64,000 bases of DNA, taken from an uncultured Microthrixaceae bacterium (GTDB lineage: Bacteria > Actinomycetota > Acidimicrobiia > Acidimicrobiales > Microtrichaceae). Shown here piece by piece: positions 1 to 64,000 of this stretch (position 1 is its first letter; each line of letters starts with the position of its first letter). Made by a program: the position numbers and the translations under genes. The stretch spans positions 3,162,259 to 3,226,258 of the forward strand of contig CAWDVV010000001.1 of assembly GCA_963805905.1 (NCBI GenBank), written 5' to 3'. The notes below the pieces were generated by a model. It searched no databases. It was not told the origin of the DNA and saw only the letters and a list, made by a program, of their open reading frames with translations.

Positions 1-200
1 AACTTGACCCGTTCCAGTAGCGGGGTCGTCGGAGATTCGGCCAGCGCCAGGACACGGGCGTTGAAATCCAGCCACGAGAGTTCCCGGTTGAGGTACAGAT
101 GGCTGGCATCATCCTCAGGTGCGTTGACCGCCAGCTCGGCGTCGCCCGCGACGGAGAGCCTCCCGGGGCTTTGGATGTCCACCGTGTCTGAATTGTTCAC
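1..200 (-). CDS. ppk: polyphosphate kinase 1, N-terminal fragment (gene continues beyond left edge)
   Basis: My own minus-strand translation from GTG at 200 gives [66 protein letters not shown]. The [15 protein letters not shown]...PLLERxKF signature marks the PPK1 N domain. It is absent from the ORF track because there is no stop inside the window. The start could instead be GTG 263. Confidence 0.6.
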
Positions 201-283
201 ACGGCCATTGTAGGACCGCTCCGGAACACCCGGACCGAGACTCGGCCGGACGGCAGCGCACACGCTCCTTCCGCGGATCCGGT

Positions 284-586
284 TCAGCCAGATCGATGCG
301 CTGAAGGCGCGTAATCTTCCATACCTGTTTCCCAGATGACCTCGATGCGTTCACCCTCGGCGTCACGATTGACCCGGTCGCGATTGCGCCGGAATTGCGG
401 ATCATGGGGAGGAAGCAACATGAGGCGGGCCATTACACGGCTTCTGAACGCGTCGATCAACTCGGGATCACCGTCGGGCGAGCTGATGTCCCAATGAGGA
501 GCCACCGGGCCCGTGTAGGTGATGTGGGCGGTTGCCACGGGTGGGAGTTCTTCCTCACCCTCGAGTTCTACTGCGTCCTGGGACAT
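284..586 (-). CDS. hypothetical acidic protein (100 aa)
   Basis: ORF track entry with protein-like composition ([28 protein letters not shown]...). No family recognised. Confidence 0.4.
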
Positions 587-659
587 ACCCCAACGCTATA
601 CGAACCGCCCGCCATGGCCCCACCGCCCATCTCCAGCAGCGGGGACGCTCCATGACGCG

Positions 660-708
660 GTTCTGCGGTGCGTGCGTGGCGCATAGCGCCACGCACGCAC
701 CACAGAAC
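660..708. repeat. 49-bp palindromic element, copy 1 (one arm mismatch)
   Basis: GTTCTGCGGTGCGTGCGTGGCGC-ATA-GCGCCACGCACGCACCACAGAAC. It ends 2 nt from the HtrA stop codon (711-713). Confidence 0.9.
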
Positions 709-710
709 GA

Positions 711-2270
711 TCATTTCGTACCGAGTGTGGCGGTGATCGACTGTTGCTGGCCTTCACGTTCGATGAGGAGCTTGACCTTTTCTCCAGGGTCCAGCGTGCC
801 GATCACCCCTACGAGATCGTCGTTGCTGCGGACGGTCTTGCCATCGATCTCAACGATCACATCACCGGGCTGCAGTCCGGCCACGTCAGCGCCGGAACCC
901 GACTTGACGCTCTGCACGAACGCTCCCGAAGTGGCGTCGATGGAGAAGCGCTGCACGACGTCGTTGTCCAGTTGGGAAACAGGCAGGGTCGACACTCCGA
1001 GCTCCGGACGCTGCTTCTCGACGTGCTTGCCTTCCTTCAGGTCGTTGATGAGATCCTTGATCGAGTCGATCTCGAGAGCGAACCCGATGTTCTGCGCATC
1101 GGCGAGGATCGCCGTGTTCATGCCGACGACCTGACCCTGGGCGTTGATCAACGGACCGCCGGAGTTGCCGGGGTTGATCGCCGCGTCGGTCTGGATCAGC
1201 TCATCGAGGGTGGAGCCATCGGGAGCGGTTATCGATCGACCGGTCTGCGAGACGATGCCCAGGGTGACGCTCGGATCGGCTCCCAGATTGAGGGCGTTTC
1301 CGATGGCGACCACTTCGTCACCCACCAACAGGTCGTCCGAGGAACCGAGTTCGGCGGGTACCGTCTTGCCTTCGAGGCCCTCGGCCTTGACGAGCGCCAC
1401 ATCAGATTCGGGAGCGGACCCGATGACGCGACCCTGCACGGCCTGACCGTCTGCAAAGTCCACCTCGATGCTCTGAGCGCCTTCGATCACGTGTGCGTTC
1501 GTGAGCACCAGGCCGTCCTCGCTCAACACGATGCCCGACCCTGCCGCTTCACCCTGCCGGGTGCCGGTGTGGATCGAAACCACCGACGGCTGCACCTTCT
1601 CGAGCAGCGCACGGATATCGAGCGGCTTCCCGCTCACCTCATTGGAAGGCCGCGAAGCATTGGTCGAGGCCGGCGTCGCCACCACGGTCGAAGGCTCGTC
1701 GCGGATCGTCATCGCGGCGGCGGTGATACCACCGGCAACGATCGCACCGACCAGGCCGCCCACGATCGCTGCACGAACGCCACCACCGCGGCGATGGTCG
1801 CGGCCGGATCCATCCGACGGAGAGGAGGACCCTCCCGTCCCGGGAGGCCCGAGTGGTGGTTGGCCTCCCACCGGTGCACCGACCGCGGTCTGCACCCCGG
1901 CCTGGGTAGCGCCCGCGCCCACGGCGCCTACCGGTGGGCCGGAGGGCATCCATGGACCCTGTTGGCCTGAACCCTGCTGTGCGGGCACCGATCCGGCCGG
2001 GGCGCCGGAAGGACCACCGGGAGCCTGCCACGGACCCGGCTGTGGAGACATGGCCCAATTCGGGACACCACTGCCATCGTTCGCCGGTGCGCTCTGGGGG
2101 TTGGCTGTCGGCGGACGGACCGGCTCAGCGGATGGAGGGGCCGCAGGTATCCGCACCGGGCCCGAGGGCGGCGATGACGGGGGCGCTGGTGGACCCTGTG
2201 ACCCACCGGCAGCGTTGCTGCCCTCGGAAAGACCTCCGCCACCCGATTGGGGATGAGGTGTGTTGGACAT
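711..2270 (-). CDS. HtrA/DegP-family trypsin-like serine protease with C-terminal PDZ domain
   Basis: Catalytic-triad contexts TNAHV, DVALVK and GNSGGPL. PDZ-like tail (GLQPGDVIVEIDGKTV). Pro/Gly-rich N-terminal region followed by a TM helix. Start taken at ATG 2270, preceded by GGAGA; the ORF is open to 2345. Confidence 0.85.
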   Translation of the reverse strand: MSNTPHPQSGGGGLSEGSNAAGGSQGPPAPPSSPPSGPVRIPAAPPSAEPVRPPTANPQSAPANDGSGVPNWAMSPQPGPWQAPGGPSGAPAGSVPAQQGSGQQGPWMPSGPPVGAVGAGATQAGVQTAVGAPVGGQPPLGPPGTGGSSSPSDGSGRDHRRGGGVRAAIVGGLVGAIVAGGITAAAMTIRDEPSTVVATPASTNASRPSNEVSGKPLDIRALLEKVQPSVVSIHTGTRQGEAAGSGIVLSEDGLVLTNAHVIEGAQSIEVDFADGQAVQGRVIGSAPESDVALVKAEGLEGKTVPAELGSSDDLLVGDEVVAIGNALNLGADPSVTLGIVSQTGRSITAPDGSTLDELIQTDAAINPGNSGGPLINAQGQVVGMNTAILADAQNIGFALEIDSIKDLINDLKEGKHVEKQRPELGVSTLPVSQLDNDVVQRFSIDATSGAFVQSVKSGSGADVAGLQPGDVIVEIDGKTVRSNDDLVGVIGTLDPGEKVKLLIEREGQQQSITATLGTK

Positions 2271-2495
2271 GGGTTCGTCTCCGTGCATTCGTCGAGTATG
2301 TATCCGCGACCCGCAAGTCCGGTGGTCACCCCGTAAGGTTCCCACAGAGCGCTCTTAGAATCTCTTTGCTCGCCGGGGCCTTGTACCTATTGACTCACCA
2401 CGAGCGGGCACCTTGCCTGATGTCAGTCTCAGTTCCTGTGACTTTCACCGGACTCCGTGGAACAAATCAGGGCCACCAGGCGTCATATTGAACCT

Positions 2496-2789
2496 ATGGA
2501 GAATTCCGCAGATACCAAATGGATGGCGAAGGGAAATTGCGCCAACAAGCCACCTTCGTTGTTCTTCCCGTCCGATGGCGTCGGTGTGGAGAGGGCCAAG
2601 ACGGTGTGCGAGGACTGTCCAGTGCTCAACCAGTGCCTGGAGTACGCGATCCAGAATCGGATCGATCACGGCGTCTGGGGCGGTACCTCGGAGCGTCAAC
2701 GTCGCCGCATCATCAGGGCTAGGGCAGCAGCTGCCTCCTCGAACGCAGTATCGGTCACAGCCGAGGAATCGGTCCTGGCATCCAATTGA
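2496..2789 (+). CDS. WhiB-family transcriptional regulator
   Basis: Four-Cys cluster pattern C-x(n)-C-x2-C-x5-C (CANKPPSLFFP...VCEDCPVLNQC) followed by GVWGGTSERQRRRI. The start at 2496 is one of two in-frame ATGs. Confidence 0.85.
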   Translation: MENSADTKWMAKGNCANKPPSLFFPSDGVGVERAKTVCEDCPVLNQCLEYAIQNRIDHGVWGGTSERQRRRIIRARAAAASSNAVSVTAEESVLASN

Positions 2790-2795
2790 ACCGAC

Positions 2796-2833
2796 GAACC
2801 TGACTCGGAGTCCAGAACCTGACTCGGAGTCCA
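2796..2833. repeat. exact 19-bp tandem duplication (GAACCTGACTCGGAGTCCA x2)
   Basis: Read directly. Each unit holds the short palindrome GACTC-G-GAGTC. It lies just downstream of the whiB-like stop. Confidence 0.9.
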
Positions 2834-2977
2834 ACGGAGGCCACATGATCTGGTGGCCCTGGGTGCGTCGAGATGACGATCACTCGACACGTGTCCTCCG
2901 GTCGGCGTGGCCAGATCGATGAGAGCCAGATCGATCAGACCTGCGTGCATCCGGCGCTGCTGCATCACCCCTATGAG

Positions 2978-2999
2978 CACTTGAGGTGCACTTGAGGTG
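2978..2999. repeat. exact 11-bp tandem duplication (CACTTGAGGTG x2)
   Basis: Read directly. It shares this intergenic region with the 19-bp duplication and a 15-bp near-duplication at 2911-2940. Confidence 0.9.
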
Positions 3000-3073
3000 C
3001 GTGCGAACAGACGTCCTGCCGATCGGAGTTCACACGCGAGAACTACGCGGGTGAATCCCTCGAATTCTGTTGC

Positions 3074-3265
3074 CTATGCCTTGTCGGTCTTGTCGGACTC
3101 GATCTCGGCAGGCTCGTCGTCGCTTTCGCCCTTGCCTTCGGAGAGGCCCCGCTTGAACTCACTCTGAGCTTGTCCCAGGTTCTTTGCGAGTTTCGGGATC
3201 TGTGATCCACCAAAGAGCACCAAAGCCACGATGACGACGATGAGCCATTCATTGCCACTGAACAT
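3074..3265 (-). CDS. tatA: twin-arginine translocase subunit TatA/E
   Basis: MFSGNEWLIVVIVALVLFGGSQIPKLAKNLGQAQSEFKRGL... has a TatA-type N-terminal TM helix, an amphipathic helix and an acidic tail. Start is ATG 3265 inside the longer ORF 3074..3478. Confidence 0.85.
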   Translation of the reverse strand: MFSGNEWLIVVIVALVLFGGSQIPKLAKNLGQAQSEFKRGLSEGKGESDDEPAEIESDKTDKA

Positions 3266-3328
3266 GTCTGCAGCGTACCCGAGGTGGGTACCTGTTCGAC
3301 GCGCGCGCCATTGGTTAGCGTCCTCGGC

Positions 3329-4109
3329 GTGGACAACTCCGGCCGGCTCAGCCCGAGCGAGGCGCGTGACCGTGGTCGCGCGGCCCGTCGGGCGATCGGC
3401 CGACAAGCACGGTCTGTTGCGTCGGATGCGATCAGCGCGCCACCTCCTGGAGCTCCCGGCTGTGTCCGGTGCCCGCACCGTGGCGGGCTACTGGCCCATC
3501 AAGGCGGAGGTGGACCTGATCGCCGTGTGGCACGAACTGCATGCGGGAGGAACAGCGGTGTGCCTACCAAGGCTCCAACCGGGAACCTCCGCGTCGATGG
3601 AGTTCGTACCCTGGGAGCCGACGGTACCGATGGCTGAGAACCGCTTCGCCATTCCCGAGCCACCGGGCCCGGCATCCCCGATGGAAGCCCTCGACGTGGT
3701 GGTGATGCCATGCACTGCGGTTGACGATTCGGGGACCCGCGTGGGCATGGGAGCAGGATTCTACGACCGAGCCCTTGGCTCGTTCACCGAAACCACGCCG
3801 CCCGGGGGAGCCGCCGGCCTCGCGCCTCACAGCGATTCCAGCACAACGAGCGATCCCACAGAGCTGATTGCGTCGGGGTCCCTGCGACCCACGCTGGTGT
3901 GTGTCGCCTTCGAATCACAGCTGGTGCATTCGCCGGGGTCGATTGAGCGTCGGTCCTGGGACGTGCCCGCAGACATCGTCGTGACCGAGTCACGCGTCCT
4001 CACCACGGACGCGATCGAACCCCGCGTGCGTGAACCCACCACAGCTGAATACCGCGTCAACGACGAAGCGGAACCCGAGCCAGACGGGAATCGACAGCGA
4101 AAGAGCTGA
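3329..4109 (+). CDS. 5-formyltetrahydrofolate cyclo-ligase (apparent frameshift near 3437-3445)
   Basis: The C-terminal part (ORF 3231..4109) has YWPIKAEVDL, NRFAIPEP and GMGAGFYDR motifs. The family-typical N-terminus (SEARDRGRAARRAIGRQARSVASDAISA) is in the frame of ORF 3284..3637, starting at GTG 3329. The two frames join at DAISA|HLLELPAVSGARTVAGYWP. Confidence 0.7.
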
Positions 4110-4115
4110 GCGAGC

Positions 4116-4520
4116 TCAGGCAGTGCGAGTTTCGGCTGCGGCCGCACGGGCCAATGCCCGGGCACGACGCAGACGACGACGCTCCCGTTCGCTGAGGCCA
4201 CCCCAGATACCGAACTTCTCACTGTTCTCGAGGGCGTACTCAAGGCAGTCTTCGCGCACCACGCACGCCTGGCACACGGACTTGGCTTCCTTGGTGGAAG
4301 CACCGCGCTCCGGGAAGAAGAGGTCGGGATCGACCCCGAGGCAGTTGGCGAAGTTCTGCCAGTCCTCGGCAGGCGGGTCGCCCTGGAAACCGACCGGTGT
4401 CTCAGCCGCATATGCGGCATTCGACGGACCGCTCGGTTGCTGAATGGTGGTTTGGATGCTCTGGCTCACTTGGTCCTCCCCCGCCCTCGGCTCGGGGGCT
4501 TTCCCCCACCCCGTGGTCAA
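4116..4520 (-). CDS. WhiB-family transcriptional regulator (long N-terminal extension)
   Basis: CLGVDPDLFFPERG...VCQACVVREDC...GIWGGLSERERRRLRRA. Confidence 0.85.
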   Translation of the reverse strand: MTTGWGKAPEPRAGEDQVSQSIQTTIQQPSGPSNAAYAAETPVGFQGDPPAEDWQNFANCLGVDPDLFFPERGASTKEAKSVCQACVVREDCLEYALENSEKFGIWGGLSERERRRLRRARALARAAAAETRTA

Positions 4521-4727
4521 GGTGCGTGCGGTGGTGGCGACCCTCCATCACCTGCCATTCCTGGCGGGTGTTGACCCACACTCGGAATGCGGACGATGCG
4601 GGGATCACCATTGTCGGGTGCCACCGGTGTAGTTACATCGGTGTGATTCGACATACTTACGCTTCGAGGCAGCAGAGTCAAGAAAAACTGCACCTACGAG
4701 GGCAGTGCGACCCGGCGACGAACGCGC

Positions 4728-6731
4728 TCAGCGCCGGCCCTCGAGCAGCTTGCGTCGTTGGTCCAGGAAGTCCACCAATACGTAGTCGCCCAGGGTTTCC
4801 GGAGACGTGAAGAACGCCCTCCCCCGATTCAGGGATGTGAGGTTCTCCACGAAGCGCGACAACCCGGGGTCCGGGTCCAGCATGAACGTGTTGATCCTTA
4901 TGTCATCCTTGGTGCATCTCGACACCTCGAGCAACGTTGCATCAACGGTCTCGCGCACCGGTGGGTAGTGGAACTCGGGCTCACCCCAACGGTTGATGTG
5001 TGCGGTCGGTTCGCCATCGGTGATCATGATGATCTGCTTGGTTCCCGACTCACGGGCGAGCATCCGGCGCGCCAGTTGGAACCCGTGCTGCATGTTGGTG
5101 CCGTAGACGAAGTCCCAGCTCACCTCGGGCAACTGTTCCGCGGTGAGCACCCGACCGACCTCGGAGAACCCCACCAGGCCCAGGAAGTCCCGCGGATACT
5201 GCATCGAGATGAGGCTGTGCAACGCCATGGCCACCTTCTTGGCAGGCAGGAAGTTGTCACGCATCGGCATCGACAACGAAAGGTCGAGCATCAGCACCGT
5301 CGAGACGCGCACAGTTCGTTCTGTCTGTTCGATCTCGAAGTCCTCCGGCGAGAGATTCACGGGAGTTCCCTCGCCACGCATGACCGCGTTGCGGATCGTG
5401 CGATTGATGTCGAGGTTGAACGGATCACCGTACTCATAGGGCTTGGTGACATACGCCCGCTCGTGACCGACTCCGAGGTCGTCGCGCCGATGGCCGCCCA
5501 GGCGGTCGGCATCGATGTTGCCGAAGAGTTCCGCGAGCGCGTTCCGACCGAGGCGGCGCAAACCCGCCGGCGTGAGCTCGAGACGACCTTCCTTCTGTTC
5601 GACCAGGCCGGCTTCGGTGAGCATCTTGGTGATCTCGGCCATCCGCTCGAGACTGTCTGCGGGTTCATCGCCAACGAGCTCGCGGACCCGATCGAGATCT
5701 ATCTCGTTCAACGCACCTGGTTGGGGGGATCCGCGCAGCATCGCTTCGAGCTGGTCCAGATCGCCCAGATCACCCATCGCCTCCATCGCACCCGCCATGT
5801 CGAGCGGATCGGCCCCCTCGAAGGAGTAGGAGTTGTCCCACCCGGCATCGGGGAAGGTGTCACGCAGGTTGTTGCTCAACTGCTCCACCTGCCAACGGAG
5901 GTCCATGTCCTCGAGAAGCTGGTCGCTCAGGGCCTGCAGCTGGGCGCGCTGTTCGGGCGTCATCGAGTTGAGCATCGCCTGCGCAGCCGCCATGCGCTGC
6001 GCCATGATCTCCAACAGTTCATCGAGGGTCTGGGGATTCTCCGGGAAGAAGTCCCCGTAGGCGTCCATGAAGGCGTCGAAATCGGGGTCCTCGCCGGCGG
6101 CACGCTGTTCCAGCATGGCGTTGAGTGCCGCCATCATGTCCTTCATCCGGGACATGTCCTCGGACGACAGGTTCTCGACCGCTCCCGAGAGCTGGTCGAC
6201 GTACTGGTTCATCAGCTGCTCACGTAGCTTCTCGGTGAGTTCGGCGAAGCGCTGCTCGGCCTCGGGCGACAGGAAGTCGTGGGCCTCGAGGTCCTTCACC
6301 TTGCCCGCCAGGTCGTCACGGAGCATGTCGAGTTCCAGGTGGCGAGCATCCGCCGCCTGCTGGGCCAGTTCACCACGGCGCTCATCGCCCGAAGCCAGGT
6401 CGTCGCGGCGCTGCTGGTCTATGGCATCACGCTCTGACTGGACCACCTCCTTGAGTTCCTCGGCGATCTCGTCGTAGACACCTCCGAGATCGAAGCGTTC
6501 GAGTGTGTCCTCGCGTTTCGCCCGCAGTTGTTCGAGGATCTCACGCATCCCCTGGATGCGTTCGCCGTTGCGGTCCTCGAAGCCCTGTTGCATCATCCGG
6601 CGCAGCGCCGCGTTCACGTCGCCGTGGTACATCAGGTCGTCGGTCAGCTCCGAGAGCACATCGAGGGCGTCAAGTTCGAAGCCCTTCTGCGTGCCGTCCC
6701 AAGGGGAGTAGCGGAACCGCGGCCGTGTCAT
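4728..6731 (-). CDS. von Willebrand factor type A (VWA) domain protein with long acidic coiled-coil N-terminal region
   Basis: C-terminal MIDAS-like context VLMLDLSLSM ... IIMITDGEPTAH. It sits immediately downstream of the AAA+ ATPase on the same strand. Confidence 0.8.
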   Translation of the reverse strand: MTRPRFRYSPWDGTQKGFELDALDVLSELTDDLMYHGDVNAALRRMMQQGFEDRNGERIQGMREILEQLRAKREDTLERFDLGGVYDEIAEELKEVVQSERDAIDQQRRDDLASGDERRGELAQQAADARHLELDMLRDDLAGKVKDLEAHDFLSPEAEQRFAELTEKLREQLMNQYVDQLSGAVENLSSEDMSRMKDMMAALNAMLEQRAAGEDPDFDAFMDAYGDFFPENPQTLDELLEIMAQRMAAAQAMLNSMTPEQRAQLQALSDQLLEDMDLRWQVEQLSNNLRDTFPDAGWDNSYSFEGADPLDMAGAMEAMGDLGDLDQLEAMLRGSPQPGALNEIDLDRVRELVGDEPADSLERMAEITKMLTEAGLVEQKEGRLELTPAGLRRLGRNALAELFGNIDADRLGGHRRDDLGVGHERAYVTKPYEYGDPFNLDINRTIRNAVMRGEGTPVNLSPEDFEIEQTERTVRVSTVLMLDLSLSMPMRDNFLPAKKVAMALHSLISMQYPRDFLGLVGFSEVGRVLTAEQLPEVSWDFVYGTNMQHGFQLARRMLARESGTKQIIMITDGEPTAHINRWGEPEFHYPPVRETVDATLLEVSRCTKDDIRINTFMLDPDPGLSRFVENLTSLNRGRAFFTSPETLGDYVLVDFLDQRRKLLEGRR

Positions 6732-6811
6732 GGCCTGAGGCTACCGGCGCCCCGTCCCCCCTGCCGGTCGGCTCGGTCCGCAATCCCCATCCACCAACGT
6801 GGGAAATGGGC

Positions 6812-8212
6812 TCAGCGGGAGCGGTACTGGGCCCGGCCGCCCACGGCATCCTTGTTGAGACGCTTGGAGAGGTGCAGCCCTTCGAGCACGAGTTCGACCG
6901 CGGAAGCGACCTCGCCGGGAGTCGGTTCGGGCCCGACGAGTTCCGCCACGGGTGCGCGGAGTGAGGGGAGTGACTCGATCAGGCCCATGTAGTCGGCGGA
7001 AGCGATGTCCTCGCCGGTCTCCACCGGATCCGACCCAGTGAGTTCGTCCACCACGGCCGTGAGCTGCTGGGGACTCACCCGATCGCGGAACACCTCGAGG
7101 ATCGCCGAACGGATCAGGTGATCGAGGATCTGACCGTCACGACCCTCTTCGAGGGACTCGATCTCCACCTTGCCGGCGGTGGAAGCCGGTAGTGCCTCCA
7201 GGTCGCAGATGCGTGGCACGACTTCGTCGTCGCCGGCCAGCAACGAACGACGCGCAGCGTTCGCGACCATCACTTCGTAGTTGCTCACCGACAGGCGAAC
7301 CGACACGCCGGAGCGCTGCGAGATGTGGGCGCTCTCGCGTGCCAGCTGGGACAACATCGCCACGACCTCGGTCATGTGATCCGGCACACGGACCGTGACA
7401 CCCTCGGCCTCGAACGGCTGGGCCTCCTGGTGGACGATGGCGACCTCGGTCTCGACGTCGAGGGGATAGTGGGTTCGCACCTGGGAACCGAATCGATCCT
7501 TGAGCGGAGTGATCAACCGACCGCGGTTGGTGTAGTCCTCGGGGTTCGCCGACGCGACCAGCATCACGTCGAGGGGGAGGCGCACCTTGTACCCGCGGAT
7601 CTGCACATCGCGCTCCTCGAGCACGTTCAGCAGACCGACCTGGATGCGCTCGGCCAGGTCCGGCAACTCGTTGATGGCGAAGATCCCACGGTTGGTCCGC
7701 GGAACCAGTCCGTAGTGGAGCGTCAGTTCGTCGGAGAGGTAGCGGCCCTCGGCCACCTTGATCGGGTCGACCTCACCGATGAGGTCCGCTATCGAGGTGT
7801 CGGGTGTGGCCAGCTTCTCCCCGAACCGTTGGGAGCGGTGCACCCAGTGGATCGCAGTGTCGTTACCCAACTCCTCGACCAGATCACGGGCGTAGGCGGA
7901 CACGGGGGCATATGGATCGTCGTTGATCTCCGAGCCCTCGACGATCGGCATCCATTCATCGAGCAGATCCACGAGAGCCCGGATCATGCGGGTCTTGGCC
8001 TGGCCCCGCTCTCCCAGGAAGATCACATCGTGGCCCGCCAACAGGGCGTTCTCGAGCTGGGGAAAGACCGTGTCCTCGTACCCGAGTACCTCGGGGAAGA
8101 GTCGCTCCCCGGCACGGATCCGGTTGGCAGCATTGCGACGGATCTCGGTCTTGACCGGAACCGAGTTCCAACCGGATGCTCGCAGGTCCCCAAGTGTGGC
8201 TGGTTTCGACAT
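6812..8212 (-). CDS. AAA+ ATPase, Mg-chelatase ChlI/BchI-like
   Basis: Walker A-like GERGQAKT and Walker B-like GIFAINELPDL. Overall ChlI-like layout with a C-terminal extension. Confidence 0.8.
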   Translation of the reverse strand: MSKPATLGDLRASGWNSVPVKTEIRRNAANRIRAGERLFPEVLGYEDTVFPQLENALLAGHDVIFLGERGQAKTRMIRALVDLLDEWMPIVEGSEINDDPYAPVSAYARDLVEELGNDTAIHWVHRSQRFGEKLATPDTSIADLIGEVDPIKVAEGRYLSDELTLHYGLVPRTNRGIFAINELPDLAERIQVGLLNVLEERDVQIRGYKVRLPLDVMLVASANPEDYTNRGRLITPLKDRFGSQVRTHYPLDVETEVAIVHQEAQPFEAEGVTVRVPDHMTEVVAMLSQLARESAHISQRSGVSVRLSVSNYEVMVANAARRSLLAGDDEVVPRICDLEALPASTAGKVEIESLEEGRDGQILDHLIRSAILEVFRDRVSPQQLTAVVDELTGSDPVETGEDIASADYMGLIESLPSLRAPVAELVGPEPTPGEVASAVELVLEGLHLSKRLNKDAVGGRAQYRSR

Positions 8213-8285
8213 GGGCTGACCCTACCCAAGCAGCGAGAGCAGCGAACCGCGGGAATCCATCACTTCGGGCGGTAGCTTTGGCACC

Positions 8286-8954
8286 GTGACAATCAGGGTT
8301 GTGATCGCCGACGATTCCCTGCTGGTGCGAGAGGGGATAGTCAAGCTCCTCGAAACCGCCGATGACCTGGCTGTGACTGCCAGTTGCGTCGATCTCGCGG
8401 GTCTCCTGGAGGCCGTTCACGCAGACCCCCCGGACGTGGTCCTGACCGACATCCGCATGCCGCCGACCGGGACCGATGAGGGCATCCGGGCCGCTGCGGA
8501 GCTGCGTCGGACGCACCCCACACTGGGGGTCCTCGTCCTCTCGCAGTACGCCGAGCCCGGCTACGTCCTCGAATTGCTGGACGGTGGTTCGGAGCACAGG
8601 GGGTATCTCCTCAAGGAACGTCTGGCAGACGGTTCGGAATTGATCTCCGCCCTGAGGGAGGTGGCGGCGGGTGGATCCGTGGTGGATCCCAAGGTGGTGG
8701 AGTCTCTCGTGACTGCACGCCGCCGGAACGAGGCCGGCCCTCTGGATCGTCTGACCCCGCGCGAGTCCGAGGTCCTGGCCGAGATCGCCAAGGGTAGGAA
8801 CAATGCTTCGATCGCATCGACGCTGGTTCTCTCGCAACGGGCGGTGGAGAAGCACATCAACTCACTTTTCTCCAAGCTCGACCTCACGGAGGATCCTGAA
8901 AGCCACCGGCGGGTAAAGGCGGTCCTGCTCTACCTATCCCGGGAGGGGGGATAG
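8286..8954 (+). CDS. NarL/LuxR-family two-component response regulator
   Basis: Receiver domain (VVIADD...VLTDIRMPP) plus C-terminal LuxR HTH (LTPRESEVLAEIAKGRNNASIASTLVLSQRAVEKHINSLFSKL). Confidence 0.9.
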   Translation: MTIRVVIADDSLLVREGIVKLLETADDLAVTASCVDLAGLLEAVHADPPDVVLTDIRMPPTGTDEGIRAAAELRRTHPTLGVLVLSQYAEPGYVLELLDGGSEHRGYLLKERLADGSELISALREVAAGGSVVDPKVVESLVTARRRNEAGPLDRLTPRESEVLAEIAKGRNNASIASTLVLSQRAVEKHINSLFSKLDLTEDPESHRRVKAVLLYLSREGG

Positions 8955-9018
8955 CACCCCGGCACTACGGGGGTGCGCATCCTCGACACGCTCACCCTCA
9001 CAGGGCCAAGCTGGAAGT

Positions 9019-9429
9019 GTGATCACAGAGGAGGCCGTCATCGAAGAGCAGACGACGGTGCAGGTGTTGATTGTGGACGATCAACCGCCGTTCCGGGCAG
9101 TAGCGCGCACCGTCGTGAAGCTGGCTCGCGGTTTCGAGGTCCTGATCGAGGCCGAGACCGGCGAACAAGCAGTCGACCGGGCGGCGTCACACCACCCGGA
9201 TCTGGTTCTCATGGACATCAACCTCCCGGGGATCAACGGGATCGAAGCGACCCGTCGGATCGTGGCGGAGCATCCCGACACGTTGGTGGTGCTCCTGTCC
9301 ACCTACGACGCGGACTCGCTTCCCGCAGACGCTCTCGATTGTGGGGCAGCCCGGTATGTGCACAAGGAGGACTTCAGCCCTGCGTTGTTGAGCGAGGTCT
9401 GGGCCGAGCGATCCGGCCCGCAGGATTGA
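9019..9429 (+). CDS. single-domain response regulator (receiver only)
   Basis: VLIVDDQPPF...DLVLMDINLPGINGIEATRRI...LLSTY, with no output domain. Confidence 0.8.
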   Translation: MITEEAVIEEQTTVQVLIVDDQPPFRAVARTVVKLARGFEVLIEAETGEQAVDRAASHHPDLVLMDINLPGINGIEATRRIVAEHPDTLVVLLSTYDADSLPADALDCGAARYVHKEDFSPALLSEVWAERSGPQD

Positions 9430-9498
9430 GGCAGTTCCGCAGCGGGCCAGTTCAGCAATGCGCTCCCGTTCGACAAGCCCTCAGGTTCGACAGTGCCC

Positions 9499-11142
9499 TC
9501 AGGGCCGGGGGCGTGACGGAGTGGGTACGGTTCCACGCACGATCGTGCCCGCGCCCGGCGATGAGCGGACCTCGAGTTGACCTCCGAATGCACCCAATCG
9601 ATCGCGCATGTTGACGAAACCATGTCCGTCACCGCCAGATGAGGTGTCGAAACCGGCCCCGTCGTCACTCACCTCGAACCACAGATCCCGATCACCGCTG
9701 CCGAGGTTCACCGACACCTTCGATCCCATACCGGCATGTTTGCCGGCATTCTGCACGGCTTCGAGGCAACAGAAGTACACCGCTGCCTCCATTTCGGCGT
9801 CGTAGCGACCGACGCCGTCGGCTTCCACCACCACCGGCAGAACCGACCGGTTTGCAGCCGTCAGGAGCGCCTCGCCGAGCCCGCGTTCGCGCAGCAACGG
9901 CGGGTATATGCCATGTGCGAGTTCCCTCAACTCACCAAGGGTGGCCCTCAGGTCGTCGCCCAATTCCTCGGTCATCGTGGCGGCGGCCGCGGGATCGCTG
10001 TCCAGCAACGTTCGGATCAGACTCACCTTCACCGCAAGCGCAACCAGATGCTGTTGGGCGCCGTCGTGCAGGTTGCGTTCGATCTGTCGACGCGATTCAT
10101 CGGCTGCCGCCACGATACGGGCCCGCGATGCCATCAGCTCCTCGTTGCGCATCTGGAGCTCCTCCAGTGATGCCTGCAACGCGGAGTCGAGCCGGACGTT
10201 GTGCAGGGCGAGGCCGAGTTGACGGGCCAACTCCACCAGCACCCGGTCCTCCTCCTCGCTGAAAGGCGGACCCTCCCCCCTTCGTTGCAGGACTATCAAT
10301 CCGAGCAACTCACCGAGATGTGCAACGGCTACCGCCCTCACATGTGACCTTCCACGGCCTTCGAGCAGTGCCGGTGCCCACACTCCCAACCAGGCCGATC
10401 CCTGTGCATGGGCGCCGGCCACGACCGGGAGCTCCTCGCGGTTCAGTTCCAGACTCCTGGACGCCACGTGGGGGACCGAGACCGCGAGGTCCAGGTGTCC
10501 ATCGACGCCGGTCCAGAGCTCCGCGGCCTCCAGGCCCAGGGTGGTCCGCAGGGTCTCGACCAACTGCAACATCAGTTCATCCATCGGCACCGCCCGTGAC
10601 ATCCTCTGGCCGAAGGTCGCCAACAACTCCCCGGGGGAGCGACGTTCCACCTCGAGGCGCATCCGGGCCCACTCAGCCAACCGGCGGCTCGCAGGAAACG
10701 CAGCTCCGCATGCCAACGCGGCGGCGAGAGCGGACAGTGCCAGAGTGTCGCGCTCGGCACCCTCGGGTCTCCGTCCGAGCCCGACGACGACCACCACGTA
10801 GACGCCACAGACGAGCGCCACCAGGCCGGTCGCCACGATCGCCGCGGTGCTCACCCGCGCCACCACGCTCAGACCGCGACGTGACCGCGCCAGGATGACC
10901 GCCACCGGGATCACCAGGCACCCCGACGACAAACCCGTCAGCAGATTCTCGGGCCACGAGAACAGCACGCTCGAGGTGGCGGTGAGCAGCGTCACGGTGA
11001 TCACCGCGGCCACCCCGCAGACCAACCAGAGACGGCTGCTGCGAACGGTCGGGTCCCGATGGTGTCGACCCGTCAGGGCAGCCACGGCCGCGACCGCGCT
11101 CAGCGCGGCCCCGATCCAGGTCGCGAGCGACACTCCGCTCAT
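9499..11142 (-). CDS. membrane-bound GAF-domain sensor histidine kinase (HisKA_3 / NarX-like)
   Basis: N-terminal polytopic TM region and a GAF-like middle. H-box ERNLHDGAQQHLVAL. HATPase_c boxes (CLEAVQNAGKHA, VSDDGAGF, SPGAGT). Confidence 0.85.
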   Translation of the reverse strand: MSGVSLATWIGAALSAVAAVAALTGRHHRDPTVRSSRLWLVCGVAAVITVTLLTATSSVLFSWPENLLTGLSSGCLVIPVAVILARSRRGLSVVARVSTAAIVATGLVALVCGVYVVVVVGLGRRPEGAERDTLALSALAAALACGAAFPASRRLAEWARMRLEVERRSPGELLATFGQRMSRAVPMDELMLQLVETLRTTLGLEAAELWTGVDGHLDLAVSVPHVASRSLELNREELPVVAGAHAQGSAWLGVWAPALLEGRGRSHVRAVAVAHLGELLGLIVLQRRGEGPPFSEEEDRVLVELARQLGLALHNVRLDSALQASLEELQMRNEELMASRARIVAAADESRRQIERNLHDGAQQHLVALAVKVSLIRTLLDSDPAAAATMTEELGDDLRATLGELRELAHGIYPPLLRERGLGEALLTAANRSVLPVVVEADGVGRYDAEMEAAVYFCCLEAVQNAGKHAGMGSKVSVNLGSGDRDLWFEVSDDGAGFDTSSGGDGHGFVNMRDRLGAFGGQLEVRSSPGAGTIVRGTVPTPSRPRP

Positions 11143-11170
11143 CGTCGGCTCCCAGAATGCAACACCGTGA

Positions 11171-13579
11171 TCACTCCGTTCTCAGCGCGTCGGCCGGATG
11201 GTGGCGCAACAGCGAGCGGCCCGGAAACCACGACATGACAACTGCCAGGGCGATGGTGACCGGAACGACGATCAGGATCACCCGAACACCGATGGCCGGG
11301 TCGGCCACCACCCCGAGGTGCTCCACCAACGAACGCCAGACGTTGCGGCCCGCGACGAGCCCCAAGGGCACTCCGATGATCAACCCGACCGCCACGAGGA
11401 ACAACGCTTCGGTGAGCACCACGGTACGCACCCCGGAGGTCTTCAGACCCATTGTTCGCAATACCGCCATCTCGGCTCGCTTCCTGCGCGCCGAGAGAGT
11501 GAGCGTGTGCGCCAGGGCCAACAGACCGAGCACCGCGAAGAACGCTCCGATCGCCACCGCGACCGGTTGACTCTGGGTCACGTAGGTGATGACGCCGGGT
11601 ACCTGGGGTTCGGTGAACGGGTTGAACGACAGCCCGTAGTCCTTCGCAAGATCCGCCTCGAGCTCGGCGACCCGGGCCCCTCGTGGATACCGGAGCACGA
11701 CCGACGGCGAGAATTCGCCCTGACCGATGTTGGACAATCCCTCAGGGGTCAGTGCGGCCCCGTCGTCGAAGGGTGTTACATCGATGGGCTGGAACACCGC
11801 GGTACCCACGACGGTCAACTCAACCGGTCCGCCGCGGGAACGCTGCGCCGTCACGGTGTCACCGATCGACACGCCGAGCTTCTTGAGGGTACGGACCCCC
11901 AGCGCCACCTCGCCCGGACCCGACGGCAACCGTCCGGACAACCTGGTGAAAGTCGGATCACCGCGCAACGCCTTCATCGAGTATCCGCCCGTATCCCGGT
12001 CGTTCAGGACCACACTCGCCTGCTGCACCAGGCCGACACCTGCGAGACGTCGGTCCTGTGCCAGGCGCGGGGTGGGATCGCTGTCGCCGAACAGATCCGG
12101 TATCGAGGACCAGTTCCATCCCCAATGGGCCGGATCCGCCACCAGTACGTCGCTGCTACGGACCATCACCCCCGCGGCCACGATGCCCCCCACCGCGATC
12201 ACCAGGGCAGCCATCGCCGAGCGGGACCGCACGGAGCCGCGACCCCGGCTCGTGTCAGTGGCATACCGCAGCCCGGTCACCACCGCCGGCGAGGCTCCTG
12301 TGTTGTAGGCGAGCCTGGCGCTGCCCGACGCCCTGCGGGTCATTGTCGCACCCGCTGTCGAGGACCGGGCGAGCCGCCCCGCAGACCACAGTGACCACGC
12401 CACCGTGGCGCCGAACATCACCACCGCCCCGACCACAGTGAGGGTCGGATCGAACCAAACTCCCGGTGCGATCTCGGCACGGGAGGCGAGGCCGATGGGC
12501 AACAGGCGGGACAAACCGATCGAGAGACCGACTCCGACCAACAGCCCGATCGCGCAGGCGAGGATCACCGGCCCTGCTAGAGCGATCGTCCGGCGGCTGC
12601 GGGTCATCCCCAACGCCGCCAGGGTGGCCGCATCGCGTTCGCCGGCGGCCAACTGTCTCGCGATCGCCTGGGCTACCACGACCCCTCCGGCCAGCAGCGC
12701 GACCGCGGCGAACACCACGAGCCCGCCGGCCAGAGCGCTGATCGCGCGCTGCGTGGCCTCCACGTAGGTATCGGCTGCGGTGAATGCCGATGCGTAGTAA
12801 CCGCCGGGCGCACCGGATACGGGCGGCGTGGCGGCGCCGACAGCTTTCTCCAACGACCGTATGTGTTGCTGCGGATCCCGAATGCTCACTACGGCAGCAG
12901 GAGGCCACGCTCCCACGTCCGGATGCGCGGCGAGGAAGGCCGGCGACGCCAGTCCGGTGGGGCTTGTACGGCGGACATCCGCGGGTAGGTCACCCGGCGT
13001 CCGACCGATGCCGGTGATACGCAACTTGATCGTCGGACCGTTGAATCCCTCGTTGAACCCAGCGGTTCCATCACCGATCGCTTTGAGATCGGCAACGCTC
13101 CAGGTGGACACCTTGATCGTGTCACCGACGCCGAGCCCGGTCAGCTTGGCGGTCGTCTCGTTGATGAGGACCTCGTCGGGTGAATCAGGCGAAGGCATCC
13201 GACCGGCGAGGATCCGGGGTCGATCGATCCCCGTGCCGAGCACACCGTCGGGGTCGGACAGCACCGCGAAGTCCGGCAGCACGCCATCACTCGGAAAGGC
13301 ATTGATCAGATACCGACCCGTTGCGCGCTTCACCGACGGATCGGAACGCAACGCGTCAAGTACGGCGGACAGTTGAGACGGGTCCTCGGTCTGGAACTCG
13401 GCATCACTGGCGTGGGACCACGACCTGAACCGATCGAGGGTGGTGCTCGTGCGGCGGGCACCGACCAGCCCGGTGAGCACCGCGCTGCTCACAAGGACCA
13501 CCAGTAGGATCAGCCCCACCGAGGCGCCCAACTGCCGACGGAACTGGCTGCGGCCGATGAGAGCATTGACCCCGGTCAT
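11171..13579 (-). CDS. ABC transporter permease, FtsX/MacB type (duplicated 4-TM module with large extracytoplasmic domains)
   Basis: 802 aa. Two FtsX-like TM blocks are separated by soluble domains. It lies directly downstream of the cognate ATPase. Confidence 0.85.
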   Translation of the reverse strand: MTGVNALIGRSQFRRQLGASVGLILLVVLVSSAVLTGLVGARRTSTTLDRFRSWSHASDAEFQTEDPSQLSAVLDALRSDPSVKRATGRYLINAFPSDGVLPDFAVLSDPDGVLGTGIDRPRILAGRMPSPDSPDEVLINETTAKLTGLGVGDTIKVSTWSVADLKAIGDGTAGFNEGFNGPTIKLRITGIGRTPGDLPADVRRTSPTGLASPAFLAAHPDVGAWPPAAVVSIRDPQQHIRSLEKAVGAATPPVSGAPGGYYASAFTAADTYVEATQRAISALAGGLVVFAAVALLAGGVVVAQAIARQLAAGERDAATLAALGMTRSRRTIALAGPVILACAIGLLVGVGLSIGLSRLLPIGLASRAEIAPGVWFDPTLTVVGAVVMFGATVAWSLWSAGRLARSSTAGATMTRRASGSARLAYNTGASPAVVTGLRYATDTSRGRGSVRSRSAMAALVIAVGGIVAAGVMVRSSDVLVADPAHWGWNWSSIPDLFGDSDPTPRLAQDRRLAGVGLVQQASVVLNDRDTGGYSMKALRGDPTFTRLSGRLPSGPGEVALGVRTLKKLGVSIGDTVTAQRSRGGPVELTVVGTAVFQPIDVTPFDDGAALTPEGLSNIGQGEFSPSVVLRYPRGARVAELEADLAKDYGLSFNPFTEPQVPGVITYVTQSQPVAVAIGAFFAVLGLLALAHTLTLSARRKRAEMAVLRTMGLKTSGVRTVVLTEALFLVAVGLIIGVPLGLVAGRNVWRSLVEHLGVVADPAIGVRVILIVVPVTIALAVVMSWFPGRSLLRHHPADALRTE

Positions 13580-13609
13580 GTCACTGCTGCCTCGGGATCG
13601 ACTGCGCCG

Positions 13610-14269
13610 TCACGCATCCTCACTATGCGATCCGCCCCGCCGCGCCACCTCCTCGCTGTGGGTGACCATGACGATCGTCTGTCCGTCGGTGTGGAGCCTG
13701 CGGAACAGTTCGATCACCTCCGACCCACCCTCGGTGTCGAGCGCGCCTGTCGGCTCATCGGCGAGCACGACAGTCGGCTCGTTCGCCAACGCGCGCGCGA
13801 TCGCGAGACGTTGGCGTTGCCCACCGGAGAGCACCTCGGGCATCTCGTCGGCCTTGTCGCTGATTCCGAGCAGATCGAGCAGATCCCGCGCCCTGGTCTC
13901 AGCCGCCTTGCGGCGAACGCCCGGAATCATGGCCGCCAGCGCCACGTTCTCCAGTGCTGTCAGACCATCGAGCAGGTTGAAGAACTGGAACACGAAACCG
14001 ATGTGACTCGCACGCATCTGCGCCAGCCAGTCATCCGATCGACCGGTGATCGTCTCGCCCGCAATGGTGATCTCGCCTTCATCGACCGGGTCGAGTCCCG
14101 CAACCGCGTTGAGCAGCGTCGATTTTCCGCAGCCCGACGGACCCATGATCGCCACGAGCTCCGAGCGACAGACATCCAGATCCACTCCCCGCAGGGCCCT
14201 TACGGGAGACACGTCGGCTTCAAAGGTCCTCCGAACGCCTCTCACCTGCAGGACGTACTCCTCGGTCAT
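13610..14269 (-). CDS. ABC transporter ATP-binding protein (MacB/LolD-like)
   Basis: Walker A GPSGCGKST, signature LSGGQRQR, Walker B VVLADEPTGALD. Start is ATG 14269 (MTEEYVLQVRG), overlapping the upstream stop by 4 nt. The upstream part of ORF 13610..14620 is Arg-rich and non-coding-like. Confidence 0.9.
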   Translation of the reverse strand: MTEEYVLQVRGVRRTFEADVSPVRALRGVDLDVCRSELVAIMGPSGCGKSTLLNAVAGLDPVDEGEITIAGETITGRSDDWLAQMRASHIGFVFQFFNLLDGLTALENVALAAMIPGVRRKAAETRARDLLDLLGISDKADEMPEVLSGGQRQRLAIARALANEPTVVLADEPTGALDTEGGSEVIELFRRLHTDGQTIVMVTHSEEVARRGGSHSEDA

Positions 14270-15609
14270 GACGGCTCCCGGGTTCGTGGAGCCACGCCTT
14301 CCGGCGGATCCACATGGACGATTCGGAATGCGACGACCGAACCGGTGCGTCCCTTGACGAGTTGGGGAGCCAATGGCTCTGCCGGCGGTGGGGACTGCAA
14401 TGCGGTCATCGTCGACTCCCCGATGACGGTCGTACCGGCAGGCCGGGCGAGGTCCTGCAACCTCTGGGCCATGTTCACGGTGTCGCCCACCAGGGTGTAC
14501 TCGAGGCGTTCGTCGCTTCCGAGCAGGGCGGCTGCCACGTCTCCGGTCGACAACCCGATCCCCAGACCGAATGCCGGTAGCCCCTCGGACCGCCATTGGT
14601 CGTTGAGTCGGGCCTGGCATGCGTGCATCTCGGCCGCGGCGTCCAGCGCGCGTTCCGCGTGATCGGTTTGGATGAACGGCGCCCCGAACACGGCCATCAC
14701 GGCATCACCCACGTACTGCATCACGGTGCCGTCCCGCTCGAGTATGGCCCCGTTCATGGCCTTGCGGTGCGAGTTGAGTTGTCCTGCGAGAACGGTCGGG
14801 TCGCTGTACTCGGCGATGCCCGAGTATCCGCGCACGTCGGACATGAGCACCGTGACGGTCAGCCGTTCGGTCCGTTCGATCTCAGCTCGGTCCGTGCGCA
14901 GGCGTTCCGCCACTCCGCCCGGGAGCAGCCGACTCAGGGTCTCTCCCTGCTCCTCACGATCCACGATGGCCTTCTGCATCAACCGCAGCCGACGGAGGGC
15001 TCCTGCACTACCGGCGCTGGCACCACGGGCCAGCGCCAGGAACATCGCCTCGATGGCGTCGTTGGTGGCCTCGGGGGTCTCGCTCCGCGAGACCGCAATG
15101 GCCTTCACCGGGCGGCCCTCGGCGACCGCTCGAAGCAGGTCCTCATCGATTCCGTCCAGGTCCTCGGCGTCGCGCACCGGCGACACCAGGGCCGACACGA
15201 TTGCGGGATCGAGCATGGAACCACCTGTGGCCACCTCACGCACGGCTCGCGCCAGCTGGTCACCCTCGGAAACACGATCCTTCAGGAGGTAGGCGAAACC
15301 GGCTGCCCCCCCTTCCAGCAGTGAGATCGCGTAGTCCGGTTCGTCGTACTGCGACAGGATCACCACACCGGTGCCGGGTGAACGCTTGCGGACCTCCTTG
15401 GCGGCTTCGATCCCCTCGTCCTGGAAACTCGGAGGCATCCGGATGTCGGTCACCACTACATCGGGATGTGACTCCGCGGCTCCGGTCACCAGCTCGTCGA
15501 AGTCCGCCCCCACTCCCACCACGACGAGGTCGGATTCCAGTTCGAGAATGGCACGCACGCCCTCGCGAACCAGCAGGTTGTCATCCGCGAGGAAAACGGA
15601 GATGGTCAC
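14266..15609 (-). CDS. response-regulator receiver fused to class III adenylate/guanylate cyclase
   Basis: Receiver (VFLADDNLLVREG...VVTDIRMPP), a degenerate LuxR-like linker, then a cyclase domain (VTVLMSDVRGYSG...YVGDAVMAVFGAP...GLSTGDV...YTLVGDTVNMAQRL). The start is tentative (GTG 15609; the ORF is open to 15771). Confidence 0.8.
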   Translation of the reverse strand: MTISVFLADDNLLVREGVRAILELESDLVVVGVGADFDELVTGAAESHPDVVVTDIRMPPSFQDEGIEAAKEVRKRSPGTGVVILSQYDEPDYAISLLEGGAAGFAYLLKDRVSEGDQLARAVREVATGGSMLDPAIVSALVSPVRDAEDLDGIDEDLLRAVAEGRPVKAIAVSRSETPEATNDAIEAMFLALARGASAGSAGALRRLRLMQKAIVDREEQGETLSRLLPGGVAERLRTDRAEIERTERLTVTVLMSDVRGYSGIAEYSDPTVLAGQLNSHRKAMNGAILERDGTVMQYVGDAVMAVFGAPFIQTDHAERALDAAAEMHACQARLNDQWRSEGLPAFGLGIGLSTGDVAAALLGSDERLEYTLVGDTVNMAQRLQDLARPAGTTVIGESTMTALQSPPPAEPLAPQLVKGRTGSVVAFRIVHVDPPEGVAPRTREPS

Positions 15610-15773
15610 GGGTTCAATCAGACCAGAGGATGGCTGCGACGACAATGGTGCTTCCACACGCCGCGAGGGTGTGCCAGCACCACGGGAGAACGAGGGACCG
15701 CACCCTCGTGGCTGGTTTCGGTGGTACGTACCGTTGGAATTGACCTGTTCAGAATCCAACCGGAGGCACACCC

Positions 15774-16808
15774 ATGCGTCATACTGCAGAAGTCACCAGC
15801 ATCTCCTGGATCCCTTCCGAAGCGATCCCGGGTGTCAACAAGGCGGCATTCACGATCGGGTTCACCCACTACGACGAACCACCACCGGATCACATCGACG
15901 ATCTCGATGCGCTGCGGGACGCCGACCGGTTCAGGTTCGCGAACTGCCTCGAGGCATGGATCGAGGTGAGTGACGGCCGGATCACCGATGCGGGTTACAG
16001 CGGCGGGATCGTGATGGGCTCCACTTCGGTACGCCTCGCCGGAAGGGAATCCACCTTTGCAGCGATTGCGTTCCCCGACATCCGCAGGCCACCCGAGATC
16101 GGCGATGGAACAGCGCGCTTCGTGCAGTCTGTCGGTGGCCACACCGCACTGCCGCTGCCCCGCCACGTTTCACGACCGCCGTTCGTGAAGTACGAGGCAC
16201 CCACCGTGTGGACGACCCTGGCACTCACCATCGCCGTCGACGGAACCGTCGAACACGAGCTCGTCGGAGCGAGTCCCTTTCCCCGACACTGGGTCTACGA
16301 CCAGCACGGCGAGCTGGTCGCGAAAGCGGGGGTCGCCGATTTCAAGGACTGGATCCGTCACGCATTCGGCAAGCACACCCCCTGGGGTGACGCTGAGACT
16401 CCGGCACTGGTGACCACGGTCGAGACGGCCCTCGAGCGCGAGTTGGCCGAGACCGTCATGCGCCACGGTGAGAAGCCGAGCTACCGAACGGTCAAAGCCG
16501 GGAGGTGCCTGACCCAACAGGGCGATCCCGGTACCGAACTGTTCCTTCTCCTGGATGGGGTCCTGACAGCCGAGGTGGACGGCGAGGTTCTCGCAGAGCT
16601 GGGCCCCGGCGCGATCCTCGGCGAACGCTCGGTGCTCGAGGGCGGCAACCGCACGTCCACGTTGAGGGCACTCACCAAGGCCAAGGTGGCGGTGGTCCGA
16701 GGCGAGCAGATCGACCGGTCCAAGCTGGCCGAGGTGAGCCTGGGTCATCGTCGCGAGGACTCCGGTGCGCCGGGGGCCGTCGCCGCGGGGAACCTCGACA
16801 CCCCGTGA
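15774..16808 (+). CDS. cyclic-nucleotide-binding domain protein with ~230-aa N-terminal domain of unknown function
   Basis: C-terminal cNMP-binding fold (GDPGTELFLLLDGVLTAEVDGEVLAELGPGAILGERSVLEGGNRTSTLRA). GGAGG RBS before ATG 15774. Confidence 0.75.
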   Translation: MRHTAEVTSISWIPSEAIPGVNKAAFTIGFTHYDEPPPDHIDDLDALRDADRFRFANCLEAWIEVSDGRITDAGYSGGIVMGSTSVRLAGRESTFAAIAFPDIRRPPEIGDGTARFVQSVGGHTALPLPRHVSRPPFVKYEAPTVWTTLALTIAVDGTVEHELVGASPFPRHWVYDQHGELVAKAGVADFKDWIRHAFGKHTPWGDAETPALVTTVETALERELAETVMRHGEKPSYRTVKAGRCLTQQGDPGTELFLLLDGVLTAEVDGEVLAELGPGAILGERSVLEGGNRTSTLRALTKAKVAVVRGEQIDRSKLAEVSLGHRREDSGAPGAVAAGNLDTP

Positions 16809-17631
16809 GAGTCACCTTCTGTGGTGTGCGGGGGTCCACTCCGGCGCCGGGTTCGGAGTTCGTACGCTTCGGCGGGCACACGTCGTGTGTCGCGGTGAGC
16901 CCCGGTGGCCGCGAAACCCCCTCGCTGTTACTCGACGCCGGAACCGGCATCCGTCAGGTCACCACCCTGTTGGAGGGGCGGCCGTTCCGGGGCACGATCC
17001 TGCTCACACATCTGCACTGGGACCACGTGCAGGGCCTTCCGTTCTTCTCCTCGGCGGACAACGCTGCCGCGCGGACCGCGCCTCGCGTTCCCGTGCGGCG
17101 CGGATGAGGATCCGAGCGAACTCCTCGCGCGGGCGATGTCACCACCGCATTTCCCCATCAGCCCGCAAGGGCTCCAGGGGTCATGGTCCATCGAACGTCT
17201 CGGTCGAGGATCACAGGAGGTCGAAGGCCTGCACGTGACCGCTTCGGAGATCCCCCACAAGGGTGGGACAACCTACGGGCTGCGCGTCGAGAAACACGGC
17301 ACATCCTTCGCTTACGTCCCCGATCACATCCCGGATCCGTCGGGCCCGTTGGCGTCGTCGGTGAGCGCTTTGATTGCCGGGGTGGACCTGTTGATCCACG
17401 ATGCGCAGTTCCTCACCCCGGAATCCGACATCGCTCGGGACTACGGCCACTCGACCGTTCAACAGGCTGTGGATCTCGCCGTTTCGGCGGGCGTGGGTGA
17501 ACTGGCGCTGTTCCACCACGCCGCCCGGTCGGACCGACGACCAGATGGATGAATTGCTCGCGGACATCCGTCGCCCGTCGGACGCACCAACGATCACCGC
17601 CGCCCGGGATGGTGAGCACCGGGACCTCTAG
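16805..17631 (+). pseudogene. MBL-fold metallo-hydrolase (candidate cyclic-nucleotide phosphodiesterase), two apparent frameshifts
   Basis: The GTG start overlaps the upstream stop (GTGA). Frame 1 has VTFCGVRGS...LLTHLHWDHVQGLPFF. Frame 2 has MSPPHFPISP...HKGGTTYGLRVE...YVPDH...LIHDAQF. Frame 3 has GRTDDQMDELL... to the stop at 17631. Junctions are near 17065-17080 and 17520-17530. Confidence 0.7.
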
Positions 17632-17653
17632 CGTCGAGCCGGATGAACCCGTT

Positions 17654-18447
17654 TCAGGCGGGGACCCGACCGCACGCGCTGCGGGCCACCGCTTCGAGCG
17701 CGAATTCCCCGGTGGGTGAACCCAGGCGGGCGAACAGCTCTGCCCGCAGAGCCCCACGCTTCTGCTCGGTAGCGATACGCAGAACGACGCTGCCGGGCCG
17801 ATCCCTGTCATGAACCCCGCCCACAGTTCCTCGAAGGAGCGGTACCCGGAGCGCACCCGCAGCGTCGTCTCACTGACGTCGACCAGGCCTGCGGCGACCA
17901 GCAGACCTGCGACCTCGCCCTTGCGACCGAATCGCAGGATGTGGGCGTCCGCGGGTGCCGATGGGTCCACCACCAGGGCCGCGGCCCAGAAGTGTCGGAG
18001 CATCTCCATTCCCTCTTCGGAATCCCATACACACGTCCCGACCACCCCTCCCGGTCGCACCACCCGCCGGAGTTCGCCCGCAGCGAGAGCGGGATCCGAA
18101 ACGAAGTGCAGGACCAACTGCGCGAGCGCCGCGTCAAAGGTCTCGTCGCCGAAGGGGATCGCCTCGGCCCGTCCTTCGCGGACGTCCACTCCGACACACC
18201 GGGAAGCGCACTCGGTCACGAACGGCGGGGACGGGTCACACGCCGAGACCGACCCGGTACCGAGTCGGTCGACCAGCACGTTCGTGAGAGCACCCGGCCC
18301 GCAGCCGACATCGAGCGCGGAGTGGCCGGTGTGCAACCCGACAGAGTCGACGAACAGCTCCGCGAGCGGTTCGGAATAGCGGCCCATGAACGAGAAATAC
18401 GCCTCACCCGAAGTCTGGAATGTCTCGGCATAGTCGCTTGAGTCCAT
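17654..18447 (-). pseudogene. class I SAM-dependent methyltransferase, one apparent frameshift near 17770-17780
   Basis: MDSSDYAETF...ALDVGCGPGALT...PGGVV in the frame of ORF 17413..18867. The family-like C-terminus EQKRGALRAELFARLGSPTGEFALEAVARSACGRVPA* is in another frame and ends at TGA 17654-17656. GGAGG RBS before ATG 18447. Confidence 0.75.
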
Positions 18448-18495
18448 CGATAACCTCCGGTCGCCACCCACCGTATCCGCACGTAGGATCAGGCG

Positions 18496-18936
18496 ATGCT
18501 GATCACGACGAGCTTCGACTTCCCCGGCTATGAAATCACCTCCATGCAGGGTGAGATCTTCGGTCTCACCGTGCGGTCCCGCAACATCGGTGCCGGCTGC
18601 ATGGCAGGGTTGCGCTCGATCGGTGGCGGCGAGATCCCGGAGTTCACCAAGCTGCTGGCACAGAGTCGCAGCGAGGCAATGGCCCGCATGGTGGAGGAGG
18701 CCCGCAGGCTCGGAAGCACGGCCATAATCGGGATGCGGTTCGATTCCGGAGCGATCGGGCAGTGGAGCGAAATCTGCGCCTATGGAACAGGCGTCACCGT
18801 CGAACCGGTCACCGACTATGCGAGACAGCAGTTCGAGTACATGACGGCCACCGGTGGCATGCCCCAACAGGGCGGCTACAGCACCCAGGTGAGCGAATGG
18901 AGCGACCAGCCCGCTGCTTCGAACCCCCCGGGCTGA
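18496..18936 (+). CDS. YbjQ/UPF0145-family protein with Gln/Gly-rich C-terminal tail
   Basis: MLITTSFDFPGYEITSMQGEIFGLTVRSRNIG...IIGMRFDS is typical of the YbjQ family. Confidence 0.8.
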   Translation: MLITTSFDFPGYEITSMQGEIFGLTVRSRNIGAGCMAGLRSIGGGEIPEFTKLLAQSRSEAMARMVEEARRLGSTAIIGMRFDSGAIGQWSEICAYGTGVTVEPVTDYARQQFEYMTATGGMPQQGGYSTQVSEWSDQPAASNPPG

Positions 18937-19176
18937 CCGGTACGTTCACAGAGGCATCGCTTGAACGGACCTGATGACGCGCTCAGCGAACATCCGGTGA
19001 GGTGTACACGATGGTCCGGAAGTCCTCGAGGGAACGGGGGCGCGTCCGGACCAGTGGACATGTCGGTGGAGAGCACCACCCCCGATCAGACGCTCCGCGG
19101 GGTTGTCGGTTGATTCGGGAATCGAAGGCTGTCATGTGCTTGTGGACGGTTCGGAGCGACCGTCGTGACCCGTGGA

Positions 19177-20079
19177 TCAACCGAGCCCGAGCGCGAGGGA
19201 GAGCCAACCGCCTTCGACCCGTTCGTCGAGTGGTTCGAGCGGCGCCAGTGCCGCCAGTGCCCGGTCCCGCTGGTCGGTGAGTAGCCCACCGACCACGACG
19301 GTTCCGCCGGGAGCAACGCTGCGGACGATCCACGGCCCCAGCTCCTCGATGATGGGGATCAACAGGTTGGCGGCAACAAGATCGAACGATGCGGGCGTTG
19401 CCTCCACGACTGCGGCGAGCGGGCTGTCGGATGACTCGAAGCTGTCGGCCATGCCGTTCGCCTCGGCGACCACGCAAGCGGCCTCGAGTGCTGCCGGGTC
19501 GGTGTCCAACCCCAGCGCGCCCACGGCACCGAGTCGAAGTGCTGCGACTGACAGCACGCCGCTGCCGCATCCCACATCCAGCATCCGTTCACCGCCCCGC
19601 GACGCGACGGCAAGGAGTTCCAGACACAATCGGGTGCTGACGTGGCTGCCCGAGCCGAACGCGCGACCCGGGTCGACCACCAACTCGATCGGGAAACGGT
19701 CGTCCTGATCCGCTCCACTGCCGGCCCGCAGAGCGGGGTCAGGTTCGGGTTCGGGGTCGACCCATGGTGGACGCACCACGAACGGGCCTGCCACGACTGC
19801 CGTTGCGTGCTCCCGCCAGGCGTCCGCCCATGTCGGATCCACCCGCGGGAACTCGACCCTCACGCGAGGGACCAGGCGGTCCACCCAGACCCGGAGGTCG
19901 TCCACCCGTTGGCGGTGGACATCGCCGGTCAGCCAGACCCGATCCATCGGGTCCGAACCGGCGCCCGGATCCTCGGCGACTGCCGACGCGCCGAACTGCA
20001 ACAGTCGGTCGGCCACCAGCTCAGCCTGTTCGCGGGTGCAGTTGATCCGCAGAACGGTCCGCGGTGTTGCTTCAGCCAC
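19177..20079 (-). CDS. prmA: ribosomal protein L11 methyltransferase-like (PrmA family)
   Basis: IELVVDPGRAFGSGSHVSTRLCLE...MLDVGCGSGVLSVAA...DLVAANLL. Start taken at GTG 20079. The rest of the 613-aa ORF is rejected. Confidence 0.75.
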   Translation of the reverse strand: MAEATPRTVLRINCTREQAELVADRLLQFGASAVAEDPGAGSDPMDRVWLTGDVHRQRVDDLRVWVDRLVPRVRVEFPRVDPTWADAWREHATAVVAGPFVVRPPWVDPEPEPDPALRAGSGADQDDRFPIELVVDPGRAFGSGSHVSTRLCLELLAVASRGGERMLDVGCGSGVLSVAALRLGAVGALGLDTDPAALEAACVVAEANGMADSFESSDSPLAAVVEATPASFDLVAANLLIPIIEELGPWIVRSVAPGGTVVVGGLLTDQRDRALAALAPLEPLDERVEGGWLSLALGLG

Positions 20080-20190
20080 ACTTGTCTCCCATGCTCGGCG
20101 ACCGAATCTTGCCCGACCCCCGATACCGGCGCCACCGTACAACGACTCGCGGAGGTCCACGGCGCGGCTGAGCCTCTCTAGGCTGTTGCG

Positions 20191-21246
20191 ATGATCCTGG
20201 CCATGGCCCCGGTGTTGAGGGCCGGATGTCTGGTTGTCGGCGTCGTCATCGTCGTGTCGGTCATCGGCTCTGCCGCGCGCACTGTGGTCCTTCCGCAGGG
20301 CCGCACTCCACGGATCGCCCGGACCACCTTCGCTGTGTCGAACTGGCTCGGCCGGTTCCTCGGCAGCGCGGTCCGCGCTCCGATGCGACGGCACAGGTTG
20401 ATGTCGGGTGTGCCGGCATTCGCGCTCTTGAGCATGCCGGTCACCTGGCTTACCGGCGCCCTGGTGGGCTTCACCTTCGTGTTCCGTGCACTGGGTGCCA
20501 ACACCTGGCGGCAGGCCTACGAAACCGCCGGGTCGAGCCTGTTCACGCTCGGCTTCACCAACCTGACCGGGTTCTGGGCCCTGAGCACCGAGTTCCTCGC
20601 AGCGGCGATCTCGATCTCGATCCTCGCCCTGCTGGTGGTCACATACCTGCCAACCATGTACAGCGTCTACAGCAGCCGCGAGGCCATTACGACCGCTTTC
20701 GAGACCGCTGCAGGGGTACCGCCCGAAGCCGCGGAAATGCTCTCGCGCCTCCACCGGATCGCAGGGCTGGAGCGCCTCGACGATGTCTGTAGCGATTGGC
20801 AGGAATGGTTCAACACCAGCCGCGAAACCCACACGGCAATTCCGATCGTGGTCCTGTTCCGATCGGCTGAGGCCGATCGATCCTGGGTGGTGACCGTAGC
20901 TGCGGTGCTCGACACCATGGCCCTTCGTATCTCGGCCATCGACGAACCCCATGACGCAACAGTGCCCCTGTGTATCCGTTCGGGCTATCTCTGCCTGCGA
21001 GACATCTGCCGGGCGCATCGGATCGCTTTCGACCCGGATCCAGCGCCCGATTCACCGATCGCCATCACGAAGGCAGATTTCTACGTGTCCTACGACAAGC
21101 TCTCAGACGCCGGGCTCCCCATGAATCCCCGGGAACAGGCATGGAAGGACTTCGCGGGGTGGCGGGTCAACTACGACTCGCTCATCGACTCGTTGTGCAC
21201 GTTCACCTCGACGGACCCACCAACTCTGTCAAAGCGGGCCGACTAG
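20191..21246 (+). CDS. hypothetical polytopic membrane protein
   Basis: Several TM helices in the N-terminal half and a soluble C-terminal half. Good coding composition. No family recognised. Confidence 0.6.
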   Translation: MILAMAPVLRAGCLVVGVVIVVSVIGSAARTVVLPQGRTPRIARTTFAVSNWLGRFLGSAVRAPMRRHRLMSGVPAFALLSMPVTWLTGALVGFTFVFRALGANTWRQAYETAGSSLFTLGFTNLTGFWALSTEFLAAAISISILALLVVTYLPTMYSVYSSREAITTAFETAAGVPPEAAEMLSRLHRIAGLERLDDVCSDWQEWFNTSRETHTAIPIVVLFRSAEADRSWVVTVAAVLDTMALRISAIDEPHDATVPLCIRSGYLCLRDICRAHRIAFDPDPAPDSPIAITKADFYVSYDKLSDAGLPMNPREQAWKDFAGWRVNYDSLIDSLCTFTSTDPPTLSKRAD

Positions 21247-21390
21247 ATCGAACCCCGCGAGAGCCACCCGTGTTGCGGTGGACAGGCTCACTTGGGGTAG
21301 TTGTTCCGGGGACATTAGGTTCGACACCTAGTAGATTTCTCAGGATCAGGTCGACGGGAGTCGACCCTCGACAACTCGGAGGCAGCGGGC

Positions 21391-22137
21391 ATGACCCAAG
21401 CCATTGAGCGCCCCGGAGCAGATGCTCCGGTGGTCAACAAGCCCCATGCGAAGAACAGGCCGTGGCCCGTTGAGTTCGCATCGTCAGCGGTGGGCAAGAA
21501 GTGGATCATGGCGCTCTCAGGGGTCGCCCTGATCGGCTTCGTGCTGGCGCACGCTTTCGGCAACCTCAAGATGTACTTCGGTCCCGAGCAGTACGACCAC
21601 TACGCCGAAGCGCTCCAGACGCTGTTCTACCCGATCATTCCCCGCACCTGGACCCTGTGGGCAATGCGGATCGGGCTGATCGTGGCGTTTGCAGCCCACA
21701 TTTCGTCGGCCTACTCACTGACCCGGATGAACATGGCGGCACGCCCGACCAGGTACGCGTCACCCCGCAACTACATCGCCGCCAACTTCGCCAGCCGTAC
21801 CATGCGCTGGACCGGCATCATCGTGGGGCTGTACCTCCTGTTCCACCTGGCAGACCTCTCCTGGGGGTTCGCCAACCCCGACTTCGTCCGCGGAGAGGTC
21901 TACGACAACGTTGTCGCCAGCTTCGATCGGTTGCCCGTGGCGATCATCTACATCCTCGCCAACATCGCTCTCGGGATACATCTGTTCCACGGATCGTGGT
22001 CGATGTTCCAGTCGATGGGACTCAACAGCCCCCAGTACAACGGCATCCGACGGTGGGTGGCTGCGGCCATCGCAATACCCGTCACACTACTGAACGTTTC
22101 GTTCCCCCTGGCGGTGACCTTCGGCCTCGTCGGCTGA
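21391..22137 (+). CDS. sdhC: succinate dehydrogenase/fumarate reductase cytochrome b subunit
   Basis: Five-TM protein with conserved His residues, immediately upstream of sdhA/sdhB. GGAGG RBS. Confidence 0.8.
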   Translation: MTQAIERPGADAPVVNKPHAKNRPWPVEFASSAVGKKWIMALSGVALIGFVLAHAFGNLKMYFGPEQYDHYAEALQTLFYPIIPRTWTLWAMRIGLIVAFAAHISSAYSLTRMNMAARPTRYASPRNYIAANFASRTMRWTGIIVGLYLLFHLADLSWGFANPDFVRGEVYDNVVASFDRLPVAIIYILANIALGIHLFHGSWSMFQSMGLNSPQYNGIRRWVAAAIAIPVTLLNVSFPLAVTFGLVG

Positions 22138-22265
22138 GCGGCGAGTCAGCCCCGGCCCACAGGTGAGCGCCCGGTGGCCAGGATCCGCCGGAACACCGCA
22201 GAGCATGACCACCATCGTCCAACACCACATTCGCAAGAACCAGATCCGCCAAGAAGGACTACCAA

Positions 22266-24194
22266 GTGACACTCACGCTTGATCCCAAGGTTCCCGAAGG
22301 TCCCCTCGAGGACAAGTGGGACAACTACAAGTTCGATCTCAAACTCGTTGCCCCCAACAACCGCCGCAAGTTCGAGGTGATCGTGGTCGGCACCGGCCTC
22401 GCGGGCGCCGCGGCGGCCGCCACCCTCGGTGAACTCGGCTACAACGTGAAGGTCTTCACGTACCACGACTCTCCCCGGCGGGCGCACTCGATCGCAGCCC
22501 AGGGTGGGATCAACTCGGCCAAGAACTACCCGAACGACGGAGACAGCGTCTTCCGCCTGTTCTACGACACGATCAAGGGCGGCGACTACCGCAGCCGCGA
22601 GTCCAACACCTACCGCCTGGCCCAGAACGCCCTCAACATCATCGACCAGGCAACCGCTCAGGGTGTGCCTTTCGCACGCGAGTACAGCGGCCTGCTGGCC
22701 AACCGCTCCTTCGGTGGCGCCCAGGTGTCACGCACGTTCTACGCCCGCGGTCAGACGGGCCAGCAGTTGTTGCTCGGCGCCTACCAGGCGCTGGCGCGCC
22801 AGATCCACCTCGGCACGGTGACTCTCCACAACCGCACAGAGATGCTCGATGTCGTGCTCAAGGACGGACGGGCGGTCGGTATCACCACCCGCGACCTCCT
22901 GACCGGCGAGCTCAGCGCCCATTCGGGCCATGCGGTGATGTTGTGCACCGGGGGCTACGGCAACGTCTACTACCTGTCGACGAACGCCATGGCCTGCAAC
23001 GTGAGTGCCACCTGGCGGGCACACCGCAAGGGTGCGGCGTTCGCCAACCCGTGTTACACGCAGATCCACCCGACGTGCATCCCGCCGTCGGACGAGAGCC
23101 AGTCCAAGCTCACCCTCATGAGTGAGTCGCTGCGCAACGACGGTCGTATCTGGGTGCCCGAGGGGATCGACGACGAACGCCATGCGTCCGAGATTCCCAA
23201 GGAAGAGCGCGACTACTACCTGGAACGCAAGTACCCCGCCTTCGGCAACCTGGTCCCACGCGACGTCGCCTCCCGCAACGCGAAGACGGTCGTGGATCAG
23301 GGTCACGGCGTGGGTCCGCTGCACAACGGCGTGTTCCTCGATTTCTCCGACGCCATCGAGCGCCACGGCCGCGAAACGATCCAGGAGCGCTACGGCAACC
23401 TCTTCGACATGTACGAGCGCATCACGGGTGAGAACCCCTACGAGCGCCCGATGCGCATCTACCCCGCCACCCACTACACGATGGGCGGGCTGTGGGTCGA
23501 CTACAACCTGCAGACCACCATCCCGGGGTTGTTCGCCCTCGGTGAATGCAACTTCTCCGACCACGGTGCCAACCGGTTGGGGGCGTCCGCTCTCATGCAG
23601 GGCCTCTCGGACGGCTACTTCATCGGACCGTCCACGGTTGCGGGATATCTTGCGGGCTGGCTCGGCACCGAGGCGGTCCCGACCGACGACGCAGCGTTCA
23701 CCGAATCACTCGACGAGACCCGTGGCCGAATCGACCGGGTCATGAGCGTGGGTGGAACCTCATCGGTGGACACCTACCACCGCGAGCTGGGCAAGATCGT
23801 GTGGAACTACATCGGCATGAGCCGCAACGAAGCCGGCCTGGAGAAGGCGCTGTCGGAGATCCCAGCACTGCGCGAGGAGTTCTGGAACGACGTGCGGGTA
23901 CCTGGACGCGCCGACGGGGTGAACCAGTCGCTCGAGAACGCACTCCGTGTTGCCGACTTCATGGAACTGGCGGAACTGAAGGCAAAGGACGCACTCCACC
24001 GTGAGGAATCCTGCGGCTGCCACTTCCGCGAGGAGAGCCAGACCGAAGAGGGCGAAGCCAAGCGCGACGACGAACACTTCAAGTACGTCGCTGCTTGGGA
24101 GTGGGGTGGCGAGGACATCCAGCGAGACGCCATCTTGAACAAGGAACCGCTCGAGTTCGAAGCGGTCGAGCTGACCCAGCGCAATTACAAGTGA
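22266..24194 (+). CDS. sdhA: succinate dehydrogenase/fumarate reductase flavoprotein subunit
   Basis: FAD dinucleotide fold [14 protein letters not shown]. The [12 protein letters not shown] covalent-FAD His context. HYTMGG motif. Confidence 0.95.
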
Positions 24195-24201
24195 GGCATT
24201 C

Positions 24202-24978
24202 ATGAACGTGCTCAAACTCAGCCTGCAGATCTGGCGCCAGGATGGCCCCGACGCGTCCGGCGGCTTCGAGACCTACGACGTCGAGATTCCCGACGACGCC
24301 TCGTTCCTCGAGATGCTCGACAAGGTCAACGAGGAACTCTTCCAGGCCGGCAAGGAGCCGATCACCTTCGACCACGATTGTCGCGAAGGTATCTGCGGCA
24401 CCTGCGGCGTGATGATCGACGGCCAGGCCCACGGCCCCCAGAAGGGCACGGCGACCTGTCAGCTCCACATGCGACAGTTCCAGAGCGGCCAGACCATCAA
24501 GGTGGAACCGTGGCGGGCTGCCGGGTTCCCGGTGATCAAGGACCTGATGGTCAACCGAGCGGCGTTCGACCGCATCGTCGAGTCCGGCGGCTACATAGCG
24601 GTGACCACCGGCGCTGCACCCGACGCGAACGAGATCCTCATTCCCAAGGAAGCCGCCGACTCCGCCATGGATGCCGCAGCATGCATCGGTTGTGGCGCCT
24701 GCGTGGCGGCATGTCCCAACTCGGCTGCGAACCTGTTCACCGCGGCCAAGATGCAGCACCTCAACCTGTTGCCCCAAGGTCAGTCGGAGCGTTGGGAACG
24801 CTCCGAGGCAATGGTCGAGAAGATGGAGGAGTTCTTCGGCTCCTGCACCAACCATGGCGAATGCCAGGAAGCGTGCCCCAAGGAGATCTCGATCGACTTC
24901 ATCGCCATGATGAACCGCGACTACCTGAAGGCGAAACTGGTCAACCGACGCCGCACCGGAGAGGCCAAGGTTGGCTGA
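24202..24978 (+). CDS. sdhB: succinate dehydrogenase/fumarate reductase iron-sulfur subunit
   Basis: Cys clusters [22 protein letters not shown] and [12 protein letters not shown]. Confidence 0.9.
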
Positions 24979-24988
24979 GCGCTGCGGC

Positions 24989-25098
24989 GCAACCCGACAC
25001 AGCACGCCGACCGGGGGTGCTGCAACCCGACACAGCACGCCGACCCGGGGGCTGAACCCGAGCAGCACGCCGACCCGGGGTGCTGCAACTCAACACGG
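24989..25098. repeat. ~32-bp tandem repeat, about 3.4 units, each able to form a CAGCAC...GTGCTG hairpin
   Basis: GCAACCCGACACAGCACGCCGACCGGGGGTGCT is repeated with small variations directly after the sdhB stop. Confidence 0.85.
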
Positions 25099-25116
25099 AA
25101 GGCTGGATAGACCCCC

Positions 25117-25611
25117 ATGCGCCTGCGATACGCCTTACTGATCGCCATAGTCGGATTCGGAGTCGTGTTGGTTCCGGCTTGTTCGAACGGCGATACGGGG
25201 ACCACCGCCGTGGAGCGGTCATCCACCACGACACAACCAGATGATTCGACCGATCCGGGATCGACCGCAGAGGAGTCAACTGATTCCACCTCCGTCGATC
25301 CGGAATCCGACGTGACGTCCTCGGGACAGTTGGTCGACTGCTTCAAGCAGGCTTCTACCTTCTCGAAGATGTTCACCGGCATTCTCACCAGCCCGGACAC
25401 CGCGAAGGATGCCCAACTGCAGGCCGAGGAACTCAAGAAGGTGCTCCCGGAGAACCTCCACGATGACATCGACGTGATCTCGAAGGCCATTGGTGAGGTT
25501 GCCGAAAAGGGCGTCGCCAATGGATCCGAGGCCATGGGCACACCGGAGTACGAATCCGCAGTGAGAGCTATCGGCGACTACTTCGCCAAGGAATGCCCCG
25601 GGGGCAACTGA
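25117..25611 (+). CDS. putative secreted lipoprotein
   Basis: Signal peptide with a lipobox-like LVPAC, then a Ser/Thr/Asp-rich linker. Function unknown. Confidence 0.55.
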   Translation: MRLRYALLIAIVGFGVVLVPACSNGDTGTTAVERSSTTTQPDDSTDPGSTAEESTDSTSVDPESDVTSSGQLVDCFKQASTFSKMFTGILTSPDTAKDAQLQAEELKKVLPENLHDDIDVISKAIGEVAEKGVANGSEAMGTPEYESAVRAIGDYFAKECPGGN

Positions 25612-26069
25612 TGAATGCACCGCCGCCGTCGGCGCCGGGTCCGGAGTCACCGCAGCCCCAACAGCCTCGACCGCGAGCCGACCCTTCCGAGGTCTCGATG
25701 CTCGGACGTCGCGTCGAGGACCACGAGTACGGACGGCTCGAGTTCTTCGCGGTCACCCGCCCTGTCCGGGTCACATTCCGAACCGACGAGCTCGAGGCAC
25801 TGTGCCCTGCTGTCGAGGGACTCCAACCCGACATCTACTCAGCAGAGATCGCCTACACGGCCGTGACCCATGCGATCGAGTCCAAGTCTCTCAAGCTCTG
25901 GCTGGTGACGTTCAGGGACCGTCGGATCTTCGCGGAGCACCTGGCCGTCGAGCTCCACGACCACATATGCGCACAGGCACCAGCGGTTGGCGACGTGACG
26001 GTGCGATTGGAACAGAACGCCCGCGGCGGGATCACCACCGTCGTGGAGCATCCACCTCCATCGATCTGA
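25611..26069 (+). CDS. queF: NADPH-dependent 7-cyano-7-deazaguanine (preQ0) reductase
   Basis: Catalytic Cys context EALCPAVEGLQPD. QueF motif IESKSLKLWLVTFR. The ATG overlaps the upstream TGA. Confidence 0.8.
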   Translation: MNAPPPSAPGPESPQPQQPRPRADPSEVSMLGRRVEDHEYGRLEFFAVTRPVRVTFRTDELEALCPAVEGLQPDIYSAEIAYTAVTHAIESKSLKLWLVTFRDRRIFAEHLAVELHDHICAQAPAVGDVTVRLEQNARGGITTVVEHPPPSI

Positions 26070-26525
26070 GTTGCCGCTCCCGGTCGCAGAGCCTTGTAGG
26101 CCCACCGGCCCATCCCGGTCAGGGAAGGTCTACCCGTGGAAGTTCCCTCCTGTCGGTCGTATGGTTTTCTACAACGAGCGATCGACGGTACGGACCTTCC
26201 GGATTGCTCCAGAGAACGTCCCGGTCACACCGGGGTGGAGGGGGTTTCGGGGGCGGTTTGGATGCGCAAGGGCAGCGCATCCAGACGCCCCAATTTCGAA
26301 GACCGGTCTTCTGGGGGAGCAGCTCCTGAAAGCCGATTTCCGGAATCCCGGGAACACAGATCCTCCCTCTGTAGGAATCGGCTCGCTATCCACACGGCCG
26401 CGGACCCCTGTGTCCGATGCACCGCTAACGTTCGTCCGCCGCCAACCAGGGCGGTCCGGCTCCAGTTCAGCCGGTTCGATTTCCCCTGGTGACACCTGAC
26501 CATTCCTCTCGACTGGAGCCCACGG

Positions 26526-27170
26526 GTGCCGATAGGCAAGGGTGAGACCACGTCGAGGCGGTATGGAGACAGCGACACGATGGGCGACAGGGTGAAGAGC
26601 GAGAAATCCACCGGCGAGGTGTCGGCCAAGGCATTCTCGAAAGCACTCGAGGCTGCCAAGACCGCCGAAGAGCGCGCAGTCAGGGCTGAAGAGCGCGCAG
26701 CCAAGGCGATCGACAAATCCGCACGTGCGAAGAAGAAGGCGAAACGTTCGAAGAAGAGGGCCCGTAGGGCCGACCAGCGCTCCGATCTCGCCCAGGATCG
26801 CGCCGATCGTGCCCTGTCGAAGACCCGCCGGTGGAAGCACCGTGCCAGGAATGCGGAGACACAGGTCGCGGTGCTGCAACACCTCAACGCGCAACTGACC
26901 GCCAGCTACCGCGAGGATCGGGCCGCTGACGCCACAGCGCTGCATTTCGCCACCGAAGCGGTCGCTGCATTCGCGGCCGACGCGGTGGCCCTGCGCGAGA
27001 TCAGCGGCGGGGAGGACTGCTCGGACTATCTCGATCACCTGACATTCAGGTTGCGACAGAACCTGCTCGAAGCCCGTTCGTTCCTCGACGAACTGGGTGA
27101 GGTGGGCCACTCCGCCGATCTCGCCGACATGCTCAACACTCTTCCGCCCGACAACTCCCACCGCGGCTGA
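26526..27170 (+). CDS. hypothetical coiled-coil protein with Lys/Arg-rich segment
   Basis: AKAFSKALEAAKTAEERAVRAEERAAKAIDKSARAKKKAKRSKKRARRADQ.... It is preferred over the overlapping antisense ORFs on composition. The start is uncertain (ATG 26580 also possible). Confidence 0.45.
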   Translation: MPIGKGETTSRRYGDSDTMGDRVKSEKSTGEVSAKAFSKALEAAKTAEERAVRAEERAAKAIDKSARAKKKAKRSKKRARRADQRSDLAQDRADRALSKTRRWKHRARNAETQVAVLQHLNAQLTASYREDRAADATALHFATEAVAAFAADAVALREISGGEDCSDYLDHLTFRLRQNLLEARSFLDELGEVGHSADLADMLNTLPPDNSHRG

Positions 27171-27236
27171 TCAACGCGGCCCCGCGCCGCTCGTTCCCTC
27201 CCCCGCGTCCGCTCGATCCCCCTCGCCGCGCCGCTC

Positions 27237-27285
27237 GTTCTGTGGGGCGTGCGTGGCGCTCAGCGCCACGCACGCCCCACAGAAC
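27237..27285. repeat. 49-bp palindromic element, copy 2 (perfect)
   Basis: GTTCTGTGGGGCGTGCGTGGCGC-TCA-GCGCCACGCACGCCCCACAGAAC, between convergent genes. Confidence 0.95.
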
Positions 27286-27326
27286 ATCCCTTGTTCAGTT
27301 CTGTGCCCGGACACGGACCGACAGGA

Positions 27327-28262
27327 TCACGCTTCAGGCGGCTGGTTCCACTCGATCCAACCGCCTCCGGTGCGGCCATCGGCATTGTCGTAACGTGCCA
27401 AGGCGCGTGGGAACCGATCGAGTCGACCGTCGCTCGGATGGACCAGACCCACCGGGGAGAAGGCCAGCGGCGTGACGGTCAGATCCAGACCGCTGTACGC
27501 AATCGTGGAGCGTTCCGGCAGGCGGTCGTCGCCCTCGATAGTGCTCTGGACCACTGAATCCGACTCCAGGAACTCGGCGCTGTCGGGGTCCAATCGGTAG
27601 CTCACACCCCAGTCGCTACTGGGATCAACACCACCAGTGCTGTGAAAGCGCGTGCCATCGTTGAGACGTCCGGCGGACCACAACCAGGTGTTGGCCCACC
27701 AGTCCCGCGCCGCGCCCCATGAATGGTCACGTTGACCCCACCCGTCGACGTTGATCCGTTCGTCACCCACCATGACCACACCGTGAACCCTGCACGGGAT
27801 TTCATAGCGAGGAGTGATCGCCGGCCACATGTAGCCGGCGCGATCGGTGTCCCAGTCGAGTTCGAAGCCGAATGGCACACGGTCACCCCTGGGACCACCT
27901 TCCCGATACATCTCGGCAGGGTCCTCGATTGCCAGACCGAACGCTTCGAGGTTGGCGGTCATGTGGTCGAGCGGGACCTCGACCGTGTGATCCGCCCACA
28001 GGCCGTCATGGCGAACCTCGAGTGATTGCTCACCCCGGGGCATGCGCACATCGTTGTCCACCACCGTCACCAGGGGCCGGCCCTCGCCGACGAGACACGC
28101 CCAGTACCAGACCCGATCCAGGTTGGGATAGAAGCCGATCCGGATGTATCCGCCCAACGACAGGTCCTCGGTGAACCAGTCGAGGTAGTACGACTCGTTC
28201 CAGAGTTCTACATCGGGGTCGACGCTGTGGCGGGATTCATCGGCAGGGTCAATCGCTGGCAT
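27327..28262 (-). CDS. hypothetical protein (311 aa), bracketed by palindrome copies 2 and 3
   Basis: Start is ATG 28262 (MPAIDPADESRH...). Trp/Asp-rich soluble protein (WNESYYLDWF, GWGQRDHSWGAARDWWANTWLW). Family not confidently recognised. Confidence 0.65.
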   Translation of the reverse strand: MPAIDPADESRHSVDPDVELWNESYYLDWFTEDLSLGGYIRIGFYPNLDRVWYWACLVGEGRPLVTVVDNDVRMPRGEQSLEVRHDGLWADHTVEVPLDHMTANLEAFGLAIEDPAEMYREGGPRGDRVPFGFELDWDTDRAGYMWPAITPRYEIPCRVHGVVMVGDERINVDGWGQRDHSWGAARDWWANTWLWSAGRLNDGTRFHSTGGVDPSSDWGVSYRLDPDSAEFLESDSVVQSTIEGDDRLPERSTIAYSGLDLTVTPLAFSPVGLVHPSDGRLDRFPRALARYDNADGRTGGGWIEWNQPPEA

Positions 28263-28299
28263 CCAGGCAGTATGGCCCACAACCGGATCCAGGGTCCTC

Positions 28300-28348
28300 G
28301 TTCTGTGTGGTGTGCGTGGCGCTGAGCGCCACGCACACCACACAGAAC
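28300..28348. repeat. 49-bp palindromic element, copy 3 (perfect; identical to copy 4)
   Basis: GTTCTGTGTGGTGTGCGTGGCGC-TGA-GCGCCACGCACACCACACAGAAC, between divergent gene starts 28262 and 28376. Confidence 0.95.
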
Positions 28349-28375
28349 GGACGGGAGAACAGGTAGAGTCGTGCC

Positions 28376-28792
28376 GTGCAGTACCTCAGCGACGAGTGGA
28401 TCGAGGCCGCCGACTCCGCATTGGCCAAGGCCTGGGCTTCGACCGAATCTCAACAGTCGGCAGACCTTGACACCGGCAACGAGCTCCCGGCCAGTACGAC
28501 CGTCGGCTACTCCATCACGGCAGCTCCTCAGGGCAAGGCCATCTACCACGTGTTCGTCGGTGAGAACGGGGCCGGGGTCGCCAAGGGCAAGCCCGAGGGC
28601 GAAGCCGATGCCACCATGGAGCTCGACTACGACACCGCTACCCAGATCGCCCGCGGCGAGACCTCTCCCCAGGTCACGTTCATGCAGGGCCGGCTGAAGC
28701 TGGGCGGTGACGTCACGCTGTTGATCAAAGGCGCTCAGCGCCTCAACACGATCAGTTCGGCCATCGATTCAATTCCCGGGGTCGAATACTGA
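28376..28792 (+). CDS. SCP2 sterol-carrier-like domain protein
   Basis: MQYLSDEWIEAADSAL... and FMQGRLKLGGDVTLLIKGAQRLN are typical of SCP-2 domains. GTG start. Confidence 0.75.
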   Translation: MQYLSDEWIEAADSALAKAWASTESQQSADLDTGNELPASTTVGYSITAAPQGKAIYHVFVGENGAGVAKGKPEGEADATMELDYDTATQIARGETSPQVTFMQGRLKLGGDVTLLIKGAQRLNTISSAIDSIPGVEY

Positions 28793-28883
28793 GCGCTCCC
28801 GAGCGCTGACCCTGTCCGATACCGGGCCGGCACGAGAACCAAATGGAAGACTCTGACAGACCCAGCGACGAAGAAGGCCCGAC

Positions 28884-29150
28884 ATGTTGAGTGGCAACGA
28901 GTGGTTGATCATCATCATCGGTCTCCTGCCGATTGCGCTGATCGTCGCATTGGTCGTGTTCCTGGTGAGCCGATCATCGCGTTCGACACAGACGGCACCA
29001 CAAGCTACCGGCTCCCTCACGGACAGCGGTGCGACTCCGGCTGGATGGTTCCCCGATCCATCGGGACGACACCAGCGCCGCTATTGGGACGGCATCTCGT
29101 GGACCCAACACGTGAACGACAATGGTCAACCGGGGGTCGATCCTCCCTGA
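28884..29150 (+). CDS. small membrane-anchored DUF2510-like protein
   Basis: N-terminal TM helix, then PAGWFPDPSGRHQRRYWDGISWTQHV (GW[YF]PDP...RYWDG..WT signature). Confidence 0.7.
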   Translation: MLSGNEWLIIIIGLLPIALIVALVVFLVSRSSRSTQTAPQATGSLTDSGATPAGWFPDPSGRHQRRYWDGISWTQHVNDNGQPGVDPP

Positions 29151-29209
29151 GACCACAGAGCCCTTGAGACCACAGAGCCATGCCGCACCACGGGAGATAG
29201 CGTGAGGAT

Positions 29210-30106
29210 GTGCCGGAGCTACCCGAGATCCAAGCTCACGCCGAGCGTCTGACCCATGATTTCGGAGGCACCACGCTCGTCCGCTTCGAACCGCTGACGT
29301 TCACCGCCCTCAAGACCGCTGCACCCGATCCGGCCGGGGCGGTGGGACTGACGCTGGGTTCGGTTGGACGACGTGGGAAGTACCTGTTGTTGCGATTCAC
29401 AACGCAGGCCGGCGATCGCGGCGCAGAACCCGACGGTCTCACCTTCGTCATCCACCTGATGCAGGGCGGACGGCTGGTGCCCGACGAGAAGCTGTCCCGC
29501 AAGCCCCGAGGCGGTATCGCACGTTGGAGGCTCACTCGTGGAGGCGAGGACTCGGCGCTGCTTCTCACCGAGGCCGGCAAGGAGCGCAAGGCCGGGGTCT
29601 GGGTTTGCGGAGGGGATCCGTCTGCTGCCGCACCGGGGCACGAACCGGCACCGCTCGAAAGGTTGGGTCCCGACGCGGACACGGTGAGCTTCGATGACTT
29701 CTCAGCCGCGCTCGGAGCGAAGAACCAACGTGTACACGGTTTCCTGCGCGATCAGCACGGCATCGCAGGCATGGGGCGGATGCTGGCCAACGAGATCTGC
29801 CACCGAGCCAAGATGTCGCCATTCGCGATGACCGCCAAACTCACCGACGAACAACGCAGGAGCCTCTACGACGCGATGGGTTCGTGCATCGCCGATGCTC
29901 TTGCCTTCGAACGCACACTCGACGCCATGTCGCGTTCGGCGGACCGGCCCGGCGCGGTGCACCGACGCAAGGGTGCTACCTGCCCGGTCTGCGGTGACAC
30001 TGTTCGCGCCGTCGAGTACAACGCGTATGAGGTCGACTACTGCGCGACGTGCCAGACCGACGGCAGGGTGCTGGCGGACAACACCACGAGCAGGTTCCTC
30101 AAGTAG
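29210..30106 (+). CDS. Fpg/Nei-family DNA glycosylase / AP lyase
   Basis: N-terminal (M)PELPEI catalytic Pro. C-terminal zinc finger CPVCG...CATCQ. GTG start. Confidence 0.85.
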   Translation: MPELPEIQAHAERLTHDFGGTTLVRFEPLTFTALKTAAPDPAGAVGLTLGSVGRRGKYLLLRFTTQAGDRGAEPDGLTFVIHLMQGGRLVPDEKLSRKPRGGIARWRLTRGGEDSALLLTEAGKERKAGVWVCGGDPSAAAPGHEPAPLERLGPDADTVSFDDFSAALGAKNQRVHGFLRDQHGIAGMGRMLANEICHRAKMSPFAMTAKLTDEQRRSLYDAMGSCIADALAFERTLDAMSRSADRPGAVHRRKGATCPVCGDTVRAVEYNAYEVDYCATCQTDGRVLADNTTSRFLK

Positions 30107-30159
30107 GTACAGGCCCGACCCGGAACCCGGGGGCGTTCGGCGCTGCCGATCTGTGGGGT

Positions 30160-31149
30160 CTAGATCAAGCCGAGTTCGGCCACGGCGTCGCGCTCGGCGA
30201 TCAGCTCAGCTACCGAGGCATCAATGTTGGTCCGTGAGAAGTCGTCGATCTCGAGATCCGGAACGATCGTGTACTCGCCGCCCGAGCAGGTGCACGGGAA
30301 CGAGCTGATCAGGCCTTCGGGGACACCGTAGGAACCGTCGGAGGGAACCGCCATCGATACCCAGTCGCCCTCAGGGGTTCCGAGATGCCAGCTCGCTATG
30401 TGACCGATCGCTGCATTCGCGGCGGAAGCGGCGGAACTCGAACCACGAGCTTCGATGACCGCTGCACCACGCTTGGCCACGGTCGGGATGAACGTCTCCT
30501 CGATCCACGTTTCGTCACCCACGACCTCGACCGCGCTGCGCCCTGCAACCTCGCAGTGGAACAGGTCGGGATACTGGGTGGTCGAGTGGTTACCCCAGAT
30601 CGTCATCCTGGTGATGTCGGTCGTGGGCGCACCGACCTTGGTCGCCAACTGGGCTACCGCCCGGTTGTGATCGAGGCGGGTCATAGCGGTGAAGCGTCCG
30701 GCATCGAGGCCCGAAGCGTTGTTCATGGCGATCAGCGAGTTGGTGTTGGCAGGATTGCCGACCACGAGGATCTTCGCGTCCTTGGCGGCCGAGCGGCCCA
30801 GTGCCTCACCCTGGGGCTTGAAGATGCCCCCGTTTGCCGAGAGAAGATCGGATCGTTCCATCCCTGCCTTGCGGGGCATGGCCCCGACCAGCAGCGCCAC
30901 GTCGGCATCGCCGAAGGCCACATCGGCGTCGTCGGTCTGCACCACGTCGACCAGCAGCGGGAATGCACAATCCTCGAGTTCCATCGCAACGCCGCCGAGT
31001 GCGCCGAGTGCCGGCGTGATCTCCAACATCTGGAGGATCACCGGCTGATCCGGTCCCAACATGGCTCCACTGGCGATCCGGAACAACAGGGAGTACCCGA
31101 TCTGGCCTGCGGCGCCGGTGACTGCGATTCTCATGGGGGCATTGGACAC
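30160..31149 (-). CDS. mdh: malate dehydrogenase
   Basis: [25 protein letters not shown] fold, [15 protein letters not shown]. Start taken at GTG 31149 after GAGGAG. Confidence 0.9.
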
Positions 31150-31255
31150 GGGGTTCTCCTCGGATGGTCGACTCTGTTGTGACCGACCGCTGATCGGCAC
31201 GGCCCACACAGCGAATCTACCGGCGCGGCACTCCCCCGCCGAAACCCCGACGGTG

Positions 31256-33061
31256 CTAGCGGCGGGTGTTGCCTATCCAGGAGCGGTACAACCCGCCGTA
31301 CACGCCACCTTCGGCCACCAACTCGTCGTGGGTGCCGTCCTGGACGATCTCACCGGCATCGAACACGATCACCCGGTCAGCGGCCTCCGCTGTGGACAGG
31401 CGGTGCGCGATGCTCACGGTTGTGCGCCCCTGCGCCAGAGTGGCGAGCGCGTGCCCGAGCTTGCGTTCGGTCTCAGGGTCTATCGATGAAGTCGCTTCGT
31501 CGAGTATCAACAGTCCCGGATCGGCCAGTTGGGCGCGGGCCAGGGCGACAAGTTGGCGTTCGCCGACCGAGAGGGCATCGCCGCGTTCGCCCACCGACGT
31601 GTTCAGCCCACCGGGAAGGTCGGTGACCCAGCGACCCAGTCCGAGCGATTCGAAGGCGGCGAGCACCTCCTCGTCGGTGGCACCGGGGCGACCGAAGCGC
31701 ACGTTCTCGATGAGGGTGGTGTCGAAGAGGAACCCGTCCTGGGGTACCAGACGTACCCCGGCGGCCCGTTGGATCCGATCCAGATCGCGCATGTCGACAC
31801 CGCCCACCCGCACTGTTCCAGCAGTGGGGTCAGCAAGTCGGCACAACAACTTGGCGAGCGTCGACTTGCCCGAGCCGGTCTCGCCGACGACCGCCGCGTT
31901 GATACCCGCGGGGAGTGTCAGCGATATGTCGTGCAGCACGGGGCGACCGGGTTCGTACTCGAAGGTCACATGGTCGAGGGCCACATCGAGTGCACCGGTC
32001 GGAAGGACCTCGGAGACCTCGGGATCGACCACATCGATTGGTTCGTCGAGTAGCTGGAGAACCTTGTGCCACCCGGCCAGCGCGGTCTGGGTCTGGTCCA
32101 GCACCTCGGAGATCTCGGCCACCGGCTGCACCACCAGGTTGGTGATGAAGATCGCAGCGATGAGCGTGCCCGCCTCCATGCCCCAACTCGGGCCCCACCA
32201 GACACCGACGCCGACGACCGCGGCCAGTGCGAAGCCGCTGAACAGGTCCGACAGGGGGAACATCACCGCAAAGTAGAATCGTGCCACCAACTGTGAGCGG
32301 TACTGCTCCTCGATCGACTCGTGAAGTTCCCGACGGGCCTGTCGCACCGCGCCGTAGGAGCGCAACACCTGCACCCCACCGATGGTCTCGGAGATGGCCG
32401 AGAGGGTATTGGCGACGGTGTTCCGATAGTCGTCGTACGCGTGCAACTGGCGGATCTGCACGATCCTCAGGATCGGCACGATCGGCACGAGCACGAGGAT
32501 CACCACAAGTGCCAGCTGCCACTGGTAGATGGCCAACGCACCGAGGGATACGAAGATCAGGGTGAGATCGATCACCCAGGAGATCGCACCGTGGGCGGCG
32601 AATCGGGCGAGCATCTCGATGTCCGAGGTGACCCTCGCAACGAGCACGCCCCGTTTGGTTTCGCCGTGGTGGGCGAGGCTGAGGTCATGCACATGGTTGA
32701 ATGCCCGCGTCCGCAGGCCGTATATGACCCATTCGGCGGTGGTCAACAACCGCAGCAGGGTCACCCGGTCGAGTACCGACAACAACAGGATCGCGACCAC
32801 CGATATGCCACATGCGGTCAGCACGAAGCCCCAGTCGGGGCCATCGGGGGTGAACCCCTTGTCGAGGATCTGCTGGATGGCAACGGGGACGACCAGGCGC
32901 CCCAGTGCCACGACCATCGCGAACAGCACCGACACCACGAACCCGCGACGCAGCTCCGGGCTGGCCTTCACCCCGGCGCGCAGCACCTGCATCGCGGTGG
33001 CATCGGGGTCCACGGCCTTGGCAACCGTGGGATCATCGATCTCGGGTTGGATGAGGCTCAT
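31256..33061 (-). CDS. ABC exporter, fused permease/ATPase (heterodimer partner B)
   Basis: Six-TM exporter domain plus NBD ([27 protein letters not shown]). ATG 33061 overlaps the upstream stop (ATGA). Confidence 0.9.
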
Positions 33062-35214
33062 GGAGGACCCTCTCCGGCGTCGCCGACCCACGGGGTCGGA
33101 TCCTCGAATGAAAAGGATTCCCCGAGGGCCGCGGGAGCAGTCTCCGCAACCGATGGGCCCGCCTCGACGCCGACGAGGTCGCCCGGAGCGGGCTCTTCCT
33201 CTTCGTAGGCGGTGACGAGGGCCACGTATTCGGGGTCCGCCATCAACTCCTCGTGGGTACCCACCGCCCGCACGGTGCCACCGGAGAAGTGGATGATCCG
33301 GTCCGCAAGGGTGATGGTTGACAGGCGATGGGCGATGACGATCATCGTGATATCGCCCTCACGCAGCGACTCGAGGATCTGGGACTCGATCACGGGATCG
33401 ACCGCGGAGGTGGCATCATCAGCGATCACCACCCGCGGTCCACCCGCCAGCGCCCGTGCCAGTGCCACCCTCTGACGCTGGCCACCTGAGAGCGTGACCC
33501 CGCGTTCACCCACGACGGTGGCAGTTCCCCGAGGCAGTTCAGCGACGAAATCGGCCGCCATGGAGCGTTGGAGCGCCCGGTCTATATCTACGTCGCTGGC
33601 CTCACGTCCGAAGCGCACATTGTCGGCAATCGATCGTGCGAACAGGTAGCTCTCCTGGAACGCGACCGACACCGTCGATCGCAGTTCGGCCGGATCCAGT
33701 TGGTCGGTGGGCACACCTCCGAGGCGGATCGTGCCCCGCTCGGGTGAGTCCAGGTGGGCCAGCAGGCTGACGAGAGTCGACTTGCCGGCGCCGGTGGATC
33801 CCACGAGCGCCAGCACTTCGCCGGGGCGGGCGGTGAAGCTGACATCGCGCAGGATCTGCTGGTCCTCGAAGGAGAAGCTCACGGAGTCGACTTCGACCGA
33901 CAACGGGCCCTCCGGCAGCGGCGTGGCAACCACGGTCTCGTTCACCGTCGGTTCGTCATCGGCGACCGGCGCGCCCTGGGGCACCGACCCTGACCCTGCG
34001 CGCGACGTTCTGGCCGCAAGCGGGGCGTGAACATCATCGGTATCGGCGTACGCGGGATCGATCGGCTCGGAGAGGACCTCGTCAACGCGGGCGATCGACA
34101 CCACCGCACGCGGGAGCGACTCGAAAAGGAACCCGACGATGCGCATGGGGAATGCCAACCAGCCGAACAACGCAATCGCCTGAACGAGGTCGCCCACGCT
34201 CGTGGTGCTGTTCGAGTCGATACGAGCGGCTCCCACCAGCAACAACGCGATCATTCCCAGGTTCGGGAGCATCGTCACGAGCGGTTCGAAGATCGAGGTC
34301 ATGCGGGCGACACCGATGCGTTCCTCGGCGAGGGTGCGCGAAGCCACCTCGAAGCGGGCCCGTTCCTGTTCCTCACGAGCGAGGGTCTTGACCACCATCA
34401 CTCCGTCGAAGCTCTCGTGGCCGATCGCTGCAACACGACCGAGTTCCTGTTGGACCTTCGCAGAGGGCTCGTGGATCCGGGTGGTGTAGTAGCGGCTCAA
34501 CCAGGCGAGTGCCGGAAACAACAACAGGGCCACGAGAGCGAACCATGGATCGGCGAACCAGAGGCTCGCCAGTGACACGACCACCAACGACACCACCCCG
34601 AGCGAGAACGGCAGGGGCATCAACATCTGGGTTGCGGTGGTGATGTCGACATCGGAGGTCGCCAACAGCTGGCCGGTCGGTCGGTTGCGGTACGAGCCCA
34701 TCGGCATCTCTAGAAGTCGATCGGCCACAGCACCCCGCAGCGATCGTTGCATGCGGGCCTCGGTGACCGAACCGAACCAGCGGCGCACCACCACGGCACC
34801 GCCGCGCAGAGCGCCCACGAGCACGAGCGCACCCACCGCCCACCACACGGTGCCCCCATCTATACCCGTGCTGAACGCTGGTTGGATCACCTTGTCGGTC
34901 ACCCGGCCCAGCACGATGCTCGCGGCGACGATCATCAGCGACCAGCCGACTCCACCGACGATCGACATTGCGAACGGACCCGGGTGCATCTTCACGAAAC
35001 GGGCGATGAGCTTCGCCCCGAGCGAAATGGAGAGTGCGGCCTCGTCACCGGCAGCGATCGTGGTGGCGTCGTCGGCCACAGCGGGCGGATCCTGGTTGGA
35101 GGAGGGACGCCGGTCGGTGTCGCCACGACCGGGCCGAGCGCTGTCGGCATCGTCACGACCAGCGCCATCACGCTCAGCGCTGTTGTCGTTTCGGGCGGAC
35201 ACGTCGGGGTACAA
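33058..35214 (-). CDS. ABC exporter, fused permease/ATPase (heterodimer partner A) with charged N-terminal extension
   Basis: TM domain plus NBD (GSTGAGKST, LSGGQRQR, VVIADDATSAVD). Confidence 0.85.
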   Translation of the reverse strand: MYPDVSARNDNSAERDGAGRDDADSARPGRGDTDRRPSSNQDPPAVADDATTIAAGDEAALSISLGAKLIARFVKMHPGPFAMSIVGGVGWSLMIVAASIVLGRVTDKVIQPAFSTGIDGGTVWWAVGALVLVGALRGGAVVVRRWFGSVTEARMQRSLRGAVADRLLEMPMGSYRNRPTGQLLATSDVDITTATQMLMPLPFSLGVVSLVVVSLASLWFADPWFALVALLLFPALAWLSRYYTTRIHEPSAKVQQELGRVAAIGHESFDGVMVVKTLAREEQERARFEVASRTLAEERIGVARMTSIFEPLVTMLPNLGMIALLLVGAARIDSNSTTSVGDLVQAIALFGWLAFPMRIVGFLFESLPRAVVSIARVDEVLSEPIDPAYADTDDVHAPLAARTSRAGSGSVPQGAPVADDEPTVNETVVATPLPEGPLSVEVDSVSFSFEDQQILRDVSFTARPGEVLALVGSTGAGKSTLVSLLAHLDSPERGTIRLGGVPTDQLDPAELRSTVSVAFQESYLFARSIADNVRFGREASDVDIDRALQRSMAADFVAELPRGTATVVGERGVTLSGGQRQRVALARALAGGPRVVIADDATSAVDPVIESQILESLREGDITMIVIAHRLSTITLADRIIHFSGGTVRAVGTHEELMADPEYVALVTAYEEEEPAPGDLVGVEAGPSVAETAPAALGESFSFEDPTPWVGDAGEGPP

Positions 35215-35377
35215 CCTCTCAGGTGGTGGAAGATTCCAACCTACGCCCTAAGGGCCTCGGGCGGAGCCTCAGAAAACGAGATCGAGTCGACTCTCACCGG
35301 AGTGTCCGGTGTGAGTCGACTCGATCGGGATCAGCACCGTGAACCGCAGCCCGGAGGCCGCCGTCACGTCAGTTCTC

Positions 35378-36814
35378 TCAGCCCGGAAGCTGGATCGACT
35401 TGGTCTCGAGGAACTCCTCGAGACCCCAACGACCACGCTCACGCGTGTTGCCCGACTGCTTGTAGCCACCGAAGGGAGCGCTGGGGTTGAATGCCCCACC
35501 GTTCACATCGACCTGGCCGGTACGGATCCGGCGGGCCACTGCAACGGCGCGTTCCTGGTCGGACGACTGCACCGCTCCTGCCAGGCCGTACACGCTGTCG
35601 TTGGCGATCTTCACGGCATCGTCGTCATCGCTGTAGGTGATGATCGACAGCACCGGACCGAAGATCTCCTCCTGGGCGATGGTCATGTCCGAGGTGACGT
35701 CCGCGAACACCGTCGGCTTCACGTAGAAGCCCTTCGGGTGCTCGTCGGGCTGTTCCGGACCGCCAGTGAGAACCGTGGCGCCCTCGTCGATGCCCTTCTG
35801 GATGAACGAGCGGACCCGTTCCTGTTGGGCCTTCGAGGAGAGTGGGCCCAGGGAGTGGAAGAGATCCGGCTCGTCGGCCTTGGGGTCCACGAGACGGATC
35901 TGGCTCACCTCTGCCATCACGGCATCGATGTACTCGTCCTTGCGGCTCTCGGGTACCAACAGACGAGTCAGTGCAGAACAGGTCTGGCCCGAGTTGATCA
36001 TGCAACCGAACACCGACGAGAGTCCGATGCCGGCAGGGTCCGCGTCGTCGAGGATGATATTGGCCGACTTGCCGCCGAGTTCGAGGCCGACCCTCTTGGC
36101 TGTGGATGCCGCGGCCTTCTGGACCTCGGCGCCCGAGCGCCCGGAACCGGTGAAGCTCACCATGTCGACATCTGGATGCCCGGAGATCGCAGCGCCCACC
36201 TCGGGGCCCGTGCCGACGACCATGTTGAACACGCCTGCCGGGAGTCCGACCTCGTCGATCACCTCTGCGAGCAGGTAGGCGTTGAGGGGCGTGATCTCCG
36301 ACGGCTTGAGCACGACCGTGCACCCTGCTGCGAGAGCGGGGGTGATCTTGCACATGATGAGGTACAGCGGGTAGTTCCACGGGGTGATCGCCCCGACCAC
36401 ACCGATGGGCTCGCGCACGACCAGCGAGTTGCCGACCTGCTCTTCCCACTCGTAGCTCTCGACCAGGTTCGCGAACAGTTCCCATTCGCCCACGGCCATA
36501 CCGGCCTGCACCATCTGGGCGAACGCCTTGGGCGAGCCGACCTCCGATGAGATCAACTCGACGATGTCGTCGAAACGAGCCATGAGGGAAGCCCCGATGT
36601 CGCGCAGGTACTTGGCGCGGATGTCGGTGGGCGTGGTCGACCAGGATTCGAATGCCGCCTTCGCAGCGGCAACCGCCTTGTCGACATCAGCCGCAGTGCC
36701 TTCGGGAACTGTCCCGTAGACCTCTTCGGTCGCGGAATCGATCACGTCGATCGAGCCGCCTCCTGTGGAGGCGACCCATTCGCCGCCTATGTACTGCTTG
36801 TCGTAGTCCTTCAC
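35378..36814 (-). CDS. NAD(P)-dependent aldehyde dehydrogenase
   Basis: [14 protein letters not shown]..., [18 protein letters not shown] and GQTCSA catalytic contexts. GTG 36814 is preceded by AAGGGGGA. The upstream 69 codons of the ORF are rejected. Confidence 0.9.
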
Positions 36815-37030
36815 TTTTCCCCCTTGTTGAGGTGTTGCTTTCTGAACTATTGCTTTTTGAGATCTTGACCGTCGAGGCTTTGGATGTCGAGGTCCTGGTT
36901 GTCGAGGTTTCCAGCGTCTGCCGGGACCCCGGACGGCGGGCAGTGGTGACGCGATCGTAGCTACGATCCGGCGTCCGTGCTCATCGGTCTGCTCATCGGT
37001 CTGCTCACCGGCTGTGCTCACTGACTGTTC

Positions 37031-38176
37031 TCACTGGCTCTGCCGGCTCGGGGCTCGGGGCTCGGGCCGGGGCTCGGGGCTCGGGGCTCGGGGCTCGGGG
37101 CTCGGGGCTCGTGGGCTCGTGGCTCGGGGCTCGTGGCTCGTGGTGTGACCCGACCCTCCCTGTCCCTCCCTGTTCTGTGTGGTGTGCGTGGCGCTGAGCG
37201 CCACGCACACCACACAGAACACCGTTACGCGCTGGCGCTGACGAGCGCGCCTGATTCCTTCACGCACGGTCGACACGACGCGGGCTGGGTCTGTCCAGAC
37301 CATCTCGTCGGTCACCTCCACCACTACGAACCCGTCCGAGGTGAGCCGACTGATCCGCTGAGCGTCTTCCGTGCGATCAGTCAACGAGGAGTGATGCAAC
37401 TCGCTCTGGACCTCGATCACCAACGGCGCACCGACCACGAGGAAGTCAACCCGTCCGCTCCAGTGGCCCTCGCCGCCGAGACTGACCTGTCGATTAACCC
37501 TGATCCCGGCGTCGCTGAGGATCCGCTGCGTTCGGGACTCGAGTCCGCTGTCGGGGGGTCTGTAGTCGGTCCCACGCTCCTTCAGGAATCTGCGAAGTCC
37601 CGCCGTCCCGTTGCGACCTCGCTCTCCCATGTCACCCAGGAGGCAGCCGATCGACTCACCCGACAGAAGGCGCTGTGACCACAGGGACTCGACGATCCGC
37701 TCAGCTCGTCCGTGGCTATGGACCGCGAACAACTGGAGCGCCACGAGTTCGGGCCGCACGACCGGGACGCCTGAGATGTCAGTCACCCACTGACCTTCTA
37801 TACAACGCACCCGGTGCACTCGTGCCAGAGGGCTCCGACGTTTCGTGCTACGAACGGTCACCACCTGAATCGGGTTCTCGAGGCGCGACCCACGATGTCC
37901 CCACCACGCAGCCGCGGACTCGTGCGACAGGTATGCAGCGGGACCGGCGTCGAGGACCGCCGCGCACACACGCTGGGCTGCGGACTCAGGCGAGCCGAGT
38001 CGTCGGAGCACCCGGGAGCTGATGAGATCCCACCCATGGTGTCGGCGCAGGCGCGCCACTTCCCAACGCTCCCAGCCGGTGCTCAGGAGTTGGTATCCGG
38101 CGACCAGGCCGTGCTGGCGAGCCGCCAATCGGTGGAGGTCGTCGGTGTTGGTTGGGTACGACGAGCCGTGGGTCAT
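37031..38176 (-). CDS. DUF559 (Vsr-like endonuclease fold) protein with N-terminal AbiEi-like HTH; C-terminal ~65 codons are read through palindrome copy 4 and the heptamer array
   Basis: Start is ATG 38176 (MTHGSSYPTNTDDLHRLAARQHGLVAGYQLL). DUF559-like core VDFLVVGAPLVIEVQSELHHSS...DAQRISRLTSDGFVVVEVTDEMV. There is no stop before the palindrome, so the ORF ends at 37031. The native C-terminus is probably near 37225. Confidence 0.65.
   Translation of the reverse strand: MTHGSSYPTNTDDLHRLAARQHGLVAGYQLLSTGWERWEVARLRRHHGWDLISSRVLRRLGSPESAAQRVCAAVLDAGPAAYLSHESAAAWWGHRGSRLENPIQVVTVRSTKRRSPLARVHRVRCIEGQWVTDISGVPVVRPELVALQLFAVHSHGRAERIVESLWSQRLLSGESIGCLLGDMGERGRNGTAGLRRFLKERGTDYRPPDSGLESRTQRILSDAGIRVNRQVSLGGEGHWSGRVDFLVVGAPLVIEVQSELHHSSLTDRTEDAQRISRLTSDGFVVVEVTDEMVWTDPARVVSTVREGIRRARQRQRVTVFCVVCVALSATHTTQNREGQGGSGHTTSHEPRATSPRAPSPEPRAPSPEPRPEPRAPSRQSQ
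37045..37143. repeat. heptanucleotide microsatellite (GGCTCGG)n, about 14 units, G-quadruplex-competent on the + strand
   Basis: GGGGCTCGGGGCTCGGG...GGGGCTCGGGGCTCGGGGCTCGGGGCTCGGGGCTCGTGGG..., read directly. Confidence 0.9.
37172..37220. repeat. 49-bp palindromic element, copy 4 (perfect; identical to copy 3)
   Basis: GTTCTGTGTGGTGTGCGTGGCGC-TGA-GCGCCACGCACACCACACAGAAC. Confidence 0.95.
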
Positions 38177-38255
38177 GATGGAACCCTGCTGCCCGGTGAC
38201 GTCGGGCGAAACGGGTCGCGTGGCCCGGTTCGACCTCCCTCGCCCACACCACCTC

Positions 38256-38304
38256 GTTCTGTGTGGCGTGCGTGGCGCTGAGCGCCACGCACGCCACACA
38301 GAAC
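38256..38304. repeat. 49-bp palindromic element, copy 5 (perfect; flanks extend pairing by 4 bp, CCTC/GAGG)
   Basis: GTTCTGTGTGGCGTGCGTGGCGC-TGA-GCGCCACGCACGCCACACAGAAC, between divergent starts 38176 and 38385. Confidence 0.95.
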
Positions 38305-38384
38305 GAGGGAAAGGGGCGCCGTGACAGGGGCGGGGCGAGGCATGGGTCTACGGCGGGAGTGGGCGGTACCTGTAGCGTTGGTCC

Positions 38385-39801
38385 ATGCGCCGCCTGGCCC
38401 GACTGTTGAGCTACGGGGGCAGTGCCGCAGCGGTGCTGATCCTCAGCGTCATCCACGCGCGTCTACATCGCTGAAATTCCCTACGACTTCATCAACTCCA
38501 GCCGTTTCACCTGGGCGATCGGCTACAGCATCCTGCTGGAGCTCACGTCCTACTCCGTCGGCATGCCCGACCAGCCACGCACGATGCGCCAGGCGTTCTA
38601 TCTCTCTTCGATAGCCGTGGGCGTTGCTGTTGTGGGTGTCTCGATCCCACAACTTGCGATCGGCGATGCGCTCCTTCCACGCTTCGTGGTCTTCGGCTCG
38701 GCGCTGGTGATAATCCCCTGGCAGGTGATGCTCAACGCCATGTCGCGGGGCCGCACCAGGCGGGCCCAGAACCGTGATCGTGTGCTGGTGATAGCCCATG
38801 CAGGCGAGGAACAACAGTTCCGCAACGACCTCGCTCTCAGCCCTGAGAAGGCGGCCCAGTTGGTCGCGTTCCTGACCCCGGAAGAAGTCGCGGGGGCCGG
38901 CGAATACCCGCTGGCCGAGGCCGTGGAGCGATCCGGAGCGACCCTGGTCGTCATGGACACCCATGCCCAGGCCAATGACCGCGTGATCACCCAGGCCGGC
39001 GCAGCTCCACGAGTCGGGGGTCCGACTGCGAACGCTTCAGGACTTCTACGAGGAATGGCTCGGCAAGTTGCCCGTCAGCGAACTGGAGCGCGGCATCGCT
39101 GTTCTTCGACATCGGAGAGGTGCACAGGGTCTACTACGGGCGCCTCAAACGCATGATGGACATGAGCATCGCGTATCCTCGCGATCATTCCGCTCGTCAT
39201 CGTCACGCCGTTCGTGTTGATCGGAAATGTGGTCGGCAACCGGGGTCCGCTCATGTACCGCCAACCCAGGGTCGGAAAGGGGGGCTCCGAGTTCATGATC
39301 TTCAAGTTCCGCACCATGACCGACCACTCCGGCGGGAAGAAGGCCCGACTGAATGCGTCATCAGAAGCGGCGGCCAGCGATACCGGAACACCTGGTGGAG
39401 CAGACGGGAACAGCGCACCGACCACGACGTGGACCCAACAGGACGATCCACGGGTCACCCCCTTCGGGAAGCTGCTGCGACACAGCCACCTCGACGAACT
39501 CCCCCAGGTGATCAACATCCTCAAGGGGGACCTCTCGATGGTGGGACCACGGCCCGAACAGCCCCACTACGTGATGGAACTTTCCGCCAAGTTGCCGTTC
39601 TATGACCTGCGGCACCTGGTGCGCCCCGGACTGACCGGCTGGGCACAGGTGAAGTACGGATACGCGGGCGACGAACGCGACGCCCTCGAGAAGCTCCAGT
39701 ACGAGTTCTTCTACCTCCGACACCAGAGCCTCAGCTTCGACAACCGCATCATCCTCCGCACGGTGCGGGCGATGATCGGCGGCCAGGGCAGCGGTCGCTG
39801 A
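38385..39801 (+). pseudogene. polyprenyl-phosphate glycosyl-1-phosphate transferase (WbaP/EpsB-like sugar transferase), about four frameshifts
   Basis: The C-terminal catalytic domain is intact in ORF 39214..39801 (PLMYRQPRVGKGGSEFMIFKFRTM...LDELPQVINILKGDLSMVGPRPE...GLTGWAQV). The N-terminal TM and linker parts are spread over three frames (MRRLARLLSYGGSAAAVLILSVI / VYIAEIPYDF...IIPWQVMLNAM / AQLHESGVRLRTLQDFYEEWLGKLPVSELER / SLFFDIGEVHRVYYGRLKRMMD). Junctions are near 38455, 38995, 39095 and 39172. Confidence 0.75.
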
Positions 39802-39911
39802 GGAGTGCCGCGCCCCCCTCGCTCGTGGCCTTCACCATTGCCGGTCACATTTGTCCGGCGCCCGGTCCCGCCTACACTTCTGGCCATGATCGGCGACCGG
39901 GAACGCACACA

Positions 39912-40991
39912 ATGACCGCCGCAGGGCCCCCGAACGCGACCTCATCGCCGGCCGACTCGAAGTCGATCAACCCGTCGACCGGGGAAGCCCCGGCCAGCGA
40001 CTCGGCAATCGCCCCACTGGTGTCCGTGGTCGTGCCGATGCGAGACGAGATCGACTGGATCGAGACCTGCATCGAGAGCTTCAGGCACCAGGACCACCCG
40101 CTCGATCGCCTCGAGGTGATCATCGCCGACGGACGCTCCACCGACGGTTCGCGGGAGCTCGTGGAACGCCTCGCCTCGGAGTACGACTGGCTCCGGCTGG
40201 TCGACAACCCGGATCGGTTGGCGTCCTCGGCGTTCAACAGGGGGATCGAGGCGGCCAAAGGCGACGTGGTCTGCATCGTGGGCGCACACGCAGAGGTCGG
40301 CCCCGACTTCGTCAGCCGATCGGTCGCTGCGCTCGAAGAGACCGGCGCCGGCGGTGTCGGCGGGCAGCTCCGCCACGACGGCGTCGACCGCACACAGCAG
40401 GCCATCGGGCTTGCCATGACCTCACGCTTCGGAATGGCCTCGCCGTTCCGCTACTCGACCCAACGTTGCGAGGTGGACACGATCGGTCATCCTGCGTACC
40501 GCCGCGACGTGCTCGACGAGGTCGGGGCATTCGACGAATCGCTGCTCCGCAACTCCGACTACGAACTCAACCACCGGATACGGGCGGCCGGCCACACACT
40601 GGTGCTGGACCCTTCGATCGTCACCCTGTACCGACCCCGGGCAACCCTGCGCGGGCTCGCCCGGCAGTTCTACGACTACGGCTTGGGCAAAGCCGACGTG
40701 GCCCGCAGCCACCCGGACTCTCTGAAGGTCCGCCACGCGGTCGCTCCCGTAGCAACCATCATCGCCGCAGCAGCTCCCGTGCTCAGCGTCTCGCGCAGGG
40801 GTCGACGCCTCCTCGGTCTCGCGGCTCTGGGATATGGGGCGGTTCTCGCAACCGCCGTGGTCACCAGTCGCCCGGACCAACACGATGCCGACCCGGTTAC
40901 GTTCCTCGCCGCCTTCCCGGTCATGCACATCACCTGGGGCACCGGCTTCCTGGTCGGCCTCGCCAGGCCCGGGCTGGCGACCCGACGCTGA
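39912..40991 (+). CDS. family 2 glycosyltransferase with C-terminal TM helices
   Basis: VSVVVPMRDE...IIADGRSTDGS...VCIVGAHAEV is a GT-A/GT2 pattern. Start taken at ATG 39912; the ORF is open from 39825. Confidence 0.8.
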   Translation: MTAAGPPNATSSPADSKSINPSTGEAPASDSAIAPLVSVVVPMRDEIDWIETCIESFRHQDHPLDRLEVIIADGRSTDGSRELVERLASEYDWLRLVDNPDRLASSAFNRGIEAAKGDVVCIVGAHAEVGPDFVSRSVAALEETGAGGVGGQLRHDGVDRTQQAIGLAMTSRFGMASPFRYSTQRCEVDTIGHPAYRRDVLDEVGAFDESLLRNSDYELNHRIRAAGHTLVLDPSIVTLYRPRATLRGLARQFYDYGLGKADVARSHPDSLKVRHAVAPVATIIAAAAPVLSVSRRGRRLLGLAALGYGAVLATAVVTSRPDQHDADPVTFLAAFPVMHITWGTGFLVGLARPGLATRR

Positions 40992-41054
40992 ACCCAGCGA
41001 TTCACTTCCTGCCGGCTCCCGGTAGAAACCTCCGACCCACGGGCACCGTGCCCC

Positions 41055-41112
41055 ATGAGCACGGGCATCCACAGCTCCGCTCGATGAGCACGGGCATCCA
41101 CAGCTCCGCTCA
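41055..41112. repeat. 29-bp tandem duplication (ATGAGCACGGGCATCCACAGCTCCGCTC[G/A] x2)
   Basis: Read directly. Intergenic, downstream of the GT2 gene. Confidence 0.9.
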
Positions 41113-41270
41113 ATGCCTGGTGGCCATCGGATTTCCCACGCATCGGGGGGGGCTGGAGACTCATGCGTGGCGTCGAATGTGCCGATGAGAGATGAATGGA
41201 CCGTCGACGCCGCAACGCCCACGTGCCGTTGCTGCCGCGTGTAAGCGCACCCTCGTCGCGTGACGCCTCA

Positions 41271-41432
41271 CCGCCTGACACCTCTGGCGCCTCGTCGCCC
41301 GAAACCTCACCGCCCGACACCACACCGCCTGACACCTCTGACACCTCGCCGCCCGAGACCTCGCCGCACGACACCACACCGCCTGACACCTCTGGCGCCT
41401 CGCCGCCCGAGACCTCGCCGCACGACACCATT
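41271..41432. repeat. three 54-bp tandem repeats (encode PPDTSGASSPETSPPDTT-like 18-mers in the + frame)
   Basis: Units at 41271-41324, 41325-41378 and 41379-41432, aligned by eye. In frame with ORF 41196..43370. Confidence 0.85.
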
Positions 41433-41552
41433 GGCGCCTCGGATCTCGCAGGGCAACGATTCAACCGACGTGCAACGGACGGGACTCCGGACAGCAGCGT
41501 TGAGAACCCGCCACGCGGGGCAGGAGACGCAGGAGCCACCGATACGACCGGG

Positions 41553-43370
41553 ATGCGGATGCCGCGGGGCAATCGCCGACTGTGGATCAACGCGGCGGCG
41601 CTGGCCCTGGCGCTCATCGCTGTCGTGGCAGTCATGCGACCCCGCGCGGTCGTCGTGCCCGACGAGGGCCTTTACCTCGCTCAGGCCGATGCGCTCACCG
41701 ATAGCTCCTGGTCGGTCGAACGTGAGGCCCCCGAGGTCGATGCCGACGGGGAGTTCTCGCGCCTGTTGCCCGAAGTCATCGCCGGTGACCGTGAGATTCC
41801 GTATGCACGCCACGCCGGCTACCCACTGGTGATCACACCGGGTTACTGGCTCGGTGGCTACCTCGGCGCAATCGCTCTCTCGGTGCTGGGTCTGTGGGGC
41901 GCCGCGGTCAGCGGAGCGTTCATCGCCAGGCGGATCGACAAGCGTCTCGGCGTTCCAACACTGTGGCTCATCGGACTCGGCAGCCCGCTCCTGTTCTACG
42001 GCTTCGTCACGATGGGCCATGCTCTCGCCGCGGCGACTGCGGGCGCGGCGTTCCTGGGCCTCAGCAAATGGTTGGACGACCGGAGTTGGCCGGGTCTGGC
42101 ATTCGGGCTGCCGGCGCTGTTGCTGACCGTGGGCCTGCGCAGCGAGGGAACGATCTACGCGCTCGCAGTGGTCGCTGCCATCGGGCTCATGTCCCTGCCG
42201 GCGAGGAGGACCCGACGACTCGATCTGCGTGCGTTCCTCACCGCGGGCGCGCTCGGAGCCGCGGTGTTGGCCACCTACTTCCTCGACACACGCGTGGCCC
42301 TGGCCATCTCGGGTCGCGACGGCTACGGAGTGAACCCGGGACGGATCGCCACCAGGGCGAGCGCGGACCCGGTCTCGGGATCATGGGCGAGCCTGTTGCG
42401 ACCGTTCGCCAACTCCTGGAGCACCGCCGCGTTGTGGGTCACGCTCGCAGCGGTTCTGGTGATCGGGGCATCGGTGGTCCTACGGGTCGCTCCGAAGCGC
42501 TCACGCATCTCCCTCGTGCTGATGGTGGCAGCGGTCGGCGCGGCTGTGGCGATGTTGGTCGATCCACCATGGTTGGTAACGGGCATGATCGCCGCGTTCC
42601 CGCTGCTGGCGGCAGGTCTGATCTGGTTGAGGCGCTCAGACCTGGTGCCTACCTCGACGGACCAGCCACCCGAGCGAGCAACGTCATCCGACCTGGCGAC
42701 CCCTGCGGCCGACCAGGAGTCAACGACGGGAGCCTCGCCGGTTGGGTCACCAACGCTCGTGTTGCGGATCATCCTCGTGTCGGTGATAGCGACCACCGGC
42801 CTCATCGCCACGCTGTACGCCAACGGCGGCGCCGCCGAGTGGGGCGGACGGTTCTTCCAGATCCTCCTTCCGATCCTCGTGCCTGTCGTGGTGCTCGGGC
42901 TGTACCGCGCGGCGAGCGAGTTCCCGATCCCTCAACGCCGGATCGCGATTGCGTGTGGGGTGTTGGTGACCGCGGCCCTCTCGATCAGCGCACTGCGCGC
43001 CCAGGCCGATATCCGAGCCGATGCGACAGATACCGTCGATGGGACCCTCGCGTACGTCGCACGGGAGTTCCCGGGCGAGACGACGCTGGTGGTGGTCGCC
43101 AACAAGAACGCGGGCGGCAACTCGCGGCAGTTCTGGGCCGCGGACTCATCGGCAGATGTGCTCACCGCCATGAACCTCGACCGGTTGGATCTGGCGCTCG
43201 AGGCGGCTGCGGGGGCCGGTCGAAACCGCGCGGTGGTCGTCACCGATGCGGACCCCGACGAGTTCGACGACTCGATAACCGGTGACCTCGACGGGATCGG
43301 CTGGACGGTACTCGACTCGTCGGCCACCCCGAGGGGTGAATCGAACCTGTACGTGGTCGGTGAAGGCTGA
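41553..43370 (+). CDS. GT-C fold membrane glycosyltransferase (ArnT/PMT-like), polytopic
   Basis: The first extracytoplasmic loop carries VVPDEGLYLAQA (a DExxY-type motif of GT-C enzymes). More than 10 predicted TM helices. C-terminal soluble domain. The ORF is open from 41196, so the repeat-rich 119-aa extension may or may not be translated. Confidence 0.6.
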   Translation: MRMPRGNRRLWINAAALALALIAVVAVMRPRAVVVPDEGLYLAQADALTDSSWSVEREAPEVDADGEFSRLLPEVIAGDREIPYARHAGYPLVITPGYWLGGYLGAIALSVLGLWGAAVSGAFIARRIDKRLGVPTLWLIGLGSPLLFYGFVTMGHALAAATAGAAFLGLSKWLDDRSWPGLAFGLPALLLTVGLRSEGTIYALAVVAAIGLMSLPARRTRRLDLRAFLTAGALGAAVLATYFLDTRVALAISGRDGYGVNPGRIATRASADPVSGSWASLLRPFANSWSTAALWVTLAAVLVIGASVVLRVAPKRSRISLVLMVAAVGAAVAMLVDPPWLVTGMIAAFPLLAAGLIWLRRSDLVPTSTDQPPERATSSDLATPAADQESTTGASPVGSPTLVLRIILVSVIATTGLIATLYANGGAAEWGGRFFQILLPILVPVVVLGLYRAASEFPIPQRRIAIACGVLVTAALSISALRAQADIRADATDTVDGTLAYVAREFPGETTLVVVANKNAGGNSRQFWAADSSADVLTAMNLDRLDLALEAAAGAGRNRAVVVTDADPDEFDDSITGDLDGIGWTVLDSSATPRGESNLYVVGEG

Positions 43371-43379
43371 TCAACGGTG

Positions 43380-43428
43380 GTTCTGTGGGGCGTGCGTGGC
43401 GCGCAGCGCCACGCACGCCCCACAGAAC
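43380..43428. repeat. 49-bp palindromic element, copy 6 (perfect)
   Basis: GTTCTGTGGGGCGTGCGTGGCGC-GCA-GCGCCACGCACGCCCCACAGAAC, between convergent genes. It is followed at 43432-43463 by an exact 16-bp tandem duplication (CAAAATCGGGGAGGAC x2). Confidence 0.95.
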
Positions 43429-43464
43429 CAGCAAAATCGGGGAGGACCAAAATCGGGGAGGACC

Positions 43465-46275
43465 TCAGGGGGGCGGACCGAGCACGCCACCAGTGGGCAC
43501 GACACATCCGCTACCCGCGCAGAGCTGCCACCCGGTGACTGTGGCGTCGGCGAGCGGTGCCCCGGCATTCTGGAACACGGCAGCGCGTGCCACGCCGCGG
43601 GGAATCCAGTTGCCGCCATCGTCCTTGATCTTCGAGACGATCCGCACTTCGCGCTGGCCCGGTCCGCAGCAAAGCACTCCTACCGTTCCGTCAACATCCG
43701 CCGAGCTACCGATCGAATGGACCTGCATCGAACCCGAAACGATCGGATCCATGTCAACAGGTCCCTCCCAGCGAACGTCCAGACTTATCCGAGGTGTCAC
43801 CATGTTCCCGTGTACCCGGAACCGTGTGCCCGCACCATCGGAGGTGACGCGACCCCGGTGCAGCGTGGAGGAGGAGTTCGTAGTGGCCACCAGGCGCACA
43901 TAGTCGAGTTGGGGCAACTGCAGGCCTATGTCGTCCCTCAGAATATCGCCCAGCCACATTCCCTTCTCGGGGCTCATCGACAGACGAACCGTGATGTCGT
44001 TGAGCACCGACGCGCTGCTGTGACGCAGCGGCGAACACGCCGCGTCGCCAGCGAGGATGTCGATCATGTAGGTGTTGGCCGACCGCGTGTAGGTATTGGG
44101 ATTGGTGGCCGGCACCTCACACGTCTCGGTACCGCCGGCTCCGTCGGGGCGGTCGACCGAAACCCTCGTGGTGCCGAGAACGATCCCGGACTCGATCGGT
44201 CCCGCAACCGCGTTGTCTCCGCCCGCGTTGTCGATAACCAGCGCAAGGCTCTCGATCTGATCATCTGCATCAAGCCCCGACGACCCAAGGTCGAATGACT
44301 TGAGCACCAGTTCGTCTGGACTCGTATCGGCCATGGTTCGCTCGCAAACCCATGTGCCGACCAACTCGTAGCAGTCGCCCTCAGGGTGAACTGCAGCGCC
44401 ACCACCCGCAGCGATCGCCTTGTTCGGGTCGGTCCATTGCGAACCACTGGGTGACGTAGCGACTCCAGCGTTCACCTCATGGGCGTTGACCATCATGTTC
44501 AGGCCTCGGACCTTGAGACGGATGGTTTCCGCCGTGCCTATGGGGGCATACGGCGGCTGGTAGTCGAAGGCCACCTCCATGTGTGCACCATTGAGAGCAC
44601 TCTCTGGTTGCCCGGGGAAACAACTCGAGAGATCTACCGTCGTGACGAATCCAGGTGTTCGACCAACATTGGGTTCATAGATGCTGCATGCACTCGGGCC
44701 GCCGGTGATCGTCACCTTCGCACCGCGTCGGGAACCGTGCGCTGGTGGACTCTCGCTTGAGGTCCACGCGACCTTCAGGTCGTGGATCGGGCGATCGCCC
44801 TCGGCCTGAAGGTCGACCCCGAATCTCAGGACACATGCAATCGTGGAGTTGGCACACACAACCGTGCCGGTCGCATCGTCTGACCCCTGGGCGTCGGCAA
44901 GCACATTCCCGACGCTCGAGAAATCGTCGTCCTGGAGCCAATAACAATTCCACCACTGCTCGCAGTACCACATCACGTCGTGTCGCTTCGTCGTGGCGTT
45001 CGACCGCTTGATCCCGCTCGGAGCGGTACTGGACTCGACAATCGCATCGCCCGTTCCGCCAGGAGCGCAGATGCTCACGTTGCCGGCCTCATGGTCAATC
45101 GTGGTCCTGCTGGAGAGAACCAGTCTCACGCCGGCCGCTGAGGCCGGATTGCATTCGGCGGTCGGCCCTGAACCCTCGACGGTGCCGAACACGAATGCGG
45201 AGCCGGCATCAGCGAAGGTGATCGCGTCACCGTTGTTGCGCGCTCCGAACCAGTAGTCGCCCGGGTTGAAGTGGAAAAGCGTGCCGCTGCAGCTCCCATC
45301 GAAGAGGTTGTTCATCGCGTCGATCTGAGCACTGCCGTAATCTCCGGGATCGAAGGTGACCGTGGGGGAGGAACACGCCGGCACCTGACCCGGGACTCCA
45401 GTTGGCCCATCCGTGACCAATGTCGGCCCGAGGGAAGCCGTCGCCGAATCGCCACAGCTCGGGGAGATCGTGTCATCGACTACCGCGGTGCGACTCAGGT
45501 CTCCCCCCAACCCGGATCCCAGGTCGAGCATCCCGCAGTCCTGACCAGAACCCGGGTATCCAGGATCCCCCTGCACATAGCTGCCCGACACGTCGATGGC
45601 ACCCGTCTCGCCAGGCAGGTTGAGCAACGGCGCCGCACCCTTGCGCACCGACATGCTCCCGTTGATGAGCAGAGGCTGATCCGCGTTGTGGACGACCGTC
45701 GGCTTCGTGCTCGCGTCCGGCCCAGGAGTGCCCAACGCATCGCTCCATGGCCAGCCAGTCCAGTCCAGTCCATCGGGTAGTACCTCGGAATAGTCGTCCC
45801 CGACCACTTCGACACTGCCCGCTGAGGACCCAAGGCTGTTGCCGAGGACCTCTTCACAATCAACATCCACTGTCACATCGTCGGTGATGTCGTCAGTGCC
45901 GGAGTTGAAGTCGATTTTGTCGACCTCGGGATCGGGATCTGCGAGCGGTTCACAGAGATCCGTGCTCCCGGTGTTGGCTGCAGTGCGTATACGAGTCAGT
46001 GCGGTTTCCAGACCGCCGTCAGCTGCCCGTTGTTCGCGGGCGATCTCCTGCTGGGATATCGCCGCCCGATGTGTCGTGAACGACAACGAGAGGAGAGCAG
46101 TGATCAACAGCAGTCCCACGGTCATCGCCACCAGCACGACCCCGAGTATGTAGCCCGACTGGTTCCCGGTCTGGCGCCGCCGGCGCGTGAGGATGGAACC
46201 CCTCGAGTCGAGGGGCGCGAAACTCTCGGCACCTGTTTCTGGGATCTCGTGCGCCTGATAGAGGATTGACGTCAC
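43465..46275 (-). CDS. giant PilX-like membrane-anchored pilus-associated protein (936 aa), candidate tip adhesin
   Basis: N-terminal basic stretch plus a single TM (RRRRQTGNQSGYILGVVLVAMTVGLLLITALLSL), as in PilX_N-type minor pilins. The remainder is Cys/Trp-containing with no domain I recognise. The GTG start overlaps the stop of the upstream PKD prepilin (GTGA). Confidence 0.7.
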   Translation of the reverse strand: MTSILYQAHEIPETGAESFAPLDSRGSILTRRRRQTGNQSGYILGVVLVAMTVGLLLITALLSLSFTTHRAAISQQEIAREQRAADGGLETALTRIRTAANTGSTDLCEPLADPDPEVDKIDFNSGTDDITDDVTVDVDCEEVLGNSLGSSAGSVEVVGDDYSEVLPDGLDWTGWPWSDALGTPGPDASTKPTVVHNADQPLLINGSMSVRKGAAPLLNLPGETGAIDVSGSYVQGDPGYPGSGQDCGMLDLGSGLGGDLSRTAVVDDTISPSCGDSATASLGPTLVTDGPTGVPGQVPACSSPTVTFDPGDYGSAQIDAMNNLFDGSCSGTLFHFNPGDYWFGARNNGDAITFADAGSAFVFGTVEGSGPTAECNPASAAGVRLVLSSRTTIDHEAGNVSICAPGGTGDAIVESSTAPSGIKRSNATTKRHDVMWYCEQWWNCYWLQDDDFSSVGNVLADAQGSDDATGTVVCANSTIACVLRFGVDLQAEGDRPIHDLKVAWTSSESPPAHGSRRGAKVTITGGPSACSIYEPNVGRTPGFVTTVDLSSCFPGQPESALNGAHMEVAFDYQPPYAPIGTAETIRLKVRGLNMMVNAHEVNAGVATSPSGSQWTDPNKAIAAGGGAAVHPEGDCYELVGTWVCERTMADTSPDELVLKSFDLGSSGLDADDQIESLALVIDNAGGDNAVAGPIESGIVLGTTRVSVDRPDGAGGTETCEVPATNPNTYTRSANTYMIDILAGDAACSPLRHSSASVLNDITVRLSMSPEKGMWLGDILRDDIGLQLPQLDYVRLVATTNSSSTLHRGRVTSDGAGTRFRVHGNMVTPRISLDVRWEGPVDMDPIVSGSMQVHSIGSSADVDGTVGVLCCGPGQREVRIVSKIKDDGGNWIPRGVARAAVFQNAGAPLADATVTGWQLCAGSGCVVPTGGVLGPPP

Positions 46276-48383
46276 GGTCGCGTCACCTCAGCCGAGTACG
46301 GACCCCACGTGCCACTCACCTGCACCCGGTGGCTGACCGTGACCGAACACCCGGGATACGCGGTCGTGAACGACGGAGCTTCGTTGATCGGGACAGTCAC
46401 ATCCGACGGACCCGGACACCCGGCCCCACCACTCGCCGAGACATGCACTCCGTAGGTCTGTGCTCCGGGTACTGCCGCCCACTTGTAGACGTTGCCGGCG
46501 AAGGTCCCCGGCGCCGGAGCTACCAGAGCGCCCGGGACTGACAGCTGCAACGTCTTGAAAGTGGATGCACCGTCGTCGTCAACCACCCCGAGCGTGACGT
46601 TGTAGGCACCGGGGTGTGTGAACAGCTGGGTCGGGTTGGCTGTGGTGGAGGTCCAGTTGTTGAAGAAACCGAAGTTCCAGATTCGGCCGTCGATCGTTCC
46701 GTCGTCGCTCGAAGCACTCGAGTCCAGGGTGACCGAGGTCGGGGCATTCCCGATGTCACCCGCGCTGAACCCGGCCACTGGAGCATCGTTGAGGCGGAAC
46801 TCCACCGTGGTGGGCTCACCTCCATCGGGTGTAACTGAAATCTCCCAGTCACCAGCGTCCCCAGCCGTGAACGCATGTGCGAGGGACGGTTGCGTCGAGG
46901 TCGTCACCGGATCGCTACCTCCCTTTCGCCGCAGATCCCAGGAATAGGGCGCCGGAGTGCTGGTCGTGAACGTGACCGCCACAGGCTCGCGGCCGGGGCC
47001 GACCGTGCCGGCCCTAGGCAGCTTGCCCGGGGTGTTGATGAGTCGTCTGCCATCTTCACCATCGGTGTCGATGACTATCGGCCCTGACGGCACAGGATCG
47101 ATTCCATCCGATGGCAGGAGGCGGATCGCGACGCGCTCCACCGCGGTGGCTCCCATCGAATCGCGCACCGTGACCTTCACCTCGCGGTCACCGAGCGGAT
47201 CGGAATCCGGTGACGACTTGTACTGCACCGTCGCGGTCGATCCGCTGATCACGGTGTTGTCCGGATCGTTCCCTGGGCCGAAGTCCCATGCATATGTGAC
47301 CGGATTGGTGCTGTCGGGATCGTAGGACCCATCCGCTTTGAACTTGAACGTCATGGGCGAATCGCCACCCTGGATCGGCCCTTCGGACGCACCATCCAAG
47401 GCGAGCTTTGCAATCGGTGCCTGATTTTCGACCCGGATGGTTATGCGATCGGTCGATGTGTCAGTTCCGTCCCCGACGGTGAGCGTCACCTGATATGTGC
47501 CGATCTCGGCAAAGGTGAAGGTGACCTGGGTGTCCGAGGGACCGTCGACCTGTCCAATCAGGTCCGGATCCACCGAAACGGGTGGCGTCACCGACCATAC
47601 ACGGGTGACGATCGACCCGTCGGGGTCACTGGAGGTGGAGCTGTCGAGCACCACGTTGTAATTGGGACGCACGCCGCCTTGGGAGATCTGGGTTATCCGC
47701 GCCCGTGGCACGAGGTTGCCGGTACCACTAAGGAACGCCCCGTTCAGAGTGGCACGCCGCATGGCACGCACGTTCACCGGAGCGCCGCCCGAGAGCTCGG
47801 CGGTGAAGGTCACCTGACGGCAATCGGTGAGAGGGTCATCGGTGACAGGGGCGCACGTGGCCGCGGGCTCGGACCCGGTTGTCATCTTGATGTCTCGCAA
47901 CACATGTACGTCGTCGGTGACGACCTTGGTGTCGTTGAGGCCACAAGTCCTGCGCCACACGCTGGTGATGCCATCGTCGGTGTTGGTTACGTACACGGTG
48001 CGCACAGGCACCTCGGTGCCGTCGTCGACGTCGTCGACCAGCTGCATCAATACCAAGTCCGCGTCGGGCGCCCCAGCCGTGTAGGTCCCACAACCCTGCG
48101 CAGGATCAGCTGGATCGAAACCATCGACCTTCACCAACTCGGCGGAGCCGACGTCGCGCGACAGGTATGTGTTCGCAATTCGGGCCTGACTTGCTTCACT
48201 GAAGCGGGTAGCGGTGGGGCCCTGAGTCTTCATCGCGAGGATCATCCAGGCGGTGATAGGGCCGATGAGAAGCACGGTCACCGCAGTGGCAACGAGTATC
48301 TCGATCAGGGAGAAACCTCCCTGCGCGGAGATGGAGCGAAGGGACCGTCGGGGTCGCACCAGCGCTTGGTCGGAAAGGCTCAT
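46272..48383 (-). CDS. prepilin-type N-terminal cleavage/methylation-domain protein with multiple PKD-like domains (PilW-like position)
   Basis: QGGFSLIEILVATAVTVLLIGPI class III signal. Several PKD-like repeats (LDSSTSSDPDGSIVTRVWSV, ADGSYDPDSTNPVTYAWDFG, LDSSASSDDGTIDGRIWNFG). ATGA overlap with the upstream gene. Confidence 0.75.
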   Translation of the reverse strand: MSLSDQALVRPRRSLRSISAQGGFSLIEILVATAVTVLLIGPITAWMILAMKTQGPTATRFSEASQARIANTYLSRDVGSAELVKVDGFDPADPAQGCGTYTAGAPDADLVLMQLVDDVDDGTEVPVRTVYVTNTDDGITSVWRRTCGLNDTKVVTDDVHVLRDIKMTTGSEPAATCAPVTDDPLTDCRQVTFTAELSGGAPVNVRAMRRATLNGAFLSGTGNLVPRARITQISQGGVRPNYNVVLDSSTSSDPDGSIVTRVWSVTPPVSVDPDLIGQVDGPSDTQVTFTFAEIGTYQVTLTVGDGTDTSTDRITIRVENQAPIAKLALDGASEGPIQGGDSPMTFKFKADGSYDPDSTNPVTYAWDFGPGNDPDNTVISGSTATVQYKSSPDSDPLGDREVKVTVRDSMGATAVERVAIRLLPSDGIDPVPSGPIVIDTDGEDGRRLINTPGKLPRAGTVGPGREPVAVTFTTSTPAPYSWDLRRKGGSDPVTTSTQPSLAHAFTAGDAGDWEISVTPDGGEPTTVEFRLNDAPVAGFSAGDIGNAPTSVTLDSSASSDDGTIDGRIWNFGFFNNWTSTTANPTQLFTHPGAYNVTLGVVDDDGASTFKTLQLSVPGALVAPAPGTFAGNVYKWAAVPGAQTYGVHVSASGGAGCPGPSDVTVPINEAPSFTTAYPGCSVTVSHRVQVSGTWGPYSAEVTRP

Positions 48384-48826
48384 GGCATGCCTACCACTAC
48401 TTGGCCCCTGGCGGTTTCAAGACCCACGTCAACCTCGAGCACGAGTCGGTGTGCAAGCGAGTCAGTTGCCGGACATGCACCGAAACCGCCCGTATCAGGA
48501 TCCCAGTGCTCGATGCTGTCCACCGTGACAACCGTGTCGGGGTCGGACCAACCCAAGCCCGACGACACGTAGGCCTCATAGGAATCCTGGTAGTCCTGCG
48601 CCGTCGGACACGTAGAGGTCGAGGTTGGATACGGCATGGACCGGATCGACTCCGACGCGCTTGACAGCGCCGAGTCGAGTGTCTGCTGATGGTTGGCGGC
48701 GTCGGAACTCCGAAGCGCCGTGAGCAGACCCACCGCCAACGCGAGAATCACCATGGACGTGAGTGCAATGCTTATGATCACTTCCACTAGGAGAAAGCCG
48801 TGGTCGTCATGGCTACGCACTCGCAC
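48380..48826 (-). CDS. small prepilin-like protein (PilV-like minor pilin)
   Basis: DDHGFLLVEVIISIALTSMVILALAVGLL prepilin-type hydrophobic N-terminus. First gene of a three-gene overlapping operon. The start may be the second GTG (48820). Confidence 0.7.
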   Translation of the reverse strand: MRVRSHDDHGFLLVEVIISIALTSMVILALAVGLLTALRSSDAANHQQTLDSALSSASESIRSMPYPTSTSTCPTAQDYQDSYEAYVSSGLGWSDPDTVVTVDSIEHWDPDTGGFGACPATDSLAHRLVLEVDVGLETARGQVVVGMP

Positions 48827-49144
48827 TCTCCCTTCGTCCTAGTGGAAACGCCGAATCATCCACCCTCCAGCAGTGGACACTCCGACCGGCGGGCCGCCCC
48901 GTTTGCCCAACACGCAAGCGTTCCTGCTTTTGGGCGCCGCGTCAAGGTCGTGGAGGGGGGATAAGTCCCCAATCCTGTGTTCACCCATACGCCTGGCTAC
49001 TGCCGGACCGCCCACAACAGCGCTTTGCCACTGCCTGCGATTGGCTTCGCAGAGGTGCCCCGTACACTGAAAGGACCCTAAGAGCGCCTCCTGGCAGCTC
49101 GGGGCGTTGATAGTCAGTTCGAGCGAAGCAGGGAAGGGCGCCGG

Positions 49145-52100
49145 ATGACCGAGGTCACCGACGAGACGGGCCACAGGGCAGGCGGGCGCCCCAGCCGTGG
49201 ACCAACGCCTGCGCCCCGCGAGATCCACCTGGGTTCATATCTCGTGAGGTTGCCGTCACCTAACGACCCCCGTCTCCACCTGGCAGTGGTCACCACCGCG
49301 CTCCAGGTTCTGGGTCAGACAGTGTTCGGTTTCAATGTGTCGATCGCGGAGATCCTCGTCACCATCACCGTGTGCGGGCTGATCGACTTCAGCGTGACAC
49401 TGGTACGGGATCACGCGATCGCATGGCCCGCCAGCGGCCTACTCACCGGCAACGGCATCGCCCTGATCCTGCGTGTACCTGGAACCCAGAACGGCGACTG
49501 GTGGTCGTTTCGGAGTTGGTGGATCTTCGCGGGAGCAGGAATCCTGGCACTGGCCTCCAAGTACCTGATCCGGGTGCATGGCCGCCACATCTTCAACCCG
49601 TCGAACATTGCCCTGGTGGTGACGTTCGTGCTCCTCGGGTCGGGACGAGTTGACCCACAGGTGTTGTGGTGGGGCCCTTTCAGCGCGGGTCTGGTTCTCG
49701 CGTTCGCGGTGATCCTCGCTGGGAGTGTGGTGATCACACGCAAAGTTGGCCAGAGCGCAAGCGCATTGTCGTTCTGGGTTGTGTTCGCGACGGCTGTCGG
49801 ACTGATCGCCGCCACCGGCCACAGCATCACAGCGAGTTGGCATGTTGGTGCCATCTCAGGTTGGGACTACTGGGTACTTCTGGTGACCTCACCCGAGGTG
49901 CTCGTATTCCTCTTCTTCATGATCACCGACCCGAAGACCGCTCCTTCACAACGACGAGGACAGGTCATCTACGGCGCAGCGATCGCGTTGGTGGGTGCGG
50001 CGATCATCGCCACCCAGGGCGACGAGTTCGGCACCAAGGTCGGCATACTCGCGGGACTCACCCTCATCAGCCCGTTTGTCGGCTTGATCAGGGCCCACGC
50101 CTCGAGTTGGACCGCTACGCGTCGTTTCGGTCTCCGGGTCGGAGGCGCGATCAGCGTTTCCCTTGCGGCGGTAGCACTGCTCGCATCCACTACGGGGAGC
50201 GCAGCAAGGGTTGCGGTCACCGCCTCGCCCGAACACAGGGCCGACTTTCCGGTCGACATGTCTTCGCTACCGGAGGTGGCGATAGATCCACCGGAGGAGC
50301 GACTCTCCACGGACCTCGACCAGGTTCTCGCAAACCAACTCGCTCACGACGTGATCCAGGATCTCGAGATGGAAGCTTCCGCGTTGGGACCCAAGATGTG
50401 GAGCTTGCACGTGAGGTTCTCGCATCAGGACGACTCAAGGCGGTGGAGGGCGCCATCCACTCGGGCACCACCCAAGGCGATGTCATCGAGTACGACATCG
50501 AGTCTCTTCGAGCCGTCGTCCTACCGGCCTCCTCGGGCCCGCAGGCGCCGCCGGCACTCGGCGTGCATGCGCGCGGCGCAGGTGTCGGTCGACAATGAGG
50601 CGGCTGACCTGGACGCCATCTACCTCACACGCGAGACCGACGGGGTCCACCTGATCACGGGCGCGGTTTCGCCCGACGGGAAAAGATTGCCACCGCCGGC
50701 AGTCGAACGCGACAGCGCAGACAGCGCCGATGAGCCCGAGCTACCGGCCGCGCCGTCAAACTCGCCCGCGGCCATCCCTCCCCCCTGGAACCCGGGTGAC
50801 CCAGCACTCGGATCTCTGACCTTCACCGAAGTGACCGCCCAAGCTGGCCTGGACGAACCGTATGCAGCGGTTCCGCTCAGAGATGACGAGGGGATGAGCT
50901 CAGGTGTTGCTGCGGCCGACATCGACAACGATGGCGACATCGACCTCTTCGTCCCCCGCTTCGGCAAGCCCGATGCCCTGTTCGTCAACGACGGGGCGGG
51001 ACACTTCTCCGATATCGCCGCCTCAGCCGGGGTCCAAGGACCCGACGATGGGCAGGGGTCGGCGACCGGGTCCTTCGCAGACCTGAACGGCGATGGTCAT
51101 CTGGATCTGATCGTGATCGGAACTGGCACACGTTCCAACCGGTTGTACATGAACAGGGGCGACAACACATTTTCCGATGAGACGTCCGAACGCGGAATAC
51201 CGACAACGGATCTGGTCGATTCGGGTGAGAGCAACCAGATGCACGATGTCGCCATAGCCGACGTGAACGGTGATGGAGCACTCGACCTGCTCCTGCTCCA
51301 TTGGTGGGACACCCTGACCCAGGGAGACTCAGCAGTCGACTCAGTGGAAGCGGAGATTGCTGTGCGCGGCAACGGCATCCTCGACTCTTCGGGGTGCGCA
51401 CGATCCACGGTGTTGCGTGAGGCGGGGTTCCCGGTCGACGACGATTCCGGCCCGAACCGCTCAGCTCTCATGCTCAATGACGGCAAGGGCCACTTCTCTG
51501 ATGTCACGAACGAATACAACCTCCCGCTGGATGAGGTCGTGGCGTTCACCGGTGAATTCAACGATCTCGACGGTGACGGCCTCCCGGATCTGGCCATTAC
51601 CGGCGACTACTGCACGCTCGCGCCTGTTCAAGAACGTCGATGGCAAACGTTTCGAGGATGTGACTGCGGACGCCGATGTGGCCACCGACGAGAACGCCAT
51701 GGGTTCGGTGATCAGGGACGTGAACGGCGACGGACTGGCCGACTGGCTCGTGAGTTCGATCAGCAACCCGAGCGATGATCCTCCACCTGTTCCCTCTGGT
51801 TCCGGAAATCGCCTCTATCTGAACAACGGAAACATGACCTTCAAGGACGCCACCGATACCTACGGCCTCCGCGACGCCGGTTGGGCCTGGGGTACGGCCG
51901 CCGAGGACTTCGACAATGACGGAACGCTCGAGATTGCCATGACCAACGGGTTTGATTCCACCGCGTTCAATTCGCAGGTGGATGTGCCCGGCTGGGTCCG
52001 AAAGTACTTCGAGACATTCCGCACAGACAGAACACATTTCTGGTACCGCGACGGCCGGTGTACCGAGACGCGGCAGCTGCGGTTGGAATCAACGACACCA

Positions 52101-52503
52101 CGATCGGCCATGGGCTGGTCACCTTCGATATGGACGGCGATGGCGACCTGGACCTGCCTGATCACGCCGTCGGATGGCCCGCCACGGCTCTACCGGAACG
52201 ACACCCTCGCCGTGAACCACTGGTTGACGGTGGGCCTTGATGATCCGACGAATCCGGGTAACCGATGGGGCGACGGCGCACGGATCGAGGTGATCACAGA
52301 CACAGGGGATGTCCCTGTCGTTGGCTGGATCTCGACGGGTGGGTCGTACGAGTCCCAGAAGCCGCCGCTGTTCCACGTAGGTCTTGGCACTGACGACGCG
52401 CCGATAGACCGCATCGAGGTGTTCTGGCCCGGCGGGAAACGCCCTCAGGTGCTCAGCAGATGTCGGGGTGGACCAGCAGCTCACCATCAAACGTTCCCGC
52501 TGA
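49145..52503 (+). pseudogene. RnfD/NqrB-like polytopic membrane domain fused to FG-GAP/VCBS beta-propeller and ASPIC/UnbV-like C-terminus; at least 4 frameshifts
   Basis: The membrane part carries FFMITDPKTAPSQRRGQVIYGAAIAL (RnfD/NqrB signature region). C-terminal FG-GAP repeats include DIDNDGDIDLFV, DLNGDGHLDLIV, DVNGDGALDLLL, DLDGDGLPDLAI, DVNGDGLADWLV, DFDNDGTLEIAM and DMDGDGDLDL. The ASPIC/UnbV-like end is GARIEVITDTG...GGSYESQ...RIEVFWPGGK...DQQLTIKRSR*. Frame changes are near 51615, 52050, 52155 and 52450, and possibly a compensating pair near 50390 and 50590. Confidence 0.7.
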
Positions 52504-52526
52504 AGGCGATCCAGCCACCCCAGGAA

Positions 52527-53367
52527 CTACCCCACAACGGCGTCGAGTATCGGACCTGACAGTCCGATGCACAAGAACGTGGCGGCCACCATGGCCGGCC
52601 CGAAAGGCACCTTTGCCTTGCGGCCCCTTGCGCCGAGCGCCACGAGACCCAGCAGGAGCCCGATCATCGCCGAGGCACCCATGGCGAGCACACCCATGAA
52701 CACAGCGCCCAGGACCGAGCCCTGGGCGTAGAACCCCAGGACGAAACCAAGCAACGCAGCGAGGCGTACGTCGCCGAACCCCATGCCCTGGGGCATCGCG
52801 AACCAGAGCAGGAACAGCGGCCCGGCGAACACAGCCAGCCCCACCCCGCACTCAGCAACCAGCGCCACTCGCCTTCGATCCCTGCAGCCACCACGCAGAG
52901 AGCAACTGCGACGAGAAGCGGGCCAGACGATGCGCGTGGGCACGATCAGGGTGCGCAGGTCGATGACGGCCACCGCCACGCCCACCGGGATCAGCCAGAG
53001 CACCGGCAGCGATGTCCACTCGAACCCCAGAATCAGAACCGCCGCAAGGAAGAGAGCAGGAACGCGCGAACTCGACCACCGGGTGGAACGCCGGGATGCG
53101 TTCGCCGCAACCGCGGCACCGGCCCCGGAGCACGAGCCAGGACACGACCGGGATGTTGTCGGCCGCGGTCACCTCGGCACCACAGCTGGAGCACCGGCTC
53201 CGGCCGCCGAACACCTCGCGCCACGGACGCGTGTCCCACAGCTCGCCGAACTCGTTGGGCTCGTCGAGCGCCAGTGGCAGACGATCGATCACCACACAGG
53301 TGAACGACCCGATCGCCACGAAAGCGAGCGTCCCGAAGACGAGCATCAGGATTTCAGCGGTGCTCAC
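52527..53367 (-). pseudogene. pilD: prepilin peptidase / N-methyltransferase PilD, multiple frameshifts
   Basis: Cys-rich N-terminal box (RSRCSSCGAEV...LRGRCRGCGERIP) in ORF 52852..53451. Peptidase A24 TM core (VAVIDLRTLIVP...GMGFGDVRLAALLG...KVPFGPAMV) in ORF 52527..53003. Middle pieces fall in a third frame (ORF 52664..52894). Confidence 0.75.
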
Positions 53368-54534
53368 GCATGGGCTCCCGGCGCGCCGGCGCCCGACCAC
53401 GAAGTGGGCGGGAGCGGGAATGTCGGGATCGATCTTGGTGTGCGCTGCCAAGGCCGGCGATCTCGTCGGGATGACACCGAAGCGGCAACAGCGTCCTCGT
53501 AGCTGATGATGCCGCGGTGCACCAGAGCTGCCAGGGACTGCTCCATGACCATCATCCCGTCCTTCTGGCCGGTGGCGATCAGGTTGCGGAGCTGGCGGAC
53601 CTTGCCCTCACGGATGATGTTGGAGATCGCCGGGGTGCCCATCAGCACCTCGTAGGCGGCCACGCGGCCGCCGCCGATGCGGGGCACCAGGCGCTGCGAG
53701 AGCACCGCGGCCAGCGCCATGGAGAACTGGGTGCGGATCTGGTCCTGCTGGTCGGACGGGAACACGTCGATGATGCGGTCGACGGTCTGTGCAGCGTCGT
53801 TGGTGTGCAGCGTCGCGAACACCAGGTGGCCGGTCTCGGCCAGGGTGAGCGTGAGCGCGATAGTCTCGAGGTCGCGCATCTCGCCCACGAGCACCACGTC
53901 GGGGTCTTCGCGTAGTGCCGCCTTGAGCGCCTCGGCGAACGACACGGCAGTCCTGGCCGACCTCGCGCTGGTTGACCAGCGCCTGCGCGGAGTGGGTGGA
54001 TGTACTCGATCGGGTCCTCGATGGTGAGGATGTGCAGCGGGCGGTTGCGGTTGATCCAGCCGATCATCGCCGCCAGCGTGGTGGACTTGCCCGAGCCGGT
54101 CGGGCCGGTCATCAGCACCAGCCCGTGGGGCCGCTGCAGCAGCGGGGCGGTTGCGTCGGGCAGACCCGATCTCCTCGGGGGTGGGGATCTCGGTGGGAAT
54201 GAGCCGCAGGGCGAGCGCCGGGCGGTCGAGCTGGAAGAAGGCGTTGGCCCGGAAGCGGGCGGCGTCGCCCCAGGTGAAGGCGAAGTCGAGCTGGCGCTGC
54301 GCGCCGGAACTCCTCGAATCCCGAATTGTCGAGTAGGGAACCAGCCGCTTGGTCCGCGCCCAGCACCTCATCCATGAATTCGACGGTCACGACCGGCGAT
54401 TCTGGGATTGCGACCAGGCGACCGTCGATACGGACCCTGGCCTGGGTGCCGGCGGCCAGGTGCAGGTCGGTGGCGCTGTTGTCCCACAGGTAGCGCAGGT
54501 AGAGGTCGATCAGGGATGTATCTGGTGAGTACAT
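53364..54534 (-). pseudogene. pilT: type IV pilus retraction ATPase PilT-like, at least 3 frameshifts
   Basis: N-terminus with ATDLHL in ORF 54112..54633 (ATG 54534, strong GGGGGAGGA RBS). Walker [14 protein letters not shown] in ORF 53642..54118. [16 protein letters not shown]...[11 protein letters not shown]...AISNIIREGK in ORF 53364..54371. The 3' boundary is uncertain. Confidence 0.8.
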
Positions 54535-54604
54535 GAGAGGTTCCTCCCCCCGGTGATGTCCGAGAGTATTCGGTCGAAGTGAGTCCAACTGGTTCTTAAA
54601 ACGG

Positions 54605-54639
54605 TATCGGGTGGGACCGGAAACCGGCCCCACCCGATA
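54605..54639 (-). terminator. intrinsic terminator downstream of the major pilin gene
   Basis: 11-bp stem TATCGGGTGGG/CCCACCCGATA with an internal CCGG-AAA-CCGG. On the transcribed (minus) strand it is followed by CCGTTTTAAG. It lies 25 nt after the pilin stop. Confidence 0.6.
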
Positions 54640-54663
54640 GAAGGTTGTGCTGCTGGTCCTGGA

Positions 54664-54999
54664 TCAGCAGGTAGCCGGAGCACCAGCCACGGGGCTAGCC
54701 GCCACAGCAGTCGTGTTGTTGCCGGTGACCTCGTAGTACTCACCATCATTGGCTTCGAGGAAAGCCTCGGCGTCGTACTGGGCGGAGGTGGAGCCCTTGG
54801 ATGCTTCAACGGCGGTCTGGACCATGCGCTTCTCGATCGAGCAGGCCGAATCCTGCGCCGAGCCGGTCACGTTGCCGACTGCGAACACGACGACGCCACC
54901 GAGGATCGCCAGGATGGCGATGACCACGAGGAGTTCGATCAGTGTGAATCCACTCTGGCCCCGGTTCTCCATACGCTTCTGTACAAATGCATTCTTCAT
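54664..54999 (-). CDS. type IV major pilin (prepilin with class III signal peptide)
   Basis: MKNAFVQKRMENRGQSG|FTLIELLVVIAILAILGGVVVF. Small 111-aa protein. GGGAGAA RBS. C-terminal Cys. Confidence 0.85.
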   Translation of the reverse strand: MKNAFVQKRMENRGQSGFTLIELLVVIAILAILGGVVVFAVGNVTGSAQDSACSIEKRMVQTAVEASKGSTSAQYDAEAFLEANDGEYYEVTGNNTTAVAASPVAGAPATC

Positions 55000-55152
55000 T
55001 TGGTTCTCCCTTTGGAAGTGAATGGAAGCGCCGATCGCCCCCACAGTTTGGTTTGGATTGCCCTCAGACCTGATGTCAGGAGCGAGGCTCCAAGGTCATA
55101 CTGTCAACCTTGGAGTCTGTGTTCACGCTCGGCTTCTTGCTGGACATAAGTC

Positions 55153-55180
55153 ATCGTACAGGAAACAATCTGAAATACAA
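55153..55180 (-). promoter_or_regulatory. candidate sigma70-type promoter for the pilin gene (TTGTAT-N16-TACGAT on the minus strand)
   Basis: Read on the minus strand in the AT-richer 340-bp gap upstream of the pilin. It would give a leader of about 150 nt containing a 9-bp inverted repeat (55088-55115). Based on the hexamer match only. Confidence 0.3.
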
Positions 55181-55341
55181 CATAGGTTGTGCTACCCATT
55201 TCGGCCGCCAAGCGACTGGGCAGAAAGGCCCATGGAACCCGCATCACGTGGACCCAGCATCTCAGGTGTGGTCACTCTGCGACGGCGATGCTTTCCCGGA
55301 TACCGAAATGGCGAACGAGCGACACCGGCACCTGTACAAGA

Positions 55342-58300
55342 TCAGCCGATCGACCAGTCCTCGATCTGCAGGCCCGAGCCAGGGCCTCCCACGTCGTTGA
55401 TACGCACCTTGGCGGTGCCTACCACCCGAGCGCCTCCGGGATCCGGAACCGTAGCCGTCAGCTCCACGATCCGCTCGGCCGGTTTGGTGGGCGAACAACA
55501 GATCACCCCGGCCTCGCCACCCGCTCAACGTAGCTACCCAGCGACGCCAGGATCATGTGCCCCCCCGATCGCCACCGATTCTCCGGATCGGTCCGTAGGA
55601 GGAGCTGGTCCGTTCCAACGCAGGTTCAGGTCGTTGCGTGGCATCGACACCTGTCCGAAGATGTTGAACGAAGAATCGTGTGATGGACCGTCTCCCATGG
55701 TCATCAGGGCTGGAGCCCGTGGCTTGGTGTATTGACCCGAGGTGACCGTCGAGAGCCGCACGGAGTCGATCCGGACACCGAAGTCGGCTCCACCGAATGT
55801 CGTCCCGTTGCGCTCGACATGGACCTCGAGCACCGCAGTTGCCCCAATGAGCTGTTCGGAGCTGGTCAATACCGTGTGACAGGTACCGGCAACGTCTCCA
55901 TCGAGGAGATCGAGGTACACACCCTGGCCCCAGAAGGGCACTCGTGACCAGTAGGCAACACAGGAGCCGCCCGGTGTGTCGCGCATGTTCGAGATCGTGA
56001 CCCGCATCCATGAATCCTTGGAAATGTCGGGCTCACCATTTATGTCGTAGAAGCTCCCGTGGGTGAAGAAGTTCTGGTCGGTGGTCTCACCGGTGACGAT
56101 GACCCCGCGAGCGTTCCAACGTCCCGTCAACAGGTACGTGAGGGGAGGTGAAGTTGTCGAAACCGGTCATCGTGACCTGCCGGGTGGCGCTCGGACACGA
56201 TCCGGTCCAACCGCAGCCACTGGGCCGAGTAGCCAGAATGTTCGCCGTCGGTCTTCAGGACGTTGTTGGCATTGTTCCAACCCGATCCGGGGGTAGCGCC
56301 GCTGGGCACCAGTACCACCCGGCCTGCAGTTCGAGGCCGTCCAGGAAGATTCGGTTGGTATACGTACCGAAGCCGAACGAAACGTTCTTGTTGAGCCTGA
56401 AGCTCACGTCCACCCCAGCACCTTCAAGGTCCTGGCGGGTCAGGCCCACGTCCTTGCATCTGGGAGTCGACCCGACCTGATCCGCGACCGGTGACATCAG
56501 GTCATACGCGAGGGTCGGGCGTAGGTGCCCAATCGAGTCCGGTATGTACGGGAAATAGACCGCACACGCAACCGTCGATGGATTGGTGGCACGATAGAAC
56601 TTGATCTCGGTACCGATCTTGCCACTCGAATAGAAGGTGAACCCCCGATCGGTACCGTCTGACTGCGCACGCACCAACAGGTCCAGCGAGTCCAGCCGTC
56701 CCGCTCTGGGCGGAACACCGGCTGGATTCCACGAGCCCTGTACTTCACGTCACCGGCACACTTGCCATTGAAGATGATCGAGCAGGTGAACTGCGCCGTC
56801 GAGATGTTGTTGTCGATCACCCAGGAGTTCTCCGGGGCATTGACTTGGCACTCCCGCTGTTCCAAGGGAGCCAGTCGGCACCGAACACGCCGCCGACCGC
56901 CTGGTTGATCTCCACCGTCGACAGGGATGGATTCGCGATGCCCTTCCATCCTCCGTCGGCATCGCCGGCCTGCCATATTGCGGCTGGGATGTTGCTGGTG
57001 GACTCCTCGACCGATTGGTCACACATCGCAACCCTGCCCGCCAGTGGCGGATCGTTGTGCGGGGACTCAACTGGACCTCGACACCGGGCGCCGCTGCATT
57101 GCAGGCCTCGGGGAACGTTGACGAGGCAGCGCCGGCGACACTGAAGCCGTCAGTCGGAACCCCGAAGATCACCCGAACAGTGGGGTCGCTGATGATAAGG
57201 CTGTTCCACAGGTTTCGATCCTGAGCTGAGCCGTTGGGCTTTGTCGGGTCGTCGACGTCGAACCAGTACTTGCCGAAGCGCTGGCACTGGCAGAGCGGAA
57301 CCAGAATGTGCGGTTCGGGCAGGTTCCACCGAGGAGGTCATTGAGAGCTGTGGTCTGTGCCTTCCCATAGGCACCTGGGGGCGACTCCACAAGCACCTCC
57401 AGCTGAAGCGCTGCAGCTCGGAGTCGCCACGAACGACGTGAAGGTCTCCCCGAGAGTCGGCCGCAGAGCAACACCTGAGTCGTTCTCGATCTCGTTGAGC
57501 GCGGATCGAGCGCCTGCGCATCGGTAGCTGCCGAACCGCAAATGGGCACGCCCACGAGGCGGTGTCCAATCGCGGACCTGCGCCCCGATCGCGTTCCAGA
57601 AATTGCCCTGCTGCGAAACCCCGCAATCGACACCCAGGACCGAGGAGAACAGGCCGTTGTCACCTTGTTCGTAGCTTCCGGCAACCTCCACCGCCGGCTC
57701 CTGCTGGCTGGAGGAACCATCGTGGCGAGGGCGCCGTGCCTCGCCAGCACGTCGGCCGCGAACTTGAGCGTCTTTTCATTGTCCGGGTTGGTGGAGTCGA
57801 GGTCTGCCGTGTGCACAAGGCTCGGTTTGGCATTCGTGAACTCAGTGGGCGCGTAGCTGGTGTAGTTCGCGGATCCGATGCCGAGGGACCACGGTCCACA
57901 CGATCCAGACCCGCCGCGCCGAGTAGGCAGTCGACGCCCCATGCACGGGTCGGGTGATGAACTCACCGATGGATACCGTCTGCACCCACCAACCGAACAC
58001 TGGGAGCGGTCGCAGCTGGGAAGTCGCTCACGGGCATCGACAGGGTCGATTCCTCGCACGTGCCGGTGACGGTCACGGTGAGTCGTTGCTCGGGAAGTCC
58101 ACCCCCGCAGGATCGATGCAGTTGTCGTTGAGGCCGAGTTCGCCGGAGGGATCCATGCGCAGCATGTTTACGGTGGACTCGAGGGCGTTGTCGGCAGCCC
58201 TCACCTCCTTGGCTGTAAGGATCTCGGAGCGATTGGCCTTCGACGCAGTAAGCGTCATGCTCATCAGCGCGATCAGCGCCACACCGGCCACGCCGACGAT

Positions 58301-58407
58301 CACGAAGAGCGCCTGCCGAGCAGCACGAACCCCGACTCGGCCGTTTGACTTGACCGGCATGCGCCTCGATCAGTCTGACCTGAGGTTGATCCAATCGAAG
58401 TCAGCAT
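55342..58407 (-). pseudogene. paralogue of the 936-aa PilX-like giant protein, broken by many frameshifts
   Basis: N-terminal MLTSIGS... (ATG 58407, RBS GAAGGGGGA), then RAARQALFVIVGVAGVALIAL...KEVRAADNALESTVNMLR (compare REQRAADGGLETALTRIR in the intact copy). Internal ALNDLLGGTCPNRTFWF matches AMNNLFDGSCSGTLFHF. The C-terminal AGVICCSPTKPAERIVELTA...LQIEDWSIG* (my translation, stop 55342-55344) matches VGVLCCGPGQREVRIVSKI. Fragments are spread over ORFs 55534..56130, 56255..56677, 56497..56976, 56750..57172, 57169..58059 and 58073..58360. Confidence 0.7.
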
Positions 58408-58527
58408 GAATCCCCCTTCGTCGGGCGACCAGGCTCCCCCACTTGCCGGATCGTGCATCCTTGGTCCTCATCTTTTCGACGTTATAGGTTCTCTAAAACC
58501 CCCGCCGGGGCCGTTCGCAGTGATACG

Positions 58528-60552
58528 TCAGGATGGAGGCCTACCCCGATTCGGTCGTTGTTCTCTGGTCACCCAACAGGAGCTCCACCCACAATCGTCG
58601 ATCGGACTGGATCTGGTAGTCGACTGGCATCGGGAAGCAGAGGTTCCAATGAAAGTGTTGCACGTAGCAATCGTTGCAGATGCCCCAGCTGCTGCTGTCA
58701 CATCCGACCACCGGTCCTGCGGAAATTGCCAGGGATACGGAGCGCCTCGGACAGTCACGTGCTGGGTAGAGGTCGCGGTGCCACCGTGTGAGTCGGTCAC
58801 AACGAGGCGTGACGCTGTAGTCGACCGGACCGGTGAAGGTGTCTCCGCCCCCAACGTTGTGGGTGAACTTCACCGGGCTGGGCGTCGCTGCGGTCGAGGT
58901 CCCTCCAGAAGGGTTGGTTACATTCTGGAAGGTCCATGCGTAGGTGAGCGGATCACCTTCGGGATCAGAAGAGTTGTTGGTGATCCAGGAAGGACTGGTG
59001 AGTGTGGCTCCTGCTCGTATGGTCTTGTCGGCGAGCACGAACGCTGAAGTGGGCAAACCATTGATCGACACTGAAATCTCGTTCGACGAGGTACGCGACT
59101 CACCGCTGCCGTCGGTGATCGTGAGTGTCACGTCGTAGGTACCCCCCGAGGTGAAGGTGTGTGAAGGTGAGGCCGAAGTGCTGACCGGGCTGCTGTCGCC
59201 GAAGTCCCACTCGTAGGAGAGCGCCTCGTCGGAACCACTACACAGATCCGGATCCGTGGCATTGCTCGTGAATGACACCGTGATGGTTCCGTTGGACACG
59301 ATGGCGGCGGTGGAGCCATTGCCCTTGATCGTCGGGGTGGCCGGGGGACGGTTGGCGACGGTCACGTCGTGTTTGGCTTTGTCGCTGTCAGCACCGTCGT
59401 TGTCGGTCACCAGGAGTGAGACCGTCAGAGGATCCACACCGTCATTGGGACTCGAACGTCGCGAAACGGTGAGTGTGTGCGCTCGACGAGGTTTTGGTGG
59501 ACGTTGTTCCGTCCCCATAGTCCCAGTCGTAGGAGACGAGGCCACCCCCATACAGAGAGTCACCGCTATCGTTCGACCCCGTGGCTGTGAAGCTCACGTC
59601 CGTGCAACGATTTGTGGTGAACCCGTCTGCGGGGGCTGATATGACAGCGATCGGTCGACGATTGCGGACGTCGATACGCACGTAGTCGCTGGCCGGTGTG
59701 CCGTCTTCATTCGTTGCGGTGTAGATGGCTGTGTGCTCACCCAGATCGGTGTAGGCGTGGGTGGCGTTCGCCTGAGTCGATGTGGTTCCGTCACCAAAGT
59801 CCCAAAGGTGGGTGAGAGTGCCACCGGTGGGATCGGTGGAACCACTGGCGTCGAAGCTGATGGATTCGCCTCGGTAGACATAGTCCCTACCGGAATCCGG
59901 GTACGTAACCACAGTCACCACGATGGGTGACACATACACTGGCCCGCCCGGTGAGCTCACCGCTTCGCCCGTCCGTACGGTCGCAGTCATCGACACGGCT
60001 TCTCCCGCGACCGTTGTCACCTTCAGGTTGATCCTGCCGCAGTCACCCGACGGGGCGCCCGAACGAGCCGAGCACGTGATCGTGGTGCCGGACGGATCGA
60101 GGCGGCTCACCATCTCGGCAGAGGAGATCTGAGTGGCCGTCGTCACATTCGCGACGCCAGATCGACTGCCCCGTGCCCTCGGAATCGACGGTCTGGTTGT
60201 AGACGATGTAGGTCGATGCACCGGTTGCCAGCTTGAGGATGGTGTCCGATCCGGCCTGGGCCTCGCCGGCGCCACCTGTGCAGTCGGTACCCGCTGCGGC
60301 CGCTCCGACCGCAGCGGAATCCGCAGAAGCAACATCCCGGATGAAATAGGTCCGCAACAGCCCCACCGATGCGCTGTCGATGTTCCGCTCCTTTGCATCG
60401 ACCTGACCACGCATCGCGGTGATGGCCCATCCCATCAGGGGAATCATGATCAGCGACGCGATTGAAACTGTCAGAAGTGTCTCGACGAGCGTCACACCGC
60501 TCTGGGGAAGTCTGCGCCTGATCGTGTTCGACATCTCGACTCTCATGGTCAT
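58528..60552 (-). pseudogene. paralogue of the PKD-rich prepilin (PilW-like position), at least 3 frameshifts
   Basis: N-terminal PQSGVTLVETLLTVSIASLIMIPLMGWAITAMRG and SIWRREC (compare GFSLIEILVA...ITAWMILAM, SVWRRTC). PKD-like repeats (FDASGSTDPTGGTLTHLWDFGDG, SYDWDYGDG, LSYEWDFGDS, DPEGDPLTYAWTF). Pieces lie in ORFs 60043..60552, 59442..60410, 58541..59563 and 58528..58854. The 3' end is uncertain. Confidence 0.7.
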
Positions 60553-61025
60553 GGCCCCGGAGGAACCGGGTAGCCGGCGGGGTTGCGCTTGACGACCGAG
60601 AGATCGGTCTCACCGTCGGCATCGGTGAGGTGCATAGAAATCTGCTGGGCCCCCTGGTCGCCAGAGCAGCTGCTCACGTATGCATCGCTCGCCTGATCCC
60701 AGTACTCGACACCGGTTATCTCGGTGGTGATGTTGGAACCGGCGGGCGGAGTCCAGAGCCCTGCATCGCCCTGATAGTCAGCCTCCACCGCACAATTGAG
60801 GTAGGGGATCTCCTTCAGACTCTCGGCGTAGCTCGCCGATGCGGCGTTGAGGTTCTGCGACACCTTCGTCGACTCGCTGAGCTTCACGCTCGTGAGGAGT
60901 CCGAGACTCGCCGCCAGGATCACGGGAACCAACACACCAACGACGACGAGCACCTCAATCAAGGACACGCCGGACTGGCCGCGCCGATCGGTCTTCTGTC
61001 GAATATGCTTCATGGTCTCGCCCAT
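60549..61025 (-). CDS. small prepilin-like protein (PilV-like), paralogue of 48380..48826
   Basis: RRGQSGVSLIEVLVVVGVLVPVILAASLGLL. SYAESLKEIPYLNC and VEYWDQASDAYVSSC align with SASESIRSMPYP and IEHWDPDTGGFGAC of the other copy. ATGA overlap with the downstream gene, as in the intact operon. Confidence 0.75.
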   Translation of the reverse strand: MGETMKHIRQKTDRRGQSGVSLIEVLVVVGVLVPVILAASLGLLTSVKLSESTKVSQNLNAASASYAESLKEIPYLNCAVEADYQGDAGLWTPPAGSNITTEITGVEYWDQASDAYVSSCSGDQGAQQISMHLTDADGETDLSVVKRNPAGYPVPPGP

Positions 61026-61163
61026 CGCTACCTCTCAGGTAATCTCATGCTAAATGAACCTGCTTCGAATTGCACTTGGGCAATTCTCAACTGAGTTCTC
61101 AGGACATGAGCTCGCTCTCAGAAATTTCGAGCCATCCCAAACACCCGGACAGCTACGGATTCG

Positions 61164-62412
61164 TCAGAAATCGACCTGGTTGTAGATGCCGTACATCGCA
61201 GACACCATGGCAAGTGCCACGAAACCCACCACGACGCCGATGAACAGGATCATGATCGGCTCGAACCAAGCGGTCAGCTTGTCGACTGCGTAGGTCGAGT
61301 TCCTCTTCGTAGAAGCCCGCCGCGTTCTGGAGCTGGTCCGACAACTCACCGGTCCGTTCGCCGACACGGACCATCTGGACCACAGCGTTCGGGAACAGGT
61401 CGGTGCGTGCGAGTGGTTCAGCGAAGCCCTGACCCTCCAACACCGCGTCCATCGGCTCACGTTGAGACGTTCCTTGTATACCAGGTTGTTGGCGCAGTCG
61501 ATGGATGTGGGAAGCGCCTCGGGCAGCGGAACGCCGGAATCGAGCAGCGCTGCGAGGACACGTGGTGAACCGTTCAGTGGACGAGTAAGGTGACAACGGT
61601 GGAGATCAGCGGGTCTTCAGCTGAAGCGCATGCAGGTTCCGCCGCCCTTTCGGTGCGAATGTAGAGCAGCGCGGCAACGACAAAGACCACCAGCACCACC
61701 CCGGTGATGAGACCGGCAGGAGATTGCACGAAATCGGCGACAGCCATCAACATCCGGGTGGGCAAGGGCAGTTCGGCATCGAAGACGCGAAGAAGTCGGC
61801 GAACTTGGGGATCGCGAACACCACGATGATGAGCACCACAGGATCGACACGAACATGAGGATGATCGGGTAGATCAGCGCCTTGCGCACAGTGCGGCTGA
61901 GTTCCACATCGCGGCGGATGTAGGATGGAGTTGGTCGAATGCCTCGTCCATTCGCCCGGTGAGTTCAGCGGAGCCCAGCAGCGCCATGAAGTAGCGCGGG
62001 AACACATCGGCGTGGCGGTCAAGCGACTCGGTCACGGACCGGCCAGCTGACAACCCGATCGAGGACATCGGCCAGCACTTCCTTGAAGCGCTTGTTCTCG
62101 GCGTCCTCACGCAGGTTGGCGATGCGCCTCGGTCATCGGAACACCCGCGCGCAGGAAGGTCGCCATCTGCCGCGAGAAGTGCATGATCTCGACCAGCGGC
62201 ACCTTCTGCTTGGTGATCTCGACCTGCAGGCCCTTGCGCTCGGTGAGCTTGTGGACCCGCATGCCCTGAACTGCGAACTGATTGCGCGCGACGTTGGCCG
62301 ATGCGGCCTCGATCTGGCCCTTGACACGTTCCCGTCGAGATTTCCGCCTCATAGCGATACGACGATTGTCCCCGGACTTGCCGGCTTTCGGGTCAGTTTG
62401 CGTTGCTGTCAC
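61164..62412 (-). pseudogene. pilC: type IV pilus platform protein PilC (GspF family), about seven frameshifts
   Basis: GspF-type pieces lie in at least six ORF fragments: IMHFSRQMATFLRAGVPMTEA; FKEVLADV.../LDRHADVFPRYFMALLGSAELTGRMDEAF; VRKALIYPIILMFVSI; IIVVFAIPKFADFF; LFPNAVVQMVRVGERTGELSDQLQNAAGFYEEE; VDKLTAWFEPIMILFIGVVVGFVALAMVSAMYGIYNQVDF*. Confidence 0.8.
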
Positions 62413-62596
62413 GATTCCCCCTCAGCCGGCTTGCGCCGGCGCTGACTTCTTGTTTCCGAGATCTGGGCCATTGCTGGAACTGAAGCGACCCGGTGCTGCC
62501 GGTAGCTCCCATTTCGAATGCGTCGCCAGAGGAATCCTGTGACCCGTCGCTCGTTCTCGATCTTCCGCGGATCGAGTGTCCTTGGATCCGCTGGCC

Positions 62597-64000
62597 TTAA
62601 GTAGCCCACTGGAACCCTCGTCGAGTTCCAGTTTGCCTGGTTCGAACTCGCCGATCGGGCGAAATCTCGTATCCATGCCCGAGCGCGTAGACGCTTCGGA
62701 GCACGTCCTCAACGGTGGTCAGACCCTTGGCAACGAGGTCGAAGGCCTCTTGTTGCATCGTACGCATGCCCTCCTCGATAGCAACGGCCTTGACCTCATG
62801 GTGGGTGGCGTGTGAGCACAATCAGGTCACGGATCGTGTCGCGTGATCACCAGCAATTCGTACACACCCACCCGGCCCTCGGTATCCGGTGCCCGAACAC
62901 AGTTCACATCCTGAACCCTTGGTCCACACTGGGGTGAGATGGGAGTAGCGCTCGAGCAGCCGACCTCGGCGGCCGTTGGCTTGTAGGTCTCCGCGCAGCC
63001 GAACAACTCGCCGAGCAGGCGCTGACCGACGACGGCGCTCAGAGCAGAGGCCACGAGGAACGGCTCGATTCCCATGTCGGTGAATCGATGGATCGCGGCC
63101 ACCGCATCGACCGCGTGCAGCGAAGACAGCACAAAGTGGCCCGTCAGAGCCGCCTGCATCGCGATCCGGGCGGTCTCCTCGTCGCGGATCTCACCGACGA
63201 GGATCGTGTCGGGATCCTGGCGCAGGATCCCACGCAGGCCAGTTCGGCGAAAGTGATCCCGCTGCCGAGTGACCGGCATCTGGGTGATACCCTCGAACTG
63301 GTACTCGACAGGGTCCTCGATCGTGACGATGTTCTTGGTTTCGTCGTGGACCTCGTTGAGGGTGGCATAGAGCGTCGTGGTCTTGCCTGAACCGGTGGGT
63401 CCGGTGCACAAGAACATCCCAAGCGGTGCAGCTGACGATCTTGGCGGAACTGTCGGCCACATCATCGGTCATTCCCAGGTCATTGAGGCTGATCAGCGAC
63501 TTGGTCTTGTCAAGAAGACGGAGCACGGTCTTCTCGCCATGGACGGTCGGTACCACCGACACGCGGAAATCGATCGGCCGCCCATCGACGTTGACTCCGA
63601 ACTGACCATCCTGGGGCCGGCGACGCTCGACGATGTTCAGTTCGGACATCACCTTGATCCGACTGGTGACCGCCGGACCCATCCGTACTGGAGGTAGGTG
63701 GATGGCGGGGGTCATCGCACCATCGATGCGGTAGCGGACCGTAACGTCTTCCTCGGCCGGTTCGATGTGGACATCCGAGGCGCGTTGGCGAACAGCCTGG
63801 GTGATGACCCGGTTCACTACCTGAACAACCGGGGCGTTCTCATCGACTCTGGACGAAGTGTTGTCGCGGCTCGATCCGTGGCGTCAGCTCGTCATAGTGT
63901 CAGTTCGAAAGCCCGAATGGCATCGTCGGCGCTGTTCGAGCACGTTGTATGCACGATCCAATGACGTTCGATCTCGCTTCGAGCGCCGATCCGCAGAGCG
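62597..64000 (-). pseudogene. pilB: type IV pilus assembly ATPase PilB (GspE family), multiple frameshifts; 5' part beyond right edge
   Basis: VVNRVITQAVRQRASDVHIEP...RRRPQDGQF...VSVVPTVHGEKTVLRLLDK (ORF 63191..63817). Walker [57 protein letters not shown] (ORF 62827..63465). Tail HEVKAVAIEEGMRTMQQEAFDLVAKGLTTVEDVLRSV (ORF 62597..62821). The 3' boundary is uncertain. Confidence 0.8.

Follow-up and report, generated by a model that had tools for sequence, protein, structure and literature searches.

We propose that the 49-bp palindromes in the 64-kb stretch of DNA analyzed here (the window) serve, as double-stranded DNA, as cognate sites for a protein encoded between two of them, which joins an AbiEi-type DNA-binding module to a Vsr-like nuclease domain. 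The arrangement would be a REP/RAYT-like system with a different enzyme, and we place the probability of this reading at about 55%.

Palindromes in the window

The six palindromes reported in a preliminary description of this DNA were recovered at the same positions (Table 1), where dinucleotide-preserving shuffles gave a chance expectation of 0. Each has a 23-nt arm, a 3-nt centre, and a 23-nt arm. Five are perfect, and the arms of copy 1 are 96% complementary with one mismatch, which in RNA of the HtrA sense pairs as G-U. As had also been described, copies 3 and 4 share all 49 nt, and the variable arm positions are mirrored across the opposite arms. The flanking sequences of the window copies are unrelated, with a sharp edge at GTTCTG and CAGAAC, and the element is C+49+G in 20 of 35 copies. 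No solo arms were found in the window, and no decayed copies were found in the 336 kb examined. The contexts of the copies agree with independent gene calls based on codon usage, so that those described for copies 1, 2, 3, 5, and 6 stand. Copy 4 does fall within an ORF, as described, but this placement is misleading. Judging from the translation and the orthologs (299–345 aa), the called ORF of 381 aa reads through both copy 4 and an array of (GGCTCGG)n.

Table 1. Palindrome copies, genes, modules, and tandem arrays in the window
Feature	Position	Strand	Remarks
Copy 1	660..708	.	Centre ATA; one mismatch between the arms; 2 nt past the stop of the HtrA-like gene, 711-1949(-)
Tandem duplication	27180..27240	.	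22-nt unit x2.8; extends into copy 2 by its initial GTTC
Copy 2	27237..27285	.	GGGGC subfamily; centre TCA; convergent spacer; left edge of DUF7064 module
Module 1, DUF7064/DUF7065 gene	27286..28299	-	Bounded by copies 2 and 3; found in L037 and L038
Copy 3	28300..28348	.	GTGGT subfamily; centre TGA; divergent spacer; right edge of DUF7064 module
Tandem-array stack by copy 4	36978..37173	.	12-13-nt unit x5, GGCTCGG x13.9, CCCTCCCTGT x2
Read-through tail of 381-aa ORF	37031..37220	-	Copy 4 (read as FCVVCVALSATHTTQN) and heptamer array in translation; orthologs lack the tail
Copy 4	37172..37220	.	Centre TGA; adjoins the conserved part of the AbiEi-nuclease gene at its 3' end
AbiEi-type DNA-binding module + Vsr/DUF559/I-Bth0305I-type nuclease fusion gene	37221..38176	-	PADLOC, Pfam, AF2, Foldseek
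Copy 5	38256..38304	.	Centre TGA; between divergent starts; 79 nt 5' of the AbiEi-nuclease start codon
Module 2: ORF, Bac_transf, GT2, 724-aa protein	38305..43379	+	Bounded by copies 5 and 6
Copy 6	43380..43428	.	Centre GCA; convergent spacer; far edge of the 5-kb module
Tandem duplication	43432..43464	.	CAAAATCGGGGAGGAC x2.1; begins 3 nt past copy 6

Distribution of the family

The exact core was found in one other genome among 185,579 species representatives, the Microthrixaceae MAG FR_25. FR_25 has 38 further copies, spread over 15 contigs, which rule out a local duplication and establish the dispersed, hairpin-type family that had been suspected. Orthologous copies are conserved between the window and FR_25 despite a gene identity of only ~77%; copy 3 corresponds to L015 1297-1345 of FR_25, and copy 4 corresponds to L029 2130-2178 and to the downstream palindromes of L037–L044. 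Presence and absence were also compared with relatives, and the orthologous spacers differ. Within the element, free variation is confined to the centre triplet. Its orientations are balanced (TCA 12/TGA 12 and ACA 8/TGT 7), in line with the earlier suggestion that both occur. Convergent spacers are enriched in copies (14/38, versus 48/303 of all spacers), and ~8 of the 38 lie between divergent starts. The copies are close to stop codons, tens of nucleotides 3' of them. Among the copies of L037, the inner stems are wholly different, and the ends and length are constant. From such sequence comparisons, the conserved unit is the geometry with the GTTCTG/CAGAAC ends, to the exclusion of the inner sequence.

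Two other hairpin groups were observed. The Aldedh/ABC spacer holds unrelated 45–49-nt palindromes in three genomes; long hairpins may therefore be common throughout the clade. FR_25 also has a frameshifted paralog of the nuclease gene, bracketed by a second hairpin family.

Arm symmetry

Covariation was found at 17 of the 23 arm pairs, and 92% of the cells are paired, a level reached by 0/500 shuffles. G-U combinations occupy 2/322 cells, and there are no one-sided changes from G-C to G-U. This Watson–Crick-only covariation points to symmetry at the DNA level. Dimer binding alone leaves the perfect complementarity of the nonconserved inner positions unexplained within one genome. To account for it, the arms would also have to fold into a cruciform or hairpin, or one arm would have to template the other.

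Gene between copies 4 and 5

The preliminary description saw no transposase, RAYT, or integrase gene. A scan of 30 window proteins agrees, but the nuclease and DNA-binding gene between copies 4 and 5 had been missed. Its AbiEi module is complete, with a wHTH N-terminal domain and the AbiEi C-terminal domain, and PADLOC AbiEi models match residues 9–171 (E 2e-14 and 1.4e-13). The Pfam matches of the fusion protein are DUF559 and MTES_1575. With the AF2 model (pLDDT 92), the best Foldseek match was AbiEi (6Y8Q, 204 columns), followed by the nuclease domain of I-Bth0305I (3R3P, TM 0.78), Rv2827c (1ZEL), and Vsr (1VSR); a profile search with the protein matched 3HRL and 3R3P. Asp244, Glu255, Gln257, Ser258, His262, Asp271, and Arg274 of the nuclease domain are invariant in 65 orthologs. 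The nuclease motif is E-x-Q, whereas canonical DUF559 (3HRL) has E-x-D and the active I-Bth0305I has Asn at the aligned position. The replacement of E-x-D by E-x-Q makes the nuclease activity uncertain.

Homologs of this gene accompanied by palindromes were found in 11 genomes including the window (protein identity 35–77%, BLASTP and phmmer values). Palindromes are present on both sides in nine (the window, FR_25 (L029), L037–L042, and L044) and on one side in two. L043 has the downstream palindrome only, and L045 has the upstream one on a contig that stops at the stop codon of the gene. The bracketing palindromes are ~49–50 nt or more, and their ends are mostly GTTCTG...CAGAAC, while the inner stems vary from genome to genome. 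The palindrome–gene–palindrome unit spans 1071–1152 bp. In the relatives, the near end of the upstream palindrome is ~40–110 nt 5' of the start codon, and the downstream palindrome adjoins or overlaps the stop codon. In L044 and L045, the gene is in different neighbourhoods. The fusion protein is a candidate for the cognate protein of the palindromes, and copy 5 is a candidate autoregulatory operator of its gene. The bracketing could also be merely an operator and a terminator with a common motif.

Rearrangements at the palindromes

At the module 1 locus of FR_25, the DUF7064 gene is missing and exactly one palindrome is left. A single palindrome (L029 3233) is likewise present at the module 2 locus, and its right flank is orthologous to that of copy 6. 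In L040, the ORF/Bac_transf/GT2 trio lies across the nuclease gene from its position in the window and is again flanked by two palindromes. The palindrome–gene–palindrome unit is inverted in L041–L043, and copy L010 is chimeric, with each arm from a different subfamily. As read from these loci, gene blocks are lost, moved, or flipped at the palindromes, and the junctions coincide with them. Divergence among the compared genomes is too great for a clean pair of filled and empty sites. Short tandem arrays adjoin 48% of the copies, compared with 6.6% of control sites.

Proposed mechanism

Here, we propose how the AbiEi-nuclease protein may act on the palindromes. Two protomers would bind the two 23-bp arms, as AbiEi binds those of its own 23-3-23 operator, each reading the invariant outer GTTCTG(TG) motif, and this binding would set the nuclease domains above the centre of the site. 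The palindrome 5' of the gene would serve as the gene's own operator. The remaining copies would be bound and probably nicked or cut by the protein, and repair would keep the copies, seed them into intergenic spacers, and occasionally join different sites. We infer that the protein binds and cleaves the palindromes, where the cut falls, that the gene is autoregulated, and that the nuclease drives the spread of the palindromes and the rearrangements. The outcome would be an analogue of the REP/RAYT "REPtron" built on another enzyme.

Alternative explanations

The palindromes may instead be host elements acting at the RNA level, such as bidirectional intrinsic terminators without a U-tract, 3'-end stabilizers, or RNase III sites, in which case the copies flanking the nuclease gene would be terminators of its neighbours. 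The RNA hairpins are stable on both strands (−53 to −70 kcal/mol), and the lone mismatch of copy 1 and the unrelated palindromes in the Aldedh/ABC spacer fit this explanation. The enrichment in convergent spacers and the proximity to stop codons are predicted by a host terminator role and count against the mechanism proposed above, as do the unrelated Aldedh/ABC palindromes. However, no T-tract follows any copy, a terminator scan was also negative, and a part of the copies lies between divergent starts; the earlier argument that a pure terminator role is inadequate is borne out by the latter and by the lack of a U-tract. The strict Watson–Crick covariation without one-sided changes is not expected of an RNA stem, which also leaves the invariant 6–8-nt ends, the fixed 49-nt length, and the agreement with the AbiEi operator layout unexplained. 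By inspection only, the orientation of the centre has no obvious relation to the direction of transcription. We consider the RNA-level explanation rather unlikely. A pure regulon, in which an AbiEi-like transcription factor with an inactive nuclease domain uses the palindromes as operators of neighbouring genes and no mobility is linked to the protein, would account for the geometry, the consistent distance of the upstream copy from the start codon, and the altered active-site motif. It is nevertheless improbable, as most copies are at 3' ends or in convergent spacers rather than at promoters, the nuclease domain has seven invariant residues, a regulator does not require perfect self-complementarity at nonconserved inner positions, and the sites coincide with rearrangement junctions and include a chimeric copy.

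The family had been called REP- and MITE-like in the preliminary description, and neither label was upheld. A classical REP/REPIN family mobilized by a RAYT (Y1 HUH transposase) from another part of the genome would be dispersed, extragenic, palindromic, abundant, and lineage-specific in sequence, as this one is, and a RAYT, being single-copy, might be encoded beyond the 64-kb window. The copies, however, have neither a GTAG nor a CGTC tag and are singletons instead of REPIN doublets, and their stems are perfect, whereas a strengthened REP stem abolished RAYT cleavage (PMC3733652). Y1_Tnp had 0 matches among the 30 window proteins scanned, and a different gene is the one consistently bracketed, which makes this origin very unlikely. 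A minimal MITE, in which the two terminal inverted repeats of a DDE-type insertion sequence directly adjoin each other and are moved in trans, would resemble the observed structure, a pair of 23-bp inverted repeats with hardly any sequence in between. It has the slightest chance of being correct: direct target-site duplications are absent at all 35 intact copies, no parent insertion sequence or transposase is seen in the window or near the copies, plasmid and viral collections gave no significant match to the palindrome, and the complete divergence of inner stems in L037, with ends and length kept, is contrary to it.

Comparison with known systems

High-GC Actinobacteria have intrinsic terminators without a U-tract ("I-shaped"). 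The palindromes resemble these in being GC-rich stems without a T-tract, located after stop codons and in convergent spacers. Terminators have no sequence common across loci and no fixed length or conserved ends, and they tolerate G-U pairs; the palindrome family is the opposite on all three points. Integron attC sites and cassettes are similar in that hairpin-forming sites bound single genes or small gene blocks, which relatives have gained, lost, or reordered, but the window family has no tyrosine integrase, attI, or array in one orientation. The polarity of attC is defined by extrahelical bases, which the perfectly paired window palindromes lack. GTT/AAC is at the inner ends in the R''/R' layout of attC and at the outer ends in the window palindromes.

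The likeness to REP/REPIN sequences and RAYTs extends to short extragenic palindromes in tens of dispersed copies, a lineage-specific sequence with a conserved terminal tag, copies at rearrangement junctions, and a repeat-bracketed, vertically inherited gene for the presumed cognate enzyme, with one full-length copy in the sequence examined. The enzymes differ, a RAYT being a Y1 HUH transposase and the window enzyme an AbiEi winged helix with a Vsr-like PD-(D/E)XK nuclease. The REP tag, GTAG or CGTC, is at one end, whereas the palindromes carry GTTCTG at both ends and, unlike REPIN doublets, are singletons of fixed length with perfect 23-bp stems (PMC3733652).

The nuclease domain of the homing endonuclease I-Bth0305I ("EDxHD") is likewise Vsr-like (Foldseek TM 0.78). 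I-Bth0305I is homodimeric, its DNA-binding domains are separate, its footprint is ~60 bp, and it cuts the centre of a pseudopalindrome (PMC3239194), points that the window protein would share under the proposed mechanism. I-Bth0305I is intron-encoded in phage recA and has one target, whereas the window gene is free-standing and chromosomal, with an AbiEi N-terminal part and dozens of intergenic sites. AbiEi, which is homologous to the window protein in both sequence and fold, binds a pair of 23-bp inverted repeats with a 3-bp spacer, one monomer per repeat (PMC7319586). Its operators (S. agalactiae PabiE and the M. tuberculosis Rv2827c promoter) have the same 23-3-23 layout upstream of an AbiEi-fold gene (PMC7319586). 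Unlike the AbiEi system, the window protein has no AbiEii (DUF1814) toxin partner, and its AbiEi module is fused to a nuclease. Unlike the AbiEi operator, the palindrome has a second site at the stop codon, is multiplied genome-wide, and has fully self-complementary arms.

Results

The preliminary description had reported six near-perfect 49-nt palindromes in the window (copies 1–6, starting at 660, 27237, 28300, 37172, 38256, and 43380), laid out as a 23-nt arm, a 3-nt centre, and a second 23-nt arm and occurring in both orientations, and each of these points was borne out. A degenerate 49-mer matched the window at exactly six places, with a chance expectation of none (dinucleotide-preserving shuffles of the window). 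An independent inverted-repeat scan returned the same six as the longest palindromes of the window, five of them 100% complementary and copy 1 96%. Alignment of the 60-nt flanks confined the similarity to GTTCTG...CAGAAC, with none outside. The window (G+C ~64%) carries ordinary chromosomal genes; a tRNA scan found no tRNA in it, Rfam no family at gathering thresholds, and a pattern search no solo arms.

An exact scan with a 25-nt core over one genome per species (185,579 species) gave 35 loci, 34 of them in one and the same genome, that of the Microthrixaceae MAG FR_25. The 38 further copies on 15 contigs of FR_25 show, as had been proposed, a dispersed family and not a local duplication. The 35th locus (L008) and the sole metagenome match to the core (L036) lacked the GTTCTG ends and were discarded as chance cores. 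No true copies beyond the window and FR_25 were found in the 185,579 species genomes, metagenome contigs, or viral contigs. The window is distinct from FR_25, which is a syntenic relative with genes ~75 to 80% identical in nucleotide sequence.

The 6 window copies and 38 FR_25 copies were analyzed as a set of 44. Each copy opens with an intact or decayed GTTCTG and closes with CAGAAC, and 33 of the 44 are perfectly symmetrical (23 perfect pairs in a 49-nt element). Subfamilies are mirrored between the arms (GTGGT, 12 copies; GGGGT, 10; GTCGC, 6; GGGGC, 4), and one FR_25 locus, L010, is chimeric, its left arm being of the GGGGT and its right arm of the GTCGC type. The two orientations of the centre are equally frequent (TCA 12 and TGA 12; ACA 8 and TGT 7). 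No decayed copies were detected by nhmmer in the 336 kb of sequence examined. Insertion into a palindromic target was rejected because the complementarity of the flanks is at background beyond positions −2/+2. In all copies, the right flanks are G-rich and the left flanks C-rich, often with telomere-like GGGGTT or GGGTGGG runs (e.g., L022, 3691–3724, GGGGTT × 5.7; L027, 4743–4857; L029, 3282–3332); on the strand that leaves the palindrome, such runs could fold into G-quadruplexes. The window also has an imperfect 45-nt inverted repeat at 63599–63643 with GAACTG...CAGTTC ends and arms 82% complementary; these ends are an alternative type in two relatives (L038 and L043), and 4 in 100 shuffles gave one match of this kind by chance.

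Copies 4 and 5 bracket a gene on the minus strand. A 422-aa mechanical ORF 'containing' copy 4 gave Pfam DUF559/MTES_1575 matches, and a homolog search returned a 100% identical database version (P0001, 381 aa) on a 3.75-Mb contig. P0001 is ~65 aa longer than its orthologs, and the other homologs are mostly 299 to 345 aa; therefore, the window ORF is a read-through of copy 4 and a (GGCTCGG)n array. The ortholog in L038 has a similar G-rich C-terminal extension. PADLOC matched residues 9 to 171 with AbiEi models (E 2e-14 and 1.4e-13). Pfam gave weak AbiEi_4 matches in five of the eight proteins scanned and AbiEi_1 in two, plus DUF559 (score, 27.3 bits; cutoff, 20.6). A 65-sequence profile, in which D244, E255, Q257, S258, H262, D271, and R274 are invariant, matched the DUF559 structure 3HRL and the I-Bth0305I nuclease domain 3R3P. 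The AlphaFold model (pLDDT 92) had as its best PDB matches in Foldseek Streptococcus agalactiae AbiEi (6Y8Q; top, 204 columns), I-Bth0305I (3R3P; TM 0.78), Rv2827c (1ZEL), Vsr (1VSR), and 3HRL. These matches identify the protein as a complete module of the AbiEi type joined to a nuclease of the Vsr type (hereafter AbiEi-nuclease).

The gene lies between an aldehyde dehydrogenase gene and an ORF without Pfam matches in the window, and beside Aldedh, luciferase-like, or Iso_dh genes in relatives. No gene for the AbiEii toxin (DUF1814 nucleotidyltransferase), the adjacent partner in AbiE type IV toxin–antitoxin systems, adjoins it in the window or in relatives. NCBIfam has no name for the protein, and the plasmid collection contained neither a protein homolog nor a meaningful DNA match. 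Clustered at 50% identity, the family numbers 6,289 clusters with E ≤ 1e-3 and 1,755 with E ≤ 1e-10, for the most part of full-length proteins. Another hairpin family, ~53 nt long and of the form GCGAACTGTCCGGTGT...ACACCGGACAGTTCGC (L002, 2669–2721; L026, 4946–5003, 6038–6095, and 6107–6167), is present in FR_25 and absent from the window; its three copies in L026 bracket a frameshifted AbiEi-nuclease paralog (~5000–5953).

The bracketing recurs in relatives (see the table). A palindrome lies upstream of the gene in 10 of 11 genomes, its near end ~40 to 110 nt before the start codon. Because such brackets also surround family members with 35 to 38% identity that have other gene neighbours, the arrangement may be widespread. 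The relatives' elements measure 49 to 50 nt, with a few nucleotides added where the pairing extends further, and most start with GTTCTG(TG) and end with (CA)CAGAAC. The window, FR_25, and L037 share the 23-3-23 layout; in relatives further removed, the arms are 22 to 24 nt and the centres 0 to 6 nt. The inner 11 to 17 nt of each arm are completely different between genomes and, in L037, also between copies. A third 49-nt copy of L037 (17940–17988) occupies its Fpg|Ldh spacer; the corresponding spacer contains a family copy in FR_25 and none in the window. In the convergent Fpg|Ldh spacer of the window, GATCTGTGGGGT (30148–30159) matches the first 12 nt of the arm at 11 of 12 positions and may be a palindrome remnant; an empty-site alignment was abandoned here because the intergenic sequence is too diverged, and the 12 nt alone resemble the arm end.

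Coordinates of the AbiEi-nuclease gene, the palindromes bracketing it in relatives, and palindrome-abutting tandem duplications. Identities are from BLASTP (L037–L043) or phmmer (L044 and L045).
Feature	Sequence	Strand	Position	Remarks
Conserved AbiEi-nuclease protein	window	minus	37221–38176	318 aa
Read-through tail	window	minus	37031–37220	translates copy 4 (FCVVCVALSATHTTQN) and heptamer array; SPEPRAP-like repeats
Palindromes at gene	FR_25 (L029)		2130–2178 and 3233–3281	
Palindromes at gene	L037		upstream 9881–9929; downstream 10928–10976	66% identity
Palindromes at gene	L038		upstream 9833–9889; downstream 11072–11130	58% identity
Palindromes at gene	L039		upstream 9912–9961; downstream 10967–11024	61% identity
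Palindromes at gene	L040		upstream 2623–2671; downstream 3645–3693	64% identity
Palindromes at gene	L041		upstream 5883–5932; downstream 6958–7007	53% identity
Palindromes at gene	L042		upstream 5869–5918; downstream 6936–6985	51% identity
Palindromes at gene	L043		upstream none found; downstream 6904–6959	50% identity
Palindromes at gene	L044		upstream 2894–2943; downstream 3949–3998	38% identity; different neighbourhood
Palindromes at gene	L045		upstream 1423–1472; contig ends at stop	35% identity; different neighbourhood
Tandem duplications	window		36978–37173, 27180–27240, 43432–43464	
Tandem duplications	L005, L011, L022, L024, L026–L028, L035, L038, L042–L045			

For the covariation analysis, 14 different elements of 49 nt were taken from five genomes. 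The two arms pair in 92% of the cells, a level reached by none of 500 shuffles (slid controls, 26–50%), and 17 of the 23 pairs have double-sided changes. Only 2 of 322 cells are G-U, and there are no one-sided changes from G-C to G-U. This pattern fits the prediction of DNA-level Watson–Crick symmetry and not that of an RNA stem under selection.

Gene order changes at the palindromes, as seen between genomes that are too distant for clean insertion events. Copy 2, a DUF7064 gene, and copy 3 of the window correspond to a single copy in FR_25, with the outer flanks aligned; L037 and L038 keep the DUF7064 gene, and therefore FR_25 lost it. Likewise, copy 5, 5 kb of sequence, and copy 6 correspond to one FR_25 copy with aligned flanks, so that a module was gained or lost. 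The genes of this 5-kb module include an ORF, Bac_transf, and GT2, a trio that has moved in L040 (amino-acid identities of 51, 75, and 67%): there, it lies between palindromes 3645 and 6108, on the opposite side of the nuclease gene. In L039, a different downstream neighbour directly follows the palindrome, and in L041 to L043 the palindrome–gene–palindrome unit is inverted relative to the luciferase-like and Aldedh neighbours. Deletion, insertion, and inversion would all be possible at sites that lack polarity.

Among relatives, conservation of the locus is lowest past copy 5 (window 38305–52574, compared with 3484–9880 of L037). This region begins exactly at the palindrome and encodes pilin-like N_methyl/PKD proteins, a 936-aa protein, and an FG-GAP protein. 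Within it, a 39/54-nt tandem array (41251–41441) in the 5′ part of a 724-aa gene without a Pfam match (41196–43370) encodes a proline- and aspartate-rich repeat.

Tandem duplications are enriched beside the palindromes. TRF arrays (period of at least 5) lie within 100 bp of 25 of the 44 copies, compared with 51 of 175 control spacers (Fisher P = 7e-4), and abut 21 of the 44 within 8 nt, compared with 6.6% of mock sites (P = 8e-14). Their units (6–25 nt, 2–14 copies) differ at every locus. Some units incorporate terminal palindrome bases (L011, L037, and window 27180–27240) or the stop codon of the neighbouring gene (L011, L026, and L027), and therefore the duplications postdate the palindrome. 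They may be caused by replication stalling at the hairpin or by repeated nicking and repair.

Discussion

Here, we propose that the palindromes are candidate cognate DNA sites of the bracketed AbiEi-nuclease, which is the best-supported reading. It builds on the association of gene and palindromes, their geometry, the protein fold, the type of covariation, and the position of the rearrangement junctions, all established directly. Each arm would be occupied by one protomer, which would recognize the outer GTTCTG motif. The upstream copy would mediate autoregulation of the gene, the protein would bind and cut the sites, and the nuclease would drive their spread. The perfect complementarity of the nonconserved inner positions seems to require a cruciform or hairpin intermediate, or templating of one arm by the other. 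In its full form, the proposal is an undescribed host-resident repeat class, in which a single-copy AbiEi-winged-helix/Vsr-nuclease gene plays a RAYT-like part in maintaining and spreading 23-3-23 perfect palindromes, and the sites are nonpolar break-and-rejoin points for the deletion, movement, and inversion of modules. We assign it a probability of roughly 0.4.

To our knowledge, REP-like repeats have so far been explained through one enzyme family, the RAYTs. If the proposal is true, a second, unrelated enzyme–palindrome pairing would show that the REP lifestyle evolved convergently, and thousands of uncharacterized 'DUF559/AbiEi-domain' proteins would gain a concrete hypothesis. Three fields would be joined: antitoxin-type DNA-binding modules, homing-endonuclease-type nucleases, and genome-wide repeats. 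Break-and-rejoin points would also explain in a simple way how genomes undergo cassette-like change in Acidimicrobiia, a little-studied group to which wastewater relatives of Microthrix belong, and a natural DNA binder or cutter with 49-bp specificity may serve as a laboratory tool. Our search, in which literature coverage was incomplete, found no paper tying AbiEi/DUF559 proteins to dispersed palindromes, which is no proof of novelty.

A role as RNA terminator or stabilizer would be compatible with the predicted RNA hairpins of −53 to −70 kcal/mol and with the location of 14 copies in convergent spacers, which make up 48 of 303 spacers in the background. The remaining copies are in tandem (16) or divergent (8) spacers, 'inside' weak or extended ORFs (5), or at a locus end with an unknown left neighbour (1); these classes are approximate, as the self-trained codon-usage gene caller gives crude calls. 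In an intrinsic terminator, a T/U tract comes after the GC-rich stem on the transcribed strand; here, no copy is followed by a T-tract, and the flanks lack T runs. A terminator scan gave no terminator-like sites in window 36900–38600, a sigma-70 scan no promoter near copy 5, and the orientation of the centre had, by inspection, no obvious relation to the direction of transcription. In the Aldedh|ABC-transporter spacer, the window (35280–35326), L015 of FR_25 (7919–7967), and L037 (12612–12656) have palindromes of 45 to 49 nt that are completely different in sequence and lack GTTCTG ends, and L038 and L041 have a family-type element; sequence appears to turn over here while structure is kept. 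A regulon controlled by a nuclease-dead protein would also place a palindrome upstream of the gene. The Vsr-like PD-(D/E)XK fold and the conserved acidic and His residues of Vsr/DUF559/EDxHD nucleases are found here in both fold and sequence, and the protein may be an active nuclease.

A classical REP/RAYT system would explain elements that are extragenic, dispersed, multicopy, and lineage-restricted, as REPs/REPINs are and as this family is. REPs are 20 to 40 nt with GTAG or CGTC at one end, and RAYT cleavage needs mismatches near the loop of an imperfect stem-loop and is lost when the stem is strengthened (PMC3733652). In contrast, the palindromes carry neither tag and are 49 nt long, mostly with perfect pairing. 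A REP genome also has a RAYT gene flanked by the repeats; none of the 30 window proteins scanned matched PF01797 (Y1 HUH, RAYT), and such a gene could lie outside the window. A MITE has direct target-site duplications around its terminal inverted repeats and a parent IS with identical ends, whereas 35 intact palindromes have no flanking direct repeats and their flanks tend to C...G (inverted); no IS was found in the sequence examined. Integron attC sites are imperfect hairpins with extrahelical bases, which depend on a tyrosine integrase and attI and hold cassettes in one orientation, whereas the palindromes pair perfectly and are dispersed over 15 contigs, with no integrase among the 30 window proteins scanned. 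The AbiEi operator consists of two 23-bp inverted repeats ~3 bp apart (PMC7319586), the same 23-3-23 layout as in the palindromes, and sits upstream of the gene for an AbiEi-fold protein, as does the upstream palindrome in 10 of the 11 genomes. The operator is bound by AbiEi and confers negative autoregulation, both of which are predicted for the palindromes by analogy. I-Bth0305I, whose nuclease domain is the closest solved one to that of AbiEi-nuclease, is a homodimer with a footprint of ~60 bp that cuts the centre of a pseudopalindrome (PMC3239194). The system is REP-like and operator-derived, but with a different enzyme.

Follow-up and report, generated by a model that had tools for sequence, protein, structure and literature searches.

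We found that three overlapping genes (operon ABC) in a 64,000-nt stretch of the genome of an uncultured Microthrixaceae bacterium, hereafter the window, most likely encode a second, alternative tip complex of the adjacent type IV pilus. We assign a probability of about 0.7 to ABC being a second minor-pilin set that serves the type IVa pilus machine whose genes lie at 52.5-64 kb. ABC is read as a minor-pilin set of this lineage, comparable to GspI/J/K and PilV/W/X, because an intact paralogous triple, A'B'C', is located between pilC and the major pilin gene in related Microthrixaceae contigs. It is an uncharacterised variant, specific to this lineage, of a design already known and not a new type of system. 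The initial annotation had proposed a prepilin-type tip or adhesin module, which remains plausible in view of matches to the PilV and GFxxxE families, the structural model of A, the PKD domains of B and the intact A'B'C' triple in relatives.

Operon ABC comprises three minus-strand open reading frames spanning 48826-43465 (148, 703 and 936 aa; approximately 5.4 kb), all of them intact as initially annotated, and we could read the two reported 4-nt overlaps directly at the junctions (ccATGAgc between A and B, ccGTGAcg between B and C). The inverted repeat downstream of C (Table 1) folds into a hairpin with a dG of -64.9 kcal/mol (z -9.9), equalled by 0 of 200 shuffles, and is likely a bidirectional terminator at the 3' end of the operon. 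Since the overlaps point to translational coupling and the terminal hairpin is strong, we regard ABC as one operon. The divergent intergenic region upstream of A is its presumed promoter region; a sigma-70 consensus scan of 43-49.4 kb gave no sites, although such a scan is uninformative for a high-GC actinobacterium. The terminator scan of 43-49.4 kb returned a single match, inside a gene. Glycosyltransferase and Bac_transf genes are also found near ABC in the window.

Table 1. Features of the window, numbered from its first letter. A slash marks the predicted prepilin cleavage site.
Feature	Position	Strand	Remarks
Inverted repeat	43378-43430	.	Perfect, 25 bp, 3-nt loop; between convergent stops of C and a 724-aa gene
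Tandem repeat	43432-43463		16 nt x 2
Gene C	43465-46275	-	936 aa, GTG start
Gene B	46272-48383	-	703 aa, ATG start
Gene A	48380-48826	-	148 aa, GTG start
Intergenic region	48827-49144	.	Divergent, between gene A and the FG-GAP/ASPIC gene
FG-GAP/UnbV_ASPIC gene	49145-52559	+	Separates ABC from the pilus locus; itself split over frames
pilD, prepilin peptidase	52531-53367	-	A24 family by orthology; 3 single-base indels
pilT, retraction ATPase	53350-54534	-	Six +1 insertions; 80% identical to intact PilT of L008 once these are removed
Major pilin	54664-54999	-	111 aa from ATG 54999, MKNAFVQKRMENRGQSG/FTLIELLVV; intact
C'	55345-58385 (approximate)	-	Orthologue of an intact 1022-aa protein of L013; 20 single-base indels, no in-frame stop
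B'	58400-60552 (3' limit approximate)	-	PKD domains; 7 single-base indels
A'	60549-61025	-	158 aa, intact; ATGA overlap onto B'
pilC, platform protein	61167-62412	-	T2SSF by orthology; 14 single-base indels; 84% identical to PilC of L013 after correction
PilB-like extension ATPase fragments	62680-63847 (approximate)	-	Walker motif; split over frames

The product of the first gene is a putative small minor prepilin of the PilV/GspI-like kind. Its N-terminus (...HDDHG/FLLVEVIISIAL) carries the prepilin motif G/FLLVE, with a leader ending at G10 and Glu at position +5, and the G, L and E of this motif are invariant in 50 A-family sequences. The true start may be a second GTG at 48820, which is better spaced from an AAGGGAG Shine-Dalgarno sequence. 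Searched singly, neither A nor B reached a curated cut-off in Pfam or NCBIfam; for A, we obtained 15.7 bits against N_methyl (PF07963; cut-off 21.2, E 0.011) and 21.6 bits against TIGR02523 PilV (cut-off 52.2, E 2.4e-4, residues 9-82 only). The PilV match recurred in 43 of 50 family members (best E 3.6e-9), always below the curated threshold, and judged by these profiles A is PilV-like and not a PilV equivalog. HpsB was matched weakly by 13 of the 50. PF07963 is precomputed in several A homologues, and source names among the homologues include GspH family, PilV and PulG pseudopilin. The AF2 model (pLDDT 93.8) combines a 55-residue N-terminal helix (residues 9-63) with a four-stranded sheet, a confidently modelled arrangement that resembles a pilin "lollipop". 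A Foldseek search of the PDB with this model returned no pilin at E<=0.001 (top match pantothenate synthetase, E 0.015-0.2) and is unusable as support since no pilins were among its matches. With the A profile, PDB matches were confined to the N-terminal helices of pilins (E 0.005-0.7).

Gene B likewise encodes a class III signal peptide (...SAQGG/FSLIEILVATAV; G23/FSLIE), so that the G/FxxxE motifs claimed for A and B in the initial annotation are present in both, and the G, L and E, including Gly-1 and Glu5, are invariant in 7 B-family sequences. The pilin-like module of roughly 210 aa (aa 1-230, approximately 47694-48383) is followed by PKD/Ig-like domains at about aa 234-318, 320-420 and 532-614, which resemble ColH-type PKD structures, and by a C-terminal domain containing Cys and Trp. 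Profile searches matched PKD_4 (E 7.7e-22), PKD (E 1.1e-15), HpsC pseudopilin (E 6.3e-6; found in 5 of 7 family members) and N_methyl (E 6.7e-4), the last at 19.6 bits for a cut-off of 21.2. Against TIGR02532, the GFxxxE model, B scored 14.9 bits (cut-off 16.3), and all seven B/B' proteins matched, with a best E of 8.8e-6. B therefore has the build of a modular pilin in the sense of PMC8179133, namely a GFxxxE module (aa 1-230) with C-terminal PKD domains.

The third protein is a candidate giant GspK/PilX-like subunit. GspK has Gly-1 and lacks Glu5. Judging from the N-terminal sequences, A and B carry the complete type IV prepilin signal, and C only its Gly-1, with Val at +5. In C (RRRRQTGNQSG/YILGVVLVAMTVGLLLITALL), a 41-residue leader with the basic stretch RRRR ends in an invariant glycine (G41), and a hydrophobic helix (aa 42-101) starts directly after it. 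The initial description of a PilX_N-like basic stretch and membrane anchor holds for the stretch and the helix and fails for PilX_N itself: no Pfam family, including PF14341 PilX_N even at E<=10, was matched by C and 10-11 homologues. NCBIfam searches with C gave no GspK match and nothing except Verru_Chthon_A at E 0.11, and the C profile, searched against PDB sequences, gave only noise (e.g. frataxin). In hhalign comparisons, the N-terminus of C was in register with the signal peptide and alpha1 of A (E 6e-5) and B (E 1e-4), at a probability of 57-65%. A conserved N-terminal part (to about aa 403) and the conserved C-terminal 150 aa or so flank a set-specific central beta-sandwich region (aa ~404-788), and 14 Cys are invariant across homologues. 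The medium-quality AF2 model (pLDDT 61.6) places the helix at 42-101 and is beta-rich from 290 to 800; Foldseek matched it to tandem CBM, SGBP-B and tailspike structures with good E-values and TM <= 0.26. From the model, the Cys-rich region of about 800 aa is a predicted beta-sandwich that possibly binds glycans. C was also considered as a PilY1 homologue and rejected, having no propeller and no matching family and folding beta-sandwich/CBM-like. C comes third in each of the two sets and has a pilin-type N-terminal helix without Glu5, as GspK does; in the model it is also built like a modular pilin, a pilin-like helix joined to a large beta-rich region that bears no domain signature. Its family comprises about 166 clusters at 50% identity, with no Pfam or NCBIfam model. 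The excessive size remarked on earlier is real, B and C being 3-5 times larger than typical orthologues.

The pilus locus of the window is ordered pilD, pilT, major pilin, C', B', A', pilC and pilB. Orthologues of pilD in L009 and L012 carry A24_N_bact/Peptidase_A24 domains, and the major pilin, presumed to be the filament subunit carrying the ABC complex, is 64-69% identical to N_methyl pilins of the same two loci. As written, every assembly gene in the window is frame-disrupted. This damage looks technical because it consists of indels only, about 50 single-base events across the locus with no in-frame stop, and going by its pattern it is most likely sequence or assembly error and not gene decay. 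True decay of the locus, with ABC as the sole working set, was rejected on the same grounds. The earlier statement that ABC is the only intact copy is thus correct for the letters of the window, where B' and C' are broken up among many frames, but not as biology, the damage being probably technical.

The relationship between the two triples, as initially proposed, is supported, though it is a distant one. By tblastn, A and A' share 26% identity (E 6e-7), the N-termini of B and B' 31%, and the C-termini of C and C' 26%. B and B' also align across the pilin module. A C-family profile matches collinear fragments along 58369-55345, and over residues 22-403 C is 29% identical to an intact C' orthologue (E 4e-33). 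In the tree, A and A' fall into two separate deep clades, each tied to its own position. Phylogenetically, then, ABC and A'B'C' are best described as an old, fixed duplication, and the "duplicated, exchangeable" module of the initial annotation does not survive. A mobile or exchangeable cassette was likewise rejected: ABC is flanked by neither repeats nor mobility genes and occupies a conserved position. The window and L009 each contain two complete sets, and one major pilin and one machine are seen within these 64 kb of a 3.75-Mb genome.

A scan of a genome collection gave 5 loci, and the relatives are all Microthrixaceae. ABC is intact and syntenic in L001, L002, L003, L009, L010 and L011; in at least six assemblies besides that of the window it is conserved at 38-63% identity with its motifs and Cys kept. 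In L012, L013 and L014, an intact A'-B'-C' triple is flanked by pilC on one side and by the major pilin, pilT and pilD on the other. LppM/MoxR/DUF58/TgpA genes immediately precede ABC, in the same orientation, in 7/7 related loci whose upstream flank was long enough; these include distant loci in which A is ~35% identical. An intergenic gap of 180-230 nt separates TgpA from A. In L008, L009 and L010, pilT-pilD is found directly upstream of the MoxR operon, again on the same strand. This order makes ABC the far end of a larger pilus neighbourhood, so that the initial label of an orphan without an adjacent assembly gene is accurate as to the 3.4-kb separating gene in the window but not as to "orphan", the position being conserved in relatives. 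From the sequence comparison, the window is the exception among the loci, having lost the MoxR operon and kept ABC intact.

We propose that class III signal peptides would direct A, B and probably C into the membrane, where PilD would cut them after the conserved Gly. Their N-terminal helices would bundle as a heterotrimer on the PilC platform, as in GspI-GspJ-GspK or PilV-PilW-PilX, and prime polymerisation of the major pilin underneath; because the major pilin would polymerise beneath it, the trimer would end up at the pilus tip. C would occupy the apex, the absence of Glu5 being expected of the top-most subunit, with B below it and A linking to the major pilin. The at least three PKD domains of B and the disulfide-rich region of C would be displayed as adhesins. 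The in-locus A'B'C' set would have the same role, C' differing in its central module. With two sets for one machine, presumably alternating, pili with two tip specificities would be possible.

It is unlikely that ABC instead forms its own short pseudopilus, of a T2SS- or Hps-like kind, for polymer or protein export or surface presentation, and does not cap the long pilus. The weak Hps matches of A and B, the nearby glycosyltransferase and Bac_transf genes and transcription separate from the pilus genes are what such a system would show, but the Hps matches span the N-terminal helix only, ABC has neither an ATPase nor a platform protein nor a major pseudopilin of its own beside it in any of the related loci inspected, and the triple paralogous to it is embedded in a complete pilus locus, retraction ATPase included. 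The N-termini could also be mere signal anchors of surface adhesins that never polymerise: C has no Glu5 and matches no pilin family, Foldseek gave A no link to solved pilins, and the large PKD and beta-sandwich ectodomains could work from the cell surface. The invariance of Gly-1 and Glu5 in both A and B, the pilin-type topology of the A model and the strict, coupled three-gene order in two paralogous sets, one of them between pilC and the pilin gene, make this very unlikely.

That the immediate upstream partner of ABC in relatives is the MoxR-DUF58-transglutaminase operon and not a pilus gene counts against the pilus reading. ABC could accordingly work with the MoxR AAA+ ATPase, the DUF58 protein and the TgpA-like transglutaminase, for example in a chaperoned or cross-linked surface assembly, its pilus link being evolutionary only. 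We hold such a partnership, for all its consistency across the flanked loci, to be highly improbable: the window has an intact ABC and no MoxR operon, and the gap between TgpA and A is wide enough in relatives to count against it. MoxR-DUF58-transglutaminase operons are, moreover, common in Actinomycetota without pilins. A speculative, quite unlikely extension would make pilT-pilD, MoxR-DUF58-TgpA and ABC one functional unit, conserved in Microthrixaceae, in which the AAA+ chaperone and the membrane transglutaminase mature, cross-link or anchor the second tip complex. C would then define a new class of GspK-like tip pilins, so far unmodelled, and its swappable central beta-sandwich would set substrate specificity, e.g. 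for lipids or polysaccharides to which sludge filaments attach. Finally, the second set in the pilus locus might make ABC a redundant duplicate with no current function, an idea that is barely credible against 5.4 kb of reading frames kept intact, with motifs and Cys conserved, here and in at least six other assemblies.

Taken as a second minor-pilin set, ABC resembles GspI-GspJ-GspK and PilV-PilW-PilX in its progression from small to medium to large, with G/FxxxE in the first two proteins and Gly-1 without Glu5 in the largest. The minor-pilin/PilY1 complex is known to prime the pilus and is located at its tip (PMC7541494), and ABC is like such core complexes in having a paralogous set inside a pilus locus and in its presumed roles in priming and tip display. 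In contrast to core complexes with FimU and PilY1, it comprises three proteins instead of four plus PilY1, has no PilY1-like beta-propeller, does not reach the curated cut-offs for PilV, GspI, GspJ, GspK or PilX_N, has B and C proteins of several times the usual size, and belongs to a monoderm actinobacterium. Myxococcus xanthus has three alternative minor-pilin/PilY1 sets (cluster_1 to cluster_3) for one machine, one of them away from the core genes, and either of two sets is enough for piliation (PMC7541494). ABC shares with it several paralogous sets, a presumed single major pilin and machine and one set off the core genes; it differs in the number of components (three pilin-like proteins against four pilins plus PilY1), in phylum and envelope type, and in that redundancy or alternation is here only inferred. 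Modular pilins carry grafted adhesion modules, and GspK has been discussed as a modular tip subunit (PMC8179133, Raynaud et al. 2021). The type IVa pilus of Streptococcus sanguinis, also a monoderm, has three minor pilins, one small (PilA) and two modular (PilB and PilC), whose vWA and lectin modules are modelled in a tip complex binding host proteins and glycans (PMC8179133, PMC9934059), the PilA-PilC tip complex binding glycans (PMC9934059). ABC differs by its PKD array and ~800-aa Cys-rich region, no sequence relationship was detected, and S. sanguinis has one set. Multiple minor-pilin sets and modular tip pilins being already established (PMC7541494, PMC8179133, PMC9934059), the novelty initially claimed was overstated. 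The Verru_Chthon cassette (TIGR02598, TIGR02599, TIGR02600) also pairs prepilin-type proteins with a protein of >1000 aa bearing a PilX-like N-terminal anchor; all matches were far below cut-offs (C to protein A, E 0.11; 1/50 A members to protein B, E 0.0011; 1/7 B members to protein C, E 4e-4), and at the profile level this is a lead, not membership.

Type IV pili of actinobacteria in a 2019 review are of the Tad/Flp type (PMC6916266), and we found no studies of actinobacterial type IVa minor pilins in the literature, as far as we could determine. The indel-only damage in the neighbouring pilus genes cautions against trusting any pseudogene call in this assembly. A sizeable protein family without an existing domain model was identified through C. 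Microthrixaceae include filamentous bacteria that play an important part in the foaming and bulking of wastewater. The locus offers a compact model, with one machine and two three-gene tip sets containing two giant modular subunits each, and could show how monoderm pili acquire adhesive specificity.

The three genes A, B and C are tightly packed, with 4-nt overlaps at both junctions (ATGA between A and B, GTGA between B and C) and a Shine-Dalgarno-like AAGGGAG located 5' of A. On the other side, between C and a convergent gene for a 724-aa protein, lies a 25-bp perfect inverted repeat with a 3-nt loop (dG -64.9 kcal/mol, z -9.9). This packing and the repeat 3' of C mark out a three-gene operon, hereafter ABC. 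A 16-nt perfect tandem duplication (CAAAATCGGGGAGGAC x2) was also seen right after the C stop codon. The 724-aa protein matched no Pfam family; among related loci in other Microthrixaceae assemblies (L001-L014), it keeps this position in L001, L003 and L005 (55-61% identity) and is absent in L004, L007, L008, L009 and L011.

Coordinates of the features discussed, with single-base indels called where genes were aligned
Feature	Sequence	Coordinates	Strand	Length (aa)	+1 insertions	1-nt deletions
A	window	48380-48826	-	148	0	0
B	window	46272-48383	-	703	0	0
C	window	43465-46275	-	936	0	0
Tandem duplication	window	within 43378-43463				
Inverted repeat	window	43378-43430				
724-aa protein gene	window	41196-43370	+	724	0	0
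FG-GAP/UnbV_ASPIC gene	window	49145-52559	+			
Aldehyde dehydrogenase, ABC transporters	window	31-37 kb				
Bac_transf	window	38290-39175 (38.3-39.2 kb)			6	0
pilT	window				6	0
pilD	window				2	1
pilC	window				6	8
A'	window				0	0
B'	window				5	2
C'	window				4	16
Indel clusters	window	49145-64000; 38290-39175; about 13600-17600				
MoxR operon	L001	2399-7276				
MoxR operon	L003	2051-7177				
MoxR operon	L004	~2161-7113				
MoxR operon	L008	~2510-7317				
MoxR operon	L009/L010	5609-9822				
MoxR operon	L011	1-1719				
Frame-broken B	L004	7874-9914				
Frame-broken B and C	L008	8009-12760				
413-aa and 394-aa genes	L013	8236-10661	-			

The prepilin-type N-termini that the initial annotation had read in A (HDDHG/FLLVEV) and B (AQGG/FSLIEILV) are present as described. 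The Pfam searches it had proposed were run on all three proteins. Taken alone, A reached only sub-threshold matches to N_methyl (E 0.011) and to the PilV model TIGR02523 (E 2.4e-4). A profile search with A retrieved 56 relatives, several with precomputed PF07963 and some named GspH-family, PilV or PulG pseudopilin at source; 43 of 50 A-family members matched the PilV model (best E 3.6e-9). The AlphaFold2 model of A, built from a 50-sequence alignment, is confident (pLDDT 93.8) and has an N-terminal helix of 55 residues, one short helix and a four-stranded sheet, a predicted topology that is that of the pilin lollipop, but Foldseek against PDB returned no pilins, and the fold assignment is therefore topology-based and not database-match-based. 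B consists of a pilin-like module of ~210 aa followed by PKD domains (PKD_4 E 7.7e-22, PKD E 1.1e-15) resembling ColH-type PKD structures, and so fits the definition of a modular pilin given by Raynaud et al. (PMC8179133). TIGR02532 (GFxxxE) was matched by each of the 7 B/B' proteins examined, B' being the paralogue of B in the pilus locus.

For C no Pfam or NCBIfam family was found, a PDB sequence search gave no relative, and PilX_N was matched by none of 11 C-family members. Its N-terminus reads RRRRQTGNQSG/YILGVVLVAMTVGLLL, lacking Glu at position +5. G41 is invariant in the family, and in the AlphaFold2 model of C (pLDDT 61.6) a 60-residue helix begins exactly at residue 42. In profile-profile alignments the segment lines up, in register, with the A-family and B-family signal peptide plus alpha1 (E 6e-5 and 1e-4, probabilities 65% and 57%). 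Beyond the helix, C is rich in beta structure, has 14 cysteines that are invariant, and is only loosely like tandem carbohydrate-binding or SGBP-type sandwiches (E 6e-7, TM <= 0.26). In T2SS and T4P tip complexes, the GspK/PilX design is one in which the largest and last-encoded subunit carries a pilin-type helix with Gly-1 but no Glu5. By likeness, and with no Pfam/NCBIfam match, C appears to follow that design. A word-indexed search gave only 12 C homologues, the sole source-named one being from Microthrixaceae, while an exhaustive representative search gave 166 clusters at E<=1e-3.

The decisive context is a paralogous triple, A'B'C', that lies between pilC and the major pilin. The order pilC, A' (157-162 aa), B' (613-707 aa, PKD), C' (993-1022 aa, no Pfam match), major pilin is found in L012, L013 and L014, with pilT and pilD after the pilin in L012, all of these genes being intact. 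The pilus of this lineage thus has the triple as its standard minor-pilin set. The neighbour-joining A-family tree sets the pilC-adjacent clade (A') apart from the clade holding the window's A, and the A/A' duplication is old. C aligns with an intact C' over residues 22-403 (29% identity, E 4e-33) and 789-880 (35% identity). The central ~385 residues do not align, and it is there that set-specific function would reside. Between C' and the major pilin, on the opposite strand, L013 and L014 carry genes for a 413-aa N_methyl protein and a 394-aa protein, which may be further large pilin-like genes of some relatives; no counterparts were seen in the window.

Scanning genomes gave 5 loci, every one from a Microthrixaceae MAG. 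In 7/7 related loci with enough upstream flank (L001, L003, L004, L008, L009, L010 and L011), ABC is directly preceded on its own strand by an LppM-like/MoxR(AAA_3)/DUF58/TgpA-transglutaminase operon (MoxR operon), and pilT-pilD directly precede that operon in L008, L009 and L010. The description of ABC as an orphan thus does not hold. These adjacencies give as the ancestral layout pilC-A'B'C'-pilin-pilT-pilD-MoxR operon-ABC, with aldehyde dehydrogenase and ABC transporters further on, the latter two also present in the window. The 64-kb window has no MoxR operon, and a large divergent FG-GAP/VCBS and UnbV_ASPIC gene takes its place, so the window is the exception. The coding sequence of this gene runs across two frames or more, and its N-terminal part has a weak NQR2/RnfD/RnfE-like membrane-domain match (E 8e-8).

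ABC had also been called the only intact copy, which is true of the letters of the window but probably not of the organism. Single-base indels break the conserved genes FG-GAP/ASPIC, pilD, pilT, C', B', pilC, pilB and Bac_transf. When six genes were aligned to intact orthologues, protein to DNA and with frameshifts allowed, about 56 such indels were called, mostly not in homopolymer runs and in same-sign runs (6/6 insertions in pilT; the first ten C' events all deletions). By a codon-usage HMM, the frame switches in a similar way at about 13.6-17.6 kb, and 39.9-48.8 kb is clean. Once indels were removed, no in-frame stops occurred in about 3,500 aligned codons, and identity to relatives (pilT 80%, pilC 84%, C' 67%, B' 59%) was as high as for intact genes. 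In bacterial pseudogenes substitutions are generally in excess over indels, so neutral decay with ~50 indels should bring many substitutions, including nonsense codons; zero nonsense codons and such identities argue against pseudogenisation of the pilus locus. The simplest reading is local consensus error in a locally unpolished assembly. Frame breaks were also seen in two related MAGs: compared with the intact proteins of the window, B of L004 and both B and C of L008 are spread over several frames. Such errors thus seem common in assemblies of this family, affecting different genes in different ones.

By analogy, the reading we favor, at a probability of about 0.68, is that ABC forms a second complex of the GspI/J/K kind, which would prime the type IVa pilus encoded next door and sit at its tip. 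With C at the apex, the adhesins would be B's PKD array and C's central module, and A'B'C' would supply an alternative tip. Minor-pilin/PilY1 complexes prime and cap the pilus, and M. xanthus, a direct precedent for several sets on one machine, has three such clusters, two of them each sufficient alone (PMC7541494). Similarly, of the S. sanguinis minor pilins one is small and two are modular, and an adhesive tip complex has been modelled from them (PMC8179133, PMC9934059), again a direct precedent.

The HpsC pseudopilin model was matched by 5/7 B/B' proteins, and a separate Hps/T2SS-like pseudopilus built by ABC is an unlikely reading beside a pilus locus that carries a paralogous triple. That A, B and C are anchored adhesins, never polymerised, is quite improbable. 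A functional unit of ABC with MoxR-DUF58-TgpA, its constant neighbour in the relatives and missing from the window, is very doubtful. Finally, ABC is a duplicate by origin and keeps its order with genes intact in L001, L002, L003, L009, L010 and L011; a duplicate without function is extremely improbable.

If ABC is a second tip complex, its design is a known one, since tip sets of minor pilins, genomes with several such sets, and modular pilins have all been described (PMC7541494, PMC8179133, PMC9934059), and the claim of an uncharacterised concept is true only narrowly. What is new is the lineage, as against the actinobacterial pili covered in a 2019 review, which are Tad-type (PMC6916266), the composition of three components, two of them giant subunits, and the C family, unmodelled so far.
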